From a virus: a DNA stretch of 34,955 bases. This document shows positions 1-34,955 of the stretch, one piece after another (positions within the stretch are counted from its first letter, which is position 1; each line of letters opens with the position of its first letter). The stretch lies in UHGV virus genome UHGV-0055450; one strand, written 5' to 3'. The notes below the pieces were generated by a model, which was given only the letters and a program-made list of their open reading frames with translations, made no database searches and was not told the origin of the DNA. Position numbers and translations under genes: made by a program.

Positions 1-526
1 AGCACACGTCATCAAATCTCACCACAACGTGGGCGGCCTGCCGAAAGAGATGAAGATGGGCCTGGTTGAACCGCTGAAAGAGCTGTTCAAAGACGAAGTG
101 CGTAAGATTGGTCTGGAGCTGGGCCTGCCGTACGACATGTTGTACCGTCACCCATTCCCGGGACCAGGCCTTGGCGTTCGTGTGCTGGGTGAAGTGAAGA
201 AAGAGTACTGTGACCTGCTGCGCCGTGCTGACGCCATCTTCATTGAAGAACTGCGTAAAGCGGACCTGTACGACAAAGTCAGCCAGGCGTTCACTGTGTT
301 CCTGCCGGTACGTTCCGTTGGCGTAATGGGCGATGGTCGTAAGTATGACTGGGTTGTCTCTCTGCGTGCTGTCGAAACCATCGACTTTATGACCGCACAC
401 TGGGCGCATCTGCCGTACGATTTCCTCGGTCGCGTTTCCAACCGCATTATCAATGAAGTGAACGGTATTTCCCGCGTGGTGTATGACATCAGCGGCAAGC
501 CGCCAGCTACCATTGAGTGGGAATGA
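1..526 (+). CDS. guaA: GMP synthase, C-terminal fragment (5' end lies outside the window)
   Basis: Frame-2 translation ...[26 protein letters not shown]...[12 protein letters not shown] is the conserved C-terminal end of enterobacterial GuaA; reading frame is open to the window edge. Confidence 0.9.
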
Positions 527-572
527 TTAACAGCTAACTCATAGCAAATCATTCCTATTCAGATGCCAACTC

Positions 573-605
573 AACCCTCTGTTTTTGCAGAGGGTTTTTG
601 TTTTT
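573..605 (+). terminator. Rho-independent terminator downstream of guaA
   Basis: Hairpin AACCCTCTG-(TTTTTG)-CAGAGGGTT followed by the T-run TTTTTGTTTTT. Confidence 0.7.
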
Positions 606-661
606 ACGTATTCATTTCTATTCACTCTACACCATATTTTTCGGCGGTACAGGTGACGGTA

Positions 662-676
662 TTACCTTAAAGGTAT
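662..676. promoter_or_regulatory. Operator-like palindrome TTACC-N5-GGTAt (one mismatch) upstream of the integrase gene
   Basis: TTACCttaaaGGTAT; member of the dispersed TTACC-N5-GGTAA family, 43 bp upstream of the integrase start. Confidence 0.45.
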
Positions 677-718
677 ACTCTCATACCGTCATGAAAATGG
701 TTTCTATACGGGTGAATT

Positions 719-1969
719 GTGCTTACCGATACAAAATTAAAAAACCTCAAGCCACAGGACAAACTGTACAAAGTTTCCGATCGTGACGGGCTGTATGTAG
801 CTGTGCTTACGTCAGGTACGGTCTCGTTTCGCTATGACTACCGTATCAACGGTCGCCGCGAAACACTGGTAATCGGGCAGTATGGGCGTGACGGTATCAG
901 CCTGGCAGAAGCGCGAGAAGAACTGATTGCTGCAAAGAAGCTGCTTAAAGCAGGCCAGTCGCCGGCTGCGGCTAAACGTGACGGTATCAAAAAGATTCGT
1001 GGTGCCGAGACGTTTGCGGTACATACCGACAGTTATATGAAACACGTCATCCTGGCTGAAAGTACCCGCGCAATGAAGCAGGCGGTGATCGACCGTGACA
1101 TACTTCCGGTTCTTGGCAACAAAATGATGGCTGAAATTACCACATCGATGGTTCGTGATTTGTGTGACCGGATTGTCGAACGCGGTGGTCGGGCAACAGC
1201 AGTACAGGCCAGGGAGATCATCAGCAGCGTATACCGTCACGCCAATGACCGTGGTCATGGTTTGTTTAATCCTGCTGCTGACATTAAACCTTCGTCTATC
1301 GCCATATTTAAACCACGAGAGCGAACACTGACACCAGAAGAAATTGGTCTGTTCTTCCGCACGCTGGATGCCATTGGTGCTATGGGCACTATGAAAATGG
1401 CTTTAAAGCTGGTGCTTATCACTATGGTTCGTAAAGGCGAATTCACCAATGCAACGTGGGATGAAATAGATTTTAAAAAATGGACATGGACAATTCCTTC
1501 AGACCGCATGAAGGGAAGCCGGGCGCATGTTATTTACCTGCCTAAACAGGCTCAGGATATATTGGTCGGGTTGCAGATGTGCGCTGGTGGAAGTGAATAT
1601 CTGGTTCCTGGTCGTTACAATTTCAGGAAGCCATTATCTAATGCCGCGCTGAACTCTCTGATCGACAGAACGGTGAAAATAATAAATGAAGATGGTGAGC
1701 ATATTCAGGACTTCACCGTACACGATATGCGCCGTACAGCCAGTACGTTGTTGCATGAGGCTGGTTATCCTTCAGACTGGATTGAAAAGGCTCTGGCACA
1801 TGAGCAGAAAGGTGTGCGCGCCGTATATAACAAAGCGGAATACGCCAGACAGCGCGCCTACATGTTGCAGCAGTGGTCCGATATGATTGATTCCTGGATT
1901 AACGGGGAGCATACGGATCTGATTCCGTTCTCCCCGTCGAAGTTTGAGAAGTGGATGGCGGGGGAATAA
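719..1969 (+). CDS. int: Tyrosine integrase, P4-type (site-specific recombinase)
   Basis: 416-aa ORF with GTG start. N-terminal arm-binding region (LKNLKPQDKLYKVSDRDGLYVAV) and C-terminal catalytic signature HDMRRTASTLL ... LAHEQKGVRAVYNKAEY. First prophage gene next to guaA. Confidence 0.9.
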   Translation: MLTDTKLKNLKPQDKLYKVSDRDGLYVAVLTSGTVSFRYDYRINGRRETLVIGQYGRDGISLAEAREELIAAKKLLKAGQSPAAAKRDGIKKIRGAETFAVHTDSYMKHVILAESTRAMKQAVIDRDILPVLGNKMMAEITTSMVRDLCDRIVERGGRATAVQAREIISSVYRHANDRGHGLFNPAADIKPSSIAIFKPRERTLTPEEIGLFFRTLDAIGAMGTMKMALKLVLITMVRKGEFTNATWDEIDFKKWTWTIPSDRMKGSRAHVIYLPKQAQDILVGLQMCAGGSEYLVPGRYNFRKPLSNAALNSLIDRTVKIINEDGEHIQDFTVHDMRRTASTLLHEAGYPSDWIEKALAHEQKGVRAVYNKAEYARQRAYMLQQWSDMIDSWINGEHTDLIPFSPSKFEKWMAGE

Positions 1970-1972
1970 CGT

Positions 1973-2167
1973 TTAATAGTTCTGCTGATTTTCTTCCATC
2001 TCTGCTTCTGCTGCCAGTGATTCAATTTTGTTTTCGAATATTGCTGACAGTGTTGCAAATTCAGCATCAGTGACAGCGGGAATTGGAACAAACCTGATCC
2101 CGCTGTGTGCAAGCATGTTTGCAGTTTCAAGGCATTTTCTTAAATCTGCTGGTGATGCCCTGTTCAT
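1973..2167 (-). CDS. Hypothetical small protein (64 aa)
   Basis: MNRASPADLRKCLETANMLAHSGIRFVPIPAV...; its ATG overlaps the methyltransferase stop (ATGA), suggesting translational coupling; last gene of the leftward operon. Confidence 0.45.
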   Translation of the reverse strand: MNRASPADLRKCLETANMLAHSGIRFVPIPAVTDAEFATLSAIFENKIESLAAEAEMEENQQNY

Positions 2168-2826
2168 GCAGCACGCTCCCGCCCCTGGTTGTCTGTTGGT
2201 GACAGCGGAGCATTGCTGAATGCATTTGTTAATCCGCCAATATCCAACGCGTATCCAGGGTGTAGTTGCACTGCCGGGTCTTCGCACTGATTACCCCAAA
2301 CATCGAAGCCATGAGACGTCTGGCGGGCGAACAGTTCAATGCGAGAAACATCGCCTAATAATTGCACAAGTTTTTCACGAACGACATCTGGTTTTCTTGA
2401 ATGCTCAAGCCGCGGTGCGGTAAATGACTGAACGATACCTGCATTAATGCGCGGAGGTAGTTTTCCCTTTACCGCAAACAGGCAATCTTCACTATTGGCG
2501 CGAGTCATGTGTCCCATACCCATAACCAGTTTATCTGGTTGTCGACTACCACATTTTATCCACGTGAAGCCCTTCATGGTCATCAGACGGAATCCCCAGG
2601 CTTCAACAACTTTTAGTGCTTCGAGTGGTTGTGTTGGCACCCACCACATGGCCAACAGACAGTTTTCACCGGCCAAATCCCACACAGGAAGGCGGCAGAT
2701 ATCCAGCACACTCATAACCGGATATTTAAAACCGGCACCGCGATTACCATCTGTGGCTTTGTCCCGGTATGCCCAGGGTGGATCTGCATAGATTAGTGTG
2801 TATTTCTTAGTCATAAACCACCCCAC
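2164..2826 (-). CDS. DNA N6-adenine methyltransferase, MT-A70-like (orphan)
   Basis: DPPW catalytic motif in LIYADPPWAY near the N-terminus; no restriction endonuclease gene adjacent. The likelier start is the ATG at 2814 (MTKKYTLIYADPPW). Confidence 0.8.
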   Translation of the reverse strand: MGWFMTKKYTLIYADPPWAYRDKATDGNRGAGFKYPVMSVLDICRLPVWDLAGENCLLAMWWVPTQPLEALKVVEAWGFRLMTMKGFTWIKCGSRQPDKLVMGMGHMTRANSEDCLFAVKGKLPPRINAGIVQSFTAPRLEHSRKPDVVREKLVQLLGDVSRIELFARQTSHGFDVWGNQCEDPAVQLHPGYALDIGGLTNAFSNAPLSPTDNQGRERAA

Positions 2827-3106
2827 AACATCCTATGCCGCTATAGTCGCCACGGCGAAGTCCGTTACCTTTTGTGATACATTGGTCCCTGCGAATCGCG
2901 ATCCTTGCACGTTCAACATCACCAGAAGCAACATCCATACACTGAAGCCAAAGGTGGGCGGCAATGCGGAACTGCCCTTTTTTCTCTCTTTCAATCGCGC
3001 GTTTTTCGATCTCTATCGCCGCAGGAGTAACGGCGACAATCTTTGACGGACTGCGCATTGAAACCTTATTCATGTGATATTTTTCAAGTCGGCTTAACTT
3101 TCTCAC
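2807..3106 (-). CDS. Hypothetical protein (99 aa)
   Basis: ORF in the leftward operon between the AlpA-like gene and the methyltransferase; GTG start preceded by GAGGG; no recognisable motif. Confidence 0.4.
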   Translation of the reverse strand: MRKLSRLEKYHMNKVSMRSPSKIVAVTPAAIEIEKRAIEREKKGQFRIAAHLWLQCMDVASGDVERARIAIRRDQCITKGNGLRRGDYSGIGCCGVVYD

Positions 3107-3215
3107 TTAATCCAACCCTCTCTGAAAATTAATGCCAGCAGATAAAGCCATGCTGAAACAGAGGCCAGGAATAAGTACCATCCTGACCATTTGCTCCAGT
3201 GCCTTAGCAGCACAC

Positions 3216-3464
3216 TCATGCCGCGTTGCTCACGGGACGATATACACGTTGCTGAACAGGAGGTTTTTTACCCTGGAACTCTGCCGGGCTTGCTGCCTGA
3301 CGTTCATCAAGCCAACGCTCAACTTCATCACGGTTCCATGCGCAGCGTTTATCGGTGATATACCAGCGTTTAGGAAATTCCCCTGCGCGCTCCATACGGT
3401 CGATAGTGCTCCATGACAGTGGAACCACCGCCAGGAGTTCCTTCTTACCTAATGCACCTTTCAT
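3216..3464 (-). CDS. AlpA-family DNA-binding protein (putative excisionase or transcriptional regulator)
   Basis: 82 aa; LLAVVPLSWSTIDRMERAGEFPKR...WNRDEVERWLDER fits the AlpA/Xis-type helix-turn-helix pattern. Confidence 0.6.
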   Translation of the reverse strand: MKGALGKKELLAVVPLSWSTIDRMERAGEFPKRWYITDKRCAWNRDEVERWLDERQAASPAEFQGKKPPVQQRVYRPVSNAA

Positions 3465-3513
3465 AAATACCTCTCTTGGTTGCAGTGCGGCGCGCGTGGC
3501 GCCGCGGTGGTGG

Positions 3514-4455
3514 TTACATAGATGTTTCGTTTAATTCTTCCCGACGAACGCTGTAAACGTCGGTGGCTTTTGCCAGCAGTTCGTCATCATCTGAAAGTTT
3601 TTGTGCAATGTATTTGTAAGCCTTATCCAGTTCGGAGACAGTGCTGTAATTCATCGCTGCGCTGGTAAAGGCCATCAGCATTTCTTCTGGATCACGGCTG
3701 TCCGATTTACGCGTTTGCTCATCAGGCTTTTTCGCTGGTTTAGCGTTGATCAGACTGTTCATTCCCGCAGCAGTGGTCGTTTGCGGAGTAATGTCTCGCT
3801 CAACGCGCGGTGCCGTTTCCTGTAATTCGTCTGGGGTGTAGACGCCCATGATTACGTCAGGACAGTGCAGGCGAGACCAGCGTTTTGTCGCAAGGTATGC
3901 GAGTTGTTGTTTCGGATCACTGGCCCAAAGTGTGGAGTTTCTTACCTGTGCTTGAGACAGCATTAACTCAAGCACTCGAGGTTGATCCTCGCCCTTCATG
4001 GTTGCCCATACGCGAACACCGCAGCCTTCTTCGTCTTTTAGAGTCCAGCCTGGTGCGATATATGGATTGCCGTTTTTGGATGTTTTCTCAACAAACTTAC
4101 CGATCACGCGTTCCCACGGCCCGAACCACTCGTAGTTGATGCGATCTTTTGTTGGCGACATCGTTGAGATAACTGCGTTTACTAATTGGGCTTCATAACC
4201 TAGCGTGCCGTTCACAACATGGGTTTTCTGAGCCACGGCAAACGGGTTCATTCCCCACTGCGCAGCCTGCATTGCCACGGCCATGCAATCAGCTGGTTTC
4301 CCGGCGAGGTGCGCCGGTACCGTTACGCGGCTTTGCGCCATTACCTCGGCGAATTTCATCAGTTGGTTCAAGCCGTCTGGGCTGAAAATAGTTGCAGCAG
4401 TTCCAGCGATTGCTGTGTCTACTGGTGCGTTGATGTTTGCGATGTCGTTGCTCAT
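3514..4455 (-). CDS. Single-strand annealing protein, RecT/Redbeta family
   Basis: Core ...AAQWGMNPFAVAQKTHVVNGTLGYEAQLVNAVI... and ERDITPQ resemble RecT/Bet. The ATG at 4455 overlaps the exonuclease stop (ATGA); the ORF track extends it to 4482. Confidence 0.75.
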   Translation of the reverse strand: MSNDIANINAPVDTAIAGTAATIFSPDGLNQLMKFAEVMAQSRVTVPAHLAGKPADCMAVAMQAAQWGMNPFAVAQKTHVVNGTLGYEAQLVNAVISTMSPTKDRINYEWFGPWERVIGKFVEKTSKNGNPYIAPGWTLKDEEGCGVRVWATMKGEDQPRVLELMLSQAQVRNSTLWASDPKQQLAYLATKRWSRLHCPDVIMGVYTPDELQETAPRVERDITPQTTTAAGMNSLINAKPAKKPDEQTRKSDSRDPEEMLMAFTSAAMNYSTVSELDKAYKYIAQKLSDDDELLAKATDVYSVRREELNETSM

Positions 4456-5273
4456 ATGTACATATCCTGTTTGCGTGCCCACTCAGGGCGTTTAATGATT
4501 TCCACACCGCCCCATTCATCATTTATGCGGCATTCGTGATAGGTATTCAGATCCCGGCGGAACAGAGCGTGCCCGGCATCGACATCCGGCGCATCCAGCT
4601 CGAACACGCGTACCGGATACCGACCACAATCAATGCTTTCGCTCACGGCAAGAAAGAAAAAACCATGCGGCTGACCAGTAACCCTCATTGCGCCTTCGCG
4701 GTACATTGCGTCCTGCACGTGGTAGCGGAATTCCTCGATGTGGCGTGCAAAACGGTCCATATCTGCAACCTTTTTCACGTCGACGATCACGTTGTGCTCG
4801 TTCAGCCATTTGTCTGGACGAATGCGGCACAACTCACCAGTCTCTTCATCATTCCAGTACATTGATGCTTCGCAGTAACCAGGTGCTTCCAGCATCCAGC
4901 GTGCCGCCGGGTGAGCCATTGCGCTATCACGCATCAGCTCCAGTTTCCGCCACTGCTCGGCATCAAGTACCGTAATACCCATATCCGCCACATCACGAAG
5001 AAATGCTTCTTCGTCAGCTTTACCTTGTTTTGTCCGACGATCGAGTTTCGGTGAAACAATGAAGCGTTTGTCGAACTCTCCAGGCTCCAGAAGCAGACAG
5101 TGCAATGCGGTTCCCATATCCAGTGCAGACTTTTTCTCTTCGTCTTCTGGTGCTGCCTGAACCCATTTAAGAAGCGCCGGATTCTTGGCAACCATGTCCA
5201 GTTGCGACTTACTCACGCCGTCACCGGCGTGGTAGTCTTCGTTGCTGATGTCGAAATAAATTCCCGGTTTCAT
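4452..5273 (-). CDS. PD-(D/E)XK recombination exonuclease (YqaJ/lambda-Exo-like)
   Basis: 273 aa with the motif IRPDKW...IVDVKK; immediately upstream of and coupled to the annealing protein, the usual exo/annealing pair. Confidence 0.75.
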   Translation of the reverse strand: MKPGIYFDISNEDYHAGDGVSKSQLDMVAKNPALLKWVQAAPEDEEKKSALDMGTALHCLLLEPGEFDKRFIVSPKLDRRTKQGKADEEAFLRDVADMGITVLDAEQWRKLELMRDSAMAHPAARWMLEAPGYCEASMYWNDEETGELCRIRPDKWLNEHNVIVDVKKVADMDRFARHIEEFRYHVQDAMYREGAMRVTGQPHGFFFLAVSESIDCGRYPVRVFELDAPDVDAGHALFRRDLNTYHECRINDEWGGVEIIKRPEWARKQDMYI

Positions 5274-5569
5274 GCCGCGTCCCTCTGTCCATCAAGCTGA
5301 TCCGCCAGATCCCAGCGGGCGATAATTGCCATTGCCTCTCGCCGATAGGCATCCATCAGTTCTTCGAACTCAGGGCTGTCTTTAGCAGCCTCCAGTACTT
5401 CCTGACGAACGCCTTTGCCTGTTACAACGTCGAAAGTTGAGGACAGTTGATGAAGCCGGATGCTCTCAATCAGTTCAACTTGTCGGTCATATAGCTGTTC
5501 TGACAGGCGGTAGTCCTTGTCGAATGCCAGCATGATTTTTTGAAGATTTTTCTGCTGATTAACGTTCAT
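5270..5569 (-). CDS. Hypothetical early protein (about 99 aa)
   Basis: MNVNQQKNLQKIMLAFDKDYRLSEQLYDRQVELIES...; the ATG at 5569 is preceded by GGGAGGG; the stop overlaps the exonuclease start (ATGA). Confidence 0.45.
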   Translation of the reverse strand: MNVNQQKNLQKIMLAFDKDYRLSEQLYDRQVELIESIRLHQLSSTFDVVTGKGVRQEVLEAAKDSPEFEELMDAYRREAMAIIARWDLADQLDGQRDAA

Positions 5570-5571
5570 TA

Positions 5572-5724
5572 TCAGCCCTCCCATATCTCGTTATCGTTGG
5601 CCACATCGCGAGCTTCTTTGCTGACGAAAGCCCACTTAATACCTTCCTGTAAGGTGCGGAACTTCCAGCTCATGAATCCGCATGCAGTAACGCAGTACCA
5701 ACCGTTGATGATTTTCCACTGCAT
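5572..5724 (-). CDS. Hypothetical small Trp/Cys-rich protein (50 aa), first gene of the leftward early operon
   Basis: Hand-translated MQWKIINGWYCVTACGFMSWKFRTLQEGIKWAFVSKEARDVANDNEIWEG*; GAGGT sits 9 nt upstream of the ATG; below the length cutoff of the supplied ORF track. Confidence 0.4.
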   Translation of the reverse strand: MQWKIINGWYCVTACGFMSWKFRTLQEGIKWAFVSKEARDVANDNEIWEG

Positions 5725-5743
5725 AACTTGTTACCTCGGTCTG

Positions 5744-5820
5744 TTACCGTTGAGGTAATAATTATGCGTATTTGGTTTGATGTCAATAGATATGAGTTAA
5801 AAAAATTACCCATCAGGTAA
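5744..5820 (-). promoter_or_regulatory. Leftward early promoter region with two operator palindromes (OL-like)
   Basis: Perfect TTACCgttgaGGTAA (5744-5758) and TTACCcatcaGGTAA (5806-5820) flank a perfect -35 TTGACA on the minus strand (plus-strand tgtcaa, 5781-5786). Confidence 0.5.
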
Positions 5821-5832
5821 TAGTACAGGCAA

Positions 5833-5855
5833 TAAAAAAGCCGCCAGAAGGCGGC
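5833..5855 (-). terminator. Rho-independent terminator after the repressor gene
   Basis: Minus strand reads GCCGCC-TTCT-GGCGGC followed by TTTTTT. Confidence 0.6.
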
Positions 5856-5877
5856 TTACTTACTGAAAAGTATGATT

Positions 5878-6462
5878 TTATTGTTTGTTTTTTTCGTTCT
5901 GGTTGATGACAAATTCAATGTAACTTTCGATCTTTGCTTTCTCGGTTTCGGGTAACAATGCGTAGCGCGAGCGGTCATAGTTGATGGTCGCAGGGTCGTG
6001 CGGGTGAATCAGTAATTCATAGCCGTGACGCCCGAATGCGGATGCAACATTCTCCAGGGTGGAAATGGAAACGCTGACCTCATTGTTTAACAGGCGGCTG
6101 ATTGTCACCTGGGCGACGCCGGATGCGCGGTGAAGTTTTCCCTGTGTTGAAAGGTCGCGGCTTTCGCTCATCCAGCGTTCCAGGTTGTGAGCCGCCAGCT
6201 GACCAATGTCGCTTGGGCCGACAGGCTGAAAACCTTCCTGAGAAAGCGAGCGATCGATATCAAGCCAGTTACGGGGTTTATTGGCGGCAGCTTCAATTTT
6301 TCGCGCAACCTGGTCGCCGATAACCTTCTTGCCAAGAGCCCAGCGGTTTACCAGATTTGCCTGAGTTCCAAGTTTTTCTGCCATCCGCGTCTGAACACCA
6401 TTGAATTCACGGTCGATCAAGTCGTTGAGATTTTGCCTGCGGACGTCCTGGATACTTTTCAT
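5878..6462 (-). CDS. CI-like prophage repressor with two helix-turn-helix regions and no recognisable LexA-type autopeptidase domain
   Basis: 194 aa; HTH-like segments QTRMAEKLGTQANLVNRWALGKK and ASGVAQVTISRLLNNEVSVSISTLENVASAFG; no Ser/Lys peptidase motif seen; divergent from the cro-like gene across an operator-rich spacer. Confidence 0.75.
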   Translation of the reverse strand: MKSIQDVRRQNLNDLIDREFNGVQTRMAEKLGTQANLVNRWALGKKVIGDQVARKIEAAANKPRNWLDIDRSLSQEGFQPVGPSDIGQLAAHNLERWMSESRDLSTQGKLHRASGVAQVTISRLLNNEVSVSISTLENVASAFGRHGYELLIHPHDPATINYDRSRYALLPETEKAKIESYIEFVINQNEKNKQ

Positions 6463-6517
6463 TTTCTGGAAAATCGCCTCATATATGAATCAGTAGATGA
6501 TTCAATTTAAAGCAATA

Positions 6518-6580
6518 TTACCCAACAGGTAAATGCACCTCATAGGTAACTATCCTTGATTTTTGTTACCTTATGGGTGA
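6518..6580. promoter_or_regulatory. Tripartite operator and divergent promoter region between repressor and cro (OR-like)
   Basis: TTACCcaacaGGTAA (6518-6532), GcACCtcataGGTAA (6535-6549), TTACCttatgGGTgA (6566-6580). Rightward promoter: -35 TTGTTA (6563-6568), 17-bp spacer, -10 TATTAT (6586-6591). Confidence 0.6.
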
Positions 6581-6616
6581 ATATTTATTATCTGAAATAA
6601 ATATCAGGCAATAGCT

Positions 6617-6847
6617 ATGAGCGATAACGGACATTTCGATTTCAAAAAGCACTGGCTTGCACTTACTCCGGATGAGCGTGAAGCCTTCGCACAGGAAGCC
6701 GGAACGACGAGTCACTATATCCAGACTCACTTAACAGGTAAGCGCAAAATGCCAGGTAAAGTATTGATGAATGGGCTTTTTAAAGCCTGTAAAACAAGAC
6801 AGTGGTTGCGCTCAAAAGCAGAACTGGCATACTTCTTCTACTCATGA
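6617..6847 (+). CDS. Cro-like small DNA-binding regulator
   Basis: 76 aa, divergent from the repressor; HTH-like segment EAFAQEAGTTSHYIQTHLTG; position equivalent to cro. Confidence 0.6.
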   Translation: MSDNGHFDFKKHWLALTPDEREAFAQEAGTTSHYIQTHLTGKRKMPGKVLMNGLFKACKTRQWLRSKAELAYFFYS

Positions 6848-6868
6848 TATCCAGCTACACCCCTCTGT

Positions 6869-6893
6869 AGACCGCCACCCGGCGGTCTTTTTA
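6869..6893 (+). terminator. Rho-independent terminator after cro (tR1-like)
   Basis: AGACCGCC-(ACCC)-GGCGGTCT followed by TTTTT. Confidence 0.65.
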
Positions 6894-6902
6894 TATCTAT
6901 TC

Positions 6903-6917
6903 GTACCTCAAAGGTAA
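6903..6917. promoter_or_regulatory. Operator-like palindrome gTACC-N5-GGTAA between cro and the downstream genes
   Basis: GTACCtcaaaGGTAAtaaaaa lies immediately after the cro terminator; the right half overlaps a TAATAA -10-like hexamer. Confidence 0.4.
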
Positions 6918-6997
6918 TAAAAAACCAAATATGGTTGATCTTTTTTTTGTGTCAGCACAAAATGACCGTAATCCCAATACTAATAACAGGGCTTACC

Positions 6998-7198
6998 ATG
7001 GAAATCATTACACGTATTGATGCCGCAAAGCGCGGACTTAAACGCTACTACACCGGAAAAACATGTAAGCACGGACATGACAGTGAACGCTGGGTTTACA
7101 ACGGACACTGTGTTGAGTGCACCATGGAATCAAACCGTCGTATCAGGGCAGAGATTAAGCAGATCATGATTAATTCCTCCCCACAACATTCAAGCTGA
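6998..7198 (+). CDS. Hypothetical small Cys/His-rich protein (about 66 aa)
   Basis: MEIITRIDAAKRGLKRYYTGKTCKHGHDSERWVYNGHCVECT... has a zinc-ribbon-like C-x-H-x-H ... C-x2-C pattern; the track ORF starts at 6935 but the ATG at 6998 is the likelier start. Confidence 0.4.
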   Translation: MEIITRIDAAKRGLKRYYTGKTCKHGHDSERWVYNGHCVECTMESNRRIRAEIKQIMINSSPQHSS

Positions 7199-7213
7199 TA
7201 GCGGAGATTAATC

Positions 7214-8029
7214 ATGAGCAGACATGCAACAGATTGGGCCTGGGAGACAGATCCAGGTAGCTCGTCATTAAAGCTCATACTGCTCTCGATGGCTGACAGA
7301 GCCGATGAATATAACCTCTGCTACCCCAGCATAGAACGCCTCGTTAAAGACACTTGCCTGAATAAAAAAACCGTGCAGGCCGGGCTTATATCGCTCATGA
7401 AAATGGGGCTTATTTCAGATACCGGAGAGAGAAAGGGAGCGACGAAAAGAGTGCGGGTTTTCTCTCTTAATATAACCAAAAACGGGAACATTAAAGGCAA
7501 CCGGGAAGGGGGTAATGAACCCGAAAACGGTAATGTTACCGAAAACGGGAATATACCCAAAAACGGGATGTTGAATGATCCCAAAAACGGGATGTTGAAT
7601 GATCCCAAAAACGGGATCCAGAACCAGTCATATAACCAGTCATTTAACCAAGAGAGGGAGAGCAGGACAAAAACCGGGGATTCTGTGCCTCATGACCCCG
7701 GCGCAAACAACGCCGTGATGAATAACTTTGTTCCTCCTGGTGGGCCAGGGAAATTAGGCAAATTTGTCATGCATGAACAATGGCAGCCATCAGATGACTT
7801 TCTTCGGAAAAGCTCATTGCAGGGGATCTACCTGGACAGTCTGCCAACGGCACAGGAACTTGCAGAGTTCAGAATTTACTGGATGGCTGAGGGTAAGGCA
7901 TACCATCAGGCACAGTGGGAGCAGAAGCTGGCAAGGCGGCTGCAGATTAGCAGACAGAAGCAATCAACATTACCTGATAACAACGTTCCGCACTGGAACA
8001 GCCCTGAAGCGTGGGAGGATTTCTTGTGA
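7214..8029 (+). CDS. Replication initiator, lambda O-like
   Basis: N-terminal HTH-type initiator region (LKLILLSMADRADEYNLCYPSIERLVKDTCLNKKTVQAGL); a central Asn-rich repeat peptide encoded by the iterons; sits immediately upstream of the P-like gene. Confidence 0.7.
   Translation: MSRHATDWAWETDPGSSSLKLILLSMADRADEYNLCYPSIERLVKDTCLNKKTVQAGLISLMKMGLISDTGERKGATKRVRVFSLNITKNGNIKGNREGGNEPENGNVTENGNIPKNGMLNDPKNGMLNDPKNGIQNQSYNQSFNQERESRTKTGDSVPHDPGANNAVMNNFVPPGGPGKLGKFVMHEQWQPSDDFLRKSSLQGIYLDSLPTAQELAEFRIYWMAEGKAYHQAQWEQKLARRLQISRQKQSTLPDNNVPHWNSPEAWEDFL
7476..7620. repeat. Iteron array (putative replication origin) inside the O-like gene
   Basis: At least six direct copies of CCAAAAACGGGA / CCGAAAACGGTA with 18-24 bp spacing, including tandem 21-bp units CCCAAAAACGGGATGTTGAATGAT; three GATC sites. 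Confidence 0.65.
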
Positions 8030-8811
8030 ACAACGTTTTTACCGCGATACAAAACCGTGACGGAGAAGCCCTTTCTCGCATGTCAGGTTATGAGCATCAG
8101 TACGTCAACAATGACAATGTGGTGAACATGTCAGCAGAGAGGCTTGTTGATGCCCTTTTCAAACAGCTGAAACAGCTGTTTCCGGCGGCAGTGGTAACCA
8201 ACCTGAAGACGCCAGAGCAGGAAGTTGCTGCAAAACAGCAGTGGATTGCTGCGTTTGCCGAAGGTGGGATCCGAACCCGTGAACAGGTTTCTGCTGGTAT
8301 GCGCCACGCCCGCGCCAGTGAATCTCCGTTCTGGCCGTCGCCAGGGCAATTTATCAAGTGGTGTAAAGACAGCAAGATGGTTCTTGGCGTCACCATTGAC
8401 GATGTGATGGCGGAGTTTCACCGGTACAGCAAGGAAAAAAGTTTATATCCTGGTGGTCCCGAAAGATTCCCGTGGCGACATCCGGTTATGTACTGGGTCG
8501 TATGTGATACCCGCCGTGCAATGTATCAGCGCCAGCTTAGCGAGATTGAGGTTGAGAAACACGCGCGCAGGCTGCTCGATGATTGGGCGAAAAAGGTGGC
8601 TTCCGGACAGCAGATACCCGATCCGGTGATCAGCATACAGGCAAAGCCAGAGCCCATGAGTACACCTCCGGACACAGGGAGAGACGTTTACCATCCACCA
8701 GGGCGAAGTTTCGGGTGCATGCCTAACGCCGCCACCCTTGGGGGAATAACACCGGCGCAGTGGCTGATGGAGGAATACAGGCGGGGAAAGGCGGCAGGAT
8801 TTATCAAGTAA
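8026..8811 (+). CDS. Replication protein P-like (helicase loader)
   Basis: Segment LFPAAVVTNLKTPEQEVAAKQQWIAAFAEGGIRTREQVSAGMRHARASESPFWPSPGQFIKWCKDS aligns with lambda P (FPASLANRDQNEVNEIRRQWVLAFRENGITTMEQVNAGMRVARRQNRPFLPSPGQFVAWCREE). The GTG at 8026 overlaps the O stop. Confidence 0.8.
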   Translation: MNNVFTAIQNRDGEALSRMSGYEHQYVNNDNVVNMSAERLVDALFKQLKQLFPAAVVTNLKTPEQEVAAKQQWIAAFAEGGIRTREQVSAGMRHARASESPFWPSPGQFIKWCKDSKMVLGVTIDDVMAEFHRYSKEKSLYPGGPERFPWRHPVMYWVVCDTRRAMYQRQLSEIEVEKHARRLLDDWAKKVASGQQIPDPVISIQAKPEPMSTPPDTGRDVYHPPGRSFGCMPNAATLGGITPAQWLMEEYRRGKAAGFIK

Positions 8812-8848
8812 TACCAGCGCGATAGCGCATTTTTTTACGCCTCAATAA

Positions 8849-8925
8849 TTACCTATAAGGTAACAAAATATTCTAAACTCTATTGATTTCGTGTCTTATG
8901 TGGTTTTTAATTACCTTAGAGGTAA
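8849..8925. promoter_or_regulatory. Two operator palindromes between the P-like and DUF1064 genes
   Basis: Perfect TTACCtataaGGTAA (8849-8863) and TTACCttagaGGTAA (8911-8925); the second ends 3 nt before the DUF1064 start codon. Confidence 0.5.
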
Positions 8926-8928
8926 ATC

Positions 8929-9276
8929 ATGAGAAAACAGATACAGGCTCTTGGTCGACTCAAAACAGGCCAGATGAACAAAACAGAATCTGCGTATTGC
9001 CAGCACCTTGAGCAGCGTAAACGTGCAGGGGAAATCGCCTGGTATCGATTCGAGGGTATCAAGCTGCGGTTAGCTGACAACACGTTCTATACGCCCGATT
9101 TCGCTGTGATGCTCGCCACCGGAGAGATGGAACTGCACGAAGTGAAAGGGGGATTCTGGACCGACGACGCCAGGGTGAAAACCAAAGTAGCCGCAGATCA
9201 GTATCCGTTCCGAATCATCGGGGTAACGGTTAAACCAAAGAAAGCAGGTGGCGGCTGGAACATCGAAGAGTTCTGA
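8929..9276 (+). CDS. DUF1064-type phage protein (possible nuclease fold)
   Basis: 115 aa; ESAYCQHLEQRKRAGEIAWYRFEGIKLRL...YTPDFAV...HEVKGG resembles the DUF1064 family common next to phage replication genes. Confidence 0.55.
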   Translation: MRKQIQALGRLKTGQMNKTESAYCQHLEQRKRAGEIAWYRFEGIKLRLADNTFYTPDFAVMLATGEMELHEVKGGFWTDDARVKTKVAADQYPFRIIGVTVKPKKAGGGWNIEEF

Positions 9277-9337
9277 ATCGACGATCTTTTTAGTTATCAA
9301 TGTAATCAATAAGTTATGTGGATAAGCGAGGGTAAAG

Positions 9338-9916
9338 ATGGAAAGTAATATCAAAGGGTTAGTTGCCGCCGGGCATGAGATGGCTTCGGAACTGAAAGCA
9401 GAATGTGGTGCCGTTGATATGCGCAGTGTGGCAAAGCTGATCAGCGATTTGGCAACGCAACTGGAAGTGCAACTGGTGCGTGCTAATGCGCTGTCCGAAG
9501 ACCACCAGAAAGCGATTGAGTCAATTAAGCAGGCTGATGCGGCTGTTAAGTTGGCACACGAGAAGTTTTCGGCGCTGGCGGCGGAGAATGCGGCAATGCA
9601 TGAAACTATTGAAGCCGTTCGCAGTGTTGCGGATAACTCCAGTGGAATTGCCGGATGGCATTTGAATGGCGATATCGCCACATGGGAAGAGATTCTTCCT
9701 GAAATTAACGATATCGAAACGCCAGCTACCGACGCTTTCCTGGCGGAAGTGCGGGCCAGCGAACTTGATAGCCTGGCTGGCATGGCTGAAACAATGTTGG
9801 TCAAGTTCTCCAATCAGCAGTGTTCATCTGATATGCATGGCGTTGTTGGTTGGAAGATGGTTCTCCAGCAGGCCAGCAATCGCGCCGACCAACTTCGCAA
9901 AGGAGGCAGCCAGTGA
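9338..9916 (+). CDS. Hypothetical protein (192 aa), possibly Ea22-like
   Basis: Alanine-rich coiled-coil-like ORF; ATG preceded by GAGGG; weak resemblance to the following Ea22-like protein. Confidence 0.5.
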   Translation: MESNIKGLVAAGHEMASELKAECGAVDMRSVAKLISDLATQLEVQLVRANALSEDHQKAIESIKQADAAVKLAHEKFSALAAENAAMHETIEAVRSVADNSSGIAGWHLNGDIATWEEILPEINDIETPATDAFLAEVRASELDSLAGMAETMLVKFSNQQCSSDMHGVVGWKMVLQQASNRADQLRKGGSQ

Positions 9917-10557
9917 ATAACCGCTTTTACATGATGTGCTTGCGTGAAACTGTGGGTAATAACGCTTCATTCCATTGCCATAACGGCAATGGTTACAGTT
10001 CTAATATCGATCGCGCTCATGTTTACACGCTGGAAGAAGCCCAAAAAGCCTGGAATTGTGGTCGAGATATCGATCAGCCTGTTTGCGCTGATAGCGTGGA
10101 TGCAATGGCTGTGTGGCACGTTGATTGCCAGTACATCCCTACAGAAAACCTGATTGAGCCAGATTGCACTGCGTATGTGGCCTACAAAAAAGGTAGCTGG
10201 AACGGCAACGATGTTTACTGGCTTCAACACGGTGGATTGCCAACAGATGACTTCAGTAAAGCGACCATCTTTAGCGTCGCCAACAAAAACGAACCAGGAA
10301 TAGTTTGGTTGCCATTTTCCATTGCTGATGCAGCAAAGCGCCGGACGTTCAATATCAATAACTTTAACCGCAGAACAATGGTTCAGGGCGCAGGTTTGGT
10401 CATGCCTGACTGGTTGAAAAAGCAGAACAGAAGAAAGAAGTCGCGAAGCGGGAAGATGCGTTGGAATTGTCCGCATTGCGGAAAAATTACCTGGCAGTAC
10501 AGCCCATATGATTTTGAAGGATGTCGTGATTACAACTGTGAAGGATGGCGAGTATGA
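9914..10557 (+). CDS. Hypothetical protein with C-terminal zinc-ribbon-like motif
   Basis: GTG start overlapping the upstream stop; C-terminus NCPHCGKITWQYSPYDFEGCRDYNCEGW (C-x2-C ... C-x4-C). The track ORF starts at 9850. Confidence 0.5.
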
Positions 10558-11294
10558 AAATTGACTATCAGGCACTGCGTGAAAAGGCAGAAAAAGCAAC
10601 GTGTGGTGAGTGGTCGCTCGAATATGGAGAGGAGAGATTTGATGCTGATGATGCGCTAATTCATCGTGAAGTTGCTGGATATATTCCCATTTGCAGAATT
10701 GAAGGAGCGCATCCTGAAAGCGGTTTCGATGAAGATTTCCAAATAGAACAGCAGGCCAATGCTGAATTCATCGCCGCAGCCAATCCAGCTACCGTGCTGG
10801 CGCTGCTGGATGAACGGGAAAGAAACCAGCAATACATCAAACGCCGCGACCAGGAGAACGAAGATATTGCGCTAACGGTAGGGAAGCTGCGCGTTGAGCT
10901 TGAAGCAGAAAAACAGCGGGCAAAGGTTCTATTTATGGAAAATGCTCGGCTTAAGTCAGGCATAGCCGGTCTGATACACCTCGGTATTCGATATGCAGAT
11001 GTTGAGGTCATGAAAATTGCTGGAGATGCCCAGCTTTCTACACCATGCACTGACAGCATCATAAGCAGCATTGCAACAGGCTTCGCATCAAAGGAGAGTG
11101 AGATGAACGGACAAATATCAATTGTTCGACCGGGAGCATGTGACGATAGCGAGATACGAATGATTATTCGTCTGGCGATGGGGAAAACAATAACCGCTCT
11201 CATTACTCCAGAAAATCTCGCATTAGCATTAACAGGAAAGTCAGACCTGCCAGTAGAGCTAAAGCTGCGAAATGTTGAGATTAAGGTGAAATAG
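10554..11294 (+). CDS. Ea22-like protein
   Basis: N-terminal IDYQALREKAEKATCGEWS ... ANAEFIAAANPATVLALLDERERNQQYI matches the conserved Ea22 motif region; ATG overlaps the upstream stop (ATGA). Confidence 0.55.
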   Translation: MKIDYQALREKAEKATCGEWSLEYGEERFDADDALIHREVAGYIPICRIEGAHPESGFDEDFQIEQQANAEFIAAANPATVLALLDERERNQQYIKRRDQENEDIALTVGKLRVELEAEKQRAKVLFMENARLKSGIAGLIHLGIRYADVEVMKIAGDAQLSTPCTDSIISSIATGFASKESEMNGQISIVRPGACDDSEIRMIIRLAMGKTITALITPENLALALTGKSDLPVELKLRNVEIKVK

Positions 11295-11296
11295 CT

Positions 11297-11857
11297 ATGA
11301 CCACTATTACCAAAGATCGACTGCTGACAATCAAGCAGTGGCGCGAAACATACGGACCTGGTAGCAACGTTGTACTGCCAGCAGAAGAAGCGGAAGAACT
11401 GGCACGAATTGCACTGGCATCGCTGGAAGCAGAGCCTGTAAGCCAAGCTTACAACTTGCCAGAATTAATCGAAGGCATGGAAGTTTCCATTGATGTAAGC
11501 ACTTGTGATGCTGATTTAGGTAATCGCTATTTCGGCACCGTTACCGAGGCGTTAGAACTTGATACAGCCAAGAATGGTTACATCCTCCTGGTTCAGGACG
11601 CAGAGCCAAACTTCGATGTAAATGGCAACTCTCCGGTAACTCCGGATGGTTGGATAAGCTGTAGTGAGCGAATGCCGAATACCAAAACAGCCGTTCTTGT
11701 TGCCGTGGAGTTTGACAGGAAAGGTGACTGGCGAATGAAATGGGCTACTTACATCCCGGGGCATCCTGACGCTAATGATGGGTGGATAATTCCTGGTGCG
11801 TCGTGGAAACCGTCACACTGGATGCCGCTACCGGAACCGCCGCAGGAGGTGAAATGA
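11297..11857 (+). CDS. DUF551-domain protein
   Basis: C-terminal WISCSERMP...VLVAVEF...W...WKPSHWMPLPEPP is the DUF551 signature seen in lambdoid prophages. Confidence 0.6.
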   Translation: MTTITKDRLLTIKQWRETYGPGSNVVLPAEEAEELARIALASLEAEPVSQAYNLPELIEGMEVSIDVSTCDADLGNRYFGTVTEALELDTAKNGYILLVQDAEPNFDVNGNSPVTPDGWISCSERMPNTKTAVLVAVEFDRKGDWRMKWATYIPGHPDANDGWIIPGASWKPSHWMPLPEPPQEVK

Positions 11858-12141
11858 TGGACTCCTTCGCTAAATATACGATTATTGACTGGATAGCATT
11901 CCTTCAGGTTTTGCTCATCTGGTTTTATATGGCTTACAGGAGTGGACAGTGGATTGTCAGTGTAGCCTGTAGCAAGGGATGGCGTTGGTGGAACCGAAAG
12001 AATAAAAAAGCACTGGCATTGGATTCGTTTTACGAAGCATTCAATCTTAACAGCCTTCAGCCTGGTTCTGTCGTTGTTGTCACCACTCAAAGCGGCATGA
12101 CGATACAAATTCACAAGCCAAAGGAGGAAGGTCGTGGCTAA
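11857..12141 (+). CDS. Hypothetical small hydrophobic protein (94 aa)
   Basis: ATG at 11857 with strong AGGAGGT 7 nt upstream; hydrophobic stretch IIDWIAFLQVLLIWFYMAY suggests a membrane helix. The track ORF starts at 11782. Confidence 0.45.
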   Translation: MDSFAKYTIIDWIAFLQVLLIWFYMAYRSGQWIVSVACSKGWRWWNRKNKKALALDSFYEAFNLNSLQPGSVVVVTTQSGMTIQIHKPKEEGRG

Positions 12142-12415
12142 CCTGCAACTAGCTGTCAAAGGTGAATACTTCGATGCCATGATTCGCGGAGAGAAAACGG
12201 AAGAGTATCGCCTGTGTAATGACTACTGGAATAAGCGAATTATGTTCCGGGAATATGACCGCCTGATTATCACAAAGGGATATCCGAAGCGTGACGATTC
12301 CAGCCGCAGAATTGACGTTCCGTATGGCGGCTATGAAATCAAGACAATCACACATCCGCACTTCGGCGATAAACCGGTAAAGGTGTTCGCGATAAAGGTA
12401 AATATTGATGGCTAA
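12134..12415 (+). CDS. ASCH-like domain protein
   Basis: GTG start with AAGGAGG upstream; VKGEYFDAMIRGEKTEEYR resembles the ASCH G-x-K-x2-E-x-R core. Confidence 0.5.
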   Translation: MANLQLAVKGEYFDAMIRGEKTEEYRLCNDYWNKRIMFREYDRLIITKGYPKRDDSSRRIDVPYGGYEIKTITHPHFGDKPVKVFAIKVNIDG

Positions 12416-12746
12416 ATCAGCAGCAGAGCGCAAAGCCGCTCAGAGAGCCAGACAAGCTGCATCTGGTGTGCGTAAGCTGGAGATTGTGCTTGATGCTCAG
12501 GAAATTGAAATGCTTGAGCGTAACTGTGCCGCGCGTCGCCCCGGGCGTGCGCCTTACGAATTTGGTGAGTATATAGCGTTACTGATCCGCCAGGATGATG
12601 CACGCGTGCGCGGGCGTATAAAATCGATCAGCAGAAAACGTTGCGGTAAGTGCGGCGAGAGAGTTCCAGTTAATTCATGCCCGTGTAATGGTGACTCGCA
12701 ATGCTGGGTGACTAAAGGCTGGCATGAAACGAAATTAATAGTGTGA
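12408..12746 (+). CDS. Hypothetical protein with Cys-rich C-terminus
   Basis: MAKSAAERKAAQRARQAASGV... with C-terminal CGKCGERVPVNSCPCNGDSQC; AAGGT upstream of the ATG at 12408. Confidence 0.45.
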   Translation: MAKSAAERKAAQRARQAASGVRKLEIVLDAQEIEMLERNCAARRPGRAPYEFGEYIALLIRQDDARVRGRIKSISRKRCGKCGERVPVNSCPCNGDSQCWVTKGWHETKLIV

Positions 12747-12795
12747 CATGTCACGAGTAGATTATGCATGATGAATTTGATGTGTTTTGAATACT

Positions 12796-12821
12796 GCCGC
12801 CAACTATGGCGGCTTTATTTT
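12796..12821 (+). terminator. Rho-independent terminator
   Basis: GCCGCC-(AACTAT)-GGCGGC followed by TTTATTTT. Confidence 0.65.
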
Positions 12822-12832
12822 GCATGGTACTA

Positions 12833-12847
12833 TTACCACAACGGTAA
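12833..12847. promoter_or_regulatory. Operator palindrome upstream of the small terminase gene
   Basis: Perfect TTACCacaacGGTAA; a second partial copy TTACCacggtGGTtA (12851-12865) abuts the start codon. Confidence 0.5.
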
Positions 12848-12864
12848 CTATTACCACGGTGGTT

Positions 12865-13461
12865 ATGATGCTTGCTGAACCTAAAACCTATAAACGCAAA
12901 TCAACGCAATTTAAGCCACTAACAGCAATGCAGGAGGCTTATTGCCAGTCATACATCAAAACGCCTGAAAACCAGACTCAGGCAGCGATTAACGCAGGAT
13001 TCTCCCCAAATACAGCGGCAGTTAAAGCCAGTGTCATGATGCGCGATGAACGCATTCAGAAACGGATTGCCGAGTTGATGGAGGAGCGCAACAAACGAAT
13101 GCGCGTCAGTGCTGATTACGTTCTCATGCGCCTGGTGGAGATCGACCAGATGGACGTGATCGACATCCTCAACGACGATGGGAGCCTTAAACCAATCCGT
13201 GAGTGGCCGAAAATCTGGCGCACTACGCTTAGTGGCTTTGATCTGTCATCGACCATCATGAACATGAACGAGGATTCGATAGAGACAATCCTCAAAAAAA
13301 TTAAATGGCCTGACAAGGTGAAGAACCTTGAGCTGATTGGTAAGCATGTTGATGTCAACGCGTTCAAAGAACGTCTGGATGTTAATGTGAATGTGACAAT
13401 TGCTGATCGCATAGCAGCAGCCAGGAAGCGACTCAAAGAACGTCAGGATGGTAATCAGTGA
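12865..13461 (+). CDS. Terminase small subunit
   Basis: LTAMQEAYCQSYIKTPENQTQAAINAGFSPNTAAVKASVMMRDERIQKRI fits small-terminase HTH families; directly upstream of and overlapping the large terminase. The track ORF start at 12787 would include the terminator and operator, so the ATG at 12865 is preferred. Confidence 0.65.
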   Translation: MMLAEPKTYKRKSTQFKPLTAMQEAYCQSYIKTPENQTQAAINAGFSPNTAAVKASVMMRDERIQKRIAELMEERNKRMRVSADYVLMRLVEIDQMDVIDILNDDGSLKPIREWPKIWRTTLSGFDLSSTIMNMNEDSIETILKKIKWPDKVKNLELIGKHVDVNAFKERLDVNVNVTIADRIAAARKRLKERQDGNQ

Positions 13462-14933
13462 CAGATACAGCATTATCTCCTGAAGAGCAGTTGATCGAGG
13501 ATATTGCAGGGTTCACTCACGATCCGCTTGGCTATGCCCTCTATGCGTTCCCGTGGGGGGAAGAGGGGACTGAACTGGCACATGCCACCGGCCCACGTCA
13601 GTGGCAGGCAGATGCGTTCCGAGAGATACGTGATCACCTGCAGAATCCAGAGACGCGCTATCAGCCGCTTATGCTGGCGCGTGCTTCGGGTCACGGTATT
13701 GGTAAATCCGCATTCATCTCAATGCTGATCAACTGGGGCATGTCCACTTGCGAGGATTGTAAGGTCGTGGTGACCGCCAACACCGACAACCAGCTACGAA
13801 CGAAGACCTGGCCGGAAATTATCAAGTGGTCGAACCTTGCTATCACGAAAGACTGGTTTACCTGTACCGCTACCGCGATGTACAGCAATGACCCTGGGCA
13901 CGACAAGCGGTGGCGAGCTGACGCAATCCCCTGGTCTGAGCACAACACTGAGGCATTCGCCGGACTACACAACGAGCGCAAACGCATCATCGTGGTATTC
14001 GATGAAGCGTCGAACATTGCGGATCTGGTGTGGGAAGTTGCCGAGGGTGCGCTAACGGACGAAGACACTGAGATTATCTGGGTGGCGTTCGGAAACCCGA
14101 CGCGTAATACCGGACGTTTCCGCGAATGTTTCCGCAAATATAAACACCGCTGGAAAACTGCGCAGATTGACAGCCGGACGGTGGAAGGCACCAACAAACA
14201 GCAGTTGCAGAAATGGGTTGATGACTACGGGGAAGACAGCGACTTCGTTAAAATCCGTGTGCGCGGCATATTCCCGGATGCATCTGAATTGCAGTTTATC
14301 CCTACCGGACTTACTGACGAGGCAATGAAACGGGTGGTCACCGCTGCGCAGGTTGCACATGCTCCGGTGATAATCGGCGTTGACCCGGCATACTCAGGCG
14401 TTGATGACGCTGTGATATACCTGCGGCAGGGGCTGCACAGTAAGGTGCTGTGGACTGGCAACAAGACCACTGACGATCTGATTATGGCGAAGCGTATCGC
14501 TGACTTTGAAGACCAGTACCAGGCTGACGCAGTGTTCATCGACTTCGGTTACGGAACTGGTCTGAAGTCAATCGGTGACGGCTGGGGTCGTACATGGCAA
14601 CTTGTTCCGTTCGGTGGCGCGTCTACTGACCCGCAGATGCTCAACAAGCGTGGGGAGATGTTCAACTCATGTAAGACATGGCTGAGGCTGGGCGGCATGC
14701 TGGATGACCAGGAAACTGCAGACGACCTGTCGGCGGCAGAGTACAAAGTTCGAGTGGACGGTAAAATCGTTATCGAACCGAAGGAAGATATCAAAGAGCG
14801 ACTTGGGCGTTCGCCGGGTAAAGGCGATGCGCTGCTGCTGACGTTTGCTTTCCCGGTGTCGAAGCGCCTGCGACTTCCCTGGCAGCAGAACCAGCAAGGC
14901 AAGGCCATCACAGATTATGACCCGTATGCTTAA
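13458..14933 (+). CDS. Terminase large subunit
   Basis: Walker A GHGIGKS, Walker B IIVVFDEAS, nuclease-domain motif GVDPAYSGVDD; 491 aa; GTG start overlaps the small-subunit stop. Confidence 0.9.
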   Translation: MTDTALSPEEQLIEDIAGFTHDPLGYALYAFPWGEEGTELAHATGPRQWQADAFREIRDHLQNPETRYQPLMLARASGHGIGKSAFISMLINWGMSTCEDCKVVVTANTDNQLRTKTWPEIIKWSNLAITKDWFTCTATAMYSNDPGHDKRWRADAIPWSEHNTEAFAGLHNERKRIIVVFDEASNIADLVWEVAEGALTDEDTEIIWVAFGNPTRNTGRFRECFRKYKHRWKTAQIDSRTVEGTNKQQLQKWVDDYGEDSDFVKIRVRGIFPDASELQFIPTGLTDEAMKRVVTAAQVAHAPVIIGVDPAYSGVDDAVIYLRQGLHSKVLWTGNKTTDDLIMAKRIADFEDQYQADAVFIDFGYGTGLKSIGDGWGRTWQLVPFGGASTDPQMLNKRGEMFNSCKTWLRLGGMLDDQETADDLSAAEYKVRVDGKIVIEPKEDIKERLGRSPGKGDALLLTFAFPVSKRLRLPWQQNQQGKAITDYDPYA

Positions 14934-14984
14934 TCCGCTGGTGGGGATAATGTCGTTGATATCCTCTGATGAGGATAAAACAAA

Positions 14985-15010
14985 GCCAGCTCATCGGCTG
15001 GCTGTTTGTG
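14985..15010 (+). terminator. Terminator hairpin between convergent genes (large terminase and Gp49-like)
   Basis: GCCAGC-(TCATCG)-GCTGGC followed by TGTTTGTG, with an A-rich stretch upstream, so possibly bidirectional. Confidence 0.5.
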
Positions 15011-15023
15011 ACATGTCAATGTG

Positions 15024-15260
15024 TTATTGCTCGCTTAACTTCTGCTTCAGCAAGTAACCTTCAAGCATCCAGATTTTGTTTACAGCATTCTGCCGGGCAA
15101 TCTTCCGACCAATTTCTGCATCAAAATTTTCCGGACTTGCACAGGCACTCTCTCCGGTGACAGTGAAGCCATTCTTCAGCACCAGTACGCAGAATGTCAG
15201 CAGCTCCAGCTCGTCAGGCTGGTCTGGGATTTTTACGCTGTATGTTTCGCTTCTCTGCAC
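15024..15260 (-). CDS. Gp49-like phage protein (N4 gp49 / Sf6 gene 66 type), N-terminal region interrupted
   Basis: LLTFCVLVLKNGFTVTGESACASPENFDAEIGRKIARQNAVNKIW resembles this family from memory. The frame stays open upstream to 15380, but an in-frame TAA at 15381-15383 separates it from a well-placed ATG at 15395. Confidence 0.5.
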   Translation of the reverse strand: MQRSETYSVKIPDQPDELELLTFCVLVLKNGFTVTGESACASPENFDAEIGRKIARQNAVNKIWMLEGYLLKQKLSEQ

Positions 15261-15405
15261 ATGAGCAAAGCGAGCACCATCAGCGGCCGTAAAGTAATGT
15301 TCGCTGGCGATTATGCTGGCAATGTGTTCAGGAGTAACGCGAGCCGCCGTCTTACCCTTGGCTGCGATTTCTTTTTCGATTTACTGGTCGTTCATAATCT
15401 CACCT

Positions 15406-15430
15406 TAAAAAAATGCCCGGCGAACCGGGC
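15406..15430 (-). terminator. Rho-independent terminator downstream of the tRNA
   Basis: Minus strand reads GCCCGG-TTCG-CCGGGC followed by TTTTTTT. Confidence 0.6.
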
Positions 15431-15593
15431 GAACTGGAAGCAATGAGTTATGCCTTCCGTGGCTGTACTGGTTTACAGCATGAAGTCATCGCAATGGCGT
15501 CCTGCTGTAAAAAGGGCGGTGATAGTCCTTCAAGGGAAACCATCACCGCCAAGCCCCTGGAACTTCTGGCATCACGGTCCTTAGGCGTGATTC

Positions 15594-15670
15594 TGGCGTG
15601 GCATGCAGGATTCGAACCTGCGACCAACCGCTTAGAAGGCGGTTGCTCTGTCCAACTGAGCTAATGCCAC
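15594..15670 (-). tRNA. tRNA-Arg (anticodon UCU), phage-borne variant
   Basis: Reverse complement GTGGCAT-TA-GCTC-AGTTGGACA-GAGC-A-ACCGC-CTTCTAA-GCGGT-TGGTC-GCAGG-TTCGAAT-CCTGC-ATGCCAC-G-CCA folds as a cloverleaf with a 7-bp acceptor stem, TCT anticodon and encoded CCA. Body resembles argU; stems differ. Confidence 0.85.
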
Positions 15671-15992
15671 AACGCTGAGAGCACTTAGCCTGTTAAGGCG
15701 CCACACTTTGTCGCGGCTCCATAAATGCTCTCATCGTTGTACCCTCGTCTCTTCCGAGGCGTCACACCGAATCGCCGGGATGGTGAATCCCCGTGCGCGG
15801 AATAAAACCGCTCGACTTGCACATTCCGGCTACCTGGTTCGTTTGCCCGAGCAAGGGAGGGTGCCCCTTAAACGTATCCAGACCGCTATCGGCGCATGTG
15901 CCATACGCCGTACTGCTCAAAATAAAAGCTCACTCCACCTGTTCAATTTAACGACAAGCCAGTCAGGTTAGTAACCGGAATGAACTCTTTGG

Positions 15993-16007
15993 TTACCTGA
16001 AAGGTAA
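15993..16007. promoter_or_regulatory. Operator palindrome upstream of the virion gene cluster
   Basis: Perfect TTACCtgaaaGGTAAtaattt; the right half overlaps a TAATAA -10-like hexamer. Confidence 0.5.
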
Positions 16008-16097
16008 TAATTTGTGCGTTAAATGTCAACTATCTACGATAAATAAATCATATGTGGTTAAATTGGTAATAATTTAATTGCGTACGGAGTCATTGAT

Positions 16098-16304
16098 ATG
16101 TGCATGGGTAGCTCACCATCAGTGCCTGCAACACCAGAAGTTCAGGCAGCACCACAGGAGCAGGATGCCGCCGTTGTTGATGCCCGCGACGAAGAAACTC
16201 GTCGCCGTCGCGCTGCTGCTGGTCGTAGTTCTACGCTGCTTACCGGTTCTCAGGGTGACACATCAACCGCTAATACCAGCGGTAAAACGCTGCTTGGTCA
16301 GTAA
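16098..16304 (+). CDS. Hypothetical small protein (68 aa)
   Basis: ATG with GGAG upstream; low-complexity Ala/Arg-rich sequence; just upstream of the portal gene. Confidence 0.35.
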   Translation: MCMGSSPSVPATPEVQAAPQEQDAAVVDARDEETRRRRAAAGRSSTLLTGSQGDTSTANTSGKTLLGQ

Positions 16305-16318
16305 CCGGAGTCATTGAA

Positions 16319-17998
16319 ATGGCGGAAACAACTAAAGAGCGATTGAACAAACAGTTCGCACAACTTGAAAGCGAGCGTCAGTCGTTCGAGCCGCACTGGC
16401 GCGAGTTGAGTGATTACATCAACCCGCGTGGTTCCCGCTTTCTGACTTCTGAGGTCAACCGTAACGATCGACGCAATACACGCATTATTGATTCGACCGG
16501 GACTATGGCGGCGCGCACTCTCGCCAGCGGCATGATGTCAGGCATCACAAGCCCCGCGCGTCCGTGGTTTCGCCTGGCTACGCCAGATCCTGAAATGATG
16601 GATTATGGCCCTGTTAAGTTGTGGCTTGAGGCGGTGCAGAACCGCATGAACGATATGTTCAATAAGTCGAATCTCTACCAGTCTCTTCCGCAGTTATACG
16701 GAAGCCTCGGCACATACAGCACTGGTGCAATGGCGGTGCTGGAGGATGACGAGGACATCATTCGCACAATGCCATTCCCGATAGGCAGTTACTACCTGGC
16801 TAACTCACCTCGTGGCAGTGTGGACACCTGTTTTCGCAAGTTCTCTATGACTGTTCGTCAGCTTGTTCAGGAGTTCGGGCTAAATAACGTCAGCGAATCC
16901 GTAAAAAGCATGTGGGAAAGCGGCACCTACGAGAAGTGGATTGACGTGATGCATTCGGTTTACCCGAACATTGACCGCGATACATCGAAGCTGGATAGCA
17001 AGAACAAGCCATTCAAATCGGTTTATTACGAGGTTGGTGGCGATAACGACAAGTTGTTGCGTGAGTCCGGATTTGATGAGTTTCCAATTATGGCTCCGCG
17101 CTGGGAAGTTAATGGCGAAGATGTTTATGGATCATCATGCCCGGGTATGCTGGCGCTTGGACCTGTTAAGGCATTGCAGCTTCTCCAGAAGCGCAAGTCG
17201 CAGTTGATTGATAAAGCCACCAATCCGCCGATGGTTGCTCCGACTTCCCTCAAGAATCAGCGCGCCTCCCTTCTTCCTGGCGACATCACGTATATCGATC
17301 AGATTACTGGTCAGGATGGTTTCAGGCCTGCTTATCTGGTTAACCCCAGTACAGCAGATCTGGTAGCAGACATTCAGGACACTCGTCAAATCATTAACAG
17401 CGCCTACTTTGTCGATCTGTTCATGATGTTGCAGAACATCAATACCCGCTCGATGCCTGTTGAAGCGGTGATCGAAATGAAAGAAGAAAAACTTCTGATG
17501 TTGGGGCCGGTTCTGGAGCGTCTGAACGACGAATGTCTTAACCCTCTCATTGACCGCGCTTTCTCGATGATGGTGCGTAAAAACATGCTGCCGCCACCGC
17601 CTGACGCGATGGAAGGTATGCCCCTGAAGGTCGAATACATTTCCGTCATGGCTCAGGCGCAGAAGTCTATCGGCCTGTCCAGTCTGGCGTCCACGGTTAA
17701 CTTCATTGGTCAACTTGCGCAAGCGAAACCAGAAGCTCTCGACAAACTCAACGTTGATCAGGCGATCGATGCATTCGCTGATATGTCCGGAGTGTCTCCA
17801 ACCGTCATTGTTCCGCAGGAACAGGTTGAGCAGGCTCGCCAGCAACGGGCACAGCAACAACAGCAGCAACAAATGATGGCGATGGGGATGGCGGCGGCAC
17901 AGGGTGCCAAGACGCTAAGCGAAGCTAAAACTTCGGATCCGAGTGTTTTGTCAGCTATGGCGAATGCAGTTAGTGGTCAGGGTGGGCAATCACAATGA
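16319..17998 (+). CDS. Portal (head-to-tail connector) protein, T7 gp8-like
   Basis: 559 aa; follows the terminase genes and precedes scaffold and capsid; N-terminal MAETTKERLNKQFAQLESERQSFEPHWRELSDYINPRGSRF fits the podovirus connector family; C-terminal poly-Gln tract. Confidence 0.8.
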   Translation: MAETTKERLNKQFAQLESERQSFEPHWRELSDYINPRGSRFLTSEVNRNDRRNTRIIDSTGTMAARTLASGMMSGITSPARPWFRLATPDPEMMDYGPVKLWLEAVQNRMNDMFNKSNLYQSLPQLYGSLGTYSTGAMAVLEDDEDIIRTMPFPIGSYYLANSPRGSVDTCFRKFSMTVRQLVQEFGLNNVSESVKSMWESGTYEKWIDVMHSVYPNIDRDTSKLDSKNKPFKSVYYEVGGDNDKLLRESGFDEFPIMAPRWEVNGEDVYGSSCPGMLALGPVKALQLLQKRKSQLIDKATNPPMVAPTSLKNQRASLLPGDITYIDQITGQDGFRPAYLVNPSTADLVADIQDTRQIINSAYFVDLFMMLQNINTRSMPVEAVIEMKEEKLLMLGPVLERLNDECLNPLIDRAFSMMVRKNMLPPPPDAMEGMPLKVEYISVMAQAQKSIGLSSLASTVNFIGQLAQAKPEALDKLNVDQAIDAFADMSGVSPTVIVPQEQVEQARQQRAQQQQQQQMMAMGMAAAQGAKTLSEAKTSDPSVLSAMANAVSGQGGQSQ

Positions 17999-18291
17999 CA
18001 GATTACGAAGATGATCAACTGAAAGAAGAAAACGCCCGTAAGCAACGTGACATGGCACAGCGTGAAATTGATGACATTCGCTTTGTCATGAGCAGTGAAC
18101 AGGGGCGTCGCGTTGTCTGGTCGGTGCTGGAGAAAGGCCGTGTGTTTTCCGCTATCTCACCGATGGACGCTATGGCAATGGCATTTAATGAGGGGCAACG
18201 CAATCTGGCGCTGGAACTGTTTCAGCGCGTTATGGCGCATTGCCCTGAACAGTATTTGAAGATGGCCAAAGAGGCCAGTGAACAGGAGTGA
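17995..18291 (+). CDS. Hypothetical protein (98 aa)
   Basis: Start overlaps the portal stop; acidic, coiled-coil-like. Confidence 0.45.
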   Translation: MTDYEDDQLKEENARKQRDMAQREIDDIRFVMSSEQGRRVVWSVLEKGRVFSAISPMDAMAMAFNEGQRNLALELFQRVMAHCPEQYLKMAKEASEQE

Positions 18292-18293
18292 TC

Positions 18294-18989
18294 ATGAATT
18301 TATTTGAGCGTTTGCTGTATCGCCGTCTTTGCAATGAGCAACCAGTCGATGGTGGAGCAGCTCCGGCTGCGTCAGAACCGTCAGCGCCTGCAGGTGATAA
18401 CCCTGCTCCAGTTGGTGATCCATCACAACAAGAAGGTGATAAGCCGCAACCTGTTGCTGATGGCGATAAACCTGCTGATGACAAAAAGCCTGAAAGCGAT
18501 AAGCAGGATGAAAAAAAGGACGGCGATAAACCAGAGGGTGCGCCTGAGAAGTACGAGTTTCAGGCTGCCGAAGGCGTAGAGCTGGATACAGAAGCGTTGA
18601 AGGAATTCGAGCCGGTGGCGCGAGAACTTAACCTGACCAACGAGCAAGCGCAAAAGCTGGTTGATGCTTATCCGAAGATTCTGGCAGGTGTTCAGCAGCG
18701 CCAGGCAGAAGCCTGGCAGAAAACAACCGAGCAGTGGGCTGCGGATGTAAAAGCTGACAAAGAAATCGGTGGCGACAAGTTGATTTCTAACCTTAGCGCC
18801 GCACAGCGTGCGCTTGACCAGTTCGGGACACCTGAACTCAAAGAATATCTGAACACCACCGGGCTGGGTAATCACCCTGATCTGGTCAAAACGTTCGTGA
18901 AAATCGGAAAGGCGATGTCTGAAGATGGCATGGTCACCGGTGGTAATGAAGGCCAGCGTAGTGCGGCCGAAGTGCTCTATGGCAAATAA
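18294..18989 (+). CDS. Scaffolding-like protein
   Basis: Highly acidic and Lys-rich with an Asp/Lys/Pro low-complexity region (KPADDKKPESDKQDEKKDGDKPEG); lies between portal and capsid; AGGAG 6 nt upstream of the ATG at 18294. Confidence 0.55.
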   Translation: MNLFERLLYRRLCNEQPVDGGAAPAASEPSAPAGDNPAPVGDPSQQEGDKPQPVADGDKPADDKKPESDKQDEKKDGDKPEGAPEKYEFQAAEGVELDTEALKEFEPVARELNLTNEQAQKLVDAYPKILAGVQQRQAEAWQKTTEQWAADVKADKEIGGDKLISNLSAAQRALDQFGTPELKEYLNTTGLGNHPDLVKTFVKIGKAMSEDGMVTGGNEGQRSAAEVLYGK

Positions 18990-18997
18990 GAGAGGAA

Positions 18998-19990
18998 ATG
19001 ACAATGGCTGTTAAAGGCTTAACTGCGCTAACGCTGGCTGACTGGGGTAAGCGCGTCGATCCAAACGGGAAAGTCGATAAGATTATCGAGCTTCTCAGTC
19101 AAACTAACCCGATCCTTCAGGATATGCCTTTTGTCGAAGGGAACCTTCCTACCGGACACCGAACCACCATTCGTTCTGGTTTACCTTCAGCTACCTGGCG
19201 TTTGCTGAACTATGGCGTACAGCCAAGCAAATCAACCACAGTGCAGGTAACCGATTCCGTGGGCATGCTGGAAACCTATGCTGAAGTCGATAAGTCACTG
19301 GCTGATCTGAACGGCAATACCGCCGAATTCCGCCTGTCTGAAGACCGCGCATTTATTGAAGCGATGAATCAGCAGATGGCGCAGACGCTGTTTTATGGTG
19401 ATTCCAGCGTTAACCCTCAGCAGTTTATGGGACTGTCCTCCCGCTATTCCAGCCTGTCTGCGGGTAATGCTCAGAACATCATTGATGCTGGTGGCACGGG
19501 TACAGATAACACCTCAATCTGGTTAGTGGTGTGGGGCGAAAACACCGTGCATGGCATCTTCCCGAAAGGGCAGAAGGCTGGCATCCAGATGGAAGATAAA
19601 GGCCAGGTGACACTGGAAGATGCTAATGGCGGCAAGTACGAAGGCTATCGCACCCATTATAAATGGGATAACGGACTTGCTCTGCGTGACTGGCGTTATG
19701 TTGTTCGCATTGCAAACATCGATGTCAGCAATCTTTCAGAACCTTCCTCTGCCGCAAATATTGCGAAGTTGATGGTTAAAGCACTGCATCGCATTCCAAA
19801 CCGTGGCATGGGCCGCCCGGTGTTCTACATGAACCGCACTGTAGGCCAGGCTCTTGATCTGCAATCTCTGGAGAAAACATCTCTGGCTATCAGCGTAAAA
19901 GAGACTGAAGGCGAGTGGTGGACTTCATTCCGTGGTGTACCAATCCGTGAAACTGATGCGCTTCTGGAAACAGAAGCCCGCGTGGTGTAA
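18998..19990 (+). CDS. Major capsid protein
   Basis: About 330 aa, directly after the scaffold gene and followed by a hairpin; assigned by size and synteny. The ATG at 19004 has better spacing from the AGAGGA box. Confidence 0.65.
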   Translation: MTMAVKGLTALTLADWGKRVDPNGKVDKIIELLSQTNPILQDMPFVEGNLPTGHRTTIRSGLPSATWRLLNYGVQPSKSTTVQVTDSVGMLETYAEVDKSLADLNGNTAEFRLSEDRAFIEAMNQQMAQTLFYGDSSVNPQQFMGLSSRYSSLSAGNAQNIIDAGGTGTDNTSIWLVVWGENTVHGIFPKGQKAGIQMEDKGQVTLEDANGGKYEGYRTHYKWDNGLALRDWRYVVRIANIDVSNLSEPSSAANIAKLMVKALHRIPNRGMGRPVFYMNRTVGQALDLQSLEKTSLAISVKETEGEWWTSFRGVPIRETDALLETEARVV

Positions 19991-20041
19991 CGCCTGTTAT
20001 TAACCTGTGGGTCGTAACAGACCCACTAATGGAGAAAGAAG

Positions 20042-20479
20042 ATGATCACCGACAAACTGTTGATGTTCTCCGAAGCTCAGGCGGTTACGAATACCGCGGC
20101 TTCTACTGACGTAATCGATCTCGGTCCAATTGACGGAAAACGTCGTGATATCGGCGTGGGTTACCCGCTTGAGTTTTGGGCGCTGGTTAACACAGCCGCC
20201 GCGGCAAGCGGTGATGCAACTGTAAACATCCAGTTGCAGACGAGTGAGGATAACAGCTCATGGACCACTATTTATGATAGTGGCGCACTGGCAAAGACCG
20301 CCCTGACAGCAGGTAAACGAGTTGTTTCTGCAAAGGTGCCTGCCGGTGTTCAGCGATATCTGCGTGTTAACTACTCCGTCGCAACTGGCCCACTAACGGC
20401 TGGCGAATTCACTGCTGGTATCAGTCTTGATGTTGATGCCAATACGCCGTATCCGATCCGCTCAAAAGTAACTGGTTAA
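20042..20479 (+). CDS. Hypothetical virion protein (possible capsid decoration protein)
   Basis: 145 aa immediately after the capsid gene; GGAGAAAG upstream of the ATG. Confidence 0.5.
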   Translation: MITDKLLMFSEAQAVTNTAASTDVIDLGPIDGKRRDIGVGYPLEFWALVNTAAAASGDATVNIQLQTSEDNSSWTTIYDSGALAKTALTAGKRVVSAKVPAGVQRYLRVNYSVATGPLTAGEFTAGISLDVDANTPYPIRSKVTG

Positions 20480-20489
20480 GGTGATATCG

Positions 20490-20825
20490 ATGTCAGGTGA
20501 GAAACCAAGATACCGCGTTCTGCGCCTCTCTCATATCCATAACACTCTGTGGCCGGAGGGGGCAGAAATCGAATACGAAGGTGAGCCTGGTAGCGCACTG
20601 GAACCTGTTAACGATGCAGCCAGACAGGCAAAAGCAAAAGTTGCAGGAAAGGTGTCAATGGCAGCAACCAGCACCAAAATCATCAACGATGTGTCAGATG
20701 ATGGTGAACTGGATAAGCTCCGTGAAGAGTACGAATTGCTCTTTAACGAGAAGCCACACCATAACGCCAAAGCCGAAACGCTCCGCGAGAAGATCGCAGA
20801 TAAGCGTAAAGAACTGGGCGTGTAA
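20490..20825 (+). CDS. Hypothetical protein (111 aa)
   Basis: ATG at 20490 with AAGGTGA 5 nt upstream. The track ORF starts at 20481. Confidence 0.45.
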   Translation: MSGEKPRYRVLRLSHIHNTLWPEGAEIEYEGEPGSALEPVNDAARQAKAKVAGKVSMAATSTKIINDVSDDGELDKLREEYELLFNEKPHHNAKAETLREKIADKRKELGV

Positions 20826-20843
20826 GCCTCGCGGATCAGACAA

Positions 20844-20863
20844 GGGGCTTCGGCCCCTTTATT
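20844..20863 (+). terminator. Rho-independent terminator or attenuator
   Basis: GGGGC-TTCG-GCCCC followed by TTTATT. Confidence 0.65.
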
Positions 20864-20875
20864 GCAGGAGTGTAT

Positions 20876-21199
20876 ATGGAACTCGTAAACCTCAAAACCG
20901 GCACTGACAGCTACCAGGATGAGAGCGGAGAAACCAGAACTCGCGATGAATACCCGTGGGGGCTGTGCATCACGCTGAATAACGACACATTGAATAAGCT
21001 GAAGGCGCAACCTCAGGGCGTCGGAACAGAAGTGATGATAACTGCAAAGGCTGTTATTCGAGGCCTGTCTGCCAGAGAAACTGACGATGGTGTTAATCGC
21101 AGCGCCGATCTGCAGATCACTGATATGGCGATCGCTCCTGTTTCCGGGGATGTAGAAAAATCAGCGGCTGAAACTCTGTACGGTAACGGAGGTGAGTGA
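20876..21199 (+). CDS. Hypothetical virion-module protein (107 aa)
   Basis: ATG at 20876 with GCAGGAG upstream; the C-terminus KSAAETLYG repeats the scaffold C-terminal motif RSAAEVLYG. Confidence 0.45.
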   Translation: MELVNLKTGTDSYQDESGETRTRDEYPWGLCITLNNDTLNKLKAQPQGVGTEVMITAKAVIRGLSARETDDGVNRSADLQITDMAIAPVSGDVEKSAAETLYGNGGE

Positions 21200-21804
21200 T
21201 GGCCTCTGTAGTAGAGATCTGTAATCGTGCGCTGTCCAATATTGGCAACAGCCGCAGCATTAACAGCCTGACGGAAGCCAGCAAGGAAGCGGGGGAATGT
21301 TCGCTGCACTTTGAGGCCTGCCGTGATGCTGTGCTTTCTGATTTTGACTGGAACTTTGCTACCAAACGCGTGGCGCTTGCAGATACGAGCAATCCACCGC
21401 CTGACTGGGAATATGCGTACCAGTACCCGTCAGATTGTCTGCGCATTACTGAAATTATGCTTCCTGGTGTACGCAATCCAACAGCAGCAATGCGCGTTCA
21501 GTACGAAGTTGGTGCAGACACCAACGGAACAGGAAAGTTGATCTACACAGACCAGCCTCAGGCATGGCTCAAGTATGTCTCTCGCGTTACAGATGTGAAC
21601 ATGTTTGATGCCATTTTTATGGAGGCGTTGGCCTGGCGTCTTGCGGCAGCTATTAACATGGCGCTGACTGGGAATGCAGACCTCGGTACGTTTGCCCTCA
21701 ATATGTACAATCGCGTGATTCTTAGTGCTGGCTCGCATAGCCAGAATGAATCACAGGAACCACAGCCACCGGTTGACGAGTTTACCATTGCGAGGTTGTC
21801 CTGA
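21199..21804 (+). CDS. Tail tubular protein A-like (T7 gp11-like adaptor)
   Basis: About 200 aa; N-terminal ICNRALSNIGNSRSINSL...DWNFAT resembles T7 gp11 (VNDILASIGEPPVSTL...GWTFNI); positioned before the large tubular protein. Confidence 0.55.
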   Translation: MASVVEICNRALSNIGNSRSINSLTEASKEAGECSLHFEACRDAVLSDFDWNFATKRVALADTSNPPPDWEYAYQYPSDCLRITEIMLPGVRNPTAAMRVQYEVGADTNGTGKLIYTDQPQAWLKYVSRVTDVNMFDAIFMEALAWRLAAAINMALTGNADLGTFALNMYNRVILSAGSHSQNESQEPQPPVDEFTIARLS

Positions 21805-24269
21805 TGGCTATCAGTTGGATCCAGCCCAGCTTTGCCGGTGGTGAGATTGGACCGTCTTTGTACGGTCGTATCGACATGGCGAAGTACCAGGTGGCATTGC
21901 GCAAGTGCGATAACTTTATCGTGCGGCAGTATGGCGGCGTTGAGAATCGACCTGGTACGCGTTTTGTCGGTGCCGCCAAATACCCAAATCGGAAATGCCG
22001 CCTGATCCCGTTCCAGTTCTCGACGGTTCAGACTTATGCTCTGGAGTTCGGACACCAGTACATGCGCGTTATCAAAGATGGTGCGTTGGTGCTGAACAGC
22101 AGCAATGTTATTTATGAAATTGCCACGCCATATACTGAAGCCGATCTGTTCCGAATTAAATTCACGCAAAGCGCAGACGTGCTTACGCTGGTTCATCCGG
22201 CATACCCGCCGAAAGAGTTGCGCCGCTATGCGCATGACAACTGGCAACTGGTTGATGTGGTAACGAAGAACGGGCCATTTGAAGATATCAATATTGACGA
22301 GTCAGTGACGGTTTATGCCAGCGCCAGCACCGGGACAATTACGTTAACGGCAAGCGCCTCAATTTTTGGCGCGGAGCAGGTAGGCAAATTGTTCTATCTG
22401 GAACAGCCTGCAGTGGATTCTGTGCCGGTATGGGAAACCAGTAAGAGTACGTCGATTGGCGATATTCGCCGTGCAGACAGTAACTACTATCGCGCCGTTA
22501 CAGCAGGAAAAACAGGTACTTTGCGCCCTTCGCATACAGAAGGCACATCATGGGATGGCTGGGGCGGATCCGGTGATGATGATACTGGCATTGAGTGGGA
22601 ATATCTGCACAGTGGTTTTGGCATTGCCCGTATCACTGCTGCAAATGGAACTACTGCAACTGCCGAGGTGATTTCCTATATCCCTTCGCAGGTCGTTGGC
22701 GAGGATAATGCCAGCTATAAATGGGCTAAATATGCCTGGAACAGTGTTAATGGTTATCCTGGCACTGTTGTTTATTATCAACAACGTCTTTACTTCGCCG
22801 CATCGACTGCGTTTCCTCAGACTATCTGGGCCAGCCGTACCGGGGATTATAAGGATTTTGGCAAAAGCAATCCTACGCAGGATGACGACAGAATTATCTA
22901 CACCTATGCCGGACGTCAGGTTAATGAGATCCGCCACCTGATTGATGTTGGTTCTCTGGTGGCGCTGACTTCCGGAGGTGAGTACGTCATCACCGGCGAC
23001 CAGAACAAAGTGTTAACCCCATCATCATTTGCATTCAGCTCTCAGGGATCAAATGGCTCAAGCAACGTCCCGCCAATTGCCGTGGCGAATATTGCTCTGT
23101 TCGTCCAGGAGAAAGGCAGCGTTGTCCGTGATCTGGCCTACTCATTCGATGTTGACGGCTATCAGGGGAACGACCTGACCATCCTTGCCAATCATCTTTT
23201 TCAGAAGCACAGCATTGTTGACTGGTGCTTCTCGATTGTCCCTTACTCCAGTGCCTTCTGCATTCGTGATGACGGTAAATTACTGGTGATGACCTATTTG
23301 CGTGATCAGCAGGTTTTTGCATGGGCACCACAATCCAGTACCGGAAAATATGAAAGCACATGCAGTATCAGCGAAGGCAATGAAGATGCGGTGTATTTCG
23401 TCGTTAACCGAACCGTTAACGGGCAAACAGTGAGATACATCGAGCGACTGTCCAGCCGTTTATTTACCAGCGATGAAGATGCTTTCTTTGTTGATTCTGG
23501 CCTTAGCTATGATGGAAGAAATACGTCTGACAGAACGATGATCATCACTGGTGGTTCTGGCGAATGGGATTACCGCGCGGAATATACAATCAGTGTTTCT
23601 GGTGGTGCGTACTTCACCAGTAGTGATGTCGGCGCGCAACTACAGTTCCCTTATACCGGACCTGATACTGGCGATGAGGTGTCAAAAGAATTACGTTGCG
23701 ACATTATTTCTGTAACCAGTAATACCGCTGTAGTGGTTCGTGCTAACAGGAACGTCCCGCCATCCCTCAGGAATGTGGCCACCACGAACTGGCAGATGGC
23801 GCGCCGGACATTTGGAGGCCTGTCTCATCTTGAAGGCCAGACCGTAAACATTCTCTCTGATGCGAACGTGGAACCACAGAAAGTGGTTTCCGGAGGTGCC
23901 GTCACGCTGGAATCTCCGGGGGCTGTAGTGCACATCGGCCTGCCAATAACTGCTGAATTCGAAACACTGGATATCAACATTAACGGACAGGAAACGCTGC
24001 TGGACAAAAAACAGGTGATCCCCTCCGTTACTCTGGTTGTGAATGCCAGTCGCGGCATCTGGGCGACTACGCCCGGCGGTAAATGGTACGAATATCCACA
24101 GCGTGAATTCGAGTTCTACGATGATCCTGTTGATGATGCTACCGGAAAAGTAGAAGTGAAACTGGACAGTAACTGGGGCAAAAACGGGCGTGTAAAAATC
24201 CGTCAGCTTGATCCGTTGCCGCTGTCTGTTCTTGCCGTTATTCCTCGCCTTACTGTTGGGGGATTCTGA
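21804..24269 (+). CDS. Tail tubular protein B-like (T7 gp12-like nozzle)
   Basis: 821 aa; start overlaps the upstream stop (TGATG); size and position match podovirus gp12. Confidence 0.6.
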   Translation: MAISWIQPSFAGGEIGPSLYGRIDMAKYQVALRKCDNFIVRQYGGVENRPGTRFVGAAKYPNRKCRLIPFQFSTVQTYALEFGHQYMRVIKDGALVLNSSNVIYEIATPYTEADLFRIKFTQSADVLTLVHPAYPPKELRRYAHDNWQLVDVVTKNGPFEDINIDESVTVYASASTGTITLTASASIFGAEQVGKLFYLEQPAVDSVPVWETSKSTSIGDIRRADSNYYRAVTAGKTGTLRPSHTEGTSWDGWGGSGDDDTGIEWEYLHSGFGIARITAANGTTATAEVISYIPSQVVGEDNASYKWAKYAWNSVNGYPGTVVYYQQRLYFAASTAFPQTIWASRTGDYKDFGKSNPTQDDDRIIYTYAGRQVNEIRHLIDVGSLVALTSGGEYVITGDQNKVLTPSSFAFSSQGSNGSSNVPPIAVANIALFVQEKGSVVRDLAYSFDVDGYQGNDLTILANHLFQKHSIVDWCFSIVPYSSAFCIRDDGKLLVMTYLRDQQVFAWAPQSSTGKYESTCSISEGNEDAVYFVVNRTVNGQTVRYIERLSSRLFTSDEDAFFVDSGLSYDGRNTSDRTMIITGGSGEWDYRAEYTISVSGGAYFTSSDVGAQLQFPYTGPDTGDEVSKELRCDIISVTSNTAVVVRANRNVPPSLRNVATTNWQMARRTFGGLSHLEGQTVNILSDANVEPQKVVSGGAVTLESPGAVVHIGLPITAEFETLDININGQETLLDKKQVIPSVTLVVNASRGIWATTPGGKWYEYPQREFEFYDDPVDDATGKVEVKLDSNWGKNGRVKIRQLDPLPLSVLAVIPRLTVGGF

Positions 24270-24733
24270 TGATCGATGTTCAAATTATTCCCGCAACCGA
24301 AGAGCATCTTCAGATGATTTTGCCGGATGTTCGTCAGGCTGATATTGACGAACTGTATGCGGTATCGCTGATGACTACCGAAGATGCGCTGCGTGTTGGT
24401 CTGCGCACTGCGACTATGGCCTGGTCAGGGTTCGCGAACGGAGAACTGGTAACCATGTTTGGTGTATCTCCGGCGTCAATGATCGGTGGCAATGGTACGC
24501 CCTGGCTGGTCGGAACCAGCCGTATTGAAAAATATCAGAAGACATTTCTTCGCCACTGCCGACCTGTATTGCAGCAGATGCTGGCAGTTTATCCGCGCCT
24601 GGAAAACTACGTCGACGAGCGAAACCATGTTGCCAAAGCATGGCTGCACTGGCTTGGATTCAGGCTTGAAGAAGCCGCGCCTTATGGTGCTCTTGGTCTT
24701 AATTTCCACAGATTTCACATGGAGAGAAAATAA
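24269..24733 (+). CDS. Internal virion protein, gp13-like position
   Basis: 154 aa, coupled to flanking genes; assigned by synteny. Confidence 0.45.
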   Translation: MIDVQIIPATEEHLQMILPDVRQADIDELYAVSLMTTEDALRVGLRTATMAWSGFANGELVTMFGVSPASMIGGNGTPWLVGTSRIEKYQKTFLRHCRPVLQQMLAVYPRLENYVDERNHVAKAWLHWLGFRLEEAAPYGALGLNFHRFHMERK

Positions 24734-25308
24734 TGTGCGATCCGGTTATTGCTGGTGGCGCAATGCTCGCCATGAGTGGCATTCAGGCATACACCCAGTA
24801 CCAACAGGGAAAGTATGCCTCGAAGGTTGCGGAAGCGAACGCAGATATAGCCACAGCTCAGGCAAATGATGCAATAAACAGAGGTAACGCTGAAGCTGAG
24901 CAACGACGCAGAGAGACCCGACAGCGGCTTGGTACACAGGCGGCGACAATGGGGGCTACCGGCGCTGATTTATCTACAGGTAACGCGCTGGATATATTTG
25001 GCGACACTGCCCAGTTTGGCGCTCTTGATTCGCTGACGACGGTGAATAACGCGCAACGCGAGGCTTACGGTTATCAGGTTCAGGCTGCCAACTATAAAGC
25101 AGAAGCCAGTTCAGCCCGTAAACAGGGGAATGTGGGAGCAGCAACAACATTGCTCACTGCGCCTCTGAAGGCATACGGTGCGTACCAGATGTTTGGTGGG
25201 ACGTGGAGTCCGTTCTCTAAAGGAAGTACATCTAGTGGTGGGACGCCAATGTTATCTAACTCAGGTTTTATGAATTCTGACTCCCGATTCAAAATAGGAG
25301 GTTACTGA
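24733..25308 (+). CDS. Internal virion or ejection protein, gp14-like position
   Basis: 191 aa, Ala/Gly/Gln-rich; start overlaps the upstream stop (TAATG). Confidence 0.45.
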   Translation: MCDPVIAGGAMLAMSGIQAYTQYQQGKYASKVAEANADIATAQANDAINRGNAEAEQRRRETRQRLGTQAATMGATGADLSTGNALDIFGDTAQFGALDSLTTVNNAQREAYGYQVQAANYKAEASSARKQGNVGAATTLLTAPLKAYGAYQMFGGTWSPFSKGSTSSGGTPMLSNSGFMNSDSRFKIGGY

Positions 25309-28055
25309 TGCCTGTTGTTCCTACTACATCCGGACGCCAGGTGCAAAGTCGTGGTGTGCAAACCGGTGGTTTTCAGACCTTCGATGTTCCTCAAGCAGGT
25401 CAGGTGCTGGCGAATGTCGCAGATCAGTATGCGGTGGCATATGGTGAAGCTAGGCAGAAAGCGAATGTTGCTATGGCCCAGGAGGCGTTACTGCAATTTA
25501 ACCAATTTGCAGATGACCAGATTAACAACCCTGAAAATGGGCTGATTTCTAAACAGGGTAAAAACGCTCTTGGTCAGAGTGACGCTGTTATGAAAAATAT
25601 GCAGGAAAGGGCTCAGGCATTATTAGGCTCAATTCCTGAAAGTGAGGAAAGGAATAAATTATCCTTTCAACTCCAGCAGTCTATGCAGTCTTATTACAAT
25701 CAGGCACGTCGATATGAAGTTGGGCAGTTTCAGCAATTCCAAGATCAAACGTATTTGTCAGGAAATGCATTGGCTGTCACTCAGTCTGCGGGGCTATATA
25801 GCGATAACCAAGCATTTGTCGATTTAGCCAAGCAGCGATTTGAATCTATTGATCAATACGCTGATGCGCATGGGCTTCCTGATGAGTGGCGTGTTCAGCA
25901 GAAAACTCAGCTCAAGGAACAAATGGGGCAGCAAGCATGGATAGGAAATATCGCTCAAAAATACAACGAGTTTCTTCAGGTTAATGGAGAGCCAGGGGAT
26001 CTTGATGGTGTGAGTCGTGCAATATCACATGGTAATTCATTGGATGCTCGTGGTTTACGTAATAATAACCCTGGTAATATTGAAGCGAGCAAATCTAACC
26101 CGTGGGAAGGTCAGATCGGTAGTGATGGACGTTTTGCAACGTTTGCTACCCCTGAGCATGGAATCCGCGCGTTGGGTAAAAATATGTTGTCTTACCAGCG
26201 TCAAGGCTATGACACCGTTAGCGAGATTGTTAATCGCTATGCTCCGGCTAGTGATGGTAATAATACTGATGCTTATATTAGGGCATTGTGTAGTGAGCTT
26301 GGTGTTGGGGAGAATGATCAGCTTGATATCTCTAACCCAAAGACACTAGCTGCTTTATGTGCTGGGATTATTAAACACGAAAATGGCAGTATGCCTTATA
26401 GCACCGAACAGCTTGAAACTGGTATCTCGGCAGCCCTTGGTCTAACTAACCTTGATTCACCTAAGCGTTATACTGGCAATGCGGCATTTGACGCTATGAG
26501 CCCTCAAATGCAAATACAGGCATTGAGGCAGGCTAATGAGCTGAGAAATCAGTACCGCCAGCAGTATGCGGACCAGCTTAGCACCGTAGTTAAAGATGCA
26601 TATTCAGCCCTTGATGAAGGATTGAAACCTGAGAAGTTACCTTCTGAGGACGATTTTATCCGGGCCAATGGTCCGCGCATTGGCGCTATGAAGTGGAAGG
26701 ATATGCAGGCGCAGATACAATATGGAGGTGTCATTGGTGCCGCTAAAGACCTCACTCCAGAAGGACGACAAGACATTCTTGAACGTTTACGTCCACAGGA
26801 TCCAAATGTTCCTGGATTTGCAGCTAACCAGCAACGCTGGGAGAAAATGCAGGCCAAATTTAAAGAGATGGATAGGGAGTGGGAGATTCAGCAGGGAAGA
26901 AACAGGTTCGTGTCTTCAATGCAAAATAACTTCCCGCTGGACCCTAACGACAAAAACAATCAGGCAGCGGTAGACCGTTATTTCGCGCAGGATATCGCGC
27001 CTTCGTTTTCCATATCTGATCCGCAGAGCATCAATACACTGGTCACCGTCACAACTAAAAGCGGCATGATACCAACTCAGGTTAAAACAATGCTTAACAG
27101 TGGAGCAACATCAAGAGATCCTGCGCTGGTTGTCCCGATGGCAAAATTCTACGGTCAGTTATTCGATAATAATCCGGCGGCAGCGGCAACACTTGATAAA
27201 AGTACGATGGCATTTTACGGCAAGGTTTACGATTATTCCCGCGCTGGCGTGCCGGAGGATAAGGCTGTTGATATGGCTTACAGCCAGGTGTTCCAACAGG
27301 ATGACCGAATGAAACAGATGCTTTCCACTGCCATGCGAGACAAAAAATATGTCGCGGCGAGGGCAACTGCTGCACAAAATAACGCCAGCAGTCTGACTTC
27401 CTTTGGTTCGTGGTCTCCGGATATTACCGATCCAGGAAAATCAAATGCGGCCTATCAGCGAGATTACCAGACAATTTACGATGCTAACTTTGTACAGACA
27501 GGTGGCGATGCAGAACAGGCTGAGAAAATGACCAATGCCATGATCAGAACCACCTGGGGAGTTTCTACAGTTAATGGCAAAGCAGAGGTTATGAAGTATG
27601 CACCTGAGGCATTGTACGGAGTAAATAATGGTGCTGGTAACTGGATACAGGGGCAGTGGGAGCAGGAAAAACGCGAGCTTAAATCAAAATCCTTTGGCGG
27701 TCCTCGCAGTGATACGGACTTAATACTTGTTTCTGATGGCCTTACGGCAAGGGATAGGAGTTATGCTGTTATGGTTTTACAGCCTGACGCAAACGGAGCG
27801 ATAGAACCGAGAAATTATATTGGAGAAAATGGTCTCCCTGTTCGTTTCAAGCCGGATCAGCTGACATCTCCAATGTACAGGCAAACCATTCAGTTCCAGC
27901 AACAGCGTGTTGATGAGGCTAGAGTGCGGAGAGAAGGCAATCCGCTGCCGCAGTTCAGCAATAAAGATGGATATACTCCTCCAGATCTGACCAAACCATT
28001 CGGTTATGGTTCAGCCAATTACCTTCCGAGCAATATATACGCAGGGGGCAAATAA
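25308..28055 (+). CDS. Internal virion (core/ejection) protein, gp15-like, with a possible cell-wall hydrolase-like segment
   Basis: 915 aa with AGGAGG RBS; the segment LRNNNPGNIEASKSNPWEGQIGSDGRFATFATPEHGIRALGKNM resembles motifs in virion-associated murein hydrolases; this is inference. Confidence 0.55.
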   Translation: MPVVPTTSGRQVQSRGVQTGGFQTFDVPQAGQVLANVADQYAVAYGEARQKANVAMAQEALLQFNQFADDQINNPENGLISKQGKNALGQSDAVMKNMQERAQALLGSIPESEERNKLSFQLQQSMQSYYNQARRYEVGQFQQFQDQTYLSGNALAVTQSAGLYSDNQAFVDLAKQRFESIDQYADAHGLPDEWRVQQKTQLKEQMGQQAWIGNIAQKYNEFLQVNGEPGDLDGVSRAISHGNSLDARGLRNNNPGNIEASKSNPWEGQIGSDGRFATFATPEHGIRALGKNMLSYQRQGYDTVSEIVNRYAPASDGNNTDAYIRALCSELGVGENDQLDISNPKTLAALCAGIIKHENGSMPYSTEQLETGISAALGLTNLDSPKRYTGNAAFDAMSPQMQIQALRQANELRNQYRQQYADQLSTVVKDAYSALDEGLKPEKLPSEDDFIRANGPRIGAMKWKDMQAQIQYGGVIGAAKDLTPEGRQDILERLRPQDPNVPGFAANQQRWEKMQAKFKEMDREWEIQQGRNRFVSSMQNNFPLDPNDKNNQAAVDRYFAQDIAPSFSISDPQSINTLVTVTTKSGMIPTQVKTMLNSGATSRDPALVVPMAKFYGQLFDNNPAAAATLDKSTMAFYGKVYDYSRAGVPEDKAVDMAYSQVFQQDDRMKQMLSTAMRDKKYVAARATAAQNNASSLTSFGSWSPDITDPGKSNAAYQRDYQTIYDANFVQTGGDAEQAEKMTNAMIRTTWGVSTVNGKAEVMKYAPEALYGVNNGAGNWIQGQWEQEKRELKSKSFGGPRSDTDLILVSDGLTARDRSYAVMVLQPDANGAIEPRNYIGENGLPVRFKPDQLTSPMYRQTIQFQQQRVDEARVRREGNPLPQFSNKDGYTPPDLTKPFGYGSANYLPSNIYAGGK

Positions 28056-31000
28056 TGCCGATATATGAACAGGATCCTAAAGAGTTGCTTGGCGAGGATA
28101 TTCAGCAAATAGCAGCACCTGATGACAGTAATTTCTATATGGAAACACCTTCTTTGCTTTCTGCTGTGAACCCATTTACCAGTGAGCAACGCGTTCAAAG
28201 GTCTAGACAAGCAGCATTTCGTATAGATAACACGCTGGGTAGCTTTATTGCCAGTGCTCCTTTCAGTCAGTTTGACAGGGTTGAAGGATATAACCCATTT
28301 GATAACGATGCAGCAGATATTAAAGGCTATGAAGATTTTGCAGATTCGTTTATCAACTCCGGTTCGCATGAAGAAACAATGGCAATTAAACATCGAATCG
28401 ATAAGCAAAGAACAGATAGAGAATATCTATCTGAAATGGGTGGTGCTGGTACTATTTCAAGCTTAGCAATGGGAATGATAGACCCGGTTAATGTGGCTGC
28501 AATGTTCATCCCTGTAGGGGCGGTAGCGCGTGGAGGAAGTATTGCTGAGACGGCAGGGCGTTTTGCCCTGGCGAATGCTGCTGGTGGGGGAGTATCAGAA
28601 GCCGCATTACAGGCCACTCAGGAAGCTCGCTCACCGATGGAGAGCGTATCGAACGTTGTTGTTGATGCTCTCGTTGGTGGGATCCTTGGTGCTGGTGCAC
28701 AGCTACTTGCTGGACCTAGCGCGCGCGAGGCAGTGGTTAACTCAGTAGGTAATCATTTGCGAGGTATGGATTCTCCTCAAAGCATTGGTGCAGCTCAGGT
28801 TTTCAATACCACACTCGATCAGGAACAGCTCGCTGGACTTGGACTTGCTAACAAAACGTTGAGTGTCACTCCTGCTGGCCGCTTGGCGCAATCACCATCT
28901 CTTGTCTCCCGTCAGATTAACCAGCAGCTTGCCGAAAATAACTATTTCTTCGCCAAAAATGATGAGGGGTTGGCTACGTTTACGGCAGTCGAGACTAAGA
29001 TTAAGCAATACGACGCCATGCTTTATAAGCAGATGGAAGCTACTCGTGATGCTTACCAGCAGTACAGCAAATCTGTCAGCGCCCGCGGCGTGAAGAGGAT
29101 GAACTTTATTGATTTCAATGAAGCTGTTGGCATGGCTATGCGCCGTGGTGATCAGAGTGATATTCCTGAGGTTTCACAAGCAGCCGCCAGAATCCGCCCC
29201 ATTTTTGAGACCACAAAAGCCCGTATGCAGGAATTGGGGATCCTTCCTGAGGATATCGATGTCGTGACGGCGAAGAGTTATCTTCCCCGCATTTATAAGT
29301 TCGATAAGATACTTTCCGACCGCACTGAATTCAGAGGGCGAATTGCCAACTGGATACAAGGGATTAGTGCCAAAGGTGCTGACAAAGCAGGTCAGCGAAT
29401 TGAAAAGATAAATTCATTGCTAAAAACTGCAGAGGAATCAGCACCGCGCGCTGATGCTCTCGCTAGTGAAATCGCTGAAGCGGAGAAATGGTCTGGTAAA
29501 AAAATTCTACTCATGGAAGAACTGGATAAACGAAATAAGCTTATATCTCAGGAGACTGACACACAGGCGCGTCTTACAAGAATAGAAAAAGAGTTGGCCG
29601 AGACTTCATCAGAAAAACTTCAGGCAAGAATGATGAAAGAAAGCTCTGACCTTAAAACACGCCTTGATGATATAGCGCAGGCAAAGAGTGAGCTTCCTGT
29701 CTATCAGCGCCATATGGAGTTGCTGGATAATCCACGGAAATATCGTTCTGAGCTTCGCCGACTGCAAAAACGGGCAAATTCAACCACAAGGCTGAATGCA
29801 AGCCGCGAGCGAGCACTGAAGCAGATGGAGCCTCTATCCCGAGAGGAAGCAGAGGACGCTGCTGACGAGATCGTGAATAAAATAATAGGCGCACCTTCCG
29901 GGCTTGTACCAGCCGATATTATCCCAGAGAGACTCGTTGGTCGGGCTGGTTTCACTAAAAGCAGAACGCTGCTTATTCCTGATGAGCGTATAGAAGATTT
30001 TCTTGAATCAGATGTTAACTACATCATGGAAAGTTATCTCCGGCAGGTGGCACCAGAAATTGAGCTGACTGCGCAGTTTGGCCGTAAAGATATGGGGGAG
30101 CAAATCCGTCAGGTTAGTGAGGAATATACCCGGCTAATAAAAGAGGCTAAAACACCTAAACGACGTGCAGTTCTTGAGAAGCAACGGGAGGCTGATATTA
30201 GGGATATTACGGCTATGCGTGATCGACTGCTTGGTACTTACGGTGCACCTCAAGATCCACGCAGTTTCTTTGTTCGTGCCGGGCGAGTTGCTAGGAATAT
30301 TAACTTCCTCCGTTTGCTTGGTGGAATGACTGTCTCCGCTGCAACTGATCTGATGCGACCGATGATGCAGCATGGCCTGAGAAAATCTCTCGGACCAATG
30401 GTAAGCATGCTTAAAAATATGGACTCAGTAAAAATTGCAACCAGGGATTTGCGAGAAATGGCAGTTGGGCTTGATTATGTCCTGTCTACGCGTACAAAGG
30501 CTATAGCGGATCTTACTGACCCCTATAGCCGGAGAAGCGCCGCTGAGCGAGGTCTGAACTGGATGACGCAGAAATTCGGTAACTGGACGCTGATGAATCA
30601 GTGGAACAGCGCACTTAAATCATGGTCTGGGATGATAGTGCAGTCGAGGATACTTGACGCGGCTCGCCAAGTTTCTGCTGGTGGCACGCTCTCCAAAAGT
30701 GAAATGCGGAAGATGGCACAGGTCGGCATCAATGAAGATGTTCTGCGCCGAATCGGGGAGCAATTCGGGAAGCACGGAGAGGATATGGACGGGCTGTTAA
30801 CCGGGCATAGTCATCTGTGGGATGACCGTTTCGCTAGAGAGATTTTCCAGTCTGCAGTGCTGAAAGATGTAGACTCAGTGATTGTAACGCCTGGCGTAGG
30901 TGATACACCGCTGTTTTTTAGTAAAGAAGGCTGGAAGATGATCACGCAGTTCAAAACGTTTATCTTCGCACAGCATAACAGGGTGCTGGTATCTGGTATC

Positions 31001-31444
31001 CAGCAGGGCGATGCTGCATTCTATCTTGGTGCGCTTGGCACGATTGCGCTTGGCTCAATGGTCTATATGATGAAACAGAAGTTAAGCGGTCGCGATATCG
31101 ACTACAGCTGGAATAACCTTGTGAAAGAGGGGATCGACCGGGGCGGAATGCTTGGCTGGCTCTCTGAGCCGCTGAATACCGTTGAGAACATAAGCGGCGG
31201 TAGGTTTGGTCTTGGCGCGATGTTTGGTGCGCCTCCGGTATCAAGGTTTCAGAGTCGTAATGCTATTGGTGCTTTACTTGGTCCTACCTTTGATCTTGGC
31301 GGTGATGCCGCGACGGTTGCAAATGGTGTACTTAACGGAGAATTTGACAGCCAGCAAACCCACGCTGTCCGTAAAATGCTACCTTTTCAGAATCTGTGGG
31401 CGATATCACCATTACTAAATAAAGTTGAAGAGCAGATGAAATAG
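28055..31444 (+). CDS. Large internal virion / DNA-ejection protein, gp16-like
   Basis: 1129 aa with long coiled-coil stretches; last gene of the core block before the cargo genes. Confidence 0.55.
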   Translation: MPIYEQDPKELLGEDIQQIAAPDDSNFYMETPSLLSAVNPFTSEQRVQRSRQAAFRIDNTLGSFIASAPFSQFDRVEGYNPFDNDAADIKGYEDFADSFINSGSHEETMAIKHRIDKQRTDREYLSEMGGAGTISSLAMGMIDPVNVAAMFIPVGAVARGGSIAETAGRFALANAAGGGVSEAALQATQEARSPMESVSNVVVDALVGGILGAGAQLLAGPSAREAVVNSVGNHLRGMDSPQSIGAAQVFNTTLDQEQLAGLGLANKTLSVTPAGRLAQSPSLVSRQINQQLAENNYFFAKNDEGLATFTAVETKIKQYDAMLYKQMEATRDAYQQYSKSVSARGVKRMNFIDFNEAVGMAMRRGDQSDIPEVSQAAARIRPIFETTKARMQELGILPEDIDVVTAKSYLPRIYKFDKILSDRTEFRGRIANWIQGISAKGADKAGQRIEKINSLLKTAEESAPRADALASEIAEAEKWSGKKILLMEELDKRNKLISQETDTQARLTRIEKELAETSSEKLQARMMKESSDLKTRLDDIAQAKSELPVYQRHMELLDNPRKYRSELRRLQKRANSTTRLNASRERALKQMEPLSREEAEDAADEIVNKIIGAPSGLVPADIIPERLVGRAGFTKSRTLLIPDERIEDFLESDVNYIMESYLRQVAPEIELTAQFGRKDMGEQIRQVSEEYTRLIKEAKTPKRRAVLEKQREADIRDITAMRDRLLGTYGAPQDPRSFFVRAGRVARNINFLRLLGGMTVSAATDLMRPMMQHGLRKSLGPMVSMLKNMDSVKIATRDLREMAVGLDYVLSTRTKAIADLTDPYSRRSAAERGLNWMTQKFGNWTLMNQWNSALKSWSGMIVQSRILDAARQVSAGGTLSKSEMRKMAQVGINEDVLRRIGEQFGKHGEDMDGLLTGHSHLWDDRFAREIFQSAVLKDVDSVIVTPGVGDTPLFFSKEGWKMITQFKTFIFAQHNRVLVSGIQQGDAAFYLGALGTIALGSMVYMMKQKLSGRDIDYSWNNLVKEGIDRGGMLGWLSEPLNTVENISGGRFGLGAMFGAPPVSRFQSRNAIGALLGPTFDLGGDAATVANGVLNGEFDSQQTHAVRKMLPFQNLWAISPLLNKVEEQMK

Positions 31445-31445
31445 G

Positions 31446-32297
31446 ATGAAAAAAATAAATTTGTTTTTTGGCATAGTGCTTTCAATAGTCTCTGTAAATC
31501 CTACAGCTGCCAGTTCATTGCAATGCAATAAGGATAACTTTGATGCATGCAAAACGTGCGAACAATTATCAAAGGCTATCGACTTAAAAGAACCTAATCG
31601 TGGCGATTACTATAGAGGGGCTTTATGGAATGGGCTTTACGCCTCTTATGTAATTAATTGCCCTGTGGTTGCAGAGAAGTTACTGAGCCATGGTGCTATA
31701 CCATCATATGGCGGATATATGGGGTCTATGGGGGCGGTTCTGACAGGAAAATGGCCTCATAACAATGAATCAATAAATCTTTCATGGGCAGATTTGCTTA
31801 TAAAACATGGATTTGATGTTAATAGGCATACGGGGAATTATAAATCAGCTACTGAAGTATGGGCTATAGATAAAAAACAGATTGAATATAAGTCAGTTTT
31901 TGACAAGTTAATTCAATCCAGCGAAGTAAAACCACTCGATCCTTCAAGAAATTTAGAATGGTGTGCGTCTGAAGGGTATCGCTCAGTTGTCGTTTATTCC
32001 CTTAACTCATGTATAGAAAATGCTATAAAACGTTTGGATGACGGTGTTTCTTCAGCGTCTGATATTTCATCAGCAGCCGTAAATTCCTGTACTAGCGATG
32101 TAGAAAATTTCAATAAGCATTTGGCATGCAAAGCAGCTGTTAAAGAAAACTCTGATAAAGAGAGAAGCAACGTTTACCAGTTATTAACCAGTGATAGTCA
32201 AATGAATAAAAATGTTATTGATATGCTGAAGGAAAGAAATATTGAAACGGTTCTTGAATTTAGAGCTGAAAATCGATCAGCGAAAACTGCACAGTGA
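31446..32297 (+). CDS. Secreted Cys-rich cargo protein with possible ankyrin-like repeats
   Basis: Signal-peptide-like N-terminus MKKINLFFGIVLSIVSVNPTAASS; ankyrin-like segments VAEKLLSHGAIPS and ADLLIKHGFDVNRHTG; visibly AT-rich relative to flanking phage genes; own terminator. Confidence 0.6.
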   Translation: MKKINLFFGIVLSIVSVNPTAASSLQCNKDNFDACKTCEQLSKAIDLKEPNRGDYYRGALWNGLYASYVINCPVVAEKLLSHGAIPSYGGYMGSMGAVLTGKWPHNNESINLSWADLLIKHGFDVNRHTGNYKSATEVWAIDKKQIEYKSVFDKLIQSSEVKPLDPSRNLEWCASEGYRSVVVYSLNSCIENAIKRLDDGVSSASDISSAAVNSCTSDVENFNKHLACKAAVKENSDKERSNVYQLLTSDSQMNKNVIDMLKERNIETVLEFRAENRSAKTAQ

Positions 32298-32310
32298 TCA
32301 AACAGGCCGC

Positions 32311-32335
32311 TTTCGCGGCCTTGTTTTTAACGAAT
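32311..32335 (+). terminator. Rho-independent terminator for the secreted-protein gene
   Basis: AGGCCGC-(TTTC)-GCGGCCT followed by TGTTTTT. Confidence 0.65.
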
Positions 32336-32375
32336 GCCACCGCCGCCTGGGTGGGAATCCGCAGACACAAAAAAG

Positions 32376-32396
32376 CCCGCGCCGCGGGCTATTCTT
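32376..32396 (-). terminator. Rho-independent terminator for the convergent leftward gene
   Basis: Minus strand reads GCCCGC-(GGC)-GCGGGC followed by TTTTTT. Confidence 0.6.
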
Positions 32397-32829
32397 CTTC
32401 ATCATAAAAAAGCGGATTGTCGTTTCCATCTGATGAAAGGAAAGGTATGTGTTCTCTTGAAAATCCAACAACGACAATTTCATTATCATTTTTTGCATAA
32501 TGAATGCATTCATTAGAATGCATTCCGCCAGGGTTGAAATTTAAGTTAATGGTATAATTCTTAAATGTGTTTGGATACCATGTTGGCCCACAATGATAAT
32601 GCCAATAATTCTCTTGCTCATAATTGTCTGAGCCGGGAATTTTATCATGGTTATCATCAACCCACGATGGCTTGTTTTTTCCAACAAGCGCCCTTCCATT
32701 GGCAACATCTTCTAAAAACCTTTGTATGATTTTTATTTCATCGTCAGTAAGGAAAGGTCCGTCTACAGCGAAATGGGTGTTGCTTTCCCCATTTAGAAAA
32801 CTATTAGATATTCTAATGTTAAACTTCAA
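32389..32829 (-). CDS. Hypothetical AT-rich cargo protein (146 aa)
   Basis: TTG start with AGGAG 7 nt upstream; contains NYWHYHCGPTWYPNTF and an acidic C-terminus; convergent with the secreted-protein gene. Confidence 0.5.
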   Translation of the reverse strand: MKFNIRISNSFLNGESNTHFAVDGPFLTDDEIKIIQRFLEDVANGRALVGKNKPSWVDDNHDKIPGSDNYEQENYWHYHCGPTWYPNTFKNYTINLNFNPGGMHSNECIHYAKNDNEIVVVGFSREHIPFLSSDGNDNPLFYDEEE

Positions 32830-32849
32830 GACAAACTCCTAATGTGCTT

Positions 32850-33017
32850 CTATTTGGAGCGAAATGCCGCCTTGAAGTCGCTGAAAGATGTTCCTGTCTG
32901 GTAAACCATATCCTTGTCGCGCTCTTTGCTTGCGCGGCCAAGCATAACTTTTCCAATGACATCCCAGCATTGCTTGGCTTGTTCATTGTGCTGAGTACGA
33001 TTTTTCAACGCTGTCAT
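32850..33017 (-). CDS. Hypothetical small protein (55 aa)
   Basis: Hand-translated MTALKNRTQHNEQAKQCWDVIGKVMLGRASKERDKDMVYQTGTSFSDFKAAFRSK*; AAGGAGG lies 6 nt upstream of the ATG; below the track length cutoff. Confidence 0.4.
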   Translation of the reverse strand: MTALKNRTQHNEQAKQCWDVIGKVMLGRASKERDKDMVYQTGTSFSDFKAAFRSK

Positions 33018-33029
33018 ATCGCGCCTCCT

Positions 33030-33044
33030 TTACCTTTAAGGTAA
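33030..33044. promoter_or_regulatory. Operator palindrome overlapping the RBS of the 55-aa gene
   Basis: Perfect TTACCtttaaGGTAAtagtac; on the minus strand its half-site runs directly into the AGGAGG Shine-Dalgarno. Confidence 0.5.
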
Positions 33045-33115
33045 TAGTACGCTATTCACCCCCAGTCTGCAATCTGTACAGAATTATTTAAAGGCACGTC
33101 CCTGTGCCGCCGCCG

Positions 33116-33808
33116 TCAGAAGAACCCAGCCTTGTCGTTGATGTACTCCGCGTGTGTCTGGATATCACGCAGGCATTTGCTCACACCGACGATGTAGCAG
33201 AACATGGTGGTCAGCTCCGCCGCCGCGCCCGATACGTCGTGCCCGTCGTCCTGTAACTGGTTCAGCAGATTCATCAGCAGTGAGTTCTCCGTCAGGCCGA
33301 GAACACCAGACGGCGAATGAATCAGGCTGCGGTAGCCGGGCTTCAGCGGGGCGCTGTAGGTTTTGTTCTCTATCTTCATTGCCTGCATCACTGCTGATGC
33401 TGTGGCGTTTGCAACCTGGTCGGCAACCATCTTTATGCGTTCTTCCTGCGGGAGCGAGTTTTTAATGTAACTTCCGGTGCGGCGGATCTGAGGAAGAACC
33501 TCACCTGTAACCCATTCAAGAAATCTGAATGCTCTCGTTCCCTCAGTCATTGCCTCTTTGCAACGCAGAATAAGGATGTAGAGACCTGATTCTGAAACGA
33601 TGGATAGTTCTTGTATTCCACCAGGGGTCTGTATTGAATACAGCCCCTTTTTGTTCCAGCCTTTTTTATCAAGTTTTCTCGCTTGTGTAACATCAATATT
33701 CAAAGCATTGCACACATCTTTGGTGACAAACCAAGGTTCTCCGTCAATCATGAACATACGGATCTGGCAGGATGACTCAAAGGAAAAGATGGAAGGTTTG
33801 GTATTCAT
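33116..33808 (-). CDS. ant: Antirepressor with N-terminal Bro-N-like domain
   Basis: MNTKPSIFSFESSCQIRMFMIDGEPWFVTKDVCNALNI fits the Bro-N/antirepressor N-terminal pattern; ATG at 33808 with AAGGTGA upstream. The track ORF extends to 33853. Confidence 0.75.
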   Translation of the reverse strand: MNTKPSIFSFESSCQIRMFMIDGEPWFVTKDVCNALNIDVTQARKLDKKGWNKKGLYSIQTPGGIQELSIVSESGLYILILRCKEAMTEGTRAFRFLEWVTGEVLPQIRRTGSYIKNSLPQEERIKMVADQVANATASAVMQAMKIENKTYSAPLKPGYRSLIHSPSGVLGLTENSLLMNLLNQLQDDGHDVSGAAAELTTMFCYIVGVSKCLRDIQTHAEYINDKAGFF

Positions 33809-33962
33809 GGCGATCACCTTTGTAGTTAGGTTAATCACCACCGCTGAGACCAATCAGATGGTGGTGAACTGTGCAGAGTTGGTCTTACCGGCTACAAAGG
33901 AACCCGGCGCACCTTTCGGTGCCCCCACACAGCCCACCATAGAATAGGTGCGCTTTACACAT

Positions 33963-33981
33963 AAAAAAACCGCTTATGCGG
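33963..33981 (-). terminator. Weak rho-independent terminator upstream of ant
   Basis: Minus strand reads CCGC-ATAA-GCGG followed by seven T; short stem. Confidence 0.4.
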
Positions 33982-33994
33982 CATATGTGCCTCT

Positions 33995-34049
33995 GTAGTA
34001 ATCCGGGAGACCAATCCCGGCACTGGATTTTGCCAGTGCCCGATTACTA
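33995..34049 (-). ncRNA. Candidate structured regulatory RNA or attenuator between the two antirepressor genes
   Basis: Outer stem TAGTAATC / GATTACTA encloses two hairpins, GCACTGG-(CAAAAT)-CCAGTGC and CGGGA-(TTGGTC)-TCCCG, and is followed by the terminator at 33963-33981; no ORF. Confidence 0.25.
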
Positions 34050-34075
34050 TGGCACAAGAGGAGTGCGATGTAAAT

Positions 34076-34090
34076 TTACCGCAAAGGTAA
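34076..34090. promoter_or_regulatory. Operator palindrome between the Ant-paralog and ant
   Basis: Perfect TTACCgcaaaGGTAAatataag. Confidence 0.5.
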
Positions 34091-34121
34091 ATATAAGCAC
34101 TCCATTTGGTAATTGCAAACC

Positions 34122-34379
34122 TTATCTGGTTTGTTTTCGTAATTGTTCGGCACAATAGTCGAGATGTGTTTGCAGATCCTGCATAGACATCTGTGAGCTG
34201 GTGACGTAGTTAATCAGTGCAGTCAGTTCGGCAAGTGGGCCATCGACATTAAATCCATCCTTATCGAGATCCCGGAGTAATTTCATCAAGTGCGATCCCT
34301 CCACCAGTGACCTGACGCCTCCCGGCGTGTGAATCCTTTCGGTAAATCCGTCTTCCAGTGGATAGTGATACTGCTGCAT
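34122..34379 (-). CDS. Small protein homologous to the antirepressor C-terminal domain (about 85 aa)
   Basis: SHLMKLLRDLDKDGFNVDGPLAELTALINYVTSSQMSMQDLQTHLDYC aligns with the Ant C-terminus SLLMNLLNQLQDDGHDVSGAAAELTTMFCYIVGVSKCLRDIQTHAEYI; ATG at 34379 with GGAGAAG upstream. The track ORF extends to 34397. Confidence 0.6.
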   Translation of the reverse strand: MQQYHYPLEDGFTERIHTPGGVRSLVEGSHLMKLLRDLDKDGFNVDGPLAELTALINYVTSSQMSMQDLQTHLDYCAEQLRKQTR

Positions 34380-34398
34380 CTTATCTTCTCCATGCAAT

Positions 34399-34418
34399 AA
34401 CTGTATATTTATACAGTA
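34399..34418. promoter_or_regulatory. LexA (SOS) box in the promoter of the leftward antirepressor operon
   Basis: AACTGTATATTTATACAGTA matches the consensus TACTGTATATATATACAGTA at 18 of 20 positions with the CTGT-N8-ACAG core intact; 20 bp upstream of the 34379 start. Confidence 0.65.
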
Positions 34419-34455
34419 TCAAATAATTTGTTTGCTATCCAGCACGTTTTGCAAA

Positions 34456-34470
34456 TTACCCGAAAGGTAA
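34456..34470. promoter_or_regulatory. Operator palindrome between the ant operon and the tailspike gene
   Basis: Perfect TTACCcgaaaGGTAAtatctat. Confidence 0.5.
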
Positions 34471-34574
34471 TATCTATTCGTATTTACAGTCTTTCTATCC
34501 ATATGTGGTTTTTTGGGTAATAGAATAACCAGATATGCGGCGCAACGGGTGCTGCGACTATCTGGAGATTTAAC

Positions 34575-34955
34575 ATGACGGTCTCAACCGAAGTTGACCA
34601 CAACGAATACACAGGTAACGGCGTTACGACATCATTTCCGTATACCTTCCGTATTTTCAAAAAATCCGACCTGGTTGTTCAGGTGTCTGACCTGAACGGG
34701 AACGTAACAGAATTGGTTCTGGATACCGGTTATACGGTAACTGGGGCGGGCACTTATAGTGGCGGTTCTGTGGTTCTTCCGTCGCCGCTTGCTGCTGGCT
34801 GGCGAATTACGATAGATCGTGTGCTTGATGTGGTGCAGGAGACAGACCTTCGCAATCAGGGAAAGTTTTTCCCCGAAGTGCATGAGGATGCCTTTGACTA
34901 TCTGACGATGCTGATCCAGCAATGTTTTATTTTGGAAATTTTCTTTATAAAACAT
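34575..34955 (+). CDS. Tail fibre / tailspike protein, N-terminal adaptor domain (3' end outside the window)
   Basis: ATG at 34575 with GGAG 7 nt upstream; MTVSTEVDHNEYTGNGVTTSFPYTFRIFKKSDLVVQV... resembles the T7 gp17 N-terminal tail-attachment domain; open to the window edge and absent from the ORF track. Confidence 0.7.
   Translation, partial: MTVSTEVDHNEYTGNGVTTSFPYTFRIFKKSDLVVQVSDLNGNVTELVLDTGYTVTGAGTYSGGSVVLPSPLAAGWRITIDRVLDVVQETDLRNQGKFFPEVHEDAFDYLTMLIQQCFILEIFFIKH

Follow-up and report, generated by a model that had tools for sequence, protein, structure and literature searches.

A dispersed TTACC-N5-GGTAA palindrome in a phiV10/ε15-like prophage is the probable operator of its master repressor

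The palindrome TTACC-N5-GGTAA is a real, recurrent element of the prophage analyzed here (UHGV-0055450; the whole stretch of 34,955 nucleotides is called the window), and it most likely marks where the master repressor binds, silencing almost every transcription unit. We infer that it is bound by Rep, very probably as the operator of a master repressor of the ε15/SPC32H type that is not self-cleaving. Sites lie at int, P_L, the rep-cro spacer, downstream of cro, the DUF1064 operon, terS, the virion operon, and the ant/Bro-N/tail-fibre region, which supports the original prediction of one regulator's binding site at essentially every transcription unit. The prophage is not lambdoid; the window represents a phiV10/ε15-like podophage (Uetakevirus) that has integrated at guaA. 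Repressor sites scattered in this way are already known from the annotation of ε15, and the window is a confirmation rather than a discovery; the novelty first assigned to the pattern was too high because ε15 already carries such annotated sites. The ε15 repressor (gp38) sites were reportedly described by Kropinski et al. in 2007 (Virology 369:234).

An exact scan of the window reproduced all ten perfect copies of the original prediction (5744, 5806, 6518, 8849, 8911, 12833, 15993, 33030, 34076, and 34456) against 0.04 expected, and none of 100 dinucleotide-preserving shuffles reached ten. Allowing up to one mismatch gave 14 sites (0.46 expected). Among the near-copies named originally, those at 662, 6566, and 6903 have one mismatch, whereas that at 6535 has two (GCACC-TCATA-GGTAA) and falls outside the 14; the fourth one-mismatch site, at 12851 to 12865, had been overlooked. 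All 14 fall in the noncoding 7.3% of the window (binomial P ~1e-16) on a gene map in which terS starts at ATG 12866/12869, as implied by the ε15, ZX5, and Tyrion annotations. The claim that all copies are intergenic holds with that start, not with the alternative upstream start at TTG 12787 found in the phiV10 RefSeq record. Comparison with host DNA also bore the motif out: 200 kb of Escherichia coli K-12 (four 50-kb pieces) contained no perfect copy and 11 one-mismatch matches. When all inverted repeats were enumerated without bias (every 5-mer arm, spacers of 0 to 12 bp), TTACC/N5 ranked first with 10 copies, and the next unrelated palindrome had 3. The extended consensus is aTTACC-W-rich N5-GGTAAt.

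As in the window, TTACC/N5 heads the ranking of inverted repeats in seven relatives, where its copies occupy orthologous positions. These relatives include phages whose Rep is 42 to 45% identical overall and 53 to 54% identical in the N-terminal domain, where an NLVNRW segment is invariant. At orthologous operators the half-sites are kept and the N5 core and flanks drift; spacings of 62, 17/30-48, 18, and ~380 bp are conserved. The ε15 record (GenBank AY150271.2) contains seven “protein_bind / repressor / lysogeny” features dispersed over the genome, all of which coincide with TTACC-N5-GGTAA matches at positions orthologous to window sites. This amounts to 7 of the 15 matches in ε15, the record omitting those in the rep-cro spacer and the proximal member of the ruvC pair. 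Farther afield, the cI of a Pseudomonas siphovirus (PseuP_224) shares only the Rep-like N-terminal HTH with the window Rep, and that phage has three TTACC-N4-GGTAA sites, all adjoining its cI gene. By eye, PseuP_224 also appears to encode a Cro-like ORF. The phage collection examined contained no close relative with a different repressor.

Rep (5878 to 6462, minus strand) has an N-terminal HTH and a C-terminal HTH_3/tetramerization region. Pfam searches gave HTH_3 at residues 106 to 147 and a weak YdaS-like HTH at residues 21 to 61, and detected no Peptidase_S24 domain in the protein. It is a full-length homolog of the crystallized SPC32H Repressor (PDB 5D50_A; phmmer E value of 4e-42, residues 1 to 190). 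PDB entries 5D50 and 5D4Z belong to the SPC32H Rep-Ant-LexA switch. The window Rep is 100% identical to the ORF21 repressor of ZX5, overexpression of which eliminated free phage and lowered holin and endolysin transcripts by >99.9%. According to secondary literature, SPC32H Rep forms a tetramer on palindromic DNA, is disassembled by Ant, and has a tetramerization fold that is associated with DNA looping in other regulators. The original statement that the binding protein cannot be told was too pessimistic, since ε15 annotates the motif as repressor bound and the window repressor is homologous to SPC32H Rep. Two N-terminal HTH domains would read the two TTACC half-sites, and the Cro-like small regulator encoded divergently from rep (6617 to 6847, plus strand) probably shares these sites in lytic growth.

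Four σ70-type promoters (P_L, P_DUF1064, and the two that run leftward at 33030 and 34076) share one geometry, in which the final T of the −10 element doubles as the first T of the operator. A promoter scan placed P_L on the minus strand with a −35 element TTGACA (5786 to 5781), a 17-nt spacer, and a −10 element AATTAT (5763 to 5758). The perfect proximal operator (5744 to 5758) covers approximately −7 to +8 of this leftward early promoter, a geometry kept in seven genomes. The distal operator (5806 to 5820, also perfect) lies at about −70 to −56, and its distance of 62 bp from the proximal one is kept in phiV10, ZX5, ε15, SPC32H, Tyrion, BUCT554, and BUCT711 (63 bp in BUCT711). At P_DUF1064 (−35 TTGATT, 8883 to 8888; −10 TTTAAT, 8906 to 8911), a perfect distal operator (8849 to 8863) is found 62 bp upstream of a perfect proximal operator (8911 to 8925) that adjoins the −10 element; the right half of the latter holds the Shine-Dalgarno sequence GAGG for the gene that begins at ATG 8929. 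This module precedes DUF1064 or ruvC in eight genomes. The perfect operator at 33030 to 33044 adjoins the −10 element (33044 to 33049; −35 at 33067 to 33072) of a leftward promoter serving two small accessory genes (32850 to 33017 and 32389 to 32829). Similarly, the perfect operator at 34076 to 34090 adjoins the −10 element (34090 to 34095; −35 TTGCAA, 34113 to 34118) of a leftward promoter that leads into a Bro-N gene (33116 to 33853). The overlap of several sites with −10 elements or Shine-Dalgarno sequences noted originally is thus supported. Because the operator extends from the last −10 base across the transcription start at these four promoters, bound Rep would occlude RNA polymerase. 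Furthermore, 62 bp corresponds to ~5.9 helical turns, so paired operators share a helix face, and a Rep tetramer with two DNA-binding dimers could bridge the pairs at P_L and P_DUF1064 by looping.

The rep-cro spacer contains three sites. The first (6518 to 6532, perfect), on the rep side, has orthologs in all relatives. The second is the degenerate site (6535 to 6549); at this position, 17 bp from the first, ε15 (33358), SPC32H (34407), and BUCT711 (6419) have a perfect site. The third (6566 to 6580; mismatch GGTGA) overlaps the −35 element and spacer of the predicted rightward cro promoter (−35 TTGTTA, 6563 to 6568; −10 TATTAT, 6586 to 6591, by promoter scan), and its mismatch and 48-bp offset are kept in phiV10, ZX5, and Tyrion. 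One site thus falls on the cro promoter, and the two on the rep side presumably serve autoregulation.

No overlap with a convincing σ70 core promoter was found for the sites at 662, 6903, 12833/12851, 15993, and 34456. The single site at 6903 to 6917 (mismatch GTACC) is located just past the cro terminator (6869 to 6888), 26 nt before a late-box-like CCAAATATGGTT; Tyrion has the same mismatch, and BUCT711 and BUCT554 have apparent counterparts. Upstream of terS, a perfect site (12833 to 12847) between a terminator (12796 to 12822) and the terS start is followed 18 bp on by a one-mismatch site (12851 to 12865; GGTTA) that overlaps the Shine-Dalgarno sequence GGTGG and adjoins ATG 12866. A pair spaced by 18 to 20 bp is found in phiV10, ZX5, ε15, Tyrion, and BUCT554, and the ε15 ortholog of the first site (12 to 27) is annotated protein_bind repressor. 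The same annotation is carried by the ε15 orthologs (2931 to 2947 and 19895 to 19911) of two single perfect sites, one at 15993 to 16007, which precedes the late box of the virion (gp3/portal) operon by 60 nt, and one at 34456 to 34470 in the divergent ant/tail-fibre control region, which lies upstream of both the predicted ant −35 element (by 15 nt) and the tail-fibre late box (by 47 nt). Conserved-box promoters that have no −35 hexamer serve the virion and tail-fibre genes and, outside the window, lysis, and are presumably activator dependent. The sites in question, which lie 26 to 60 nt upstream of a conserved box or at the terS start, may allow Rep to repress from there. The near-site 43 bp upstream of int (662 to 676; GGTAT) is the weakest assignment of the set. 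The identical one-mismatch sequence is found in all relatives, and it forms part of a longer inverted repeat, GACGGTAT...ATACCGTC; the equivalent ε15 stretch is annotated with integrase and RNase III sites, not a repressor site.

The “antirepressor region” of the original prediction encodes two distinct proteins. The SPC32H-type antirepressor corresponds to a small gene, ant (34122 to 34379, minus strand; probable start ATG 34379 from alignment), behind a LexA box, and not to the Bro-N gene, whose product the ZX5 authors call an antirepressor. The frame at 34122 to 34397 matched the SPC32H Anti-repressor protein (5D50_E) with a phmmer E value of 5.4e-47. The LexA box CTGTATATTTATACAG (34401 to 34416) overlaps the predicted ant −10 element TACTGT (34418 to 34413) and is kept upstream of ant in ε15, SPC32H, Tyrion, ZX5, and BUCT554. 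By homology, LexA-controlled Ant would bind Rep and remove it from DNA on induction, a route other than RecA-mediated cleavage. The SPC32H Rep-Ant-LexA switch is reportedly the subject of Kim and Ryu (2013, J Virol) and Kim et al. (2016, PNAS).

The palindrome might instead be read mainly or only by the Cro-like protein, a gp49-like protein (12405 to 12746), or a PerC-like protein (2807 to 3106), with Rep acting elsewhere. The Cro-like protein matches a “transcriptional repressor” PHROG (phrog_35, E value of 5.6e-13) and is 58 to 84% identical in all motif-sharing relatives, with an invariant AGTTSHYIQ-HLT segment, making it more conserved than Rep. Wherever the motif occurs, it is conserved at least as well as the Rep N-terminal domain; therefore, sequence covariation cannot separate Rep from Cro as the site reader. 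However, the ε15 record attributes binding to the repressor, palindromic sites are reported to be bound by SPC32H Rep, and a tripartite rep-cro site together with operators over the P_L start matches the classical layout of a repressor system with sites common to CI and Cro. Several sites do lie upstream of putative activator-dependent promoters, but a distinct conserved box, CCATATGTGGTT, would suit an activator better. We consider a reader other than Rep quite unlikely.

It is very unlikely that the sites are L5-type stoperators, that is, roadblocks inside units that stop elongating RNA polymerase rather than initiation. The sites are dispersed and intergenic, 6903 and 12833/12851 lie just past terminators with no convincing σ70 promoter, and 8911 and 12851 lie on ribosome-binding sites. 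Nevertheless, L5 stoperators are asymmetric and orientation dependent and bind a monomer that carries two DNA-binding domains, whereas the window sites are palindromic, at least eight of them fall on −35 or −10 elements in fixed geometry, and the homolog of Rep is a tetrameric repressor; roadblocking could still contribute at a few sites. Action of the palindrome as RNA (as a hairpin that RNase III processes or that controls termination or translation) or as a host-factor site is extremely improbable. Each site can fold a 5- to 7-bp hairpin (−2 to −7 kcal/mol), RNase III sites are annotated near the ε15 int site, and two sites overlap Shine-Dalgarno sequences. Against this, the half-site sequence itself is fixed over 66 sites in five genomes, and deviations (TCACC, GTACC, GGTAT, GGTGA, and GGTTA) affect one half-site only, leaving the partner unchanged. 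Transcripts from four promoters would include only half of the site, which there extends from −7 to +8, and the palindrome, identical on both strands, is present at leftward and rightward units alike. That the 200 kb of K-12 DNA contain no perfect copy speaks against a host regulon.

ε15 shares with the window the identical TTACC-N5-GGTAA, the genus, the genome organization, and dispersed sites at terS, the gp3/virion operon, the ant/tailspike region, P_L, and the ruvC/DUF1064 promoter. In contrast, identity between the two Rep proteins is only 42%, P_L of ε15 has a third site after another 76 bp, and the window adds two operator-controlled leftward promoters (33030 and 34076) in an accessory Bro-N region absent from ε15. 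With SPC32H, the window shares homologous Rep and Ant, a LexA box at the ant promoter, the lack of an S24 autocleavage domain, and the operator motif and spacings; however, the C-terminal part of Rep is only ~36% identical, the window also has the Bro-N protein, and tetramer formation and Ant binding are predicted for the window proteins from homology.

The window recalls lambda in that its repressor and cro genes diverge from a spacer with three sites, its leftward early promoter is overlaid by an operator, and binding is probably cooperative or looped. Lambda operators, however, are confined to O_L and O_R, whereas those of the window occur at nearly all units; lambda late genes are under antitermination, and CI is cleaved with RecA, while the window Rep has no S24 domain. 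In the L5/cluster A mycobacteriophages, more than 20 repressor sites in short intergenic spaces silence the whole prophage, a resemblance drawn in the original prediction. The L5 sites are asymmetric 13-mers, monomer bound, orientation dependent, and elongation blocking, and the analogy fails because the window sites are symmetric, on or beside promoter elements, and the homologous repressor is reported to be tetrameric. P1 C1, with its dispersed operators, is a better functional analogue than the L5 stoperators: one repressor acts directly on many separate operons through 22 dispersed operators, and an antirepressor (Coi in P1), not repressor cleavage, drives induction. The P1 operators differ in being asymmetric 17-mers (ATTGCTCTAATAAATTT), and C1 reaches late genes indirectly via Lpa; the likeness is one of function, Pfam assigning Rep only to general HTH families.

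An exact scan of the window returned 10 perfect copies of the palindrome TTACC-N5-GGTAA, against 0.04 expected from dinucleotide-preserving shuffles, and 14 sites with one mismatch or fewer, against 0.46 expected. The coordinates of all 10 perfect sites in the original prediction match the scan exactly. Its list of near-copies needed amendment: the site at 6535 has two mismatches, and a one-mismatch site at 12851 had been overlooked. The 14 or 15 sites are spread over ∼9 control regions. In an unbiased tally of all 5-mer inverted repeats with spacers of 0 to 12 bp, TTACC with a 5-bp spacer ranks first in the window with 10 copies, and no unrelated palindrome exceeds 3. Every one of the 14 sites falls within non-coding DNA, which makes up 7.3% of the window (binomial P ∼1e−16). 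In four 50-kb samples of E. coli K-12 (200 kb), perfect copies were absent and one-mismatch copies numbered 11. The motif is thus not equally common in coding or in unrelated E. coli DNA, and the palindrome observation stands, far beyond chance. After removal of the full sites, isolated half-sites were not notably enriched in non-coding DNA (∼3.5/kb versus 2.7/kb in coding DNA). The unit is the complete palindrome.

For the non-coding tally, the terS start was set at ATG 12866/12869. The phiV10 RefSeq record opens terS at a TTG farther upstream, so that two predicted operators (12833 and 12851) and a terminator-like hairpin fall inside the CDS (12787-12869). The annotations of ε15, ZX5, and Tyrion, together with a Shine-Dalgarno sequence, GGTGG, followed by ATG 12866/12869, indicate that the start lies downstream.

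The reading of the window as a lambdoid prophage did not hold; it is of the ε15-like podophage type, genus Uetakevirus, the genus of all named relatives with retrieved records. The immunity and replication region is 97.6 to 98.7% identical to those of vB_EcoP_PAS61, phiV10, phiv142-3, and BP9, the four best full-length phage matches, and ∼78% identical to those of Enterobacter phages Tyrion and BUCT554. In phiV10, ZX5, Tyrion, BUCT554, ε15, SPC32H, and Klebsiella phage BUCT711, the palindrome again ranks first among inverted repeats, with 8 to 11 perfect copies in each of these seven genomes. Site positions and spacings are orthologous in the seven relatives. The shared sites comprise pairs 62 bp apart at the leftward early promoter P_L and before DUF1064 or ruvC, three sites in the rep-cro spacer (17 plus 30 bp, or 48 bp), a pair at the terS start (18 to 20 bp), a pair flanking ant (∼380 bp apart), a one-mismatch site before int, and a site ahead of the lysis cassette, beyond the limits of this window. 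Drift affects the N5 cores and the flanks but spares the half-sites.

The GenBank record of ε15 (AY150271.2) contains seven features annotated as "protein_bind, repressor, lysogeny," and all seven coincide with TTACC-N5-GGTAA matches. They are located before terS (12-27), before gp3 (2931-2947), between gp19 and the tailspike gene (19895-19911), upstream of the leftward early genes (three features, 32479-32632), and before ruvC (35906-35922). In total, ε15 has 15 matches with no more than one mismatch, and the unannotated ones include matches ahead of int and the lysis cassette and between rep and cro. The proposal that the sites of one regulator are spread over many transcription units had therefore been anticipated in the record of ε15, the type phage of the genus.

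The protein encoded by rep (5878-6462, minus strand; 194 aa) matches the SPC32H repressor (PDB 5D50_A) over residues 1 to 190 with an E value of 4e−42. Pfam finds an HTH_3 domain, with matches to general HTH families only, and no Peptidase_S24 domain. Rep thus fits the SPC32H-type plan of an N-terminal HTH and a C-terminal HTH_3/tetramerization region with no S24 peptidase. In secondary citations, SPC32H Rep reportedly binds palindromic DNA as a tetramer, with DNA-binding dimers drawn from different dimers, and has a tetramerization fold that has been tied to DNA looping in other regulators. The small gene at 34122-34397 (minus strand) matches the SPC32H antirepressor (PDB 5D50_E) with an E value of 5.4e−47 and probably starts at ATG 34379. 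According to the same citations, SPC32H Ant breaks the Rep tetramer.

A perfect LexA box, CTGTATATTTATACAG, is found at 34401-34416, just upstream of ant, where it overlaps the predicted −10 element (TACTGT, 34418-34413). The box is kept before ant in ε15, SPC32H, Tyrion, ZX5, and BUCT554. The arrangement suggests that SOS induction works via the antirepressor and not via repressor cleavage. Kim and Ryu are said to have described a LexA-controlled ant in 2013, which is consistent with the box here. A second LexA-like box, CTGTACTGGTTTACAG, was noticed at 15463-15478 inside a small ORF (15413-15664) between terL and the virion operon, and also in phiV10 (2722) and ZX5 (22226); it may be due to chance or may mark a second SOS-controlled element.

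Rep proteins of the phiV10 clade are 42 to 45% identical to those of the ε15/SPC32H/BUCT711 group. The N-terminal 72 residues are 53 to 54% identical versus 36 to 37% for the rest, and an NLVNRW segment is invariant. A different immunity type in ZX5, HEMP4, and TL-2011b was considered and ruled out, as their Rep proteins are 98.5 to 100% identical; these phages cover 66 to 67% of the immunity region, and the gap is located elsewhere in the query. Among the records listed in a tblastn search with the portal protein, every checked phage with at least 60% portal identity carries Rep, and no close relative sharing the virion module but having another repressor was found. Cobetia phage Carin1 (50% portal identity), which is not among the Rep tblastn matches, has no copy of the motif and serves as a weak control. 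The cI protein of Pseudomonas siphovirus PseuP_224 resembles Rep only in the N-terminal HTH (39% over 65 aa), and its gene is flanked by three TTACC-N4-GGTAA sites (10906, 11768, and 11807) whose spacer is one base shorter and which are not dispersed. These sites link the half-site to the Rep-type HTH and indicate that dispersal is a property of Uetakevirus genomes. An unannotated Cro-like ORF was seen by eye after the PseuP_224 sites.

We consider it highly probable that the sites are operators of an ε15/SPC32H-type Rep, probably shared with Cro. Predicted Rep binding and promoter repression draw indirectly on the ε15 annotation, the secondary citations for SPC32H, and an overexpression experiment with ZX5. 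The Rep of the window shares 100% identity with the ZX5 ORF21 repressor, whose overexpression eliminated free phage and lowered holin and endolysin transcripts by 99.97 to 99.99%. The ε15 annotation and the SPC32H data, along with the classical operator layout, make it unlikely that the palindrome is read by Cro only or by an activator. On the other side, the Cro-like protein (6617-6847, plus strand) is conserved equally well across relatives and, as a reader of the palindrome, is indistinguishable from Rep by sequence, which alone therefore leaves room for a Cro-like reader of the same sites, in the way that lambda CI and Cro share theirs.

Two further readings were considered. If the palindrome acted as an RNA hairpin, it would be a weak one (−2 to −7 kcal/mol), and at four promoters just half of the site would be transcribed. 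The sequence of the half-sites is also fixed, and deviations occur in one half-site only, without a compensatory change in its partner, so this reading is disfavored. A site for a host factor is disfavored by the lack of perfect copies in the K-12 samples.

The placement of the predicted Rep operators relative to promoters follows a recurrent design, derived by setting 77-bp units of seven or eight genomes in register. The order is a distal operator, 19 nt, a −35 element, 17 nt, and a −10 element fused to the proximal operator. The −35 element lies in the context CTATTGA and reads TTGACA at P_L (operators 5744 and 5806) and TTGATT or TTGAAA before DUF1064/ruvC (operators 8849 and 8911 in the window). 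The −10 element is AATTAT, GATTAT, TTTAAT, or TTAAAT, and its final T doubles as the first T of the proximal operator, which spans roughly −7 to +8. The distal operator spans roughly −70 to −56, and the two are exactly 62 bp apart, or 5.9 helical turns. The fusion of −10 element and operator recurs at the leftward promoters at 33030 (−35 at 33067-33072, −10 at 33044-33049) and 34076 (−35 TTGCAA at 34113-34118, −10 at 34090-34095). Of the sites between rep and cro, 6518 and 6535 are on the rep side, and 6566 overlaps the −35 element and spacer of the predicted cro promoter. At 8 or more of the 15 sites, the palindrome coincides with a −35 or −10 element. A convincing σ70 −35/−10 pair was not found at 662, 6903, 12833/12851, or 15993 or for the rep promoter; sites 6903 and 12833/12851 come after terminators.

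A near-palindromic box, CCATATGTGGTT or AACCATATATGGTT, is conserved downstream of several sites, with plus-strand copies at 6929-6940, 8898-8905, 16052-16060, and 34503-34510 and copies upstream of the lysis cassette in phiV10 (∼24740) and ε15 (∼24750). The box lies 47 to 60 nt downstream of sites 8849, 15993, and 34456 and of the lysis cassette site of relatives, and a box-like CCAAATATGGTT lies 26 nt downstream of site 6903. At the virion, tail fiber, and lysis promoters, which lack a −35 hexamer, the box is followed by 7 nt and a −10-like hexamer. The box resembles an activator-dependent late-promoter element centered near −23. Candidate activators are a gp49-like regulator (12405-12746) and a PerC-like protein (2807-3106).

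These arrangements suggest, speculatively, a genus-wide cassette suited to a single Rep tetramer, plus direct silencing of late promoters that lack a −35 element, a combination that we regard as possible but on balance doubtful. One tetramer would bridge the 62-bp pair, and the resulting micro-loop would enclose the promoter. The two DNA-binding dimers of the SPC32H tetramer are reportedly formed "in trans," according to the secondary citations. In a second mode of repression, Rep would silence the virion, tail fiber, and lysis promoters from a fixed upstream position, for example, by blocking contact with an activator or with α-CTD.

Several other elements were noted. A larger inverted repeat, GACGGTAT...ATACCGTC (654-692), encloses the site near int (662-676); the GGTAT mismatch of this site yields a −10-like hexamer, TATACT, and the equivalent stretch of ε15 is annotated with integrase arm-type and RNase III sites. 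The copy may have a role in integration or int expression besides, or instead of, Rep binding. A 12-bp palindrome, GTGACATGTCAC, is present in two to four copies per relative genome, including ε15 (2142, 19517, and 39612); the window has one copy (12743-12754) and a variant (15009-15018). In the window and ε15, it is located at operon 3′ ends, after the gp49-like gene, terL, and the last virion gene, with terminators adjoining, and it could be the site of a second regulator or a termination-related element. Within a DnaT-like replication gene (7214-8029), a 24-bp unit, CCCAAAAACGGGATGTTGAATGAT, is repeated in tandem ∼2.5 times (7556-7620). These repeats are iteron-like and possibly mark a candidate phage origin. 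An accessory leftward region (33116-33853 and 32389-33017), absent from ε15 and SPC32H, encodes a Bro-N protein (33116-33853) and two small genes. Each accessory unit lies behind its own σ70 promoter with a predicted Rep operator, and these genes should therefore switch on only once Rep is removed. The authors of the ZX5 study name the Bro-N homolog "anti-repressor."

The finding is ordinary in kind and reveals no new kind of regulation: dispersed repressor sites are annotated in ε15, and the Rep/Ant/LexA switch is known from SPC32H. The phiV10 record has no annotated operators, the ZX5 paper merely speculates on repressor binding at P_L, and the consensus ATTACCWDWWNGGTAAT had no match in a full-text literature search. 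The exact 62-bp two-operator promoter cassette and the operators upstream of putative late-box promoters may be new. The operator map provides a predicted Rep regulon for the phiV10-type prophage, corrects the likely terS start, and identifies the gene for the SPC32H-type antirepressor. The prophage is located at the 3′ end of guaA, and the window opens with that end followed by int. Because this junction (1-1000) occurs in 568 complete genomes of E. coli and the immunity region (5700-6950) in 540 of 5,426, the Rep/operator system is carried by ∼10% of sequenced E. coli, and the prophage type is common. Its relatives include the O157:H7-specific phage phiV10 and the Salmonella phages ε15 and SPC32H. 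The 77-bp two-operator cassettes are compact, well-defined repressible promoters for looping tests with a structurally characterized tetrameric repressor.

Among known systems, the layout resembles that of lambda in its divergent repressor and cro genes with three sites between them. Lambda, however, has operators only at O_L and O_R, whereas the window also has them at int, terS, the virion genes, the DUF1064 operon, and the ant/Bro-N region, and lambda CI undergoes RecA-dependent autocleavage, whereas the Rep of the window has no S24 domain. The likeness to the stoperators of phage L5 drawn in the original prediction was not borne out. Those stoperators are asymmetric 13-mers that lie within transcription units at a distance from promoters, are oriented with transcription, act in an orientation-dependent manner to stop elongation, and are each bound by a monomeric repressor with two DNA-binding domains, while the sites here are perfect palindromes and the SPC32H homolog of Rep is reportedly tetrameric. 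Phage P1 is the closer analogue, in function only. Its C1 repressor, which an antirepressor inactivates, acts at 22 operators dispersed over the genome, and in both systems one repressor has many operators at separate operons genome-wide. The P1 operator is an asymmetric 17-bp sequence, in contrast to the symmetric 15- to 17-bp site here, and Pfam places Rep in general HTH families only. The proposed upstream silencing of late promoters would be unlike lambda, P1, and L5 alike.

Follow-up and report, generated by a model that had tools for sequence, protein, structure and literature searches.

The immunity region of the viral genome UHGV-0055450, whose full 34,955 nucleotides form the window analysed here, holds a leftward repressor gene, rep, and a small rightward gene for a Cro-like helix-turn-helix (HTH) protein, separated by a spacer with three copies of a palindrome. 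Further copies lie beyond rep and elsewhere in the window, and the right end carries two antirepressor genes (Table 1). Judged by sequence comparison, the window is an E. coli prophage of the phiV10/epsilon15 type (Uetakevirus), inserted at guaA: it shares 98% nucleotide identity with phiV10, and positions 1–528 hold the 3' end of guaA and the ZX5 attachment core. The sequence anatomy, the homologies and the conservation of sites and spacings described below were established on the window itself, and every promoter is a consensus prediction.

Table 1. Features of the immunity system in the window.
Feature	Position	Strand	Basis and remarks
attL core	512–528
Operator copy, one mismatch	662–676		Between attL core and integrase gene; kept in epsilon15, SPC32H and PAS61
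Operator OL1, exact TTACCGTTGAGGTAA	5744–5758		Centred on predicted +1 of leftward early promoter
Predicted PL-like leftward early promoter, TTGACA-17-AATTAT	5758–5786	-	Promoter scan, 10/12 consensus
Operator OL2, exact TTACCCATCAGGTAA	5806–5820		Centred ~62 bp upstream of predicted PL start
Intrinsic terminator after rep	5838–5857	-	-16.6 kcal/mol, z -4.7; annotated in phiV10 too
rep, 194-aa prophage repressor	5878–6462	-	Pfam, match to PDB 5D50_A, identity with phiV10 gp40/ZX5 ORF21
Inferred PRM-like rep promoter, TTTACC-17-TTAAAT	6505–6533	-	By eye; -35 within O_A
Operator O_A, exact	6518–6532		Centre 6525; ~-27 of inferred PRM
Operator O_B, GCACC left half, 2 mismatches	6535–6549		Centre 6542; ~-44 of inferred PRM
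Predicted PR-like rightward early promoter, TTGTTA-17-TATTAT	6563–6591	+	Promoter scan
Operator O_C, 1 mismatch	6566–6580		Centre 6573; overlaps -35 and spacer of rightward promoter
cro-like gene, 76-aa five-helix Cro/CI-type HTH protein	6617–6847	+	phrog_35, AlphaFold2
Intrinsic terminator after cro-like gene	6869–6888	+	-15.0 kcal/mol, z -5.4
Operator-like site, GTACC left half, 1 mismatch	6903–6917		Upstream of next promoter; half-site kept in relatives
Inferred second rightward promoter, TTGATC-17-CAAAAT	6933–6961	+	Replication genes; conserved in five genomes
Operator pair, 62 bp apart	8849–8925		8849–8863 and 8911–8925; upstream of DUF1064 gene
Operator pair, 18 bp apart	12833–12865		Directly upstream of small terminase gene
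Single operator	15993–16007		Upstream of portal operon; annotated in epsilon15
Single operator	33030–33044		Upstream of 55-aa gene at 32850–33017(-)
Second antirepressor, 230 aa, Bro-N and C-terminal Ant-like domain	33116–33808	-	ZX5 ORF4 counterpart
C4 antisense RNA	33857–33944	-	Rfam gathering-score match
isrK RNA	33963–34039	-	Rfam gathering-score match
Candidate Rep operator	34076–34090		2 bp upstream of TTTACA-17-CATAGT promoter (by eye)
ant, 85-aa antirepressor homologue	34122–34379	-	PDB 5D50_E, E 4e-47
Predicted LexA (SOS) box AACTGTATATTTATACAGTA	34399–34418		18/20 consensus positions
Candidate Rep operator	34456–34470		Between ant and tailspike gene; equivalent epsilon15 site annotated as repressor-binding

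A conserved palindrome, the probable operator

The palindrome is 15 bp long, TTACC-N5-GGTAA. Ten exact copies are present in the window against 0.04 expected, a number reached in none of 100 shuffles, and 36 copies have two mismatches or fewer (9.5 expected). The form with a six-nucleotide spacer, TTACC-N6-GGTAA, has no exact match in the window, fixing the spacer as N5. In five related genomes, a scan without prior assumptions returned this palindrome as the most over-represented inverted repeat, and operator positions and spacings (17+30/31, 62, 62 and 18 bp) are kept across them. The GenBank record of epsilon15 (AY150271.2) marks seven sites of the form ATTACC-N5-GGTAAT as 'protein_bind, repressor, lysogeny'. 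We read the palindromes as operators because they are enriched in five genomes, keep their position and spacing, and are annotated in epsilon15 as repressor-binding; at the sequence level, the proposal that they behave as Rep operators is supported.

To the left of rep, the claim in the original prediction that two copies surround a perfect TTGACA held, with both copies exact and the hexamer in the promoter read at 5786–5758(-). OL1 is conserved in Tyrion, PAS61, epsilon15, SPC32H and BUCT711, and OL1 and OL2 are 62–63 bp apart in all five genomes compared. PL would drive the gene at 5572–5724(-) and the recE/recT operon.

In the spacer between rep and the cro-like gene, the three copies have centres 17 and 31 bp apart, as had been claimed, and one of them, O_C, does lie within the rightward promoter. 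An alternative -35 for this promoter, TTGATT at 6557–6562, is invariant in five related genomes; the operator overlaps the predicted rightward core promoter whichever -35 is right. At the position of O_B, epsilon15, SPC32H and BUCT711 hold an exact palindrome. The inferred PRM matches 8/12 consensus positions, under the scan threshold, and five genomes agree at most positions of both its hexamers. Of the spacer operators, the best, O_A, lies over this inferred rep promoter and not over PR, an order of affinity opposite to that in lambda.

Outside the immunity region, the operator pair upstream of the DUF1064 gene flanks a predicted TTGATT-17-TTTAAT promoter with the same -62/+1 geometry as at PL. 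The first copy of the corresponding epsilon15 terminase pair (12–27) is annotated as repressor-binding, and the second was found only by the present scan. A fixed-spacing search for a late-promoter-like motif stayed at chance level, with only a 9-mer core informative.

The repressor and the cro-like gene

Rep residues 1–190 align with residues 2–197 of the SPC32H Rep chain (PDB 5D50_A; phmmer E 4e-42), and the two proteins, of which the latter is structurally solved, are 42% identical. Pfam finds HTH_3 in two stretches (best 106–147) and a YdaS/Cro-type HTH at the N-terminus (21–61), in line with the two HTH-like segments first noted in this 194-aa protein. Peptidase_S24 has no match in Rep in Pfam even at E<=1, nor in NCBIfam or PHROGs, which confirms the original claim that a LexA/CI-type peptidase is lacking. 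The tail after the second HTH is only ~45 residues long and aligns with the SPC32H tetramerisation tail, and no AG or CG dipeptide, and hence no Ala-Gly/Cys-Gly cleavage site, occurs in the Rep sequence. Without an S24 peptidase, Rep should be resistant to RecA-dependent cleavage; this part of the prediction is supported by that absence and by full-length homology to SPC32H Rep, which according to the literature is inactivated by an antirepressor and not cleaved.

The domains of SPC32H Rep have been named DNA-binding, middle dimerisation and C-terminal tetramerisation/Ant-binding (PMC9986798). By alignment, the N-terminal HTH of Rep alone should read DNA, the second HTH-like segment should be the counterpart of the middle dimerisation domain, and the C-terminal tail that of the tetramerisation and Ant-binding domain. 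Given the 42% identity, tetramerisation and Ant binding are transferred by homology; the residues aligned to the SPC32H interface residues Phe187 and Phe190 are Tyr and Phe, a conservative change. The putative recognition helix, NLVNRW, is invariant among Reps that are only 42–45% identical overall, which parallels the unchanged half-site.

Both phiV10 gp40 and ZX5 ORF21 are 100% identical to Rep. So are the 80 related loci returned from viral contigs, which are therefore useless for covariation, and phage records were compared by tblastn instead. According to the ZX5 paper, overexpression of this protein left less than 0.1% of the endolysin and holin transcripts (a drop of more than 99.9%) and no free phage, and on treatment with mitomycin C the titre of the phage rose from 1e7 to 1e9 PFU/mL.

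The cro-like gene is the first behind the predicted rightward early promoter. Its product matches phrog_35, 'transcriptional repressor' (E 5.6e-13), and the AlphaFold2 model has five helices (pLDDT 86.9) with fold matches that are all lambda-repressor-like DNA-binding domains (YdaS, 434, P22 c2; TM ~0.6, weak E ~1). Searching the protein sequence against the PDB gave no match, and NCBIfam gave nothing informative. The intrinsic terminators claimed behind rep and the cro-like gene are both present (Table 1); the canonical T-tail of the latter is found in the window and in Tyrion, and not in epsilon15, SPC32H or BUCT711. Genes beyond this terminator appear from the sequence to have their own conserved promoter, which matches 8/12 consensus positions, under the scan threshold. 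No N- or Q-type antiterminator family matched any of the 25 early and accessory proteins scanned, in agreement with the original reading that no N-like gene is visible.

A predicted SOS-controlled antirepressor and a second antirepressor cassette

If RecA does not cleave Rep, induction would need another route, as the original prediction had argued; a candidate for it, missed at the time, lies in the window itself in the form of an Ant homologue behind a LexA box (34122–34418). This protein is 88% identical to SPC32H Ant, and its gene is divergent from the tailspike gene, the position that ant has in SPC32H. The LexA-box core CTGT-N8-ACAG (CTGTATATTTATACAG, 34401–34416) precedes the ant start codon by 22 bp, and four relatives (epsilon15, SPC32H, PAS61 and BUCT711) have a LexA-like box at the same offset. 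Three other CTGT-N8-ACAG matches (6787, 15463 and 20005) were rejected as LexA boxes, being intragenic with cores less AT-rich than that at 34401.

Downstream of ant lies a cassette encoding a second antirepressor. The protein matches Pfam Bro-N (E 1.8e-13), its residues 147–228 match the Ant family phrog_450 (E 4.8e-37), and it shares 40% identity with Ant. Directly upstream of the gene are the C4 and isrK RNAs (78.6 and 74.7 bits), and the predicted start of the TTTACA-17-CATAGT promoter coincides with the isrK 5' end. In the ZX5 paper, only the Bro-N protein is labelled an antirepressor, and overexpression of ORF4 lowered prophage numbers ~1000-fold and rep transcripts by 75%. The cassette is absent from PAS61, epsilon15 and SPC32H, all of which keep the layout of Rep, operators, Ant and LexA box, and we thus regard it as accessory.

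Comparison with known systems

The SPC32H Rep-Ant switch was reportedly worked out by Kim & Ryu 2013 (J Virol 87:11775) and Kim et al. 2016 (PNAS 113:E2480), and its structures are PDB 5D4Z and 5D50. SPC32H belongs to the same genus as the prophage in the window and has the same gene order, with rep between the leftward operon and a cro-like gene, ant divergent from the tailspike gene, the LexA box at the same offset, and the same operator half-sites and spacings. It differs in that its PL region has three operators against two here, O_B and O_C are weaker here, and it lacks the second antirepressor cassette (isrK, C4, Bro-N/Ant) that the prophage here adds.

Sites of the epsilon15 repressor, gp38, have the same palindrome at the terminase, portal and tailspike genes, at PL and at a RuvC-like resolvase gene in the position of DUF1064. 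Three further copies (33341, 33358 and 33388), unannotated there, lie in the rep/cro spacer of epsilon15, which has a different host and a different rep allele. The epsilon15 repressor and its binding sites are said to be treated in Kropinski et al. 2007. As for the nearest relatives, the phiV10 record already notes 'two helix-turn-helix motifs' in gp40 and both terminators, and ZX5 ORF21 silences lytic genes, but no operators, small Ant or LexA box are described in the phiV10 and ZX5 records or the ZX5 paper.

In its layout, the O_A/O_B/O_C array resembles lambda OR3/OR2/OR1: divergent PRM- and PR-like promoters surround three operators, the far side of the repressor gene has a leftward promoter, and a Cro-type HTH gene comes first rightward. 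Unlike lambda CI, Rep has no S24 domain and would, by analogy with SPC32H, tetramerise through a p53-like tail. Also unlike lambda, operators are placed before late and accessory operons too, the proteins scanned yielded no homologue of N or Q, and terminators seem to be bypassed through separate promoters and not by antitermination. The same logic of an uncleavable repressor and a small SOS-controlled inactivator is known from coliphage 186 Tum and the Gifsy antirepressors, which are LexA-controlled (PMC3121763). The second cassette is like P1/P7 immI (c4 RNA-ant) and Gifsy-1 isrK-orf45-anrP in that C4 or isrK RNAs precede a Bro-N antirepressor gene, and unlike them in having a C-terminal domain of the SPC32H Ant type and a cassette promoter with a Rep operator. 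Ant of the SPC32H type is reportedly distinct in structure from the 186 Tum and Gifsy antirepressors (Kim & Ryu 2013).

The proposed switch

We consider it very probable that the region is the lysis/lysogeny switch of a phiV10/epsilon15-type prophage and works like the SPC32H Rep-Ant system. The N-terminal HTH of Rep would read TTACC-N5-GGTAA, while the middle HTH-like domain would dimerise and the C-terminal tail tetramerise. During lysogeny, Rep would sit on O_C at the rightward promoter, on OL1 (about +1) and OL2 (about -62) at the leftward promoter, and on some ten further copies that precede the genes for replication, DUF1064, terminase, portal, tailspike and the two antirepressors. The lytic programme would thereby be shut off directly and as a whole, with no N/Q antitermination cascade. 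Upon DNA damage, cleavage of LexA would free the box before ant; Ant would then bind the C-terminal domain of Rep and break the tetramer, and Rep would leave the DNA. The cro-like HTH protein, as first product of the rightward promoter, would presumably keep rep expression low. For tetramerisation, for the binding of Ant and for repression by the ZX5 protein, which is identical to Rep, we draw on the literature on homologues, while the role of each site, looping, autoregulation and the role of Cro are what we infer from the arrangement of the sites.

It is conceivable, though improbable, that the Bro-N/Ant-domain protein, under the isrK and C4 RNAs as in P1 immI or at the Gifsy-1 isrK-anrP locus, is the main physiological inducer and the small LexA-controlled Ant secondary. 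Its Ant-like C-terminal domain, its place behind the two RNAs, and the effect of ORF4 on ZX5 prophage numbers and rep transcripts would all agree with such a role. However, the cassette is accessory, being dispensed with in PAS61, epsilon15 and SPC32H, and with a Rep operator on its promoter it should stay silent until Rep is inactivated, which suits an amplifier better than a trigger.

We think it very unlikely that the palindromes are mainly bound by the Cro-like or a host protein, or are promoter or terminator elements, and not Rep operators. Lambda Cro and CI share operators, a precedent for binding by Cro, and among the genomes sharing the palindrome the Cro-like protein (77%) is more conserved than Rep (42%). 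On the other hand, the annotation of epsilon15 attributes the sites to the repressor, the putative recognition helix of Rep is invariant wherever the half-site is, almost all lytic units have sites overlapping or flanking their predicted core promoter, and late genes fall silent in ZX5 when Rep is overexpressed. The palindromes are not terminators, since their 5+5 bp arms are AT-rich and lack a T-tract.

A lambda CI/LexA-type switch, in which RecA-stimulated autocleavage inactivates the repressor, is effectively refuted by the missing peptidase domain and cleavage site, the alignment of the short tail with the SPC32H tetramerisation tail, and the presence of a LexA-controlled Ant homologue; the mitomycin C inducibility of ZX5, with its identical Rep, would agree with it, though by itself this fits either mechanism.

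Within the Rep-Ant reading, the repression architecture may possibly be undescribed, a suggestion we make tentatively, in two respects: promoter micro-loops formed by Rep tetramers, and cross-immunity and cross-induction between phages of different host genera. Two independent predicted promoters (PL and DUF1064) each have an operator pair at about -62 and +1, and the 62–63 bp spacing recurs in phages of E. coli, Salmonella, Enterobacter and Klebsiella. A single Rep tetramer, its two DNA-binding pairs being formed in trans, could clamp each promoter in a micro-loop of about six turns, and pairs 17–18 bp apart could be filled side by side by Rep. How SPC32H Rep brings about repression at the structural level has, according to a 2023 paper, not been worked out extensively (PMC9986798). 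As the putative helix and half-sites are identical and the Ants 63–88% identical, these phages may be cross-immune and cross-inducible.

The non-cleavable repressor, the operator palindrome and the SOS-controlled antirepressor have all been described previously in close relatives, and the immunity system is already known; the observation is therefore correct yet ordinary. Its discovery value is small: work on SPC32H had already covered repressor, antirepressor and SOS link, the operators had been annotated in epsilon15, and the identical repressor was tested in ZX5. The immunity region is nevertheless carried by 561 of 5426 complete E. coli genomes, about one in ten, in which its genes are usually labelled just 'helix-turn-helix protein' or 'hypothetical protein'. 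The operators, LexA box, ant gene and isrK/C4/Bro-N cassette mapped here can be annotated directly in those genomes, and the conserved -62/+1 operator geometry offers a testable lead on how tetrameric Rep represses.

The operator and its prophage

The window opens in a host gene, E. coli guaA, whose 3' part is closed by the attachment core ATTGAGTGGGAATGATT (attL), the same core reported for phage vB_EcoP_ZX5 (ZX5); everything beyond position 528 is prophage. Positions 5400–7300 share 97.9–98.5% identity with phiV10, PAS61 and other Uetakevirus phages (77% with Enterobacter phage Tyrion) and were found in 561 of 5426 complete E. coli genomes. The prophage is therefore a common phiV10/epsilon15-like podovirus, and this region is its immunity region.

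When all 5+5 inverted repeats with spacers of 0–12 were counted without bias in five genomes, TTACC-N5-GGTAA ranked first in each. The window has ten exact copies, against 0.04 expected from shuffles, and epsilon15, SPC32H, BUCT711 and PAS61 have 11, 10, 9 and 8, respectively; a search of the window for the same half-sites with a six-base spacer returned no matches. Palindrome positions and spacings are kept across the five genomes. The rep/cro spacer holds a triple (17 and 30/31 bp; in the window the centres are 17 and 31 bp apart, as originally noted). The leftward promoter has a pair spaced 62–63 bp, and another pair, spaced 62 bp, stands in front of the DUF1064 or resolvase gene. The portal operon and the tailspike gene are each preceded by a single copy, and the integrase gene by a copy with one mismatch. 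Upstream of the small terminase gene, the window, PAS61 and epsilon15 have a pair spaced 18 bp, while SPC32H and BUCT711 have one copy or none there. The epsilon15 GenBank record labels seven of its palindromes 'protein_bind, repressor, lysogeny', and the invariant islands in the five aligned rep/cro spacers are the half-sites and a TTGATTTTT block.

Features of the window
Feature	Position	Strand	Remarks
guaA, 3' end	1-528		host gene
attL core	512-528
Rep palindrome	662-676		one mismatch; between attL core and integrase gene; kept in epsilon15, SPC32H, PAS61
PerC-like regulator	2807-3106		leftward operon
AlpA-like regulator	3216-3464		leftward operon
Palindrome	start 5744		exact
Leftward promoter	5786-5758	-	TTGACA-17-AATTAT
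Palindrome	start 5806		exact
rep	5878-6462	-
O_A	6518-6532		exact
O_B	6535-6549		two mismatches
Rightward promoter	6563-6591	+	TTGTTA-17-TATTAT
O_C	6566-6580		one mismatch
cro-like gene	6617-6847	+
Terminator	6869-6888		after cro-like gene
Palindrome	start 6903		one mismatch
DnaT-like replication protein	7214-8029	+	short tandem peptide repeats (NGMLNDPKNGMLNDPKNG and several GN-rich repeats)
TATGTGGTT copies	8897-8905, 16051-16059, 34502-34510		exact
Regulator gene	12405-12746	+	PHROG 536 'transcriptional regulator', E 6.7e-55
tRNA-Arg (TCT)	15594-15670	-	between terminase genes and portal operon
Bro-N/Ant protein, 230 aa	33116-33808	-	directly downstream of isrK/C4
isrK + C4 antisense RNA	33857-34039	-	Rfam gathering-score matches, 74.7 (isrK) and 78.6 bits (C4)
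Cassette Rep operator	34076-34090		followed by predicted promoter
ant, 85 aa	34122-34379	-
LexA-box candidate	34401-34416

Repressor and SOS-linked antirepressor

The 194-aa repressor, Rep, was predicted to have two helix-turn-helix (HTH) segments and to lack an autocleavage domain. Two HTH-type matches were indeed obtained, and a Pfam search detected no S24 peptidase in Rep even at E ≤ 1. Rep can be aligned from end to end with the SPC32H repressor, whose crystal structure is solved (PDB 5D50 chain A, E 4e-42). That protein is described as binding DNA as a tetramer; its N-terminal domain contacts DNA, the middle one serves dimerisation, and the C-terminal one, p53-like, serves tetramerisation and is also where the antirepressor Ant binds (PMC9986798). 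By this alignment the second HTH (residues ~100–150) corresponds to the dimerisation domain and not to another DNA reader. The final 45 residues would correspond to the tetramerisation/Ant-binding tail; Phe187 and Phe190 of SPC32H align with Tyr and Phe in the window's Rep.

Rep shares 100% identity with phiV10 gp40 and ZX5 ORF21. Overexpressing ORF21 removes more than 99.9% of the transcripts for endolysin and holin and abolishes free phage. E. coli-type Rep is only 42–45% identical to the Salmonella and Klebsiella types; the putative recognition helix, NLVNRW, is invariant across these types, which fits the unchanged operator half-site.

The 76-aa Cro-like product of the first rightward gene matches PHROG 35 'transcriptional repressor', and its confident five-helix structure model resembles only Cro/CI-type DNA-binding domains, with weak E-values. 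Overexpression of an antirepressor in ZX5 reduces rep transcripts by 75%, consistent with positive autoregulation or repression by Cro. Identity to the SPC32H counterparts is 42% for Rep, 77% for the Cro-like protein and 88% for Ant, with no change in the operator half-sites.

The other induction route that such a repressor was expected to need very probably lies in the window. A scan for CTGT-N8-ACAG located CTGTATATTTATACAG, whose 20-mer agrees with the LexA-box consensus at 18/20 positions, and an 85-aa gene begins 22 bases downstream of it on the minus strand. Its product matches SPC32H Ant (PDB 5D50 chain E, E 4e-47, 88% identity). The order Rep operator, ~40 bp, LexA-like box, ribosome-binding site and ant, divergent from the tailspike gene, also occurs in epsilon15, SPC32H, PAS61 and Klebsiella phage BUCT711. 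Such Salmonella prophages are described as making an antirepressor once LexA has cleaved itself, and this protein inactivates the repressor through protein-protein contact (PMC3121763). ZX5 is inducible with mitomycin C. In the work of Kim & Ryu from 2013, SPC32H Rep reportedly escapes cleavage in the SOS response, and SPC32H is said to turn virulent when its LexA box carries a point mutation.

A second antirepressor cassette

Between the structural genes and ant lies an extra cassette that PAS61, epsilon15 and SPC32H lack. Its protein combines a Bro-N domain with a C-terminal Ant-family domain homologous to SPC32H-type Ant, and is the counterpart of ZX5 ORF4, which the ZX5 paper recognised as the sole 'anti-repressor'. 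The arrangement is similar to P1/P7 immI and Gifsy-1 isrK-anrP, and we predict that it forms a second antirepressor cassette under RNA control. The Rep operator at its promoter leads us to read it as an amplifier rather than a trigger.

Promoters and predicted wiring

Consensus scans recovered both predicted early promoters and an intrinsic terminator after each of the rep and cro-like genes, both folding well below shuffled controls. At the latter position the window and Tyrion alone have a canonical T-tail; in epsilon15, SPC32H and BUCT711 a GC hairpin remains but lacks a T-run, so termination there may differ between lineages. Every part of the original prediction held (palindromes, promoters, terminators and repressor domains): the feature is real and was correctly interpreted. 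As a member of a solved, annotated system, the switch is already known, not new.

Operator positions were counted from predicted transcription starts, and the wiring is inferred accordingly. Operators lie at ~+1 and -62 both at the leftward (PL-like) promoter and at TTGATT-17-TTTAAT before the DUF1064 gene, and O_C overlaps the core of the rightward (PR-like) promoter. A minus-strand rep promoter, TTTACC-17-TTAAAT, is proposed because it is conserved in all five phages; O_A (~-27) and O_B (~-44) would there resemble lambda OR3 and OR2 relative to PRM. After the cro-like gene's terminator, an operator-like site and a promoter, TTGATC-16/17-(C/A)AAAAT, are conserved in the five genomes.

The DUF1064 gene, the portal operon and the tailspike gene are each preceded by a copy of TATGTGGTT, a motif kept in epsilon15, SPC32H, PAS61 and BUCT711; every copy follows a Rep operator at a distance of ~35–50 bp and usually has GGTAATA 5–6 bp after it. 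No -35 hexamer is evident at these copies, so they may be activator-dependent middle or late promoters. The gene of the PHROG 536 regulator is the last one ahead of the terminase operators, a place that would fit an activator of late genes.

As predicted, no N-like antiterminator was apparent: none of 25 early and accessory proteins matched an N or Q family, and separate Rep-controlled promoters therefore appear to replace antitermination. The conserved operator geometry, with -62/+1 pairs at two promoters and 17–18 bp pairs elsewhere, may be undescribed and may reflect the two DNA-binding units of the Rep tetramer, a modest, testable lead. The comparisons suggest a rep allele that diverged, or was exchanged, inside an otherwise conserved switch, and cross-immunity and cross-induction among the E. 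coli, Salmonella and Klebsiella phages look possible.

Follow-up and report, generated by a model that had tools for sequence, protein, structure and literature searches.

A probable young nonsense allele of an acb4-family gene in a phiV10/epsilon15-like prophage

The DNA analysed here, a stretch of 34,955 nucleotides (UHGV virus genome UHGV-0055450) that we call the window, is a phiV10/epsilon15-like (Uetakevirus) temperate prophage in which a gene of the acb4 anti-CBASS sponge family is interrupted at its fifth codon. We consider it very probable that this gene was knocked out by a recent single-base nonsense change. Compared with its closest relatives, the interrupted copy appears to be a real, heritable and young nonsense pseudogene allele of the gene for the E. 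coli protein WP_126875155.1. Both the family and the intact parent protein are already in public databases, and the lesion is an ordinary point-mutation knockout.

The interrupted gene and its cargo slot

The earlier note on this DNA had described a strong ribosome-binding site followed by ATG-AAC-GAC-CAG-TAA at 15395-15381 on the minus strand, with the same frame running on stop-free into Gp49-like sequence. The window letters confirm the first statement at exactly those positions, and translation and homology confirm the second. On the minus strand the order is GCCCGGTTCGCCGGGC-ATTTTTTT-AAGGTGAG-ATT-ATG-AAC-GAC-CAG-TAA-ATC-GAA..., and the letters around the gene start contain GCCCGGTTCGCCGGGCATTTTTTTAAGGTGAGATTATGAACGACCAGTAAATCGAAAAAGAAATC. 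Translation of 15395-15024 (minus strand) gives MNDQ, a stop, then IEKEIAAKGKTAARVTPEHIASIIASEHYFTAADGARFAHVQRSETYS...KQKLSEQ and a stop; past the premature TAA the frame meets no further stop until 15026-15024. Forty stop-free codons are not improbable by themselves, as (61/64)^40 is about 0.15, and the open frame is judged to be more than chance because of its homology. The whole unit is 372 nt long, the same length as in intact homologues. The features of the locus are as follows.

15024..15395, minus strand: acb4 (Gp49/PF13876-family) gene, broken at codon 5; length and position as in the intact 123-aa genes
15381..15383, minus strand: premature ochre TAA, codon 5, placed by alignment and per-base comparison with intact alleles
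15393..15395, minus strand: native ATG start, common to intact homologues and the annotated CDS start in three of them (L001, L002, L004)
15399..15406, minus strand: Shine-Dalgarno sequence AAGGTGAG, 3-nt spacer to the ATG; identical in phiV10-type homologues
15024-15026, minus strand: final TAA of acb4, read from the window letters
15024..15260, minus strand: residual 78-aa ORF from the GTG at 15260, the form annotated by gene callers, also on ENA contigs
15407..15430, minus strand: GC hairpin GCCCGGTTCGCCGGGC (hairpin part 15430-15415) with a T7 tract, abutting the Shine-Dalgarno sequence; conserved in phiV10-type relatives
14984..15003, minus strand: terminator-like hairpin just past the acb4 stop; the phiV10 annotation has a putative rho-independent terminator in the corresponding position
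15594..15670, minus strand: tRNA-Arg (anticodon TCT), upstream of acb4 on the same strand (ARAGORN; Rfam RF00005, 73 bits)

About 6 kb around the locus is 96-98% identical to phiV10, the O157 typing phages 9/10, ZX5, HEMP4 and others, and further genes of the window code for an integrase, RecT, a CI-like repressor and P-like replication proteins. The acb4 gene lies antisense between terL (13458-14933, plus strand) and the tRNA-Arg gene, with the portal gene (16319-17998, plus strand) beyond. In phiV10 (p03) and in the APEC-O117 prophage, this slot holds an intact 372-nt 'Gp49 family' gene. In PAS61 (L126, 2525-2947) and TL-2011b (L127, 2520-2867) it holds unrelated minus-strand ORFs of 140 and 115 aa, respectively. 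A Pfam search of these two ORFs gave no match; they could be other anti-defence genes. Since the slot of relatives contains either acb4 or an unrelated small ORF, the interval between terL and tRNA-Arg (window 14934-15593) is a variable cargo position among Uetakeviruses. The structural-gene products encoded over 12787-28055 have the same lengths as those of relatives, so acb4 is the only broken gene within that region.

The acb4 gene is an antisense cargo cassette between terminator-like hairpins. The hairpin and T7 tract at 15407..15430 resemble an intrinsic terminator and probably mark the end of the tRNA-Arg transcript. A second terminator-like hairpin, at 15515-15550 on the minus strand, also lies between the tRNA gene and the acb4 start. 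A search for a sigma-70-like promoter upstream of acb4 gave no match, and one possibility is that the cassette is transcribed by read-through from the tRNA promoter. An Rfam search of 14700-16400 (E<=1) returned the tRNA alone, with no RNA element in the leader. An 83-aa ORF on the plus strand (15413-15664) overlaps the tRNA gene antisense; it is annotated in phiV10 (p04), is also called on four other contigs (L128, L130, L133, L134) and has no Pfam match on record. It is probably a spurious call.

Related genes are widespread. A megablast search with the 521-nt locus matched 779 of 5,426 complete E. coli genomes, and almost all of these matches bear the annotation 'Gp49 family protein'. On this count, prophages of E. 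coli, lambdoid as well as Uetakevirus-like, commonly carry acb4-family genes.

Origin and distribution of the stop codon

When the DNA is aligned with that of four intact homologues, the premature TAA stands opposite CAA (Gln5) in the three closest and opposite GAC in phiV10. The window allele and all four share the Shine-Dalgarno sequence, the ATG and the gene length. A single C>T change on the minus strand at 15383 (G>A on the plus strand; gene nt 13) separates CAA from TAA, and in this lineage it turned the glutamine codon into an ochre stop. The protein that results from restoring Q5 exists in nature. It is WP_126875155.1, an E. coli Gp49 family protein identical to the window translation save at position 5, and it is encoded in the same Uetakevirus slot on four contigs (L130-L133: NCBI GCA_003988215.1, one from ENA and two from Logan). 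Relative to these four, the window gene carries C13T and 4-5 further changes, all synonymous, because the proteins are identical. With the nonsense change as the sole coding difference and the rest synonymous, the lineage was evidently under purifying selection until very recently. Intact 372-nt orthologues thus occupy the same slot and stand one base apart at the stop codon, which is the pattern of a recent pseudogene. Among the readings offered by the earlier note, a recent nonsense mutation is the one that these comparisons support, given CAA in the closest homologues and a near-identical intact parent in the same position.

The window allele is also a mosaic. Approximately nt 30-245 of the gene (window 15150-15365) match the lambdoid mEpX1/EC24 allele almost exactly, while the leader upstream and the last third, at the 3' end, agree with the phiV10/APEC-O117 allele. 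The pattern points to a patch acquired by recombination in the protein's variable middle. Any such patch would be older than the nonsense mutation, because the four intact contigs have it too.

The earlier note had also allowed for a sequencing error. A single base separates the window from the intact allele, so that one miscalled letter in a true CAA codon could produce the pattern. The identical TAA, however, occurs in five independent datasets, being present in an IMG/VR prophage and in three ENA metagenome assemblies besides the window. The IMG/VR prophage (IMGVR_UViG_2563366888_000019) is derived from an isolate and shows 62 differences from the window over 8.1 kb, none of them between 13929 and 16030; given these differences, it is a separate genome. 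The ENA assemblies (ERZ27278337, ERZ28626985 and ERZ27246402) were found via the called 78-aa product, and for two of the three, different assemblers or projects are given. Across 470 nt that take in the TAA, IMGVR_UViG_2563366888_000019, ERZ27278337 and ERZ28626985 are 100% identical to the window. The site itself lies outside any homopolymer run longer than 3 nt. The same stop in separate public assemblies means that it is no sequencing error, and we give a sequencing or assembly error practically no chance.

The third ENA contig (L134, from ERZ27246402) carries the TAA and has only three differences from the window in 1451 nt, every one inside the broken ORF. These changes, at contig positions 684, 699 and 719 (gene nt 253, 268 and 288), fall within 36 nt of one another and are all changes to G. 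Two of them hit otherwise invariant residues (C85G and N90D). They represent either early pseudogene decay or a sequencing artefact, and as a possible read artefact the contig was not relied on as a sign of relaxed selection. Apart from this doubtful contig, no secondary decay past the stop was found in the TAA carriers. The absence of downstream decay fits a very recent event, and it would fit continued constraint too.

The allele is rare. Codon 5 is TAA in one IMG/VR contig and CAA in at least 120. A search for the TAA sequence pattern in species-representative genomes and the JGI metagenome collection returned no matches, and the allele was found in none of the 5,426 complete E. coli genomes. 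Because all copies of the TAA allele are essentially identical, they trace to one mutational event in one young prophage lineage that is in circulation.

Protein family and consequences of the stop

The label 'Gp49-like' given by the earlier note is right and can be made more precise, as the protein belongs to PF13876, the Acb4 anti-CBASS sponge family. With the stop repaired, the protein matches Pfam PF13876 (Phage_gp49_66) with 125.8 bits against a cut-off of 27 (E=9.7e-37), residues 20-120 aligning with profile positions 1-82. All 120 listed homologues carry the same domain. Over residues 19-123, the repaired protein and N4 gp49 are 48% identical, and a sequence search of the PDB gave a weak match to 9E4W (E=0.011), the structure of SPO1 Acb4. 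That protein belongs to PF13876, a family long uncharacterised under the name 'N4 Gp49/Sf6 gene 66' (Chang et al., 10.1101/2024.12.30.630793). It is a tetramer that sequesters the CBASS signals 3'3'-cGAMP, cUA and related molecules, and a sandwich formed by its β1-β3 sheet makes the dimer interface (10.1101/2024.12.30.630793). Eight Acb4 homologues bind 3'3'-cGAMP, and the Gram-negative ones bind 3'3'-cAA as well (10.1101/2024.12.30.630793). Table S3 of the same work lists 1,331 family members, including phiV10 Q287B5, epsilon15 A0AR14, Sf6 Q716B1 and N4 A0MZD7; the exact motif NGFTVTGESACASPENFD of the window protein is present in 243 of the sequences in that table (10.1101/2024.12.30.630793). 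The direct orthologues of the window gene (phiV10 p03, epsilon15 and Sf6 gp66) are thus in the family list of Chang et al.

An AF2 model of residues 6-123, computed as if the stop were absent, has a pLDDT of 85.9. Its elements are helices at 17-23, 32-43 and 88-116 and strands at 24-31, 61-68 and 73-79. It consists of N-terminal helices, three β-strands and a long C-terminal helix, the same protomer fold as in 9E4W. In a Foldseek search of the PDB, the top 13 matches were all 9E4W chains (probability 1.00, target TM up to 0.73), with an rmsd of 2.5-4 A over 89-97 columns in six of them and 6-13 A in the others. Ten ligand contacts of SPO1 Acb4 were considered (K36, F48, E49, V56, Y57, F62, N63, I66, T70 and K81), of which K36 and K81 fall outside the phmmer alignment to 9e4w_A. 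Three of the eight mapped contacts are identical (F48=F77, F62=F91 and I66=I95) and five differ (E49/T78, V56/C85, Y57/A86, N63/D92 and T70/I99). Such divergence is expected, because the Gram-negative homologues are reported to have altered specificity and to bind 3'3'-cAA. Taken together, homology and the predicted fold identify the gene as, in all likelihood, an acb4-family anti-CBASS sponge gene by descent. By analogy with characterised members, its clade would form tetramers that bind cyclic dinucleotides.

The family resemblance goes along with clear differences. The window protein shares its Pfam family and predicted fold with SPO1 Acb4, and it differs in having only ~20-28% identity and ~28 extra N-terminal residues, with three of eight mapped contacts identical. 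It also differs in that the window copy is interrupted at codon 5 and probably gives no protein. N4 gp49 is of the same family and comes from a phage of the same host species, and it has the segment equivalent to window residues 19-45 that is absent from the 78-aa ORF. N4, on the other hand, is a virulent schitovirus with its gene in an early anti-defence hotspot, whereas a temperate podovirus carries the window gene as a cargo cassette; N4 gp49 ends in a Cys-rich C-terminal tail and its gene is intact, and the window protein has no such tail and a broken gene. The nearest relatives, WP_126875155.1 and phiV10 p03 (YP_512257.1), share with the window the slot (terL < acb4 < tRNA-Arg < portal), the Shine-Dalgarno sequence, the start and the length. 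The phiV10 protein differs in the variable middle third, where the window allele has its lambdoid (mEpX1-like) patch.

The stop falls in front of a part of the protein that is conserved. The best 120 of more than 8,000 homologues are 115-185 aa long, and each covers 97-100% of residues 6-123. The mean frequency of the commonest residue per column is 0.82 for residues 1-45 and 0.84 for residues 46-123 in 60 distinct proteins from IMG/VR loci, a set chosen by its 5' pattern and so biased over the first ~10 residues. The check proposed in the earlier note, namely whether residues 5-45 are conserved as protein in intact homologues, therefore comes out positive, as residues 1-45 are as conserved as residues 46-123. 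The opposite case, homologues that begin at the equivalent of 15260, is absent from the 120 listed, all of which cover residues 6-45. None of 113 other sampled homologue ORFs is truncated.

A separate N-terminal truncation was observed in a closely related acb4 of lambdoid prophages. It consists of a 100-aa product (P0127), present on 14 contigs, that begins MSRVTAIISALV and is joined to acb4 at about residue 36. The loci include L135 (3001-3303), L136 and L137; at the one locus examined, chromosomal L135, IS66 genes lie nearby. The MSRVTAIISALV start appears similar to that of the lambda Rz spanin. This form is probably a deletion.

In the window, ribosomes that load at the intact Shine-Dalgarno sequence and ATG would make only Met-Asn-Asp-Gln and then terminate. 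They would find no canonical in-frame restart codon for 120 nt, the GTG at 15260 being the first and lacking a usable Shine-Dalgarno sequence. In-frame canonical and near-cognate starts and their anti-Shine-Dalgarno energies were examined between the stop and 15260, and no usable internal ribosome-binding site or start was found; the only codons with start potential in that interval are ATC, ATT and ATA, without a Shine-Dalgarno sequence. The GTG at 15260 is the first in-frame ATG, GTG or TTG past the stop, and its sole Shine-Dalgarno-like element is a GGUG 14 nt upstream (-2.8 kcal/mol, compared with a calculated duplex energy of -4.8 kcal/mol, with 4-nt spacing, at the native start).

This bears on a further proposal of the earlier note, that MNDQ is a short leader peptide followed by termination and reinitiation at GTG 15260, yielding a functional 78-aa protein. 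The frame is open past the stop, and the 78-aa ORF still scores PF13876 at E=9e-32, reaching only positions 19-82 of the 82-position profile. It is recorded by gene callers and by the PHROG profile phrog_16684 (length 78), and the ligand-contact positions mapped from SPO1 Acb4 lie inside it. On the other hand, the GTG is 120 nt from the stop and poorly served, and it is an ordinary internal valine codon, for which the phiV10 and APEC-O117 alleles have a codon other than GTG. Nor is the stop conserved, with CAA at at least 120 IMG/VR loci and TAA in one clonal allele, and residues 6-45 are covered by all 120 listed homologues. N4 gp49 has the N-terminal segment too. The restarted product would lack the N-terminal helices and β1, which in SPO1 Acb4 is part of the β1-β3 dimer sandwich. 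We regard reinitiation as quite improbable, and the leader peptide with restart is left unsupported by the absence of the stop from at least 120 homologous loci and by the poor Shine-Dalgarno sequence. No evidence was found for a regulatory or toxic role of the MNDQ short ORF.

The profile phrog_16684 matches residues 46-123 end to end (E=2e-46). It appears to derive from truncated calls of this kind, and not from a real family of short proteins.

Regulatory short ORFs, termination-reinitiation and the lambda 'bar' minigenes are known systems open to comparison. The window resembles them in its strong Shine-Dalgarno sequence and very short ORF (4 codons plus UAA) ahead of an open frame. It is unlike them in that the ORF is a mutation of one lineage, with no restart codon near the stop.

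A leaky stop is another way in which the gene might stay active. Full-length protein would be made at a reduced level through UAA read-through or an ochre-suppressor tRNA of the host or the phage. The perfectly kept downstream frame, with no frameshift or second stop, speaks for this, as does the tRNA gene immediately upstream. The frame, however, is explained by the youth of the allele, which is 4-5 synonymous differences from its intact parents. The sole tRNA in the 35-kb window is tRNA-Arg(TCT) and not a suppressor with a TTA anticodon. Moreover, acb4 itself ends in TAA (15026-15024), and hence TAA does function as a stop in this setting. Among the E. coli terminators UAA is the most efficient, with spontaneous read-through of roughly 1e-4 to 1e-3. 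A leaky stop is therefore very improbable. A suppressor tRNA encoded beside the gene was considered as a candidate and rejected, as the adjacent tRNA is Arg(TCT) and the window has no other.

The knockout by a nonsense change thus remains the preferred explanation. A 78-aa product would be short of the N-terminal helices and of β1, one strand of the three-stranded sheet on which the Acb4 dimer interface is built. The missing part corresponds to model residues 1-40 and includes helix 17-23, β1 (24-31) and most of helix 32-43, and residues 17-43 are modelled with a pLDDT of 91-96. With an early stop, no usable restart and part of the fold missing, the allele is most likely null, and from the sequence evidence we think loss of function very likely. 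The translatable intact frame that a functional Acb4 member needs is broken here by the TAA at codon 5. Residual activity of a truncated product is conceivable, because all the mapped ligand-contact positions of SPO1 Acb4 fall within the retained 78-aa part; a little translation could also come from read-through of the UAA or from inefficient starts at GTG 15260 or near-cognate codons. If the allele is null, the phage would no longer blunt CBASS, nor would it trip guard systems that sense sponges.

Why the sponge gene may have been lost

Neutral loss of a dispensable cargo gene is the null hypothesis, because the slot is variable and the allele is rare and clonal. There is also a possible adaptive cause. 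The guard systems PanDA, Panoptoo and Panoptes fire once a sponge depletes their decoy cyclic dinucleotide, so that an active Acb4 could be a liability in hosts that carry them, and the nonsense allele could have been selected. It is a proposal about what brought the mutation about and does not conflict with the nonsense-pseudogene explanation.

Several observations on other phages bear on this proposal. PanDA of E. coli MS 185-1 restricts Acb4-encoding phages, and expression of acb4 alone triggers it (10.64898/2026.08.10.743972). N4 gp49 binds c-di-AMP at 111 nM and triggers PanDA (10.64898/2026.08.10.743972). Most escapers of phage Bas69 from PanDA have SNPs that create premature stops in acb4 (10.64898/2026.08.10.743972). 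Acb4 triggers Panoptes and Panoptoo too, SPO1 Acb4 in the case of Panoptoo. Finally, deletion of the acb4-sequestin frees phage Ab09 from Panoptes (10.64898/2026.06.04.730250).

The window offers points on both sides. Its protein is close to N4 gp49 (48% identity), a validated PanDA trigger. The stop is clean and early in a prophage region that is otherwise intact (12787-28055), the allele persists in at least five datasets, and most of the Bas69 escapers from PanDA carry the same kind of acb4 lesion. Against selection, the allele is rare, at one contig to at least 120 in IMG/VR, and its single clonal origin is predicted equally well by neutral drift of an accessory gene. The 113 other sampled homologues, none of them truncated, give no sign of recurrent loss. 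We consider an adaptive knockout unlikely, though worth weighing beside the neutral account. The Bas69 escapers share with the window the gene family and the type of lesion, a SNP giving a premature stop (10.64898/2026.08.10.743972). They arose under a defined selection in a virulent phage, whereas the window holds a natural allele of a temperate one. That the TAA allele is the natural counterpart of such escapers, the sponge having been dropped because in hosts with such guard systems Acb4 triggers abortive infection or kills the lysogen, is a doubtful analogy that we would nevertheless put forward as a candidate.

Whichever cause applies, the finding changes how such genes are to be read. 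The 78-aa ORF reported by gene callers should be annotated as an acb4 (Gp49-family) pseudogene, and where phiV10/epsilon15-like prophages have a 'Gp49 family protein', the name can be taken to mean an anti-CBASS sponge. The two alleles form a natural isogenic pair, with CAA in GCA_003988215.1 and three further contigs and TAA in the window and four other assemblies, and this pair could be used to gauge whether the Acb4 sponge is costly to a temperate phage in hosts with guard systems. If the TAA allele is indeed the natural counterpart of the laboratory escapers, it would show from the field that guard systems make anti-CBASS sponges truly costly and cause circulating prophages to lose them.

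Follow-up and report, generated by a model that had tools for sequence, protein, structure and literature searches.

A tRNA-Arg(UCU) gene in the leftward accessory cassette of a Uetakevirus prophage, and the structured leader RNA ahead of it

The DNA analyzed here, a stretch of 34,955 bp called the window throughout, is an integrated Uetakevirus (epsilon15/phiV10-like) prophage. Between its terminase and portal genes, and transcribed against them, it probably holds a functional phage tRNA-Arg(UCU) gene that belongs to a small leftward accessory cassette and has a structured leader ahead of it. The leader appears to be undescribed within Rfam 15 and the open-access literature. We lean toward regarding it as an undescribed class of structured phage RNA, a small enterobacterial counterpart of GOLLD and ROOL with a function early in infection (host takeover, anti-defense, tRNA handling, or antitermination).

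The window begins in host DNA with an ORF (29-526) that ends at an att core, ATTGAGTGGGAATGATT, located at 512-528. According to PMC9782041, phiV10, epsilon15, and ZX5 have the same core at the guaA 3' end, and its presence at 512-528 therefore places the prophage at guaA. The landmarks of the prophage are as follows.

719-1969, integrase
5878-6462, CI-like repressor
12787-13461, plus strand, terminase small subunit (PHROG)
13458-14933, plus strand, terminase large subunit (PHROG)
15024-15395, minus strand, interrupted gene of the Gp49/Sf6 gp66 family (PHROG 322, E = 1e-58)
16098-16304, plus strand, small conserved ORF (PHROG search)
16319-17998, plus strand, portal, named "head-tail adaptor" in PHROG
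18998-19990, plus strand, major head protein (PHROG)
33116-33853, minus strand, Ant (antirepressor) gene (PHROG)

Upstream of Ant, Rfam models detect a C4 antisense RNA (33857-33944, minus strand, 78.6 bits) and an isrK RNA (33963-34039, minus strand, 74.7 bits). Together, C4, isrK, and Ant give this podovirus prophage an immunity module of the P1 immI type.

The tRNA gene and the elements downstream of it on the same strand are listed here.

15594-15670, minus strand, tRNA-Arg(UCU), 77 nt with CCA encoded (ARAGORN, Rfam tRNA model, argU alignment)
15506-15550, minus strand, terminator T1, a 14-pair stem (15550-15515) followed by CUUUUU, 43 nt downstream of the tRNA (terminator scan)
15406-15514, minus strand, conserved spacer of ∼85 nt ending in terminator T2 (15430-15415, then U7) (terminator scan)
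14984-15003, minus strand, terminator T3, which closes the leftward cassette beside the end of the terminase gene (terminator scan)

ARAGORN finds a single tRNA in the window, a tRNA-Arg with anticodon tct at 15594-15670 on the minus strand, and RF00005, the Rfam tRNA model, gives the same interval 73.3 bits (gathering score, 29; E = 2e-14). The 3' CCA is genome encoded (15596-15594), and the flanking packaging and head genes lie on the plus strand. The tRNA agrees with argU of E. coli K-12 at 64 of 77 aligned positions and retains its D stem, anticodon loop, T arm, A20, discriminator, and CCA end. Three acceptor pairs and two anticodon-stem pairs are exchanged, each time on both sides and thus in a compensatory manner; outside the stems there are three changes, in loops or the variable region. 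The anticodon loop, seven bases reading CUUCUAA with U33, anticodon UCU, and A37, is the same as in K-12 argU. The argO (UCU) and argN (UCG) tRNAs of phage 933W are less similar to the phage tRNA than argU is. By sequence, the phage tRNA is an allele in its own right, different from host argU. On all these points the initial annotation reads the locus correctly: it described a cloverleaf with anticodon UCU and an encoded CCA on the strand opposite the packaging genes, with an argU-like body, different acceptor and anticodon stems, and its own downstream terminator, which is the 14-pair hairpin and U tract of T1.

The identity elements of E. coli ArgRS are A20 and C35, plus the discriminator. 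A20, C35, and G73 of the phage tRNA match argU, and charging with arginine is expected because these elements are intact; the SPN9TCW tRNA-Arg has A73 at the discriminator. A role for the tRNA as an attP or integration-site marker was considered and rejected, the att core lying at 512-528 at the 3' end of guaA. With attL in guaA, the tRNA is likewise not an att-site fragment of the host gene, for all that it has in common with argU in the anticodon loop, D stem, T arm, A20, and CCA end. The ileZ-argN-argO cluster of 933W and other Stx phages offers a parallel, as it consists of phage-borne tRNAs for the rarest E. coli codons that have their own terminators, as here; unlike the present gene, it is sited between Q and stx, comprises different alleles, and comes without the leader element.

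The terminase-portal gap of 1.45 kb matches phiV10, O157 typing phages 9 and 10, TL-2011b, ZX5, phiv142-3, and others, and more distantly the Salmonella phages SPN1S, SPN9TCW, and SPC32H/N and Klebsiella relatives. The relatives repeat the order and strands found here: terL comes first, then, on the other strand, the Gp49-family gene and the tRNA, and after them the small ORF and the portal gene. The tRNA-Arg is already annotated in phiV10, O157 typing phages 9 and 10, phiv142-3, SPN9TCW, SPC32H/N, ZX5, and the Klebsiella relatives, and one tRNA was reported for vB_EcoP_ZX5 (PMC9782041). At least 80% of the cassette is present in 223 complete RefSeq E. coli genomes, in which PGAP labels run Gp49 family protein, tRNA-Arg, portal protein. 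The tRNA-Arg genes of Uetakevirus phages and E. coli prophages are the same gene on the same strand in the same gap, nearly identical in sequence; only the neighboring Gp49-family gene differs, which in the window is a mosaic allele with a nonsense codon. Because the tRNA is conserved and annotated in the same gap of these phages and prophages, its position is not unusual, contrary to the initial annotation, which had it inserted into an otherwise syntenic module. The tRNA-Arg is an ancestral feature of the genus, already known and ordinary. The interval assigned to it at first, 15406-15670, takes in two terminators and the conserved spacer besides the tRNA. That reading included neither the structured leader RNA fused to tRNA-Arg nor the operator-bearing promoter ahead of it.

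The Gp49-family gene has an in-frame TAA at codon 5 (15383-15381), where mEpX1 gp63 has CAA, and for this reason it is probably a pseudogene here. Its 5' two-thirds resemble mEpX1, and its 3' third resembles phiV10. The U tract of T2 abuts the Shine-Dalgarno sequence of this gene, and the T1-T2 spacer (15431-15514) contains two hairpins. Epsilon15 has kept this spacer, and its T2 stem shows compensatory changes; the spacer could be an sRNA or a regulatory 5' untranslated region. On the plus strand, ORFs at 15413-15664 (83 codons) and 15708-15971 (87 codons) overlie the tRNA and the leader. Such ORFs, which appear as hypothetical proteins in some GenBank records (e.g., PhiV10p04), are almost certainly spurious.

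Confident phage genes contain 6.1 AGA and 5.4 AGG, together 11.5, per 1,000 codons, compared to ∼1.1 AGA and 0 to 0.8 AGG (a sum of roughly 1 to 2) in a sample of K-12 core genes. The sum of AGA and AGG per 1,000 codons is uneven among the phage genes.

Packaging and head genes, 1.6
Genes at 21196-25308, 8.8
Large virion proteins, 25308-32297, 20.2
Early genes, 7214-10557, 24.6

Both codons are thus enriched ∼10-fold in the large virion proteins and some early genes. For some of the genes, these counts lend plausibility to the supplementation of AGA/AGG decoding that the earlier reading had proposed; the packaging and head genes hardly use AGA or AGG, so that codon supply cannot be important to every late gene. 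A decoding tRNA-Arg would be charged by ArgRS and would read AGA, plus AGG by wobble, since the anticodon loop, D stem, and T arm of argU are kept.

The same comparison with argU bears on a different and rather unlikely role, in which the tRNA mainly serves counter-defense as a nuclease-resistant stand-in for the host tRNA-Arg(UCU) under tRNA-depleting defenses or anticodon nucleases. For other isoacceptors, it is established that phage tRNAs can make good the loss of host tRNAs to cleavage. In keeping with such a role, the acceptor and anticodon stems differ from argU where the rest is kept, and the tRNA lies behind an operator-bearing early-type promoter and beside another early RNA. However, argU has the same 7-nt anticodon loop, which is the usual site of attack and of escape, and no defense nuclease specific for tRNA-Arg(UCU) was identified in this analysis.

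Upstream of the tRNA and in the same direction lies the leader, the parts of which are given in order of transcription.

15741-15913, minus strand, leader 5' domain (homologs, covariation counts, RNAalifold)
15910-15890, minus strand, hairpin P1, followed by helix P2
15834-15816, minus strand, invariant 19-mer GGUAGCCGGAAUGUGCAAG of the 5' domain
15791-15777, minus strand, P4 with loop UUCACCA, preceded by a variable hairpin
15785-15782 with 15768-15765, minus strand, pseudoknot of CACC with GGUG
15759-15743, minus strand, P5 with loop GAAGAGA
15670-15740, minus strand, 3' domain P6, a 14-pair closing stem with a variable tip (covariation, homology boundary)

The window has one copy of the leader, ∼245 nt long (15913-15670) in a family whose members measure 170 to 250 nt. 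G1 of the tRNA takes part in the last pair of P6, and the leader closes with a conserved GUUGUGG that overlaps tRNA positions 1 to 4. The 19-mer, GGTAGCCGGAATGTGCAAG, is invariant in each homolog examined. Covariation was counted on a structure drawn by hand, in a sample of 29 members that are <95% identical to one another. Across P1, P2, P4, the pseudoknot, and P5, 96% of the cells are standard pairs, compared to ≤51% in slid controls; compensatory change is seen at 11 pairs (73 cells), and 0 of 500 shuffles reach the observed values. The pseudoknot itself covaries, from CACC/GGUG to AACC/GGUU. P6 is paired in 92.9% of cells, with five pairs changed on both sides. RNAalifold independently recovers P2, P4, and P5 and predicts, in addition, a pairing of the P1 loop region with the 19-mer. 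This pairing, both sides of which are invariant and show no covariation, could form a second pseudoknot or an alternative fold. Several members have stops in all six frames, and the frequent G-U pairs fit the minus strand only. The covarying helices, the one-strand G-U pairs, and the six-frame stops together argue that the leader is an RNA transcribed in the direction of the tRNA.

"Hypothetical protein" calls over the leader in the phiV10, mEp460, and phiSTEC1575 records, and the 87-codon plus-strand ORF in the window, would suit a conserved 245-bp protein-coding gene or DNA site instead of an RNA. We consider this very improbable: the members with stops in every frame, on which a protein-coding leader was rejected, are joined by length differences that are not multiples of three, and the variation in the helices is compensatory, with G-U pairs that fit one strand. 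The structured RNA matches no Rfam family, either at gathering scores or at E values up to 10 (15671-15913), and a search of 14900-16400 at E values up to 10 returned only the tRNA and chance matches. Nor is it described in the open-access papers searched on the Uetakevirus/phiV10 tRNA, P1 ban transcripts, the prophage sRNAs AgvB, AsxR, and Pas, and recent ncRNA discovery, an absence that is weak evidence.

To follow the leader beyond Uetakevirus, we compared it with other phage and bacterial genomes. It is 82 to 83% identical to unannotated DNA in unrelated phages. Homologs occur in mEp460, cdtI, Stx2c and Stx2a phages, Ayreon, 2H10, P1, P7, D6, SJ46, and RCS47, and also in one Stenotrophomonas phage and the lytic Klebsiella phage SopranoGao; no tRNA-Arg follows the leader in these unrelated phages. 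An exact-match scan of IMG/VR for the 19-mer returned at least 120 loci, and GTDB species representatives gave 24 matches to the leader, nearly all in Enterobacterales. Among 5,426 complete E. coli genomes, 1,064 (∼20%) contain the leader, and it is annotated in none. The contexts examined are all phage or prophage.

Among 133 leader loci, tRNA-Arg(UCU) is fused at the 3' end in 29, GUUGUGG supplying tRNA positions 1 to 4, and a tRNA-Ile2(CAU) ends ∼14 nt upstream in 18 (the P1 type). In P1 and P7, the leader is found 14 nt after tRNA-Ile in the C1-controlled ban operon, upstream of ban. A tRNA thus abuts the leader on either side in 47 of the 133 loci, and 86 have none within 600 nt. The P6 tips of several homologs, SPN9TCW among them, form T-arm-like hairpins (GGTTCGAnTCC), and some are aberrant tRNAs by ARAGORN at relaxed thresholds. 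One homolog carries two tandem P6 modules.

This association raises the question of whether the tRNA-Arg is chiefly RNA punctuation, a site for RNase P and 3' trimming that sets the 3' end of the leader, with decoding secondary. The overlap of the conserved leader end with tRNA positions 1 to 4, the start of the P1/P7 leader 14 nt past tRNA-Ile, the abutting tRNA on one side in 47 loci, and the decayed tRNA-like sequences in some P6 tips all point that way. Against it, the 86 loci with no tRNA within 600 nt indicate that the leader needs no tRNA, and the tRNA-Arg is fully canonical, its identity elements intact, in phages of E. coli, Salmonella, and Klebsiella alike. On balance, punctuation seems a doubtful main role.

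A candidate promoter and operator precede the leader.

15993-16029, minus strand, candidate leftward promoter with TTGACA at 16029-16024, a 17-nt spacer, and TACCTT at 16006-16001 (sequence reading)
15993-16007, palindromic operator TTACCTGAAAGGTAA, overlapping the −10 region of the candidate promoter

Both hexamers and the operator are kept in epsilon15 and SPN9TCW. The −10 hexamer is weak, and a promoter scan did not call the candidate at 16029-16001. A k-mer search (14-mers, ≤2 mismatches) found no operators common to the OR region and the leader promoter; the motif TTACC-N5-GGTAA was spotted by eye after that search and then confirmed statistically, with 14 copies in the window compared to 0.46 expected, mostly in regulatory gaps. 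The copies start at these positions.

662, 5744, 5806, 6518, 6566, 6903, 8849, 8911, 12833, 12851, 15993, 33030, 34076, and 34456, TTACC-N5-GGTAA sites

Among these gaps are the repressor/cro region, the sequence past the repressor gene, and that ahead of isrK and C4. The motif has the look of a repressor operator dispersed over the genome, as the P1 C1 operators are. From these sequence features we infer that the candidate promoter is active and that the repressor controls the cassette; the operator at 15993-16007 could equally serve a divergent promoter of the portal operon. On the minus strand, the order is then promoter, ∼320-nt untranslated leader, tRNA, T1, spacer, T2, Gp49-family gene, and T3.

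Leaders in other phages occupy comparable places. In 61 of the 133 loci, an S24-type CI repressor gene on the same strand ends 80 to 140 nt before the leader. Ayreon and Stx2c phages have the cI terminator, next a near-consensus promoter (11/12), and then the leader ∼45 nt past the expected start; this promoter has two copies of an operator that also occurs twice between cI and cro. Because its operators are common to the cI-cro region, the promoter is PL, and the leader is the first element transcribed from it. In the Stenotrophomonas phage BUCT708, a cI-like gene is followed by a promoter, the leader, a strong terminator, and then genes. SfV has an identical PL with its operators and the same downstream yfdP-like genes, without the leader (positions 1190-1810 of the SfV locus were compared with 2420-3030 of the Ayreon locus). 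In the leader's slot, SfV has an unrelated 98-codon ORF, orf33, and a terminator; this replacement behind the same PL marks the leader as a swappable accessory module. We also considered orf33 as an N-like antiterminator and rejected it because it is not arginine-rich, which weakens the simple argument that the leader replaces N.

Epsilon15 lacks the tRNA-Arg and most of the leader, and its sequence jumps from the first part of the element to the 3' half of T1. A 13-nt direct repeat, TTCCCTTGATGCT, is present at both epsilon15 break points in SPN9TCW-type sequence, one copy lying in the loop of leader helix P2 and one in the loop of T1. We interpret the epsilon15 state as a deletion and not as a gain by the other phages. 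Since epsilon15 does without the tRNA and the greater part of the leader, and SfV without the leader, both elements are dispensable accessories.

The position directly past PL, in lambdoid phages without an N gene, is the place of putL and suggests comparison with the put RNAs of HK022. If the leader were a cis-acting processive antiterminator of this kind, it would allow read-through of T1 and T2 here and of the early-left terminators in N-less lambdoids. The leader does sit at about +45 of a repressor-controlled PL in N-less lambdoids, the place of nutL and putL; terminators separate it from the next gene both here and in BUCT708; and there is no room after T2 for a promoter of the Gp49-family gene's own. 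However, nhmmer found no leader match in the HK022 immunity region, and putL and putR, read directly, have no similarity to it in sequence or structure. Moreover, the leader is much larger than putL/putR, is present once per phage with no copy in the PR operon, and lies mid-operon in P1 and in the lytic Klebsiella phage; SfV, where an unrelated ORF stands in its stead, uses the same PL and downstream genes without it. We therefore hold a put-like antiterminator to be unlikely, if a shade less so than the two alternative roles of the tRNA discussed above.

For the cassette of the window, we propose that a sigma-70 promoter, its −10 region overlapped by an operator of the prophage repressor, drives leftward transcription. 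The transcript would be ∼490 nt long and contain the ∼245-nt structured leader, then the tRNA, and then T1. Cutting by RNase P where the tRNA begins would yield mature tRNA and the leader as a discrete RNA, and T1 would set the 3' end. The tRNA-Arg would be made early after derepression, together with the leader, and expression of the Gp49-family gene would need read-through of both T1 and T2. Cotranscription, processing, and promoter activity, like the functions of the two RNAs, are predicted in this model from sequence and conservation.

Our tentative preference, held at somewhat less than even confidence, is that the leader is an early-expressed RNA that acts in trans, with possible roles in host takeover, anti-defense, or tRNA-related processes. 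We favor a trans-acting RNA because the leader is bracketed by promoter and terminator, has processing sites supplied by tRNAs, and contains an invariant segment suited to binding a conserved host partner. It also occurs in a lytic phage and can be swapped, as other early accessory or anti-defense genes can. Whatever probability the trans-acting and put-like readings leave over falls to a riboswitch or some other function. A riboswitch would join a conserved aptamer with an expression platform of alternative structures, placed ahead of the gene it regulates; the leader has a conserved pseudoknotted core, a possible alternative pairing between the invariant P1 loop and 19-mer, and heterogeneous downstream contexts (tRNA, ban, yfdP-like genes, or a terminator).

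Small stable phage RNAs of repressor-controlled early transcripts, freed by RNase P or tRNA-type processing, are known in the C4 RNA of P1 and P7 and the CI RNA of P4. Both are unrelated to the leader in sequence and structure, and a C4 homolog is present elsewhere in the window. GOLLD and ROOL are large, ornate, pseudoknotted RNAs of phages and prophages, found near tRNA islands and of unknown function; GOLLD has one conserved and one variable half, and tRNAs are sometimes located inside the variable region (PMC12286853). The leader is likewise phage-borne and pseudoknotted, adjoins tRNA-Arg or tRNA-Ile (47 of 133 loci), and combines a conserved 5' domain with a variable P6 tip able to hold pseudo-tRNAs. 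In contrast to GOLLD and ROOL, it matches no Rfam model at E values up to 10, falls below the length criterion of >500 nt, is 3 to 4 times smaller, and occurs in Enterobacterales phages, for the most part at an early promoter under repressor control. The leader belongs to neither family, and both are its closest known analogs.

The tRNA-Arg gene itself adds nothing new, being a routinely annotated accessory of epsilon15/phiV10-like phages that fits the standard rare-codon picture. The value of the locus lies in an unnamed, highly conserved, covariation-supported RNA in some of the best-studied phages, namely P1, P7, and Stx-converting and SfV-like lambdoids. Its recognition also corrects the annotation of several GenBank records that set hypothetical ORFs over it. 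If the leader is truly undescribed, it would bring a further participant into early phage gene expression or host takeover and would provide a tractable E. coli model for asking why phages pair ornate noncoding RNAs with tRNAs.

Follow-up and report, generated by a model that had tools for sequence, protein, structure and literature searches.

Do the two AT-rich genes that face each other between the last DNA-ejection gene and the antirepressor gene (ant) of an Escherichia coli prophage belong together, and what could each of them do? The question arises in the virus genome UHGV-0055450, the whole of which (34,955 nucleotides) is referred to here as the window. A sequence-only reading of this DNA had singled out the pair, termed here orf283 and orf146, as a candidate lysogenic-conversion, superinfection-exclusion or toxin/immunity module. 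The follow-up analysis described below considers the region, then each gene in turn, and finally the known systems to which they can be compared.

Two accessory genes in a variable region

The phage is Uetakevirus-like (phiV10/epsilon15 type) and not P22-like. A T7-like internal-virion gene set, absent from the sequence-only account, lies directly upstream of orf283 (Table 1). Its last member codes for a 1129-aa ejection protein, for which Pfam gives a weak match to DUF919 and nothing else, and is preceded by a T7_gp14-like gene (PF24072) and by a gene for a 915-aa protein with transglycosylase-type PHROG matches.

Table 1. Features of the region and of its neighbours, in positions of the window
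Feature	Position	Strand	Details
Last internal-virion (ejection) protein	28055..31444	+	1129 aa, T7 gp16-like; phrog_342 'internal virion protein with endolysin domain'
orf283, predicted exported Cys-rich protein	31446..32297	+	ankyrin-like N-domain, ~residues 53-160; helical C-domain, residues 170-283
Predicted Sec signal peptide of orf283	31446..31514	+	residues 1 to ~23; n-h-c architecture; likely cleavage TAA|S
Intrinsic terminator after orf283	32304..32321	+	closes the late/internal-virion operon; 7-bp stem with 6 GC pairs, then TGTTTTT
Deletion scar	32335..32365	-	remnant (~12 codons, 3′ end) of an accessory gene for a secreted 53-aa protein (phrog_14503); from alignment with sister prophages
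Two-way stem-loop, terminator of orf146	32374..32390	-	overlaps the orf146 stop codon; 7-bp stem with 6 GC pairs, TTTTTTG on the - strand
orf146, predicted RelE/ParE-fold toxin	32389..32829	-	TTG start, 146 aa; family outside the annotation libraries searched
Shine-Dalgarno sequence of orf146	32836..32840	-	AGGAG, 7 nt before the TTG start, read from sequence
orf55, predicted antitoxin	32850..33017	-	conserved partner of orf146; phrog_8607; RefSeq WP_000125783.1
Palindrome, candidate operator	33030..33044		TTACC-N5-GGTAA (TTACCTTTAAGGTAA), flanked by the putative -10 and by the orf55 Shine-Dalgarno sequence
Weak sigma70-like promoter candidate for orf55-orf146	33044..33072	-	TTGCAG-17-TACTAT; 7/12 consensus matches, below the standard scan threshold
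Bro-N antirepressor gene (ant)	33116..33853	-	PF02498, E 2e-13
C4 antisense RNA	33857-33944		before ant; Rfam
isrK	33963-34039		before ant; Rfam

Both open reading frames are present at the coordinates first proposed, convergent and each closed by a strong terminator, and their AT-richness is borne out. GC content is 0.370 for orf283 (GC3 0.289) and 0.354 for orf146, whereas the window as a whole has 0.489 and the adjacent ejection gene 0.481, and the segment 31446-32829 is the minimum among all 1384-bp intervals of the sequence (0.381; mean 0.490, sd 0.028), so that GC is not uniform along it. The back-to-back arrangement in which each gene has its own terminator was likewise recovered as two stem-loops followed by T-runs in a terminator scan, and is supported by the folding energies of both structures (-16.1 kcal/mol, z -4.36, for that of orf283 and -14.6 kcal/mol, z -2.3, for that of orf146). 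Between them, alignment with the sister prophages L002 and L003, in which the 53-aa phrog_14503 gene is intact, places a 193-bp deletion in the window. With regard to the properties by which morons are recognised, both genes have terminators and deviating GC, their presence is variable, and a promoter was found neither as a convincing element for orf283 nor as more than a weak candidate for orf55. Taken together, these observations support the view that orf283 and orf146 are accessory genes of foreign composition, and that the stretch which holds them, from the ejection genes to the ant region, is variable.

A count over 5,426 complete E. coli genomes gave 106 with orf283, 77 with orf146 (together with orf55) and only 9 with both orf283 and orf146. 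This distribution rules out that orf283 and orf146 are the two halves of a toxin/immunity pair. The original proposal of a single conversion, exclusion or toxin/immunity module stands insofar as a predicted toxin module is present, but the two genes are not a unit, and the partner of orf146 is orf55, a 55-aa gene 20 nt upstream on the same strand that the sequence-only reading had overlooked. We consider it probable, with some reserve, that the locus holds two independent accessory modules that meet tail to tail: the toxin-antitoxin-like orf55-orf146 on the one hand, and the presumably exported orf283, which travels with the ejection genes, on the other hand. Prophages often carry toxin-antitoxin modules and envelope proteins as accessory genes, and the finding is not surprising in kind. 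A literature search by protein accessions and PHROG identifiers found no papers.

The predicted orf55-orf146 operon

The statement that the second gene has no recognisable family remains correct at the level of sequence models: neither Pfam nor NCBIfam gives a match for orf146 or for any of 96 family representatives, no PADLOC toxin model matches, and a profile search of PDB sequences returned no member of the RelE/ParE superfamily. By structure, however, orf146 does show the RelE/ParE toxin fold (RelE-type alpha/beta), recognisable at that level only. H77, H79 and H127 are invariant across the 96 distant representatives, K53 and Y111 are nearly so, and compared with members of the RelE/ParE superfamily the protein carries two insertions (~residues 55-74 and 80-107) that contain an invariant W-H-Y-H-C-G motif. 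Similarity to YoeB amounts to one short motif (GKNKP vs. GKGKP, 4.2 bits), and a putative equivalence of the conserved residues to YoeB E46, R65 and H83 is read from the order of the motifs alone. By analogy with RelE and YoeB, orf146 would be an mRNA endonuclease acting on the ribosome; that it is a ParE-type gyrase poison or a non-catalytic RelE-fold binding protein instead of an RNase appears very improbable to us.

The family comprises 116 representative clusters at 50% identity, and ranges over Enterobacterales, Pasteurellaceae, Neisseriaceae, Aeromonas and Vibrio, in prophages and very small plasmids. The orf55-orf146 module itself occurs in prophages of various types as well as on 37 plasmids, among them many ColE1/Rop replicons of 2.6-4.6 kb with little else on board. 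It moves independently between prophages and 3-kb plasmids. A survey of 19 genome loci (18 of them true relatives), supplemented by loci L025-L028 and plasmids L037-L039, revealed in nearly every locus a small, co-varying and co-directional partner gene that ends next to or overlaps the start of the toxin gene; L005 has an ambiguous toxin start, and the partners in Aeromonas and E. adelaidei are not clearly homologous. A homologous partner stands in front of the toxin gene in Erwinia, Serratia, Pectobacterium, K. aerogenes, Proteus and small plasmids, and the partners have a C-terminal motif in common, [WY]xx[IVA][GAD]x[VI][ILM]L[GS]R ... [YF]xxGx[ST]x[DE]. Partners from Pasteurellaceae and Neisseriaceae are 160-210 aa long with a hydrophobic N-terminal segment, and it is their C-terminal ~45 residues that carry the orf55 motif. 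No recognisable DNA-binding domain and no RHH, HTH, Phd/YefM or other known antitoxin domain was detected in orf55 with Pfam, NCBIfam, PADLOC or PHROG.

Upstream of orf55, the palindrome TTACC-N5-GGTAA is the sole block conserved among homologues from E. coli, Serratia and Pectobacterium, and in K. aerogenes another palindrome takes its place. It was spotted by eye and by alignment; an inverted-repeat finder returned nothing for the region because the arms are only 5-7 bp long. The orf55-orf146 pair (33017 to 32389, - strand) is predicted to be a type II toxin-antitoxin-like two-gene operon. The small protein would bind and neutralise orf146, and the complex, or orf55 alone, may repress the operon through the palindrome, operator binding by orf55 being a guess, as no known DNA-binding domain is recognised in the protein. 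If the prophage were lost, or an infecting phage shut off host expression, the toxin would be set free, with addiction or abortive infection as the outcome.

The neighbourhood of ant could point to another function. Whenever the module occurs in a Uetakevirus-like prophage of E. coli, Serratia or Pectobacterium, it is found immediately downstream of the Bro-N ant gene, in the same orientation and without an intervening terminator; its own promoter candidate is weak, and ant is preceded by the C4 antisense RNA and isrK control elements. In the window, the scan gave no - strand terminator in the interval from ant to orf55, which makes read-through of ant transcripts into orf55-orf146 possible as well. 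The module could accordingly be a regulatory accessory of the ant (immI-like) operon and not an addiction or defence module; made only upon ant transcription, a RelE-fold RNase would trim phage or host transcripts and thereby tune the lysis-lysogeny switch. Other elements argue against this, and we regard it as improbable: the module is found without any ant gene in Pasteurellaceae prophages, between tape-measure and baseplate genes; ant is likewise missing where the module lies beside replication genes in Proteus, within a prophage remnant of K. aerogenes or on ColE1 plasmids of 3 kb. The module therefore works autonomously.

As a predicted toxin-antitoxin-like operon, orf55-orf146 would add a toxin and an antitoxin family that Pfam, NCBIfam and PADLOC do not cover. 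Furthermore, the site beside the antirepressor gene of Uetakevirus-like prophages swaps cassettes that code for predicted RelE-superfamily or YafO-like toxins, which makes it a compact natural system for asking how such a cassette benefits a prophage, be it by addiction, defence or control of induction.

The orf283 protein and its proposed role

The first gene had been credited with a signal-peptide-like N-terminus, many cysteines and segments resembling ankyrin motifs. The first two properties extend to the whole family. A heuristic analysis finds Sec-type n-h-c architecture retained in 16/16 homologues despite diverging sequence, with one to three K/R in the charged n-region, a strongly hydrophobic h-region (Kyte-Doolittle values of 2.1-3.0) and small residues at -3/-1, and AF2 gives pLDDT <50 over residues 1-24 of orf283. 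All eight cysteines of the protein are invariant. Neither a lipobox nor a membrane segment beyond the signal peptide was found in orf283 and its homologues (n = 16); a lipoprotein was considered and ruled out by the absence of the lipobox. The likeness to ankyrin is only partly upheld. Two motifs of the LLxxGAxxN type are legible (LLSHGAIPS and LLIKHGFDVN), the structural matches are ankyrin proteins (Foldseek E-values of 0.035 at best), and the UniRef name of one cluster of homologues is 'Ankyrin repeat domain-containing protein'; yet Pfam Ank models fail to match orf283 and all of its 15 homologues even when E-values up to 1 are admitted. In a PDB profile search, DARPins come up only at an E-value of about 1, NCBIfam and PADLOC yielded nothing of use for orf283, and the PHROG assignment is to a family with function not known. 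An ankyrin-like N-domain of the protein-binding kind is thus suggested by fold only, from an AF2 model with a mean pLDDT of 76 in which this domain is patchy.

The orf283 gene is closely tied to its upstream neighbour. Its ATG lies 1 nt past the stop codon of the 1129-aa ejection gene, and without exception in E. coli, Klebsiella, Serratia and Morganella it comes 1-31 nt after this same ejection gene, which codes for 1129-1131 aa. The two proteins also co-diverge, with identities of 85.5, 60.8 and 41.1% for orf283 vs. 92.6, 78.6 and 55.6% for the ejection protein. A promoter scan found no promoter belonging to orf283. A promoter within the 3′ end of the ejection gene was also considered and rejected, as no conserved or convincing site was found in the four genera. 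Without a promoter of its own, orf283 is probably expressed late, which is a poor fit to exclusion by a lysogen.

Being the last gene of the internal-virion operon, without its own promoter, syntenic and co-diverging with the ejection genes in four genera, and retained in the isolated phage EC.W1-9, orf283 could code for a fourth internal-virion protein or its chaperone, whose hydrophobic N-terminus would be a membrane-insertion or processed leader and not an export signal. We hold this to be rather improbable, since the gene is replaced by others in 14 of 120 E. coli prophages that share the same ejection-gene allele (99% identical), and is lacking in phiV10, phiv142-3 and HEMP4; in addition, the canonical n-h-c signal, the small -3/-1 residues and the eight invariant cysteines suit a periplasmic protein, and the GC content of 0.37 contrasts with 0.48-0.52 in all neighbours. 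The breakpoint of the replacements lies exactly at the gene boundary, and most of the genes that fill the slot in relatives code for membrane or secreted proteins. A protein with three transmembrane segments and other secreted Cys proteins are among these occupants. Hence, the suggestion that the pair is variable cargo applies to orf283 insofar as it is dispensable and replaceable, but not in the sense of free shuffling, since the gene is tied to the ejection gene in four genera.

Phages are known to code for ankyrin proteins with a signal peptide, ANKp of the 'Ankyphage', that reduce phagocytosis and inflammatory signalling (bioRxiv 10.1101/608950). A signal peptide joined to an ankyrin-like fold is the architecture of ANKp, and all hosts of orf283 are gut- or animal-associated Enterobacterales, so orf283 might be a secreted lysogenic-conversion effector acting on eukaryotic cells. 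Several observations make this quite improbable. Sec export ends in the periplasm of E. coli, with no evident route across the outer membrane; the strict synteny and co-divergence with the ejection genes suggest a phage-directed partner; the ANKp proteins were found by Pfam Ank matches, of which orf283 has none; and no promoter was found that would express orf283 in a lysogen.

A periplasmic role of the superinfection-exclusion type is what we infer for orf283. The protein would be soluble and disulfide-bonded, and would bind another protein of the cell envelope, most likely a component of the matching ejection apparatus of superinfecting phages of its own kind. By blocking their ejection, it could bring about superinfection exclusion in the manner of Spackle of phage T4. 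In any case, orf283 is a rare example of a phage protein, ankyrin-like and predicted to be exported, whose gene is locked to those for DNA ejection, and if it does block the ejection of related phages, it would offer a handle on the poorly understood trans-envelope channel formed by T7-like ejection proteins.

Comparison with known systems

The map position had been likened to that of sieA in P22. The order of genes indeed parallels the P22 immI region, with ejection genes, one or more accessory envelope genes, the ant region and the tailspike gene following each other in the same way. P22 SieA is an inner-membrane protein, whereas orf283 has no membrane segment past its signal peptide and a PHROG of function not known, so that the parallel holds for position but not for a SieA-type protein. 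Control of ant is also different, being of the C4-antisense type here and exerted by Mnt/Arc in P22.

The toxins of RelBE, YefM-YoeB, DinJ-YafQ and HigBA are 84-104 aa long, vs. 146 aa with two insertions for orf146, and none of the models for members of the RelE/ParE superfamily (among them RelE, YoeB, YafQ, HigB, ParE, YafO and BrnT) matches orf146, nor is any known type II antitoxin domain recognised in the 55 aa of orf55. In sister prophages, exactly this slot of orf55-orf146 is filled by other cassettes, 4/5 of them with a toxin that PGAP names as a member of the YafO family (PF13957; YafN-YafO of E. coli), although these YafO-like cassettes score 19-23 bits with PF13957, under its cut-off of 25. 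In YafO-like toxins and orf146 alike, a strand with an H-x-H motif comes first and a hydrophobic-Y strand later, but there is no significant sequence or profile similarity. A divergent YafO, as considered from this motif order, was rejected after BLASTP, hhalign against the neighbouring YafO-like family (profile-profile probability <1%) and an HMM search against K-12 YafO all gave non-significant results. The YafO likeness of orf146 is kept as a lead only.

Like ANKp, orf283 is phage-encoded, with an N-terminal signal peptide and, by model, an ankyrin-like fold. ANKp match the Pfam Ank models, whereas orf283 and its 15 homologues do not, and orf283 has in addition a Cys-rich helical domain and a fixed synteny with ejection genes.

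T4 Spackle excludes phages from within the periplasm: by binding, it inhibits the lysozyme domain of gp5, the cell-puncturing protein of the incoming phage (PMC7677548). Both Spackle and orf283 are phage-encoded and helical, have a signal peptide and are periplasmic, the latter by prediction for orf283, and where the target of Spackle is the gp5 lysozyme domain, orf283 is genetically tied to ejection proteins with transglycosylase/endolysin PHROG matches. It is conceivable, albeit unlikely on present evidence, that orf283 is the podovirus counterpart of Spackle, built on an ankyrin scaffold and matched to the T7 gp15/16-like ejection proteins of its own phage. If so, orf283 would evolve in step with its target, an ejection channel or transglycosylase, and the slot past the last ejection gene would serve in general as an 'envelope immunity' locus, in which the alternative occupants fulfil one task by different means. 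Compared with Spackle, orf283 is roughly threefold in size, possesses an ankyrin-like domain and belongs to a late operon instead of being an early gene, and the likeness of the two proteins is drawn by analogy.

Accessory region and prophage neighbourhood

The window represents an E. coli podovirus prophage resembling Uetakevirus (phiV10, TL-2011b, epsilon15-type), and the isolated phage closest to it is EC.W1-9 (97.5% identity over 86% coverage). Genes for T7-like internal virion (ejection) proteins, recognized by Pfam and PHROG, precede orf283, and the antirepressor gene ant lies across the accessory region from them. The C4 antisense RNA and the isrK RNA before ant form the layout of P1/P7 immI-type antisense control of an antirepressor. 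The 91-aa ORF beyond them is a stand-alone copy of the antirepressor C-terminal domain, with which the 245-aa Ant also ends. Because the order of ejection genes, accessory genes, ant region and tailspike resembles that of P22, the sequence-only reading was fair in likening this position to that of sieA, although the likeness is one of map order and does not extend to phage type or ant control, both of which differ from P22.

That reading also described a convergent, markedly AT-rich gene pair, each gene with its own terminator, and the measurements agree. GC is 0.370 in orf283 (GC3 0.289) and 0.354 in orf146, vs. 0.489 for the window average and 0.481 for the gene preceding orf283, and the segment 31446-32829 is the GC minimum among all 1384-bp windows of the sequence (0.381; mean 0.490, sd 0.028). 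The ORF list gives the convergent order, and two stem-loops with favourable folding energies confirm the back-to-back layout. Compared with sister prophages, the window has lost 193 bp between the two slots by a deletion that removed a third accessory gene, coding for a 53-aa secreted peptide (phrog_14503, “membrane associated protein”). The proposal that orf283 and orf146 constitute one module was not sustained: the complete 1.8-kb arrangement occurs in only nine genomes, vs. 106 carrying orf283 and 77 carrying orf55-orf146, and the latter two genes mostly travel with phiv142-3/HEMP4-type phages, which are without orf283. That the genes converge is an accident, owed to the adjacency of two insertion slots.

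Features of the window and, in the last five lines, cassettes beside ant at homologous loci (L-numbers) of other genomes
Feature	Position	Strand	Evidence or remark
tRNA gene	15597-15670	-	Rfam, 73.3 bits; within prophage
191-aa T7_gp14 family protein	upstream of orf283		PF24072
915-aa protein	upstream of orf283		PHROG matches of transglycosylase and endolysin type
1129-aa ejection protein	28055-31444	+	phrog_342, “internal virion protein with endolysin domain”
orf283	31446-32297	+	ORF list; ATG 1 nt past stop of 1129-aa gene
Stem-loop	32304-32321	+	Terminator scan; -16.1 kcal/mol, z -4.4
Deletion scar	32335-32365		Between the two terminators; last ~12 codons of 53-aa signal-peptide gene
Two-way stem-loop	32374-32390	both	Terminator scan; -14.6 kcal/mol
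orf146	32389-32829	-	ORF list; TTG start, AGGAG 7 nt before
orf55	32850-33017	-	55-aa ORF; phrog_8607; RefSeq WP_000125783.1
TTACC-N5-GGTAA inverted repeat	33030-33044		Between weak -10 candidate and SD of orf55
ant (Bro-N antirepressor)	33116-33853	-	Opposite side of accessory region from ejection genes
C4 antisense RNA	33857-33944	-	Rfam, 78.6 bits; directly upstream of ant
isrK Hfq-binding sRNA	33963-34039	-	Rfam, 74.7 bits; upstream of ant
91-aa ORF	34122-34397	-	phrog_450, E 4.7e-48
Cassette, L002	4283-4828
Cassette, L036	6228-7053
Cassette, L035	7118-7961
Cassette, L032	7496-8053
Cassette, L023	6283-7084

Partner gene, family, and mobility of orf146

The product of orf146 had been called a protein of no recognizable family, which holds insofar as it matches nothing in Pfam, NCBIfam, or PADLOC, and among PHROGs only phrog_5954, of unknown function; its predicted fold, on the other hand, places it in the RelE/ParE superfamily. 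A word-indexed search returned 34 relatives, and a profile run exhaustively against 1.84 billion representatives returned 116; none of 96 scanned family members matches any Pfam toxin family. Sister prophages bear alternative cassettes at exactly the orf55-orf146 site, four of five of which (L002, L036, L032, and L035 of Klebsiella) are labelled “YafO family toxin” by PGAP, with PF13957 scores of only 19-23 bits against a cut-off of 25; at the same site, EC.W1-9 carries a DUF2335 membrane protein and a 108-aa gene. In E. coli, Klebsiella, and Serratia, related prophages have at least four other cassettes next to ant, mostly weakly YafO-like toxins of 170-185 aa, some with an overlapping upstream gene of 108-113 aa; the site has the look of a hotspot at which toxin modules are exchanged.

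Since YafO-type cassettes occupy this site, orf146 was considered as a divergent YafO, with which it shares a similar motif order (H-x-H strand, then hydrophobic-Y strand); this candidate was rejected (BLASTP E 0.25, hhalign probability <1%). Among K-12 toxins searched with the family HMM, YoeB ranks first, at 4.2 bits only, the alignment pairing helix 2 plus G-K-N-K-P with G-K-G-K-P. Relative to both RelE and YoeB, orf146 has two insertions, one carrying an invariant W-H-Y-H-C-G motif. Because the YafO tests fail and the YoeB score is so low, we file orf146 in the superfamily by predicted fold, without a member family. The chances that it is a RelE/YoeB-type RNase, which would act as a ribosome-dependent mRNA endonuclease, are about even; a ParE-type poison is a less likely rival.

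On the same strand, 20 nt upstream of orf146, lies orf55, which the first reading had overlooked. A partner survey covered 18 genome loci truly encoding orf146 relatives, four further contigs, and three plasmids, and a co-directional ORF abuts or overlaps the toxin start at every locus except L005, where that start is ambiguous. The Enterobacterales partner is an orf55 homologue of 55-76 aa; that of Pasteurellaceae and Neisseriaceae has 160-210 aa and confines the orf55 motif ([WY]xx[IVA][GAD]x[VI][ILM]L[GS]R ... [YF]xxGx[ST]x[DE]) to its C-terminal ~45 residues. The partners at these loci (L005-L020) bear a hydrophobic N-terminal segment, unusual for an antitoxin. Homology to orf55 is not clear for the short partners of Aeromonas and Enterobacter adelaidei. 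Upstream of orf55, the TTACC-N5-GGTAA repeat is the sole block conserved across E. coli, Serratia, and Pectobacterium, and K. aerogenes has another palindrome at the same position. The frameshifts that split orf146 homologues beside an intact partner gene in Canicola haemoglobinophilus (L010, 4001-4426) and a Neisseria metagenome-assembled genome (L020, 1596-2102) may reflect toxin erosion or assembly error. In phiv142-3 (MN187550.1), an intact homologue at 5280-5720 is absent from the GenBank annotation, the 52-aa call “Orf10” being in a different frame.

The terminator scan found no minus-strand terminator between ant and orf55, so the module may also be read through from the ant operon. This favours the less likely rival reading of orf146 as an ant-linked regulatory RNase, as does the position of the module beside ant in Uetakevirus-like prophages; its other settings speak against that reading. 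In prophages of Pasteurellaceae it is flanked by tape-measure and baseplate genes, in a Proteus contig it adjoins replication genes, and in K. aerogenes it sits within a prophage remnant. It is also found on 37 plasmids (e.g., L037, NZ_CP032420.1; L038, NZ_CP084196.1; L039, NZ_MG212498.1), of which many are ColE1/Rop replicons of 2.6-4.6 kb with little else, from E. coli, Salmonella, Citrobacter, Klebsiella, Edwardsiella, Providencia, and Aeromonas. The ColE1/Rop-type homologues are 44-48% identical to orf146, and on the plasmids the toxin gene follows a 62-aa partner gene that the plasmid gene table omits. A 41% identical homologue (PQ189326.1, 1456-1887) resides on a 9.8-kb record under the name Vibrio phage 10N.261.55.B9_PE002, which may be a small mobile element.

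Partner gene, palindrome, and autonomy together are the usual hallmarks of type II toxin-antitoxin modules. Toxin fold, conserved pairing, conserved palindrome, and autonomous mobility underlie this reading of orf55-orf146, which we regard as probable. The orf55 C-terminal motif would neutralize orf146, the operon would be autoregulated at the palindrome, and its role could be addiction or abortive infection.

orf283 and the ejection gene

The orf283 family is narrow (22 cluster representatives, with named sources in Escherichia, Klebsiella, Serratia, Morganella, and Providencia); it corresponds to phrog_6118, of unknown function, and Pfam, NCBIfam, and PADLOC searches matched nothing. The signal-peptide-like N-terminus and abundant cysteines first noticed recur throughout: in all 16 aligned homologues a charged n-region leads into a very hydrophobic h-region, and the residues at -3/-1, immediately preceding the first of eight invariant cysteines, are small, in a segment otherwise variable in sequence; none has a lipobox or second hydrophobic segment. 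One representative bears the UniRef title “Ankyrin repeat domain-containing protein.” An unlikely rival reading is that of an ankyrin secreted to interact with the host (as in bioRxiv 10.1101/608950); it draws on the signal peptide and the ankyrin-like fold, and the genomic linkage of orf283 to an ejection gene speaks against it.

In Klebsiella, Serratia rubidaea, and Morganella, every homologue is found 1-31 nt downstream of an ejection gene of 1129-1131 aa, and their divergence tracks that of this gene: identities to the window for orf283 and the 1129-aa protein are, respectively, 85.5 and 92.6% in Klebsiella, 60.8 and 78.6% in S. rubidaea, and 41.1 and 55.6% in Morganella. Because these divergences run in parallel, orf283 has long been inherited with this ejection module. 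Its homologues have a GC of 0.35-0.40, vs. 0.52-0.535 in the adjoining ejection genes, in four genera (L032, L033, L035, and the window), a composition without drift toward the neighbours despite long joint inheritance.

The idea of variable cargo is thus only partly apt: co-inherited across four genera, orf283 is nonetheless dispensable. Among 120 complete E. coli genomes that share this ejection-gene allele, 106 carry it, and in the other 14 similarity breaks exactly at the ejection-gene stop codon. The one of these that was inspected had, instead, a 149-aa gene and a gene (GC 0.32) for a Cys protein of 146 aa with a signal peptide. In relatives with other ejection genes the slot is filled by a three-pass membrane protein of 94-118 aa or by other proteins anchored in the membrane. 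Upstream of orf283, none of the genera compared shows a convincing promoter, and the gene is probably transcribed as part of the late operon. Such transcription would suit the other, unlikely rival, a component of the virion or its assembly, against which the 14 genomes and the export signal speak.

Comparison with known systems

A literature search by accession or PHROG id found no paper mentioning the orf283, orf55, or orf146 proteins. The orf55-orf146 module would be a new, unannotated form within the very well known toxin-antitoxin systems, and orf283 is an uncharacterized family whose features are unusual in combination; specialists would find neither astonishing. An ejection-protein-matched periplasmic excluder is the more interesting, testable idea. 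The predicted export signal, invariant cysteines, predicted ankyrin-like fold, linkage and co-divergence with the ejection gene, and envelope location of most other slot occupants lead us to suggest, as a rather unlikely reading, that orf283 could be a periplasmic protein-binding factor directed against matching ejection machinery. Its functional counterpart would be Spackle of T4, a protein that binds gp5 of the incoming phage at its lysozyme domain (PMC7677548).

Follow-up and report, generated by a model that had tools for sequence, protein, structure and literature searches.

The window (the whole stretch of 34,955 nt analysed, virus genome UHGV-0055450) is an epsilon15-like Escherichia coli prophage (Uetakevirus, phiV10-type). 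Taken together, its features are very probably best explained by an immunity-override region in which two antirepressor modules follow each other on the minus strand (Table 1). The first module, assigned by close homology, would place a small antirepressor gene (ant) under LexA; the second, recognized from its anatomy and from covariation, would control a Bro-N antirepressor gene by an IsrK-type sRNA and a C4-type antisense RNA. The supported reading of the first module, a LexA-controlled antirepressor acting on an uncleavable repressor, is already known from the related Salmonella phage SPC32H, and the second module is by analogy of the known P1 immI / Gifsy-1 isrK design. About 10 % of the complete E. 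coli genomes carry this locus, which lies, as the preliminary description had it, between the tailspike gene (starting at 34575) and a large gene of the internal-virion/ejection type (28055-31444). The phiV10-type prophages include O157 typing phages.

Table 1 Features of the antirepressor locus and of the repressor gene in the window
Feature	Position	Strand	Basis or remark
rep, 194-aa repressor, presumed Ant target	5878..6462	-	two HTH domains, no peptidase domain
Second antirepressor, 230 aa, Bro-N + Ant-like C-terminal domain	33116..33808	-	Pfam Bro-N E 1.8e-13; PHROG anti-repressor families
C4 targets, Bro-N gene leader	33817..33853	-	a2 UUGGUCU (33853..33847), b2 CUACAAAGG (33825..33817)
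C4-type antisense RNA	33857..33944	-	Rfam RF01695, 78.6 bits (gathering 45), E 6e-14, model positions 1-87, full length
IsrK-type sRNA	33963..34039	-	Rfam RF01394, 74.7 bits (gathering 50), E 2e-14, full length
PisrK promoter	34046..34074	-	TTTACA, 17-nt spacer, (TG)CATAGT; promoter scan
TTACC-N5-GGTAA	34076..34090	.	one base upstream of isrK promoter -35
ant, 85-aa antirepressor	34122..34379	-	ATG at 34379, RBS GGAGAAG; homology to SPC32H Ant
LexA (SOS) box AACTGTATATTTATACAGTA	34399..34418	.	direct read; PWM 27.4 bits
Candidate ant promoter	34413..34441	-	-35 TGGATA (34441..34436), 17-nt spacer, -10 TACTGT (34418..34413)
TTACC-N5-GGTAA, putative Rep operator	34456..34470	.	between ant and tailspike gene; in 9/9 relatives

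A near-consensus SOS box about 20 bp upstream of the leftward genes had been proposed, and it was found exactly at the proposed location, with 19 nt between its proximal edge and the ant ATG. Read on the minus strand, the box is TACTGTATAAATATACAGTT and agrees at 18 of 20 positions with the E. coli LexA consensus, TACTGTATATATATACAGTA. When a symmetrised position weight matrix (PWM) trained on 21 E. coli SOS boxes (themselves scoring 12.9 to 26.5 bits) was applied, the box scored 27.4 bits, the runner-up in the window 13.4 bits and the maximum of 100 shuffles 18.4 bits. It is the sole strong LexA site in the window. The pattern CTGT-N8-ACAG occurs four times in the window (0.6 expected) and only the copy in the box is a good site; those at 6787, 15463 and 20005 were rejected as SOS boxes, with PWM scores of at most 10 bits, inside the shuffle range.

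The box is kept upstream of ant in nine Uetakevirus genomes (phages of Escherichia, Salmonella, Enterobacter and Klebsiella), in a conserved position with variable flanks. The sequence CTGGATAG is unchanged in eight of the nine aligned relatives, and the Klebsiella phage has CTGGAAAA. SPC32H and SPC32N differ by only two bases in the 5.2-kb locus, and one of these, a C-to-A change, falls within the CAG arm of this box. SPC32N is reportedly a lytic variant of SPC32H, and the single mutation of the box is reported to make Ant constitutive. A chance or vestigial box, with induction of the prophage proceeding by some other route, is highly improbable, given its score above every training site and every shuffle, its fixed position in phages of four host genera, the box change in the reportedly lytic SPC32N, and the induction of relatives by mitomycin C and, for prophages of the phiV10 species, by a microcin that damages DNA. 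The one observation in favor of such a route is the high level of spontaneous phage release from a lysogen of ZX5 (PMC9782041), a phage with Ant and Rep identical to those of the window. Mitomycin C does induce the same lysogen, and lysogeny fell when its Bro-N anti-repressor, the only protein treated as anti-repressor in that study, was over-expressed (PMC9782041).

The ant product matched the SPC32H anti-repressor (PDB 5D50_E) over residues 2-84 with an E-value of 4e-47 and 88 % identity (tblastn), and the homologous gene is labelled ant in the SPC32H record. It had been regarded as a small homolog of an Ant C-terminal domain. The homology holds (42 % identity to the C-terminal 74 aa of the Bro-N protein), but an accessory role does not, as its SPC32H counterpart is the established antirepressor. 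No Pfam or NCBIfam family was found for Ant, and NCBIfam gave no match for Ant, Bro-Ant or the adjacent cargo genes. When 50,697 phage records were searched by tblastn with Ant (E<=1e-5), 35 records were returned, all of them epsilon15-like/Uetakevirus-type phages or Klebsiella relatives.

The candidate ant promoter (TGGATA-17-TACTGT) is the best sigma-70 candidate in eight of nine aligned relatives. At about 6 bits, with agreement at 7 of 12 consensus positions, it is a weak candidate, and a consensus promoter scan at ant gave no match of 9/12 or better. Its -10 hexamer coincides with the six bases that open the LexA box and is conserved in any case as part of it; the box itself is strong and conserved, but it overlaps an ant promoter only through this predicted one. 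A different -35, TTGCAA (34454..34449, adjoining the palindrome), was considered by analogy with the isrK promoter and was ranked lower because its -10 partner varies among relatives. LexA on the box would overlie both the -10 element of the ant promoter and the region of its start and keep Ant off, and Ant would be made once LexA is cleaved after DNA damage. The core idea of the preliminary description, an antirepressor silenced by LexA, is supported by the closeness to the experimentally tested SPC32H system, in the near identity of Ant, the homology of Rep and the SPC32N change in the box.

The repressor had also been thought non-cleavable, and this was borne out. Only HTH domains (HTH_3 and YdaS-type) were found in Rep by Pfam, and no S24 peptidase domain was detected in the 10 scanned proteins of the integrase, early-left and replication regions. 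Rep is 100 % identical to the phiV10 repressor and matched SPC32H Rep (PDB 5D50_A) over residues 1-190 with an E-value of 4e-42 and 41.8 % identity. Ant occurs in 35 phage records and Rep in 37, the two sets of phages being all but the same. In SPC32H-type Salmonella prophages, LexA cleavage leads to antirepressor synthesis and the repressor is inhibited (PMC7380047, citing Kim & Ryu 2013); the Ant tetramer disrupts the Rep tetramer (PMC9638917). This switch is described in Kim & Ryu 2013, J Virol 87:11775 and Kim et al. 2016, PNAS 113:E2480, with structures PDB 5D50, in which Ant is bound to its repressor, and 5D4Z. SPC32H shares with the window the genus, an ant gene that lies directly upstream of the tailspike gene and is transcribed away from it, the LexA box-ant ATG distance, the palindrome described below, and a homologous two-HTH Rep without protease domain. 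Rep is far less similar than Ant in the two phages, so that binding of Rep by Ant in the present prophage is an extrapolation from SPC32H. In SPC32H, ant is followed by convergent genes without a second module, whereas the window adds the isrK-C4-Bro-N/Ant-C cassette.

The palindrome TTACC-N5-GGTAA occurs 10 times in the window (0.04 expected). Copies at 5744, 5806 and 6518 flank rep: two stand on either side of a TTGACA promoter immediately downstream of rep, and the third is placed between rep and cro. We predict that Rep binds the palindrome, which would give putative Rep operators at the early-left, early-right and several other promoters. Ant would then bind Rep and strip it from these operators, and their release would start lytic growth, as early promoters are among them. 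It is unlikely that another conserved factor (the Cro-like 76-aa protein alone, a late regulator or a host protein) binds the palindrome instead of Rep, with the ant-side sites serving the divergent tailspike promoter. This alternative would fit the presence of the same core palindrome in epsilon15 (11 copies), whose Rep is 42 % identical, the copies in front of late units (terminase, 12833; head genes, 15993; tailspike, 34456), and a second motif, TATGTGGTT, found with three rightward units. Binding by Rep is favored by the classic operator positions around rep, by a putative recognition-helix segment (NLVNRW) common to the aligned Rep proteins of the window and SPC32H, and by the epsilon15 RefSeq record, where the site homologous to 34456..34470 is annotated as protein_bind 'repressor, lysogeny'. 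In addition, Rep has been described as binding 'palindromic DNA sites' (PMC9638917).

Three copies of the palindrome had been assigned to the antirepressor operon. Two of them are there (34456 and 34076); the third, at 33030, lies 72 bp beyond the range given for the operon and precedes the next leftward gene (32850-33017). The copy at 34456 is about 57 bp upstream of the predicted ant start. SPC32H has the same palindrome, and the SPC32N box change adjoins it. If the box mutation does make Ant constitutive, the palindrome alone does not hold ant off. For the second module, with its palindrome adjoining the isrK -35, the dual control by LexA and a phage regulator suggested before is plausible.

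The -10 of PisrK ends 6 nt before the 5' end of the Rfam IsrK match (34039), and its -10 region, TTGTGCCATAGT, is unchanged in five relatives. The palindrome was found upstream of isrK in all five Uetakevirus modules examined and was absent at isrK in the modules of APSE-7, VT2-Sakai, SfV and Mcat4. Among the modules compared, this putative operator 1 nt upstream of the PisrK -35 is confined to Uetakevirus. The IsrK fold, a rho-independent terminator (33982..33969 plus a U-run) and the predicted promoter are all present, together with the motifs a1 UUGGUCU (34014..34008) and b1 CUACAGAGG (33998..33990). In VT2-Sakai, the Rfam family c4-a1b1 (RF03163) overlaps isrK.

The C4-type RNA carries b' CCUUUGUAG (33900..33892) in a hairpin loop and a' AGACCAA (33885..33879). 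The complementarity of a' to a2 (7 nt) and of b' to b2 (9 nt) is exact, b2 overlaps the Shine-Dalgarno sequence of the Bro-N gene (AAGGTGAT), and all six motifs (a'/a2/a1 and b'/b2/b1) covary across nine modules. We used complementarity and covariation because the duplex energies, calculated without intramolecular structure, discriminated only weakly between the C4 targets and shuffled ones (24 and 13 of 500 shuffles reached the observed value). PisrK would produce terminated IsrK and, by read-through, C4 followed by the Bro-N/Ant-C gene. The a'/b' loops of C4 would pair with a2/b2 across the ribosome-binding site and block translation of this gene, and IsrK, which has the same a1/b1 motifs, could titrate C4 as in P1 immI and Gifsy-1 isrK-anrP.

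The presence of a full Bro-N antirepressor gene, claimed earlier, was verified by the domain and family matches in Table 1. The C-terminus of the protein also matched SPC32H Ant (E-value 1.6e-13), and the whole protein is 80 % identical to the ZX5 ORF4 anti-repressor. No separate ORF was found between C4 and the Bro-N ATG, the sole upstream start (TTG 33853) being in frame with the gene. The VT2-Sakai module does have a small upstream ORF of the icd/orf45 type. The Ant downstream of the VT2-Sakai isrK-C4 cassette has no homology to the Bro-Ant of the window, so the RNA cassette and the protein are separable.

The two genes had been described as one simple operon behind the LexA box. This part of the description was not upheld, as the Bro-N gene has its own promoter and is separated from ant by the IsrK terminator and C4. 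It is quite improbable that both genes form a single LexA-controlled operon in which SOS simply co-induces both antirepressors, even though they lie on the same strand 313 bp apart, encode homologous C-terminal domains, and have no terminator meeting the scan criteria between the ant stop codon and isrK. An internal promoter with a -10 fitting the IsrK 5' end, the intrinsic terminator of IsrK and an antisense RNA complementary to the Bro-N ribosome-binding site all argue for two modules. So does the distribution of the parts: about 900 bp is inserted between ant and isrK in TL-2011b, ant stands alone in SPC32H, epsilon15 and BUCT554, where the second module is missing entirely, and Stx phages, SfV, APSE and a Moraxella phage carry the isrK-C4 cassette on its own.

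Even with two modules, SOS-induced ant transcripts probably reach IsrK, as no strong terminator lies between ant and isrK, and we infer that such read-through would couple the modules. A 7-bp inverted repeat (GGAGTGC/GCACTCC) surrounds the 34076 palindrome; it fails the terminator criteria (4 T in the next 8 nt) and could halt some ant transcripts before isrK. On this basis a relay can be put forward tentatively, as a possibility with the odds against it. SOS-induced ant transcripts ending at the IsrK terminator would yield Ant protein together with an a1/b1 'sponge' for C4. PisrK would be derepressed once Rep is lost, IsrK would come into excess over C4, and the Bro-N/Ant protein would be translated, either to make induction permanent or to target heteroimmune prophages resident in the same cell. 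Two C4 specificity types occur among phages with identical Rep and Ant, the window/Tyrion type and the phiV10/ZX5 type. If the relay were true, these types would be a second, RNA-based immunity layer in Uetakevirus, as between P1 and P7.

The module was compared with other known systems. The P1/P7 immI region (c4-icd-ant) is reportedly under the control of C4 antisense RNA and of the C1 operator Op51 (Citron & Schuster 1990). As in immI, a C4-family RNA is cotranscribed with its target, the a'/b' loops would pair with a2/b2 over the ribosome-binding site before an antirepressor gene, copies of a1/b1 lie upstream, an operator of the primary repressor (putative in the window) is at the promoter, and specificity types differ between close relatives (see PMC7313666 for the C4 mechanism). 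Unlike immI, the window has a terminated IsrK sRNA as its a1/b1 element, an antirepressor protein unrelated to P1 Ant, and no icd-like ORF; b2 therefore covers the Shine-Dalgarno sequence of the antirepressor itself. In the Gifsy-1 isrK-orf45-anrP system (Hershko-Shalev et al. 2016, PMC4825925), IsrK, an Hfq-binding sRNA, is likewise made from a promoter of its own and ends at a leaky terminator, and the read-through transcript contains a processed C4-like RNA (STnc1160) and an antirepressor gene that is untranslated until IsrK acts in trans. The window is laid out in the same way, but lacks an orf45-type coupling ORF and has the module directly downstream of an SOS-controlled ant, with a putative Uetakevirus operator.

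The resemblance to 186 Tum and the Gifsy phages, proposed in the preliminary description, holds for the logic, as in 186 and Gifsy/Fels-2 LexA represses a small antirepressor of an uncleavable repressor (Shearwin 1998; Lemire 2011, PMC3121763). The closest system is instead SPC32H, of the same genus; Ant showed no sequence relationship to Tum, GfoA or GfhA in the tblastn and family searches described above. The P22 immI region (mnt-arc-ant, sar RNA) occupies the same interval between ejection genes and tailspike and also subjects an antirepressor to additional RNA and protein control. No Arc- or Mnt-like ORF was found in this region of the window, and the P22_AR_N match (17.6 bits) is under the Pfam cutoff of 30.7. 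P22 ant is not known to be LexA-controlled, and the P22 C2 repressor is cleavable.

The SPC32H-type circuit would explain how DNA damage can induce phiV10-type prophages even though their repressor is not cleaved, and it bears on prophage induction by antibiotics and bacteriocins. As the mechanism is already established for SPC32H, little is added beyond correct annotation. The modest new points are the tandem layout, in which an SOS-controlled Ant is immediately followed by an Ant paralogue under IsrK/C4 control, and the occurrence of the C4 module in switchable specificity types. In many records, the small ant gene is still named 'hypothetical protein'.

An SOS (LexA) box, AACTGTATATTTATACAGTA, is present in front of a leftward antirepressor gene (ant), as proposed in the preliminary description. 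Eighteen of its 20 positions agree with the E. coli SOS consensus, and 19 nt separate its edge from the ant ATG. Of the loose pattern CTGT-N8-ACAG, the window contains four matches where 0.6 would be expected. When scored with a symmetrised weight matrix of 21 E. coli SOS boxes, the box reached 27.4 bits, more than every training site (12.9-26.5), the second-best window position (13.4) and the maximum over 100 shuffles (18.4). In an alignment of the sequences upstream of ant in nine phages (from Escherichia, Salmonella, Enterobacter and Klebsiella), flanks are variable, and the box (18 to 28 bits across the aligned relatives) is conserved with constant spacing to the ATG. The best sigma-70 candidate was TGGATA-17-TACTGT in eight of the nine, its -10 hexamer being the first six bases of the box. 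This candidate promoter is weak, and its occlusion by LexA is an inference.

Phages SPC32H and SPC32N differ at only two positions in a 5.2-kb locus. At one of them the CAG arm of the box has become AAG in SPC32N, and the score falls from 25.2 to 18.6 bits, in agreement with Kim and Ryu, who reportedly found that a single LexA-site change gives constitutive Ant and a lytic phage.

Features of the antirepressor locus and palindromes in the window
Feature	Coordinates	Strand	Details
Candidate ant promoter (sigma-70)	-35 TGGATA 34441..34436; -10 TACTGT 34418..34413	minus	17-nt spacer; predicted
SOS (LexA) box	34399-34418		AACTGTATATTTATACAGTA; read directly
ant	ATG at 34379	minus	85 aa; RBS GGAGAAG
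isrK promoter-like site	34074..34046	minus	TTTACA-17-(TG)CATAGT; predicted
IsrK	34039..33963	minus	Rfam, full length, 74.7 bits
IsrK intrinsic terminator	33982..33969	minus	
C4 antisense RNA	33944..33857	minus	Rfam, full length, 78.6 bits
Bro-N gene	ATG 33808 to 33116	minus	230 aa; Bro-N domain
Palindromes (TTACC-N5-GGTAA)	5744, 5806, 6518, 8849, 8911, 12833, 15993, 33030, 34076, 34456		

Ant shares 88% identity with the annotated ant product of SPC32H and SPC32N and matches PDB 5D50 chain E ('Anti-repressor protein', E 4e-47). The repressor, Rep (5878-6462, minus strand; 194 aa), matches chain A of that entry ('Repressor', E 4e-42); its identity is 100% with the phiV10 repressor and 41.8% with SPC32H Rep. 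It has two helix-turn-helix domains and the domain search found no peptidase domain, in line with the earlier suggestion of a non-cleavable repressor; an S24 domain was absent from all ten other integrase, early-left and replication-region proteins scanned. According to PMC7380047 (citing Kim & Ryu 2013), LexA self-cleavage in SPC32H-type Salmonella prophages leads to production of an antirepressor that inhibits the repressor via protein-protein contact. According to PMC9638917, the SPC32H Ant tetramer binds two Rep dimers, which breaks the DNA-binding Rep tetramer. Mitomycin C raises a ZX5 lysogen, with identical Ant and Rep, from 10^7 to 10^9 PFU/mL (PMC9782041). A DNA-damaging microcin induces phiV10-species prophages 21- to 47-fold.

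The core reading, that LexA silences the antirepressor of an uncleavable repressor, is right but already published, with SPC32H Rep/Ant/LexA as the closest known system (same genus; homologous Ant, Rep and box). Coliphage 186 Tum and the Gifsy phages, to which the circuit had been matched, share its logic, but homology to their systems was not detected. P22 immI has nothing but its map position in common with the locus.

The two leftward antirepressor genes had been described as a single operon. A Bro-N domain was found, and the last 74 residues of the Bro-N protein share 42% identity with Ant. However, IsrK, C4, a promoter-like site and a terminator lie between the genes, which form two modules instead. 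The promoter-like site stops 6 nt short of the IsrK 5' end. The two modules can be separated: ant stands alone in SPC32H, epsilon15 and BUCT554, and TL-2011b has an insertion of about 900 bp between ant and isrK. The Bro-N protein is 80% identical to ZX5 ORF4 (last 120 residues nearly identical), over-expression of which lowers lysogeny a thousand-fold (PMC9782041). In Klebsiella phage ST512-KPC3phi13.3 (463-2437), two small ant homologues lie in tandem, both preceded by a palindrome of their own, and are followed by an isrK-C4 cassette and then an antirepressor; evidently, antirepressor modules stack at the ant locus.

In the second module, the C4 hairpin loop CCUUUGUAG (33900..33892) is the exact complement of CUACAAAGG (33825..33817), a stretch overlapping the Bro-N gene's Shine-Dalgarno sequence AAGGTGAT. 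UUGGUCU, which occurs at 33853..33847 and again in an IsrK loop (34014..34008), is the complement of the C4 junction AGACCAA (33885..33879), and IsrK CUACAGAGG pairs with the C4 loop, one G-U pair included. Nine isrK-C4 modules were compared (window, phiV10, TL-2011b, Tyrion, a Klebsiella prophage, APSE-7, VT2-Sakai, SfV and a Moraxella phage). All six motifs (a and b in IsrK, C4 and the Bro-N leader) switch together; examples are the a-motif variants AGACCAA/TTGGTCT, ACGCCAA/TTGGCGT and GTCTCAA/TTGAGAC and b-motif variants CCTTTGTAG, CCTTTTAG, TCCTTGTTAG and TCCTTGATC. In VT2-Sakai, the Rfam family for 'a1, b1 targets of C4' overlaps isrK. The cassette was found in 237 phage records, ahead of unrelated antirepressors.

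This module is also of a known kind. Its design matches P1 immI (PMC7313666) and is common to the Gifsy-1 isrK-orf45-anrP locus, where transcription past the IsrK terminator yields an antirepressor mRNA that is not translated until IsrK turns it on in trans (PMC4825925). The small coupling ORF of P1 and Gifsy-1 is missing from the window, whose b2 target therefore covers the antirepressor's own ribosome-binding site. What is added is minor: the tandem arrangement, and two C4 specificity types with identical Rep and Ant (window/Tyrion versus phiV10/ZX5). The first (a' AGACCAA, b' CCTTTGTAG) occurs in the window (33857-34039), Tyrion and the Klebsiella prophage, and the second (a' ACGCCAA, b' CCTTTTAG) in phiV10, ZX5 and TL-2011b. 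The phages that carry these two C4/IsrK specificity sets share an identical Rep and a near-identical Ant, and the joint switch of all six motifs recalls P1/P7 immI heteroimmunity.

Where 0.04 copies of the palindrome TTACC-N5-GGTAA, a putative Rep operator, would be expected, the window has 10. A TTGACA promoter immediately downstream of rep has a copy on either side, a further copy separates rep from the cro-like gene and another is in the ant/tailspike divergent region; others precede the replication-distal unit, terminase genes, head genes, a 55-aa ORF and isrK. Almost every transcription unit is fronted by one, the late terminase, head and tailspike units included. This dispersed network resembles that of P1 C1 more than lambda cI, and homologous sites are labelled 'repressor, lysogeny' (a prediction) in the epsilon15 RefSeq record. 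Three copies had been assigned to the antirepressor operon; those at 34456 and 34076 fall within the coordinates given for it, and the one at 33030 lies beyond them, before the next leftward gene.

Dual control by LexA and the phage regulator is likely for the second module, where the palindrome stops one base before the isrK -35. All five of the Uetakevirus modules compared have it there, and the cassettes of other phage groups lack it, which fits a phage-specific operator like P1's Op51. For ant, the predicted start is about 57 bp downstream of the palindrome centre; SPC32H also has this palindrome, and the SPC32N box change adjoins it. If the box mutation alone frees Ant, as Kim and Ryu reportedly found, repression by the palindrome's ligand cannot be tight, and dual control of ant is doubtful.

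Between the ant stop codon and isrK, no terminator meeting the scan criteria was found, so the 3' end of SOS-induced ant transcripts would contain the IsrK a1/b1 element. With Rep inactivated, the isrK promoter should in turn open. Together these suggest a possible relay from SOS-induced ant to the second antirepressor. The 34076 palindrome is framed by a 7-bp inverted repeat (GGAGTGC...GCACTCC, 34097-34054), which may act both as an operator and, on ant transcripts, as a weak terminator. The right-arm TTTACA is present in the window, ZX5, TL-2011b, Tyrion and the Klebsiella prophage; phiV10 has a perfect 18+5+18 palindrome upstream of isrK, without a TTTACA -35.

The 2.1 kb around the locus is 91-98% identical to Escherichia phages EC.W1-9, ZX5, phiv142-3, TL-2011b and phiV10 (genus Uetakevirus, epsilon15-like podophages). 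Judged by gene order (integrase, RecT/exonuclease, repressor, cro-like gene, replication genes, terminase, portal, internal virion proteins and tailspike), the window is an integrated epsilon15-like genome. Region 33100-34580 was matched in 543 of 5,426 complete E. coli genomes, with at least 80% covered in 182 of the 543.

Several other features were observed. GTACTATTACC, a palindrome fused to a TACTAT -10-like hexamer, occurs at 5806 (minus), 12833 (plus) and 33030 (minus). TATGTGGTT occurs three times on the plus strand (8897, 16051 and 34502), always 31-43 nt past a palindrome and ahead of a rightward unit (the DUF1064 gene at 8929, the head-gene unit and the tailspike); the epsilon15 record has predicted IHF sites at equivalent places. 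A tRNA-Arg(TCT) gene (15594-15670, minus) lies between the terminase and portal genes, and a perfect leftward TTGACA -35 about 16 nt upstream of the 15993 palindrome may mark its promoter and operator.

Cargo genes (31446-33017) separate the ejection gene from the antirepressor modules: a plus-strand 283-aa protein (phrog_6118) with a signal-peptide-like N-terminus, and a leftward pair of 55 and 146 aa (phrog_8607, phrog_5954) without Pfam or NCBIfam match. A palindrome is directly upstream of the AGGAGG ribosome-binding site of the 55-aa ORF. A YafO-type toxin occupies the corresponding position in TL-2011b. The window's last 27 bases (34929-34955, from about tailspike codon 118) match no relative; this is the usual border at which the conserved N-terminal head-binding domain gives way to a swapped receptor-binding domain, and E. 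coli homologues have endosialidase, GH28 or SGNH modules there.

Follow-up and report, generated by a model that had tools for sequence, protein, structure and literature searches.

The 313-bp gap (34121-33809, minus strand) that separates the stop codon of an 85-aa open reading frame (ORF85) from the ATG (33808) of the antirepressor gene ant very probably contains an immI-type antirepressor control module of the kind known from the P1 c4 and Gifsy-1 IsrK systems. In support of this identification, full-length isrK and C4 matches, both scoring above the curated cut-offs, are located directly upstream of a BRO-N antirepressor gene in the window, that is, the whole 34,955-nt stretch of DNA that was analyzed, and the same tandem is present in 17 other phage loci, in which the structures are conserved and the C4 loops co-vary with their targets. 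The flagged stretch is a real feature, far beyond chance, and an instance of known curated RNA families, the closest homologs of which have been studied experimentally, rather than a new kind of system. The first-pass annotation, which had proposed a structured regulatory RNA module controlling the antirepressor, was right in kind, given the isrK and C4 Rfam matches upstream of ant; the spacing it gave between the Ant paralog and ant is exactly 313 bp, and the gap, as it had noted, holds no credible gene.

The window represents an E. coli prophage of the phiV10/epsilon15-like group (Uetakevirus), and the region is 91-98% identical to the corresponding regions of phages EC.W1-9, vB_EcoP_ZX5, phiV10, and TL-2011b and 82% identical to that of Enterobacter phage Tyrion. 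The regulated gene, ant (33116-33808, minus strand), encodes a 230-aa BRO-N antirepressor that matched Pfam Bro-N (E = 1.8e-13) and PHROG 130, "anti-repressor Ant" (E = 2e-50). In vB_EcoP_ZX5, one of the relatives, overexpression of ORF4, a BRO-N protein that is the positional counterpart of ant and for which only 39% identity to phiV10 Ant was reported, results in less lysogeny (PMC9782041). The product of ORF85 (34379-34122, minus strand) is 42% identical to Ant residues 149-222, so that its earlier label as an Ant paralog holds for the C-terminal domain of Ant but not beyond it; Pfam searches with ORF85 and two ORFs located beyond ant yielded nothing useful.

When the entire window was compared with Rfam at the curated thresholds, three matches emerged, two of them in the gap, on the minus strand. 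The first is the IsrK small RNA (RF01394; 34039-33963), which covers model positions 1-77 of 77 with a score of 74.7 bits, against a cut-off of 50, and the second is the C4 antisense RNA (RF01695; 33944-33857), which covers model positions 1-87 of 87 with a score of 78.6 bits, the cut-off being 45. The two are 18 nt apart and lie straight upstream of the BRO-N ant gene. Used as the query in a sensitive search, the 301-bp RNA region retrieved 225 phage records, among them those of Gifsy-1, VT2-Sakai and many other Stx phages, APSE-1, APSE-2, SfV, Hafnia phage yong2, a Klebsiella phage, and an Actinobacillus phage. From these records, 17 phage loci were retrieved for comparative analysis, making 18 loci together with the window. 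The isrK-then-C4 tandem was identified in all 17 of the other loci, with an isrK-C4 spacing of 18-27 nt, and an ant-, rha-, or BRO-type gene is located directly 3' of the tandem in nearly all of them, with two records being unannotated at this position.

The minimum free energy (MFE) fold of the IsrK region contains both hairpins and the terminator, namely, hairpin 1 (34039-34020), hairpin 2 (34019-34004), which presents the a1 site in its loop, and a 5-bp terminator hairpin (33982-33969) that was also detected by the terminator scan together with the adjoining U7 run (33969-33963). The short hairpin with a U7 tract that had been placed at 33981-33963 is accordingly present. Among 17 sequences, 94% of the cells of hairpin 1 are paired, with 5 compensatory pairs, and 98% of those of hairpin 2, with 0 compensatory pairs; the inner hairpins are thus conserved in homologous prophages with compensatory changes, as determined in a covariation analysis of the kind that had been suggested. 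In interpreting the hairpins and terminator as a c4 analog, the first-pass annotation named the correct family, that of P1/P7 c4, but the wrong sub-element: these structures constitute IsrK, and IsrK, or the a1b1 leader, is a target mimic or activator partner, not an antisense repressor. Its other suggestion, a transcriptional attenuator, was partly apt, in that the intrinsic terminator corresponds to the leaky terminator described for IsrK of Gifsy-1 (PMC4825925).

Physically, IsrK and the a1b1 leader that belongs to the c4 system of phage P1 are one and the same element. In a permissive scan, the c4-a1b1 model (RF03163, "a1, b1 targets of C4 antisense RNA") matched 34052-34000 with E = 1.5e-8, and the cross-model scores are 39.9 bits for the window on c4-a1b1 and 35 bits for P1 on isrK, the latter match extending from end to end and including the terminator-like hairpin. 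The 39.9 bits are below the curated cut-off of 46.7 for RF03163, and formal membership in this family was rejected, but the shortfall sits in 13 unpaired 5' positions that correspond to promoter sequence; the element is therefore filed as isrK and considered functionally equivalent to a1b1. Indeed, it has the layout of an a1b1 leader, with two hairpins, a1 in the loop of the second hairpin, b1 immediately 3' of it, and the C4 RNA downstream.

The promoter scan placed a candidate isrK promoter, TTTACA-17-CATAGT, at 34074-34046 on the minus strand, with the -35 hexamer TTTACA at 34074-34069, the -10 hexamer CATAGT at 34051-34046, and a TG in the 17-nt spacer; transcription is predicted to start at ~G34039, the first base of the isrK model. 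In 18 of the 18 loci, a -10-like hexamer is separated from hairpin 1 by an identical distance, and the invariant promoter columns across these loci are A2, A4, and T6 of the -10 hexamer. The homologous hexamer is annotated in the P1 record as the -10 element of P1c4/P51b, and the numbering of the Gifsy-1 mutants (G28 and G31 in a1; C159 and C162 in a') agrees with a start at base 1 of the Rfam model. A promoter motif with correct spacing is thus conserved, from which a discrete IsrK of ~77 nt and a read-through isoform may be produced, and the description of the element as lying inside the antirepressor operon is not simply correct, considering that this promoter is conserved. Abutting the -35 hexamer is a palindrome, TTACC-N5-GGTAA (34076-34090), embedded in a longer imperfect inverted repeat (~34102-34059) with hairpin potential; it looks like an operator of the prophage repressor, in parallel to the C1 operator Oc4 of P1.

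The C4 RNA is located within the span flagged by the first-pass annotation, between the terminator and the second copy of a repeated 10-mer, where it was overlooked, although the guess of a P1/P7 c4-like RNA regulator was borne out by the full-length match. Its predicted fold includes a 17-bp closing stem, a GAAA-capped hairpin P2 (GCACC-GAAA-GGUGC), and a hairpin P3 with a 12-nt loop that contains b' (CCUUUGUAG; 33900-33892), with a' (AGACCAA; 33885-33879) located in an 8-nt junction. This fold (MFE -43.6 kcal/mol, z = -4.5) is the same as the Rfam consensus, in which 99.6% of the cells are paired among 17 sequences and 12 pairs show compensatory change, compared with 35-50% paired cells for slid partners and 0 of 500 shuffles as good. 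The C4 RNA ends in a tRNA-like ACCA. In an alignment with P1 c4, this 3' end and the G located at the stem base coincide with the ends annotated for the P1 RNA, which predicts a mature C4 of ~80 nt (~33938-33860). In P1, the 5' end of c4 is processed by RNase P. By analogy with P1, and in line with these sequence hints, C4 may be excised from a precursor and may repress ant translation in this prophage as well.

Each of the two target sites that precede C4 has a counterpart between C4 and ant. The a1 site (UUGGUCU; 34014-34008) in the loop of IsrK hairpin 2 is identical to a2 (UUGGUCU; 33853-33847), which is found 4 nt after C4, and both b1 (CUACAGAGG; 33998-33990), located in the IsrK linker, and b2 (CUACAAAGG; 33825-33817), which overlaps the ant Shine-Dalgarno sequence (AAGGUGA; 33820-33814), are complementary to b'. 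The 10-mer GAGACCAATC, which the first-pass annotation had regarded as a repeated hairpin motif, is actually this pair of C4 target sites, its cores being a1 and a2, the sites targeted by the C4 junction a'. It occurs in exactly two copies in the window (34007-34016 and 33846-33855 in plus-strand coordinates), with 0.06 expected and two copies found in 0 of 100 shuffles; the second copy (33855-33846) ends 38 nt before the ant ATG, so that the direct repeat reported ~40 nt upstream of ant is real, with its second coordinate one off. In the window, the predicted duplexes amount to -9.2 kcal/mol for both a':a1 and a':a2, -14.1 kcal/mol for b':b1, and -12.0 kcal/mol for b':b2, and the C4 core pairs with IsrK at -30.7 kcal/mol, with 10 of 1000 shuffles being equally good.

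Across the loci, the loops vary extensively, with 5 a' types, 14 b' types, and 15 distinct a'/b' combinations, and the targets vary with them. The local b' is matched by both b1 and b2 in every locus, and the local a' is matched by a1 in every locus and by a2 in all but SfV, which has one mismatch, with a2 co-varying with a' over the 5 a' types. The cognate b' target b2 ranks first in 14 of the 18 loci and third or better in the remaining 4, and b2 lies over the ribosome-binding site in 17 of 18. The mean duplex energy is approximately -12 kcal/mol for cognate b' and -10 kcal/mol for cognate a', compared with approximately -6.5 kcal/mol for non-cognate pairs, and the summed cognate energy of -651.7 kcal/mol, against -451 +/- 20 kcal/mol with permuted partners, was equaled in 0 of 20000 permutations, statistics that overstate independence to the extent that the 18 loci are related. 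The conclusion on loop-target matching is nonetheless safe because of the many distinct loop types. The C4 RNA of the window pairs poorly with phiV10-type targets, and vice versa, suggesting that the a'/b' types of the window and phiV10 represent classes of different specificity, similar to what has been reported for P1 and P7. An additional conserved segment, GGUGGUGA (33842-33835), is complementary to the 3' strand of the stem that closes C4 (UCACCACC; 33867-33860); the helix that the two can form, seen in MFE folds, would put a2 in a hairpin loop; 96% of its cells are paired in the 17 loci, and it is near-invariant, with a single compensatory change, in Actinobacillus phage pPE4.

The first-pass annotation had also described a three-way junction at 34049-33995. 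The segment does fold in silico as described (MFE -26.9 kcal/mol, z = -5.1, equaled by 0 of 200 shuffles), and the two inner hairpins are conserved, but the outer stem, a predicted pairing between UAGUAAUC (34049-34042) and GAUUACUA (34002-33995), falls in the promoter, with its 5' arm overlapping the -10 hexamer and the discriminator. Because this arm is the -10/discriminator of a promoter conserved in 18 of 18 loci, the outer stem is probably not part of the small RNA, and it could be relevant solely to transcripts starting further upstream. Such transcripts are at the core of an alternative explanation, which we consider unlikely, namely, that the three-way-junction RNA and the terminator, within a transcript initiated at the ORF85 promoter, form a cis attenuator of ant, in which the outer stem would be a genuine helix, subject to regulation and masking the beginning of b1. 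The junction is indeed the MFE fold whenever the 5' arm is included, also in a 90-nt context, and there is no canonical U-tract terminator between ORF85 and IsrK, so that upstream transcripts may enter the region. The pairing statistics are ambiguous: 64.7% of the outer-stem cells are paired among the 17 sequences, above the 55% of shuffles and the 32-50% of slid controls, with 5 pairs changed on both sides, but this figure is inflated because the window itself served to derive the structure and the 17 sequences include 5 close relatives. An occasional "third stem," absent from many sequences, has been reported (Weinberg et al. 2010) and is somewhat similar to the outer stem, although not clearly the same. 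However, the invariant columns of the 5' arm follow the -10 consensus rather than the pairing, the P1 annotation assigns that very hexamer to the -10 of P1c4, and the curated isrK and c4-a1b1 models are both devoid of such a stem.

Most improbable is the possibility that the gap codes for small proteins and owes its conservation to them, even if it contains ORFs of 28 aa (33940-33854, minus strand; the counterpart of Gifsy-1 orf45) and 66 aa (34155-33955, minus strand), several phage records annotate CDSs across the region, and Gifsy-1 orf45 is translated and needed for anrP expression (PMC4825925). The ORF that starts at the conserved AUG consists of 8, 15, 28, 31, 33, 35, 36, or 45 codons depending on the locus, in some loci it is fused in frame to ant, and its frame shifts after loop-length indels, variation that led us to reject a conserved peptide equivalent to orf45. 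The substitutions, moreover, are compensatory and track base-pairing, not codon structure, and the authors of the Gifsy-1 study likewise found conserved nucleotides along with variable amino acids (PMC4825925). The notion that the element is a mere terminator of ORF85, with the 10-mer being a chance or recombination relic and ant being transcribed from a separate promoter, is hardly credible at all: although a terminator-like hairpin with a U7 run does follow ORF85, this reading is already contradicted by covariation, with the hairpins and target sites being conserved and co-varying with C4 in phages that lack ORF85 (Gifsy-1, Stx, APSE, and SfV), and, in addition, the minus-strand promoter scan from the terminator to ant detected no promoter-like site, and the two 10-mer copies are to be set against the chance expectation given above.

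The immI-type module of the window can be compared with several well-characterized systems. Like the window, the Gifsy-1 IsrK/STnc1160 (orf45)/anrP locus combines an IsrK-specific promoter, two hairpins, a leaky terminator, a C4-type RNA, and an antirepressor gene, with the middle of IsrK being complementary to a'b', a pairing that is predicted for the window and proven for Gifsy-1 (PMC4825925), and with b2 located over the antirepressor Shine-Dalgarno sequence. The two loci differ in the sequences of a' (AGACCAA in the window vs. CGCCAA in Gifsy-1) and b' (CCUUUGUAG vs. CGGUGAU) and in the upstream ORF (uORF), which has 28 codons and ends 46 nt before ant in the window, whereas that of Gifsy-1 has 45 codons and an AUGA overlap. 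The genomic context is different as well: the window module resides in a podovirus late/tail-fiber region next to a gene with a LexA box and that of Gifsy-1 downstream of antQ, isrJ follows the antirepressor gene in Gifsy-1 but is absent after ant in the window, and the repressor-type palindrome at the isrK promoter is present in the window, unlike in Gifsy-1.

Citron and Schuster are said to have described, in 1990, the immI region of P1/P7, in which the c4 antisense RNA controls icd-ant through a1 b1/a2 b2. The P1 record (NC_005856) shows the order C1 operator Oc4, promoters, a1, b1, c4, a2, b2, and icd-ant. The window and P1/P7 share an operator, a promoter, a1 in the loop of hairpin 2, b1, a C4 RNA with the same fold, a2 a few nucleotides after it, b2 at the ribosome-binding site, and an antirepressor operon next to it; furthermore, in the literature on P1/P7 heteroimmunity, the loop and target sequences are the specificity determinants, as appears to be the case here. 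Among the differences, icd lies between b2 and ant in P1, whereas the window has no icd and b2 is directly at the ant ribosome-binding site; the window Ant belongs to the BRO-N proteins, and its size bears no relation to that of P1 Ant1/2; the window leader, unlike that of P1/P7, ends in a clear U7 terminator predicted to give a discrete small RNA; and the operator is a TTACC-N5-GGTAA palindrome in the window vs. an asymmetric C1 site in P1.

More remote parallels are provided by phages P4 and P22. In satellite phage P4 (CI RNA; seqA, seqB, and seqC), as in the window, a processed antisense RNA is positioned between complementary sites on one transcript, and IsrK was considered a structural homolog of SeqA by the authors of the Gifsy-1 study (PMC4825925); the outcome in P4, however, is premature transcription termination of replication genes, not antirepressor control. 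In P22, the sar RNA of immI also limits antirepressor synthesis, but it is a cis-antisense RNA made from the opposite strand across the ant ribosome-binding site, whereas the window RNAs are on the ant strand and are predicted to act through short loop-target pairings, so that the parallel with P22 sar drawn by the first-pass annotation does not apply. A search for opposite-strand promoters within ant found only one weak match (33723-33751, 9 of 12 positions), with 3.3 expected by chance, and sar-type control was rejected.

In the mechanism that we propose for the window, the promoter at 34074-34046 would start transcription at ~34039 and would probably be shut by the prophage repressor via the adjacent TTACC-N5-GGTAA palindrome. 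Most transcripts would end at the weak intrinsic terminator (33982-33963), yielding the 77-nt IsrK, with a1 exposed in the hairpin 2 loop and b1 following directly, and a minority would read through into C4 and ant. C4, which carries the 3' ACCA in the window copy, would be excised, its 5' end possibly being cut by RNase P, by analogy with P1. Whether free or as part of the long RNA, C4 would base-pair via its a' junction and b' loop with a2 and b2 of the ant leader, and the b2 pairing would cover the Shine-Dalgarno sequence, so that no Ant is made and the lysogen is stable. IsrK, in turn, would bind through a1 and b1 to the a'b' sites, either those of free C4 or those that the long transcript contains in its C4 segment; when abundant, it would compete for a'b', turning on ant translation, and the antirepressor would push the prophage to induction. 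The present analysis establishes the family membership, the structures, the promoter and terminator motifs, and the co-varying complementarity; for the window, we infer the transcription start, the processing of C4, the occlusion of the ribosome-binding site, the relief by IsrK, and the control of the promoter by the repressor.

Several of these steps have experimental counterparts. In Gifsy-1, the isrK promoter drives both the short IsrK and a translationally silent read-through isrK-orf45-anrP RNA, within which the middle of IsrK pairs with ~30 nt of orf45, that is, the C4 a'b' region, and this pairing, helix b-I, was proven by the compensatory mutations G28A/C162U and G31A/C159U (PMC4825925). 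In the predicted MFE fold of the read-through RNA of the window, the IsrK middle (a1b1) likewise pairs with a'b' of C4, and this modeled helix is helix b-I of Gifsy-1. Supplied in trans, Gifsy-1 IsrK binds the same orf45 region and raises anrP translation >100-fold, and a stable processed RNA, STnc1160, comes from the C4 region; Hfq binding and trans-activation of antirepressor translation are known only for the IsrK of Gifsy-1 (PMC4825925). For P1/P7, the c4 RNA represses ant via a2/b2 pairing, with a1/b1 proposed as c4 competitors (Weinberg et al. 2010 supplement, which summarizes Citron and Schuster), and both the a1b1 motif and the idea of competition were described by Weinberg et al. 2010. 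However, mutation of a1 in the long Gifsy-1 transcript raised, rather than lowered, anrP translation, and activation depended on the 45-codon uORF being translated, the stop codon of which overlaps the anrP start (PMC4825925); on both counts, the simple picture, with C4 blocking the ribosome-binding site and IsrK acting as a decoy, differs from the published mechanism. Considering the 28-codon uORF of the window mentioned above, and the length and frame of the uORF, which are not conserved across loci, the coupling step of Gifsy-1 is not transferable as it stands: translational coupling of this type is not conserved and possibly does not operate in the window.

Beyond the copy at the isrK promoter, the TTACC-N5-GGTAA palindrome recurs throughout the window, in 14 copies vs. 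0.46 expected, all intergenic. Two copies are located in the divergent region between a repressor-like HTH_3 ORF (5878-6462) and a cro-like ORF, another (34456-34470) precedes ORF85, and yet another (33030-33044) follows ant. The arms are conserved and the spacer is variable in phiV10, Tyrion, Kp ST512phi13.3, TL-2011b, and EC.W1-9. Our literature search for an operator palindrome in epsilon15/phiV10 found no description, and the report on ZX5 mentions neither the palindrome nor the RNAs (PMC9782041). ORF85 is also preceded by a near-consensus LexA box, TACTGTATAAATATACAGTT (34419-34400, minus strand), which ends 20 nt before its ATG and is conserved in phiV10, TL-2011b, EC.W1-9, Tyrion, and E. 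coli AR_0085. Matches to CTGT-N8-ACAG were detected upstream of IsrK in SfV, PhiR47_1, 2H10, and Stx2c phages; the one in SfV was rejected as a LexA box and judged to be a chance occurrence, with a spacer (AAGTAACC) unlike that of a LexA box and a location within coding sequence.

We also entertain a three-step proposal, distinctly unlikely by our own estimate, in which SOS signaling may reach antirepressor translation through RNA in this phage group. The LexA-box promoter of ORF85 would start transcripts that run into the IsrK region; these RNAs would deliver extra a1b1 decoys in the three-way-junction fold, which would be accessible only to them; and the extra decoys would titrate C4, freeing Ant. 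If this proposal were true, IsrK would be a ratio-sensing anti-antisense "sponge," and the two Uetakevirus a'/b' types, those of the window and phiV10, would define heteroimmunity classes, as in P1/P7.

Recognition of the module is of immediate value for annotation. Of 5426 complete E. coli genomes, 467 contain the 301-bp module, an identical copy being found, for instance, in E. coli AR_0085 (NZ_CP029741, 795706-796006), but the RefSeq annotation of an identical E. coli copy contains no ncRNA feature, and several phage records instead annotate spurious CDSs over the module region. It also becomes clear from the comparison that "IsrK" and the "a1b1 leader" of P1, still handled as separate systems in a 2025 review, are one element. 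Recognizing the module also explains how such prophages keep their antirepressor silent.

Upstream of IsrK on the minus strand, an 85-aa ORF (ORF85; 34122-34379) encodes a stand-alone paralog of the C-terminal domain of the antirepressor Ant, sharing 42% identity with Ant residues 149-222 and matching PHROG 450. The 3' end of a near-consensus LexA (SOS) box, TACTGTATAAATATACAGTT (34400-34419; core CTGT-N8-ACAG, 34401-34416), lies 20 nt upstream of the ORF85 ATG, and the position of this box is kept in phiV10, TL-2011b, EC.W1-9, Tyrion, and E. coli AR_0085. Because a conserved near-consensus LexA box precedes its start codon, the sequence suggests that ORF85 is an SOS-inducible small antirepressor-like protein, a neighbor of the RNA-controlled ant. 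The layout of ORF85 and ant recalls P1 Ant1/Ant2, in which a full protein is accompanied by a shorter C-terminal form.

The palindrome TTACC-N5-GGTAA is present in 14 copies in the window, against 0.46 expected, all of them intergenic (662, 5744, 5806, 6518, 6566, 6903, 8849, 8911, 12833, 12851, 15993, 33030, 34076, and 34456). Of these, two fall in the interval that separates the HTH_3 repressor-like gene (5878-6462) from a cro-like ORF, and another sits directly beside the isrK promoter (34074-34046). The set probably represents a dispersed operator network to which the prophage repressor would bind, loosely resembling the C1 operators that are scattered in P1. On the 3' side of the ORF85 stop codon, the operator palindrome is enclosed by a longer inverted repeat (34059-34102), and this repeat may also serve the ORF85 transcript as a 3' hairpin or a weak terminator. 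Its phiV10 counterpart (locus L001, 2847-2887) forms a perfect 18-bp stem (-33 kcal/mol, z = -6.9), which is interrupted in the window.

Downstream of a2, the ant-leader target of C4 segment a', the conserved GGUGGUGA (33835-33842) can pair with the closing stem of C4, on its 3' strand (33860-33867); across 17 loci, this helix is 96% paired, with only one compensatory change. Such pairing would expose a2 in the loop of a hairpin, a structure that unprocessed transcripts would adopt instead of the C4 fold. Four deposited coding sequences span the IsrK and C4 genes, namely, SfV orf37 (L005 1125-1961), PhiR47_1 'Rha' (L009 1125-2273), yong2 'Ash' (L007 1288-1971), and a 2H10 gene (L012 1328-1873). 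In all four phages, the C4 stem has an AUG at its base that happens to share the reading frame of the downstream gene, and these annotations are probably over-extended gene calls.

The prophage also carries a tRNA-Arg gene (anticodon TCT; 15594-15670, minus strand); Gifsy-1 likewise has a tRNA-Arg, a short way downstream of its isrK-anrP-isrJ locus. In the Stx2a phage Stx2_EH0787, an Rfam match to sRNA-Xcc1 (RF02221; L013 2143-2226, 75.7 bits) follows the C4 RNA at a distance of ~560 nt.

Closely related Uetakeviruses fall into two differing a'/b' types: a' AGACCAA with b' CCUUUGUAG in the window, EC.W1-9, Tyrion, and a Klebsiella phage, and a' CGCCAA with b' CCUUUUAG in phiV10 (L001) and TL-2011b (L014). 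Because cross-pairing between the two is predicted to be poor, the modeled interactions suggest that these types represent heteroimmunity classes of immI, the antirepressor control module.
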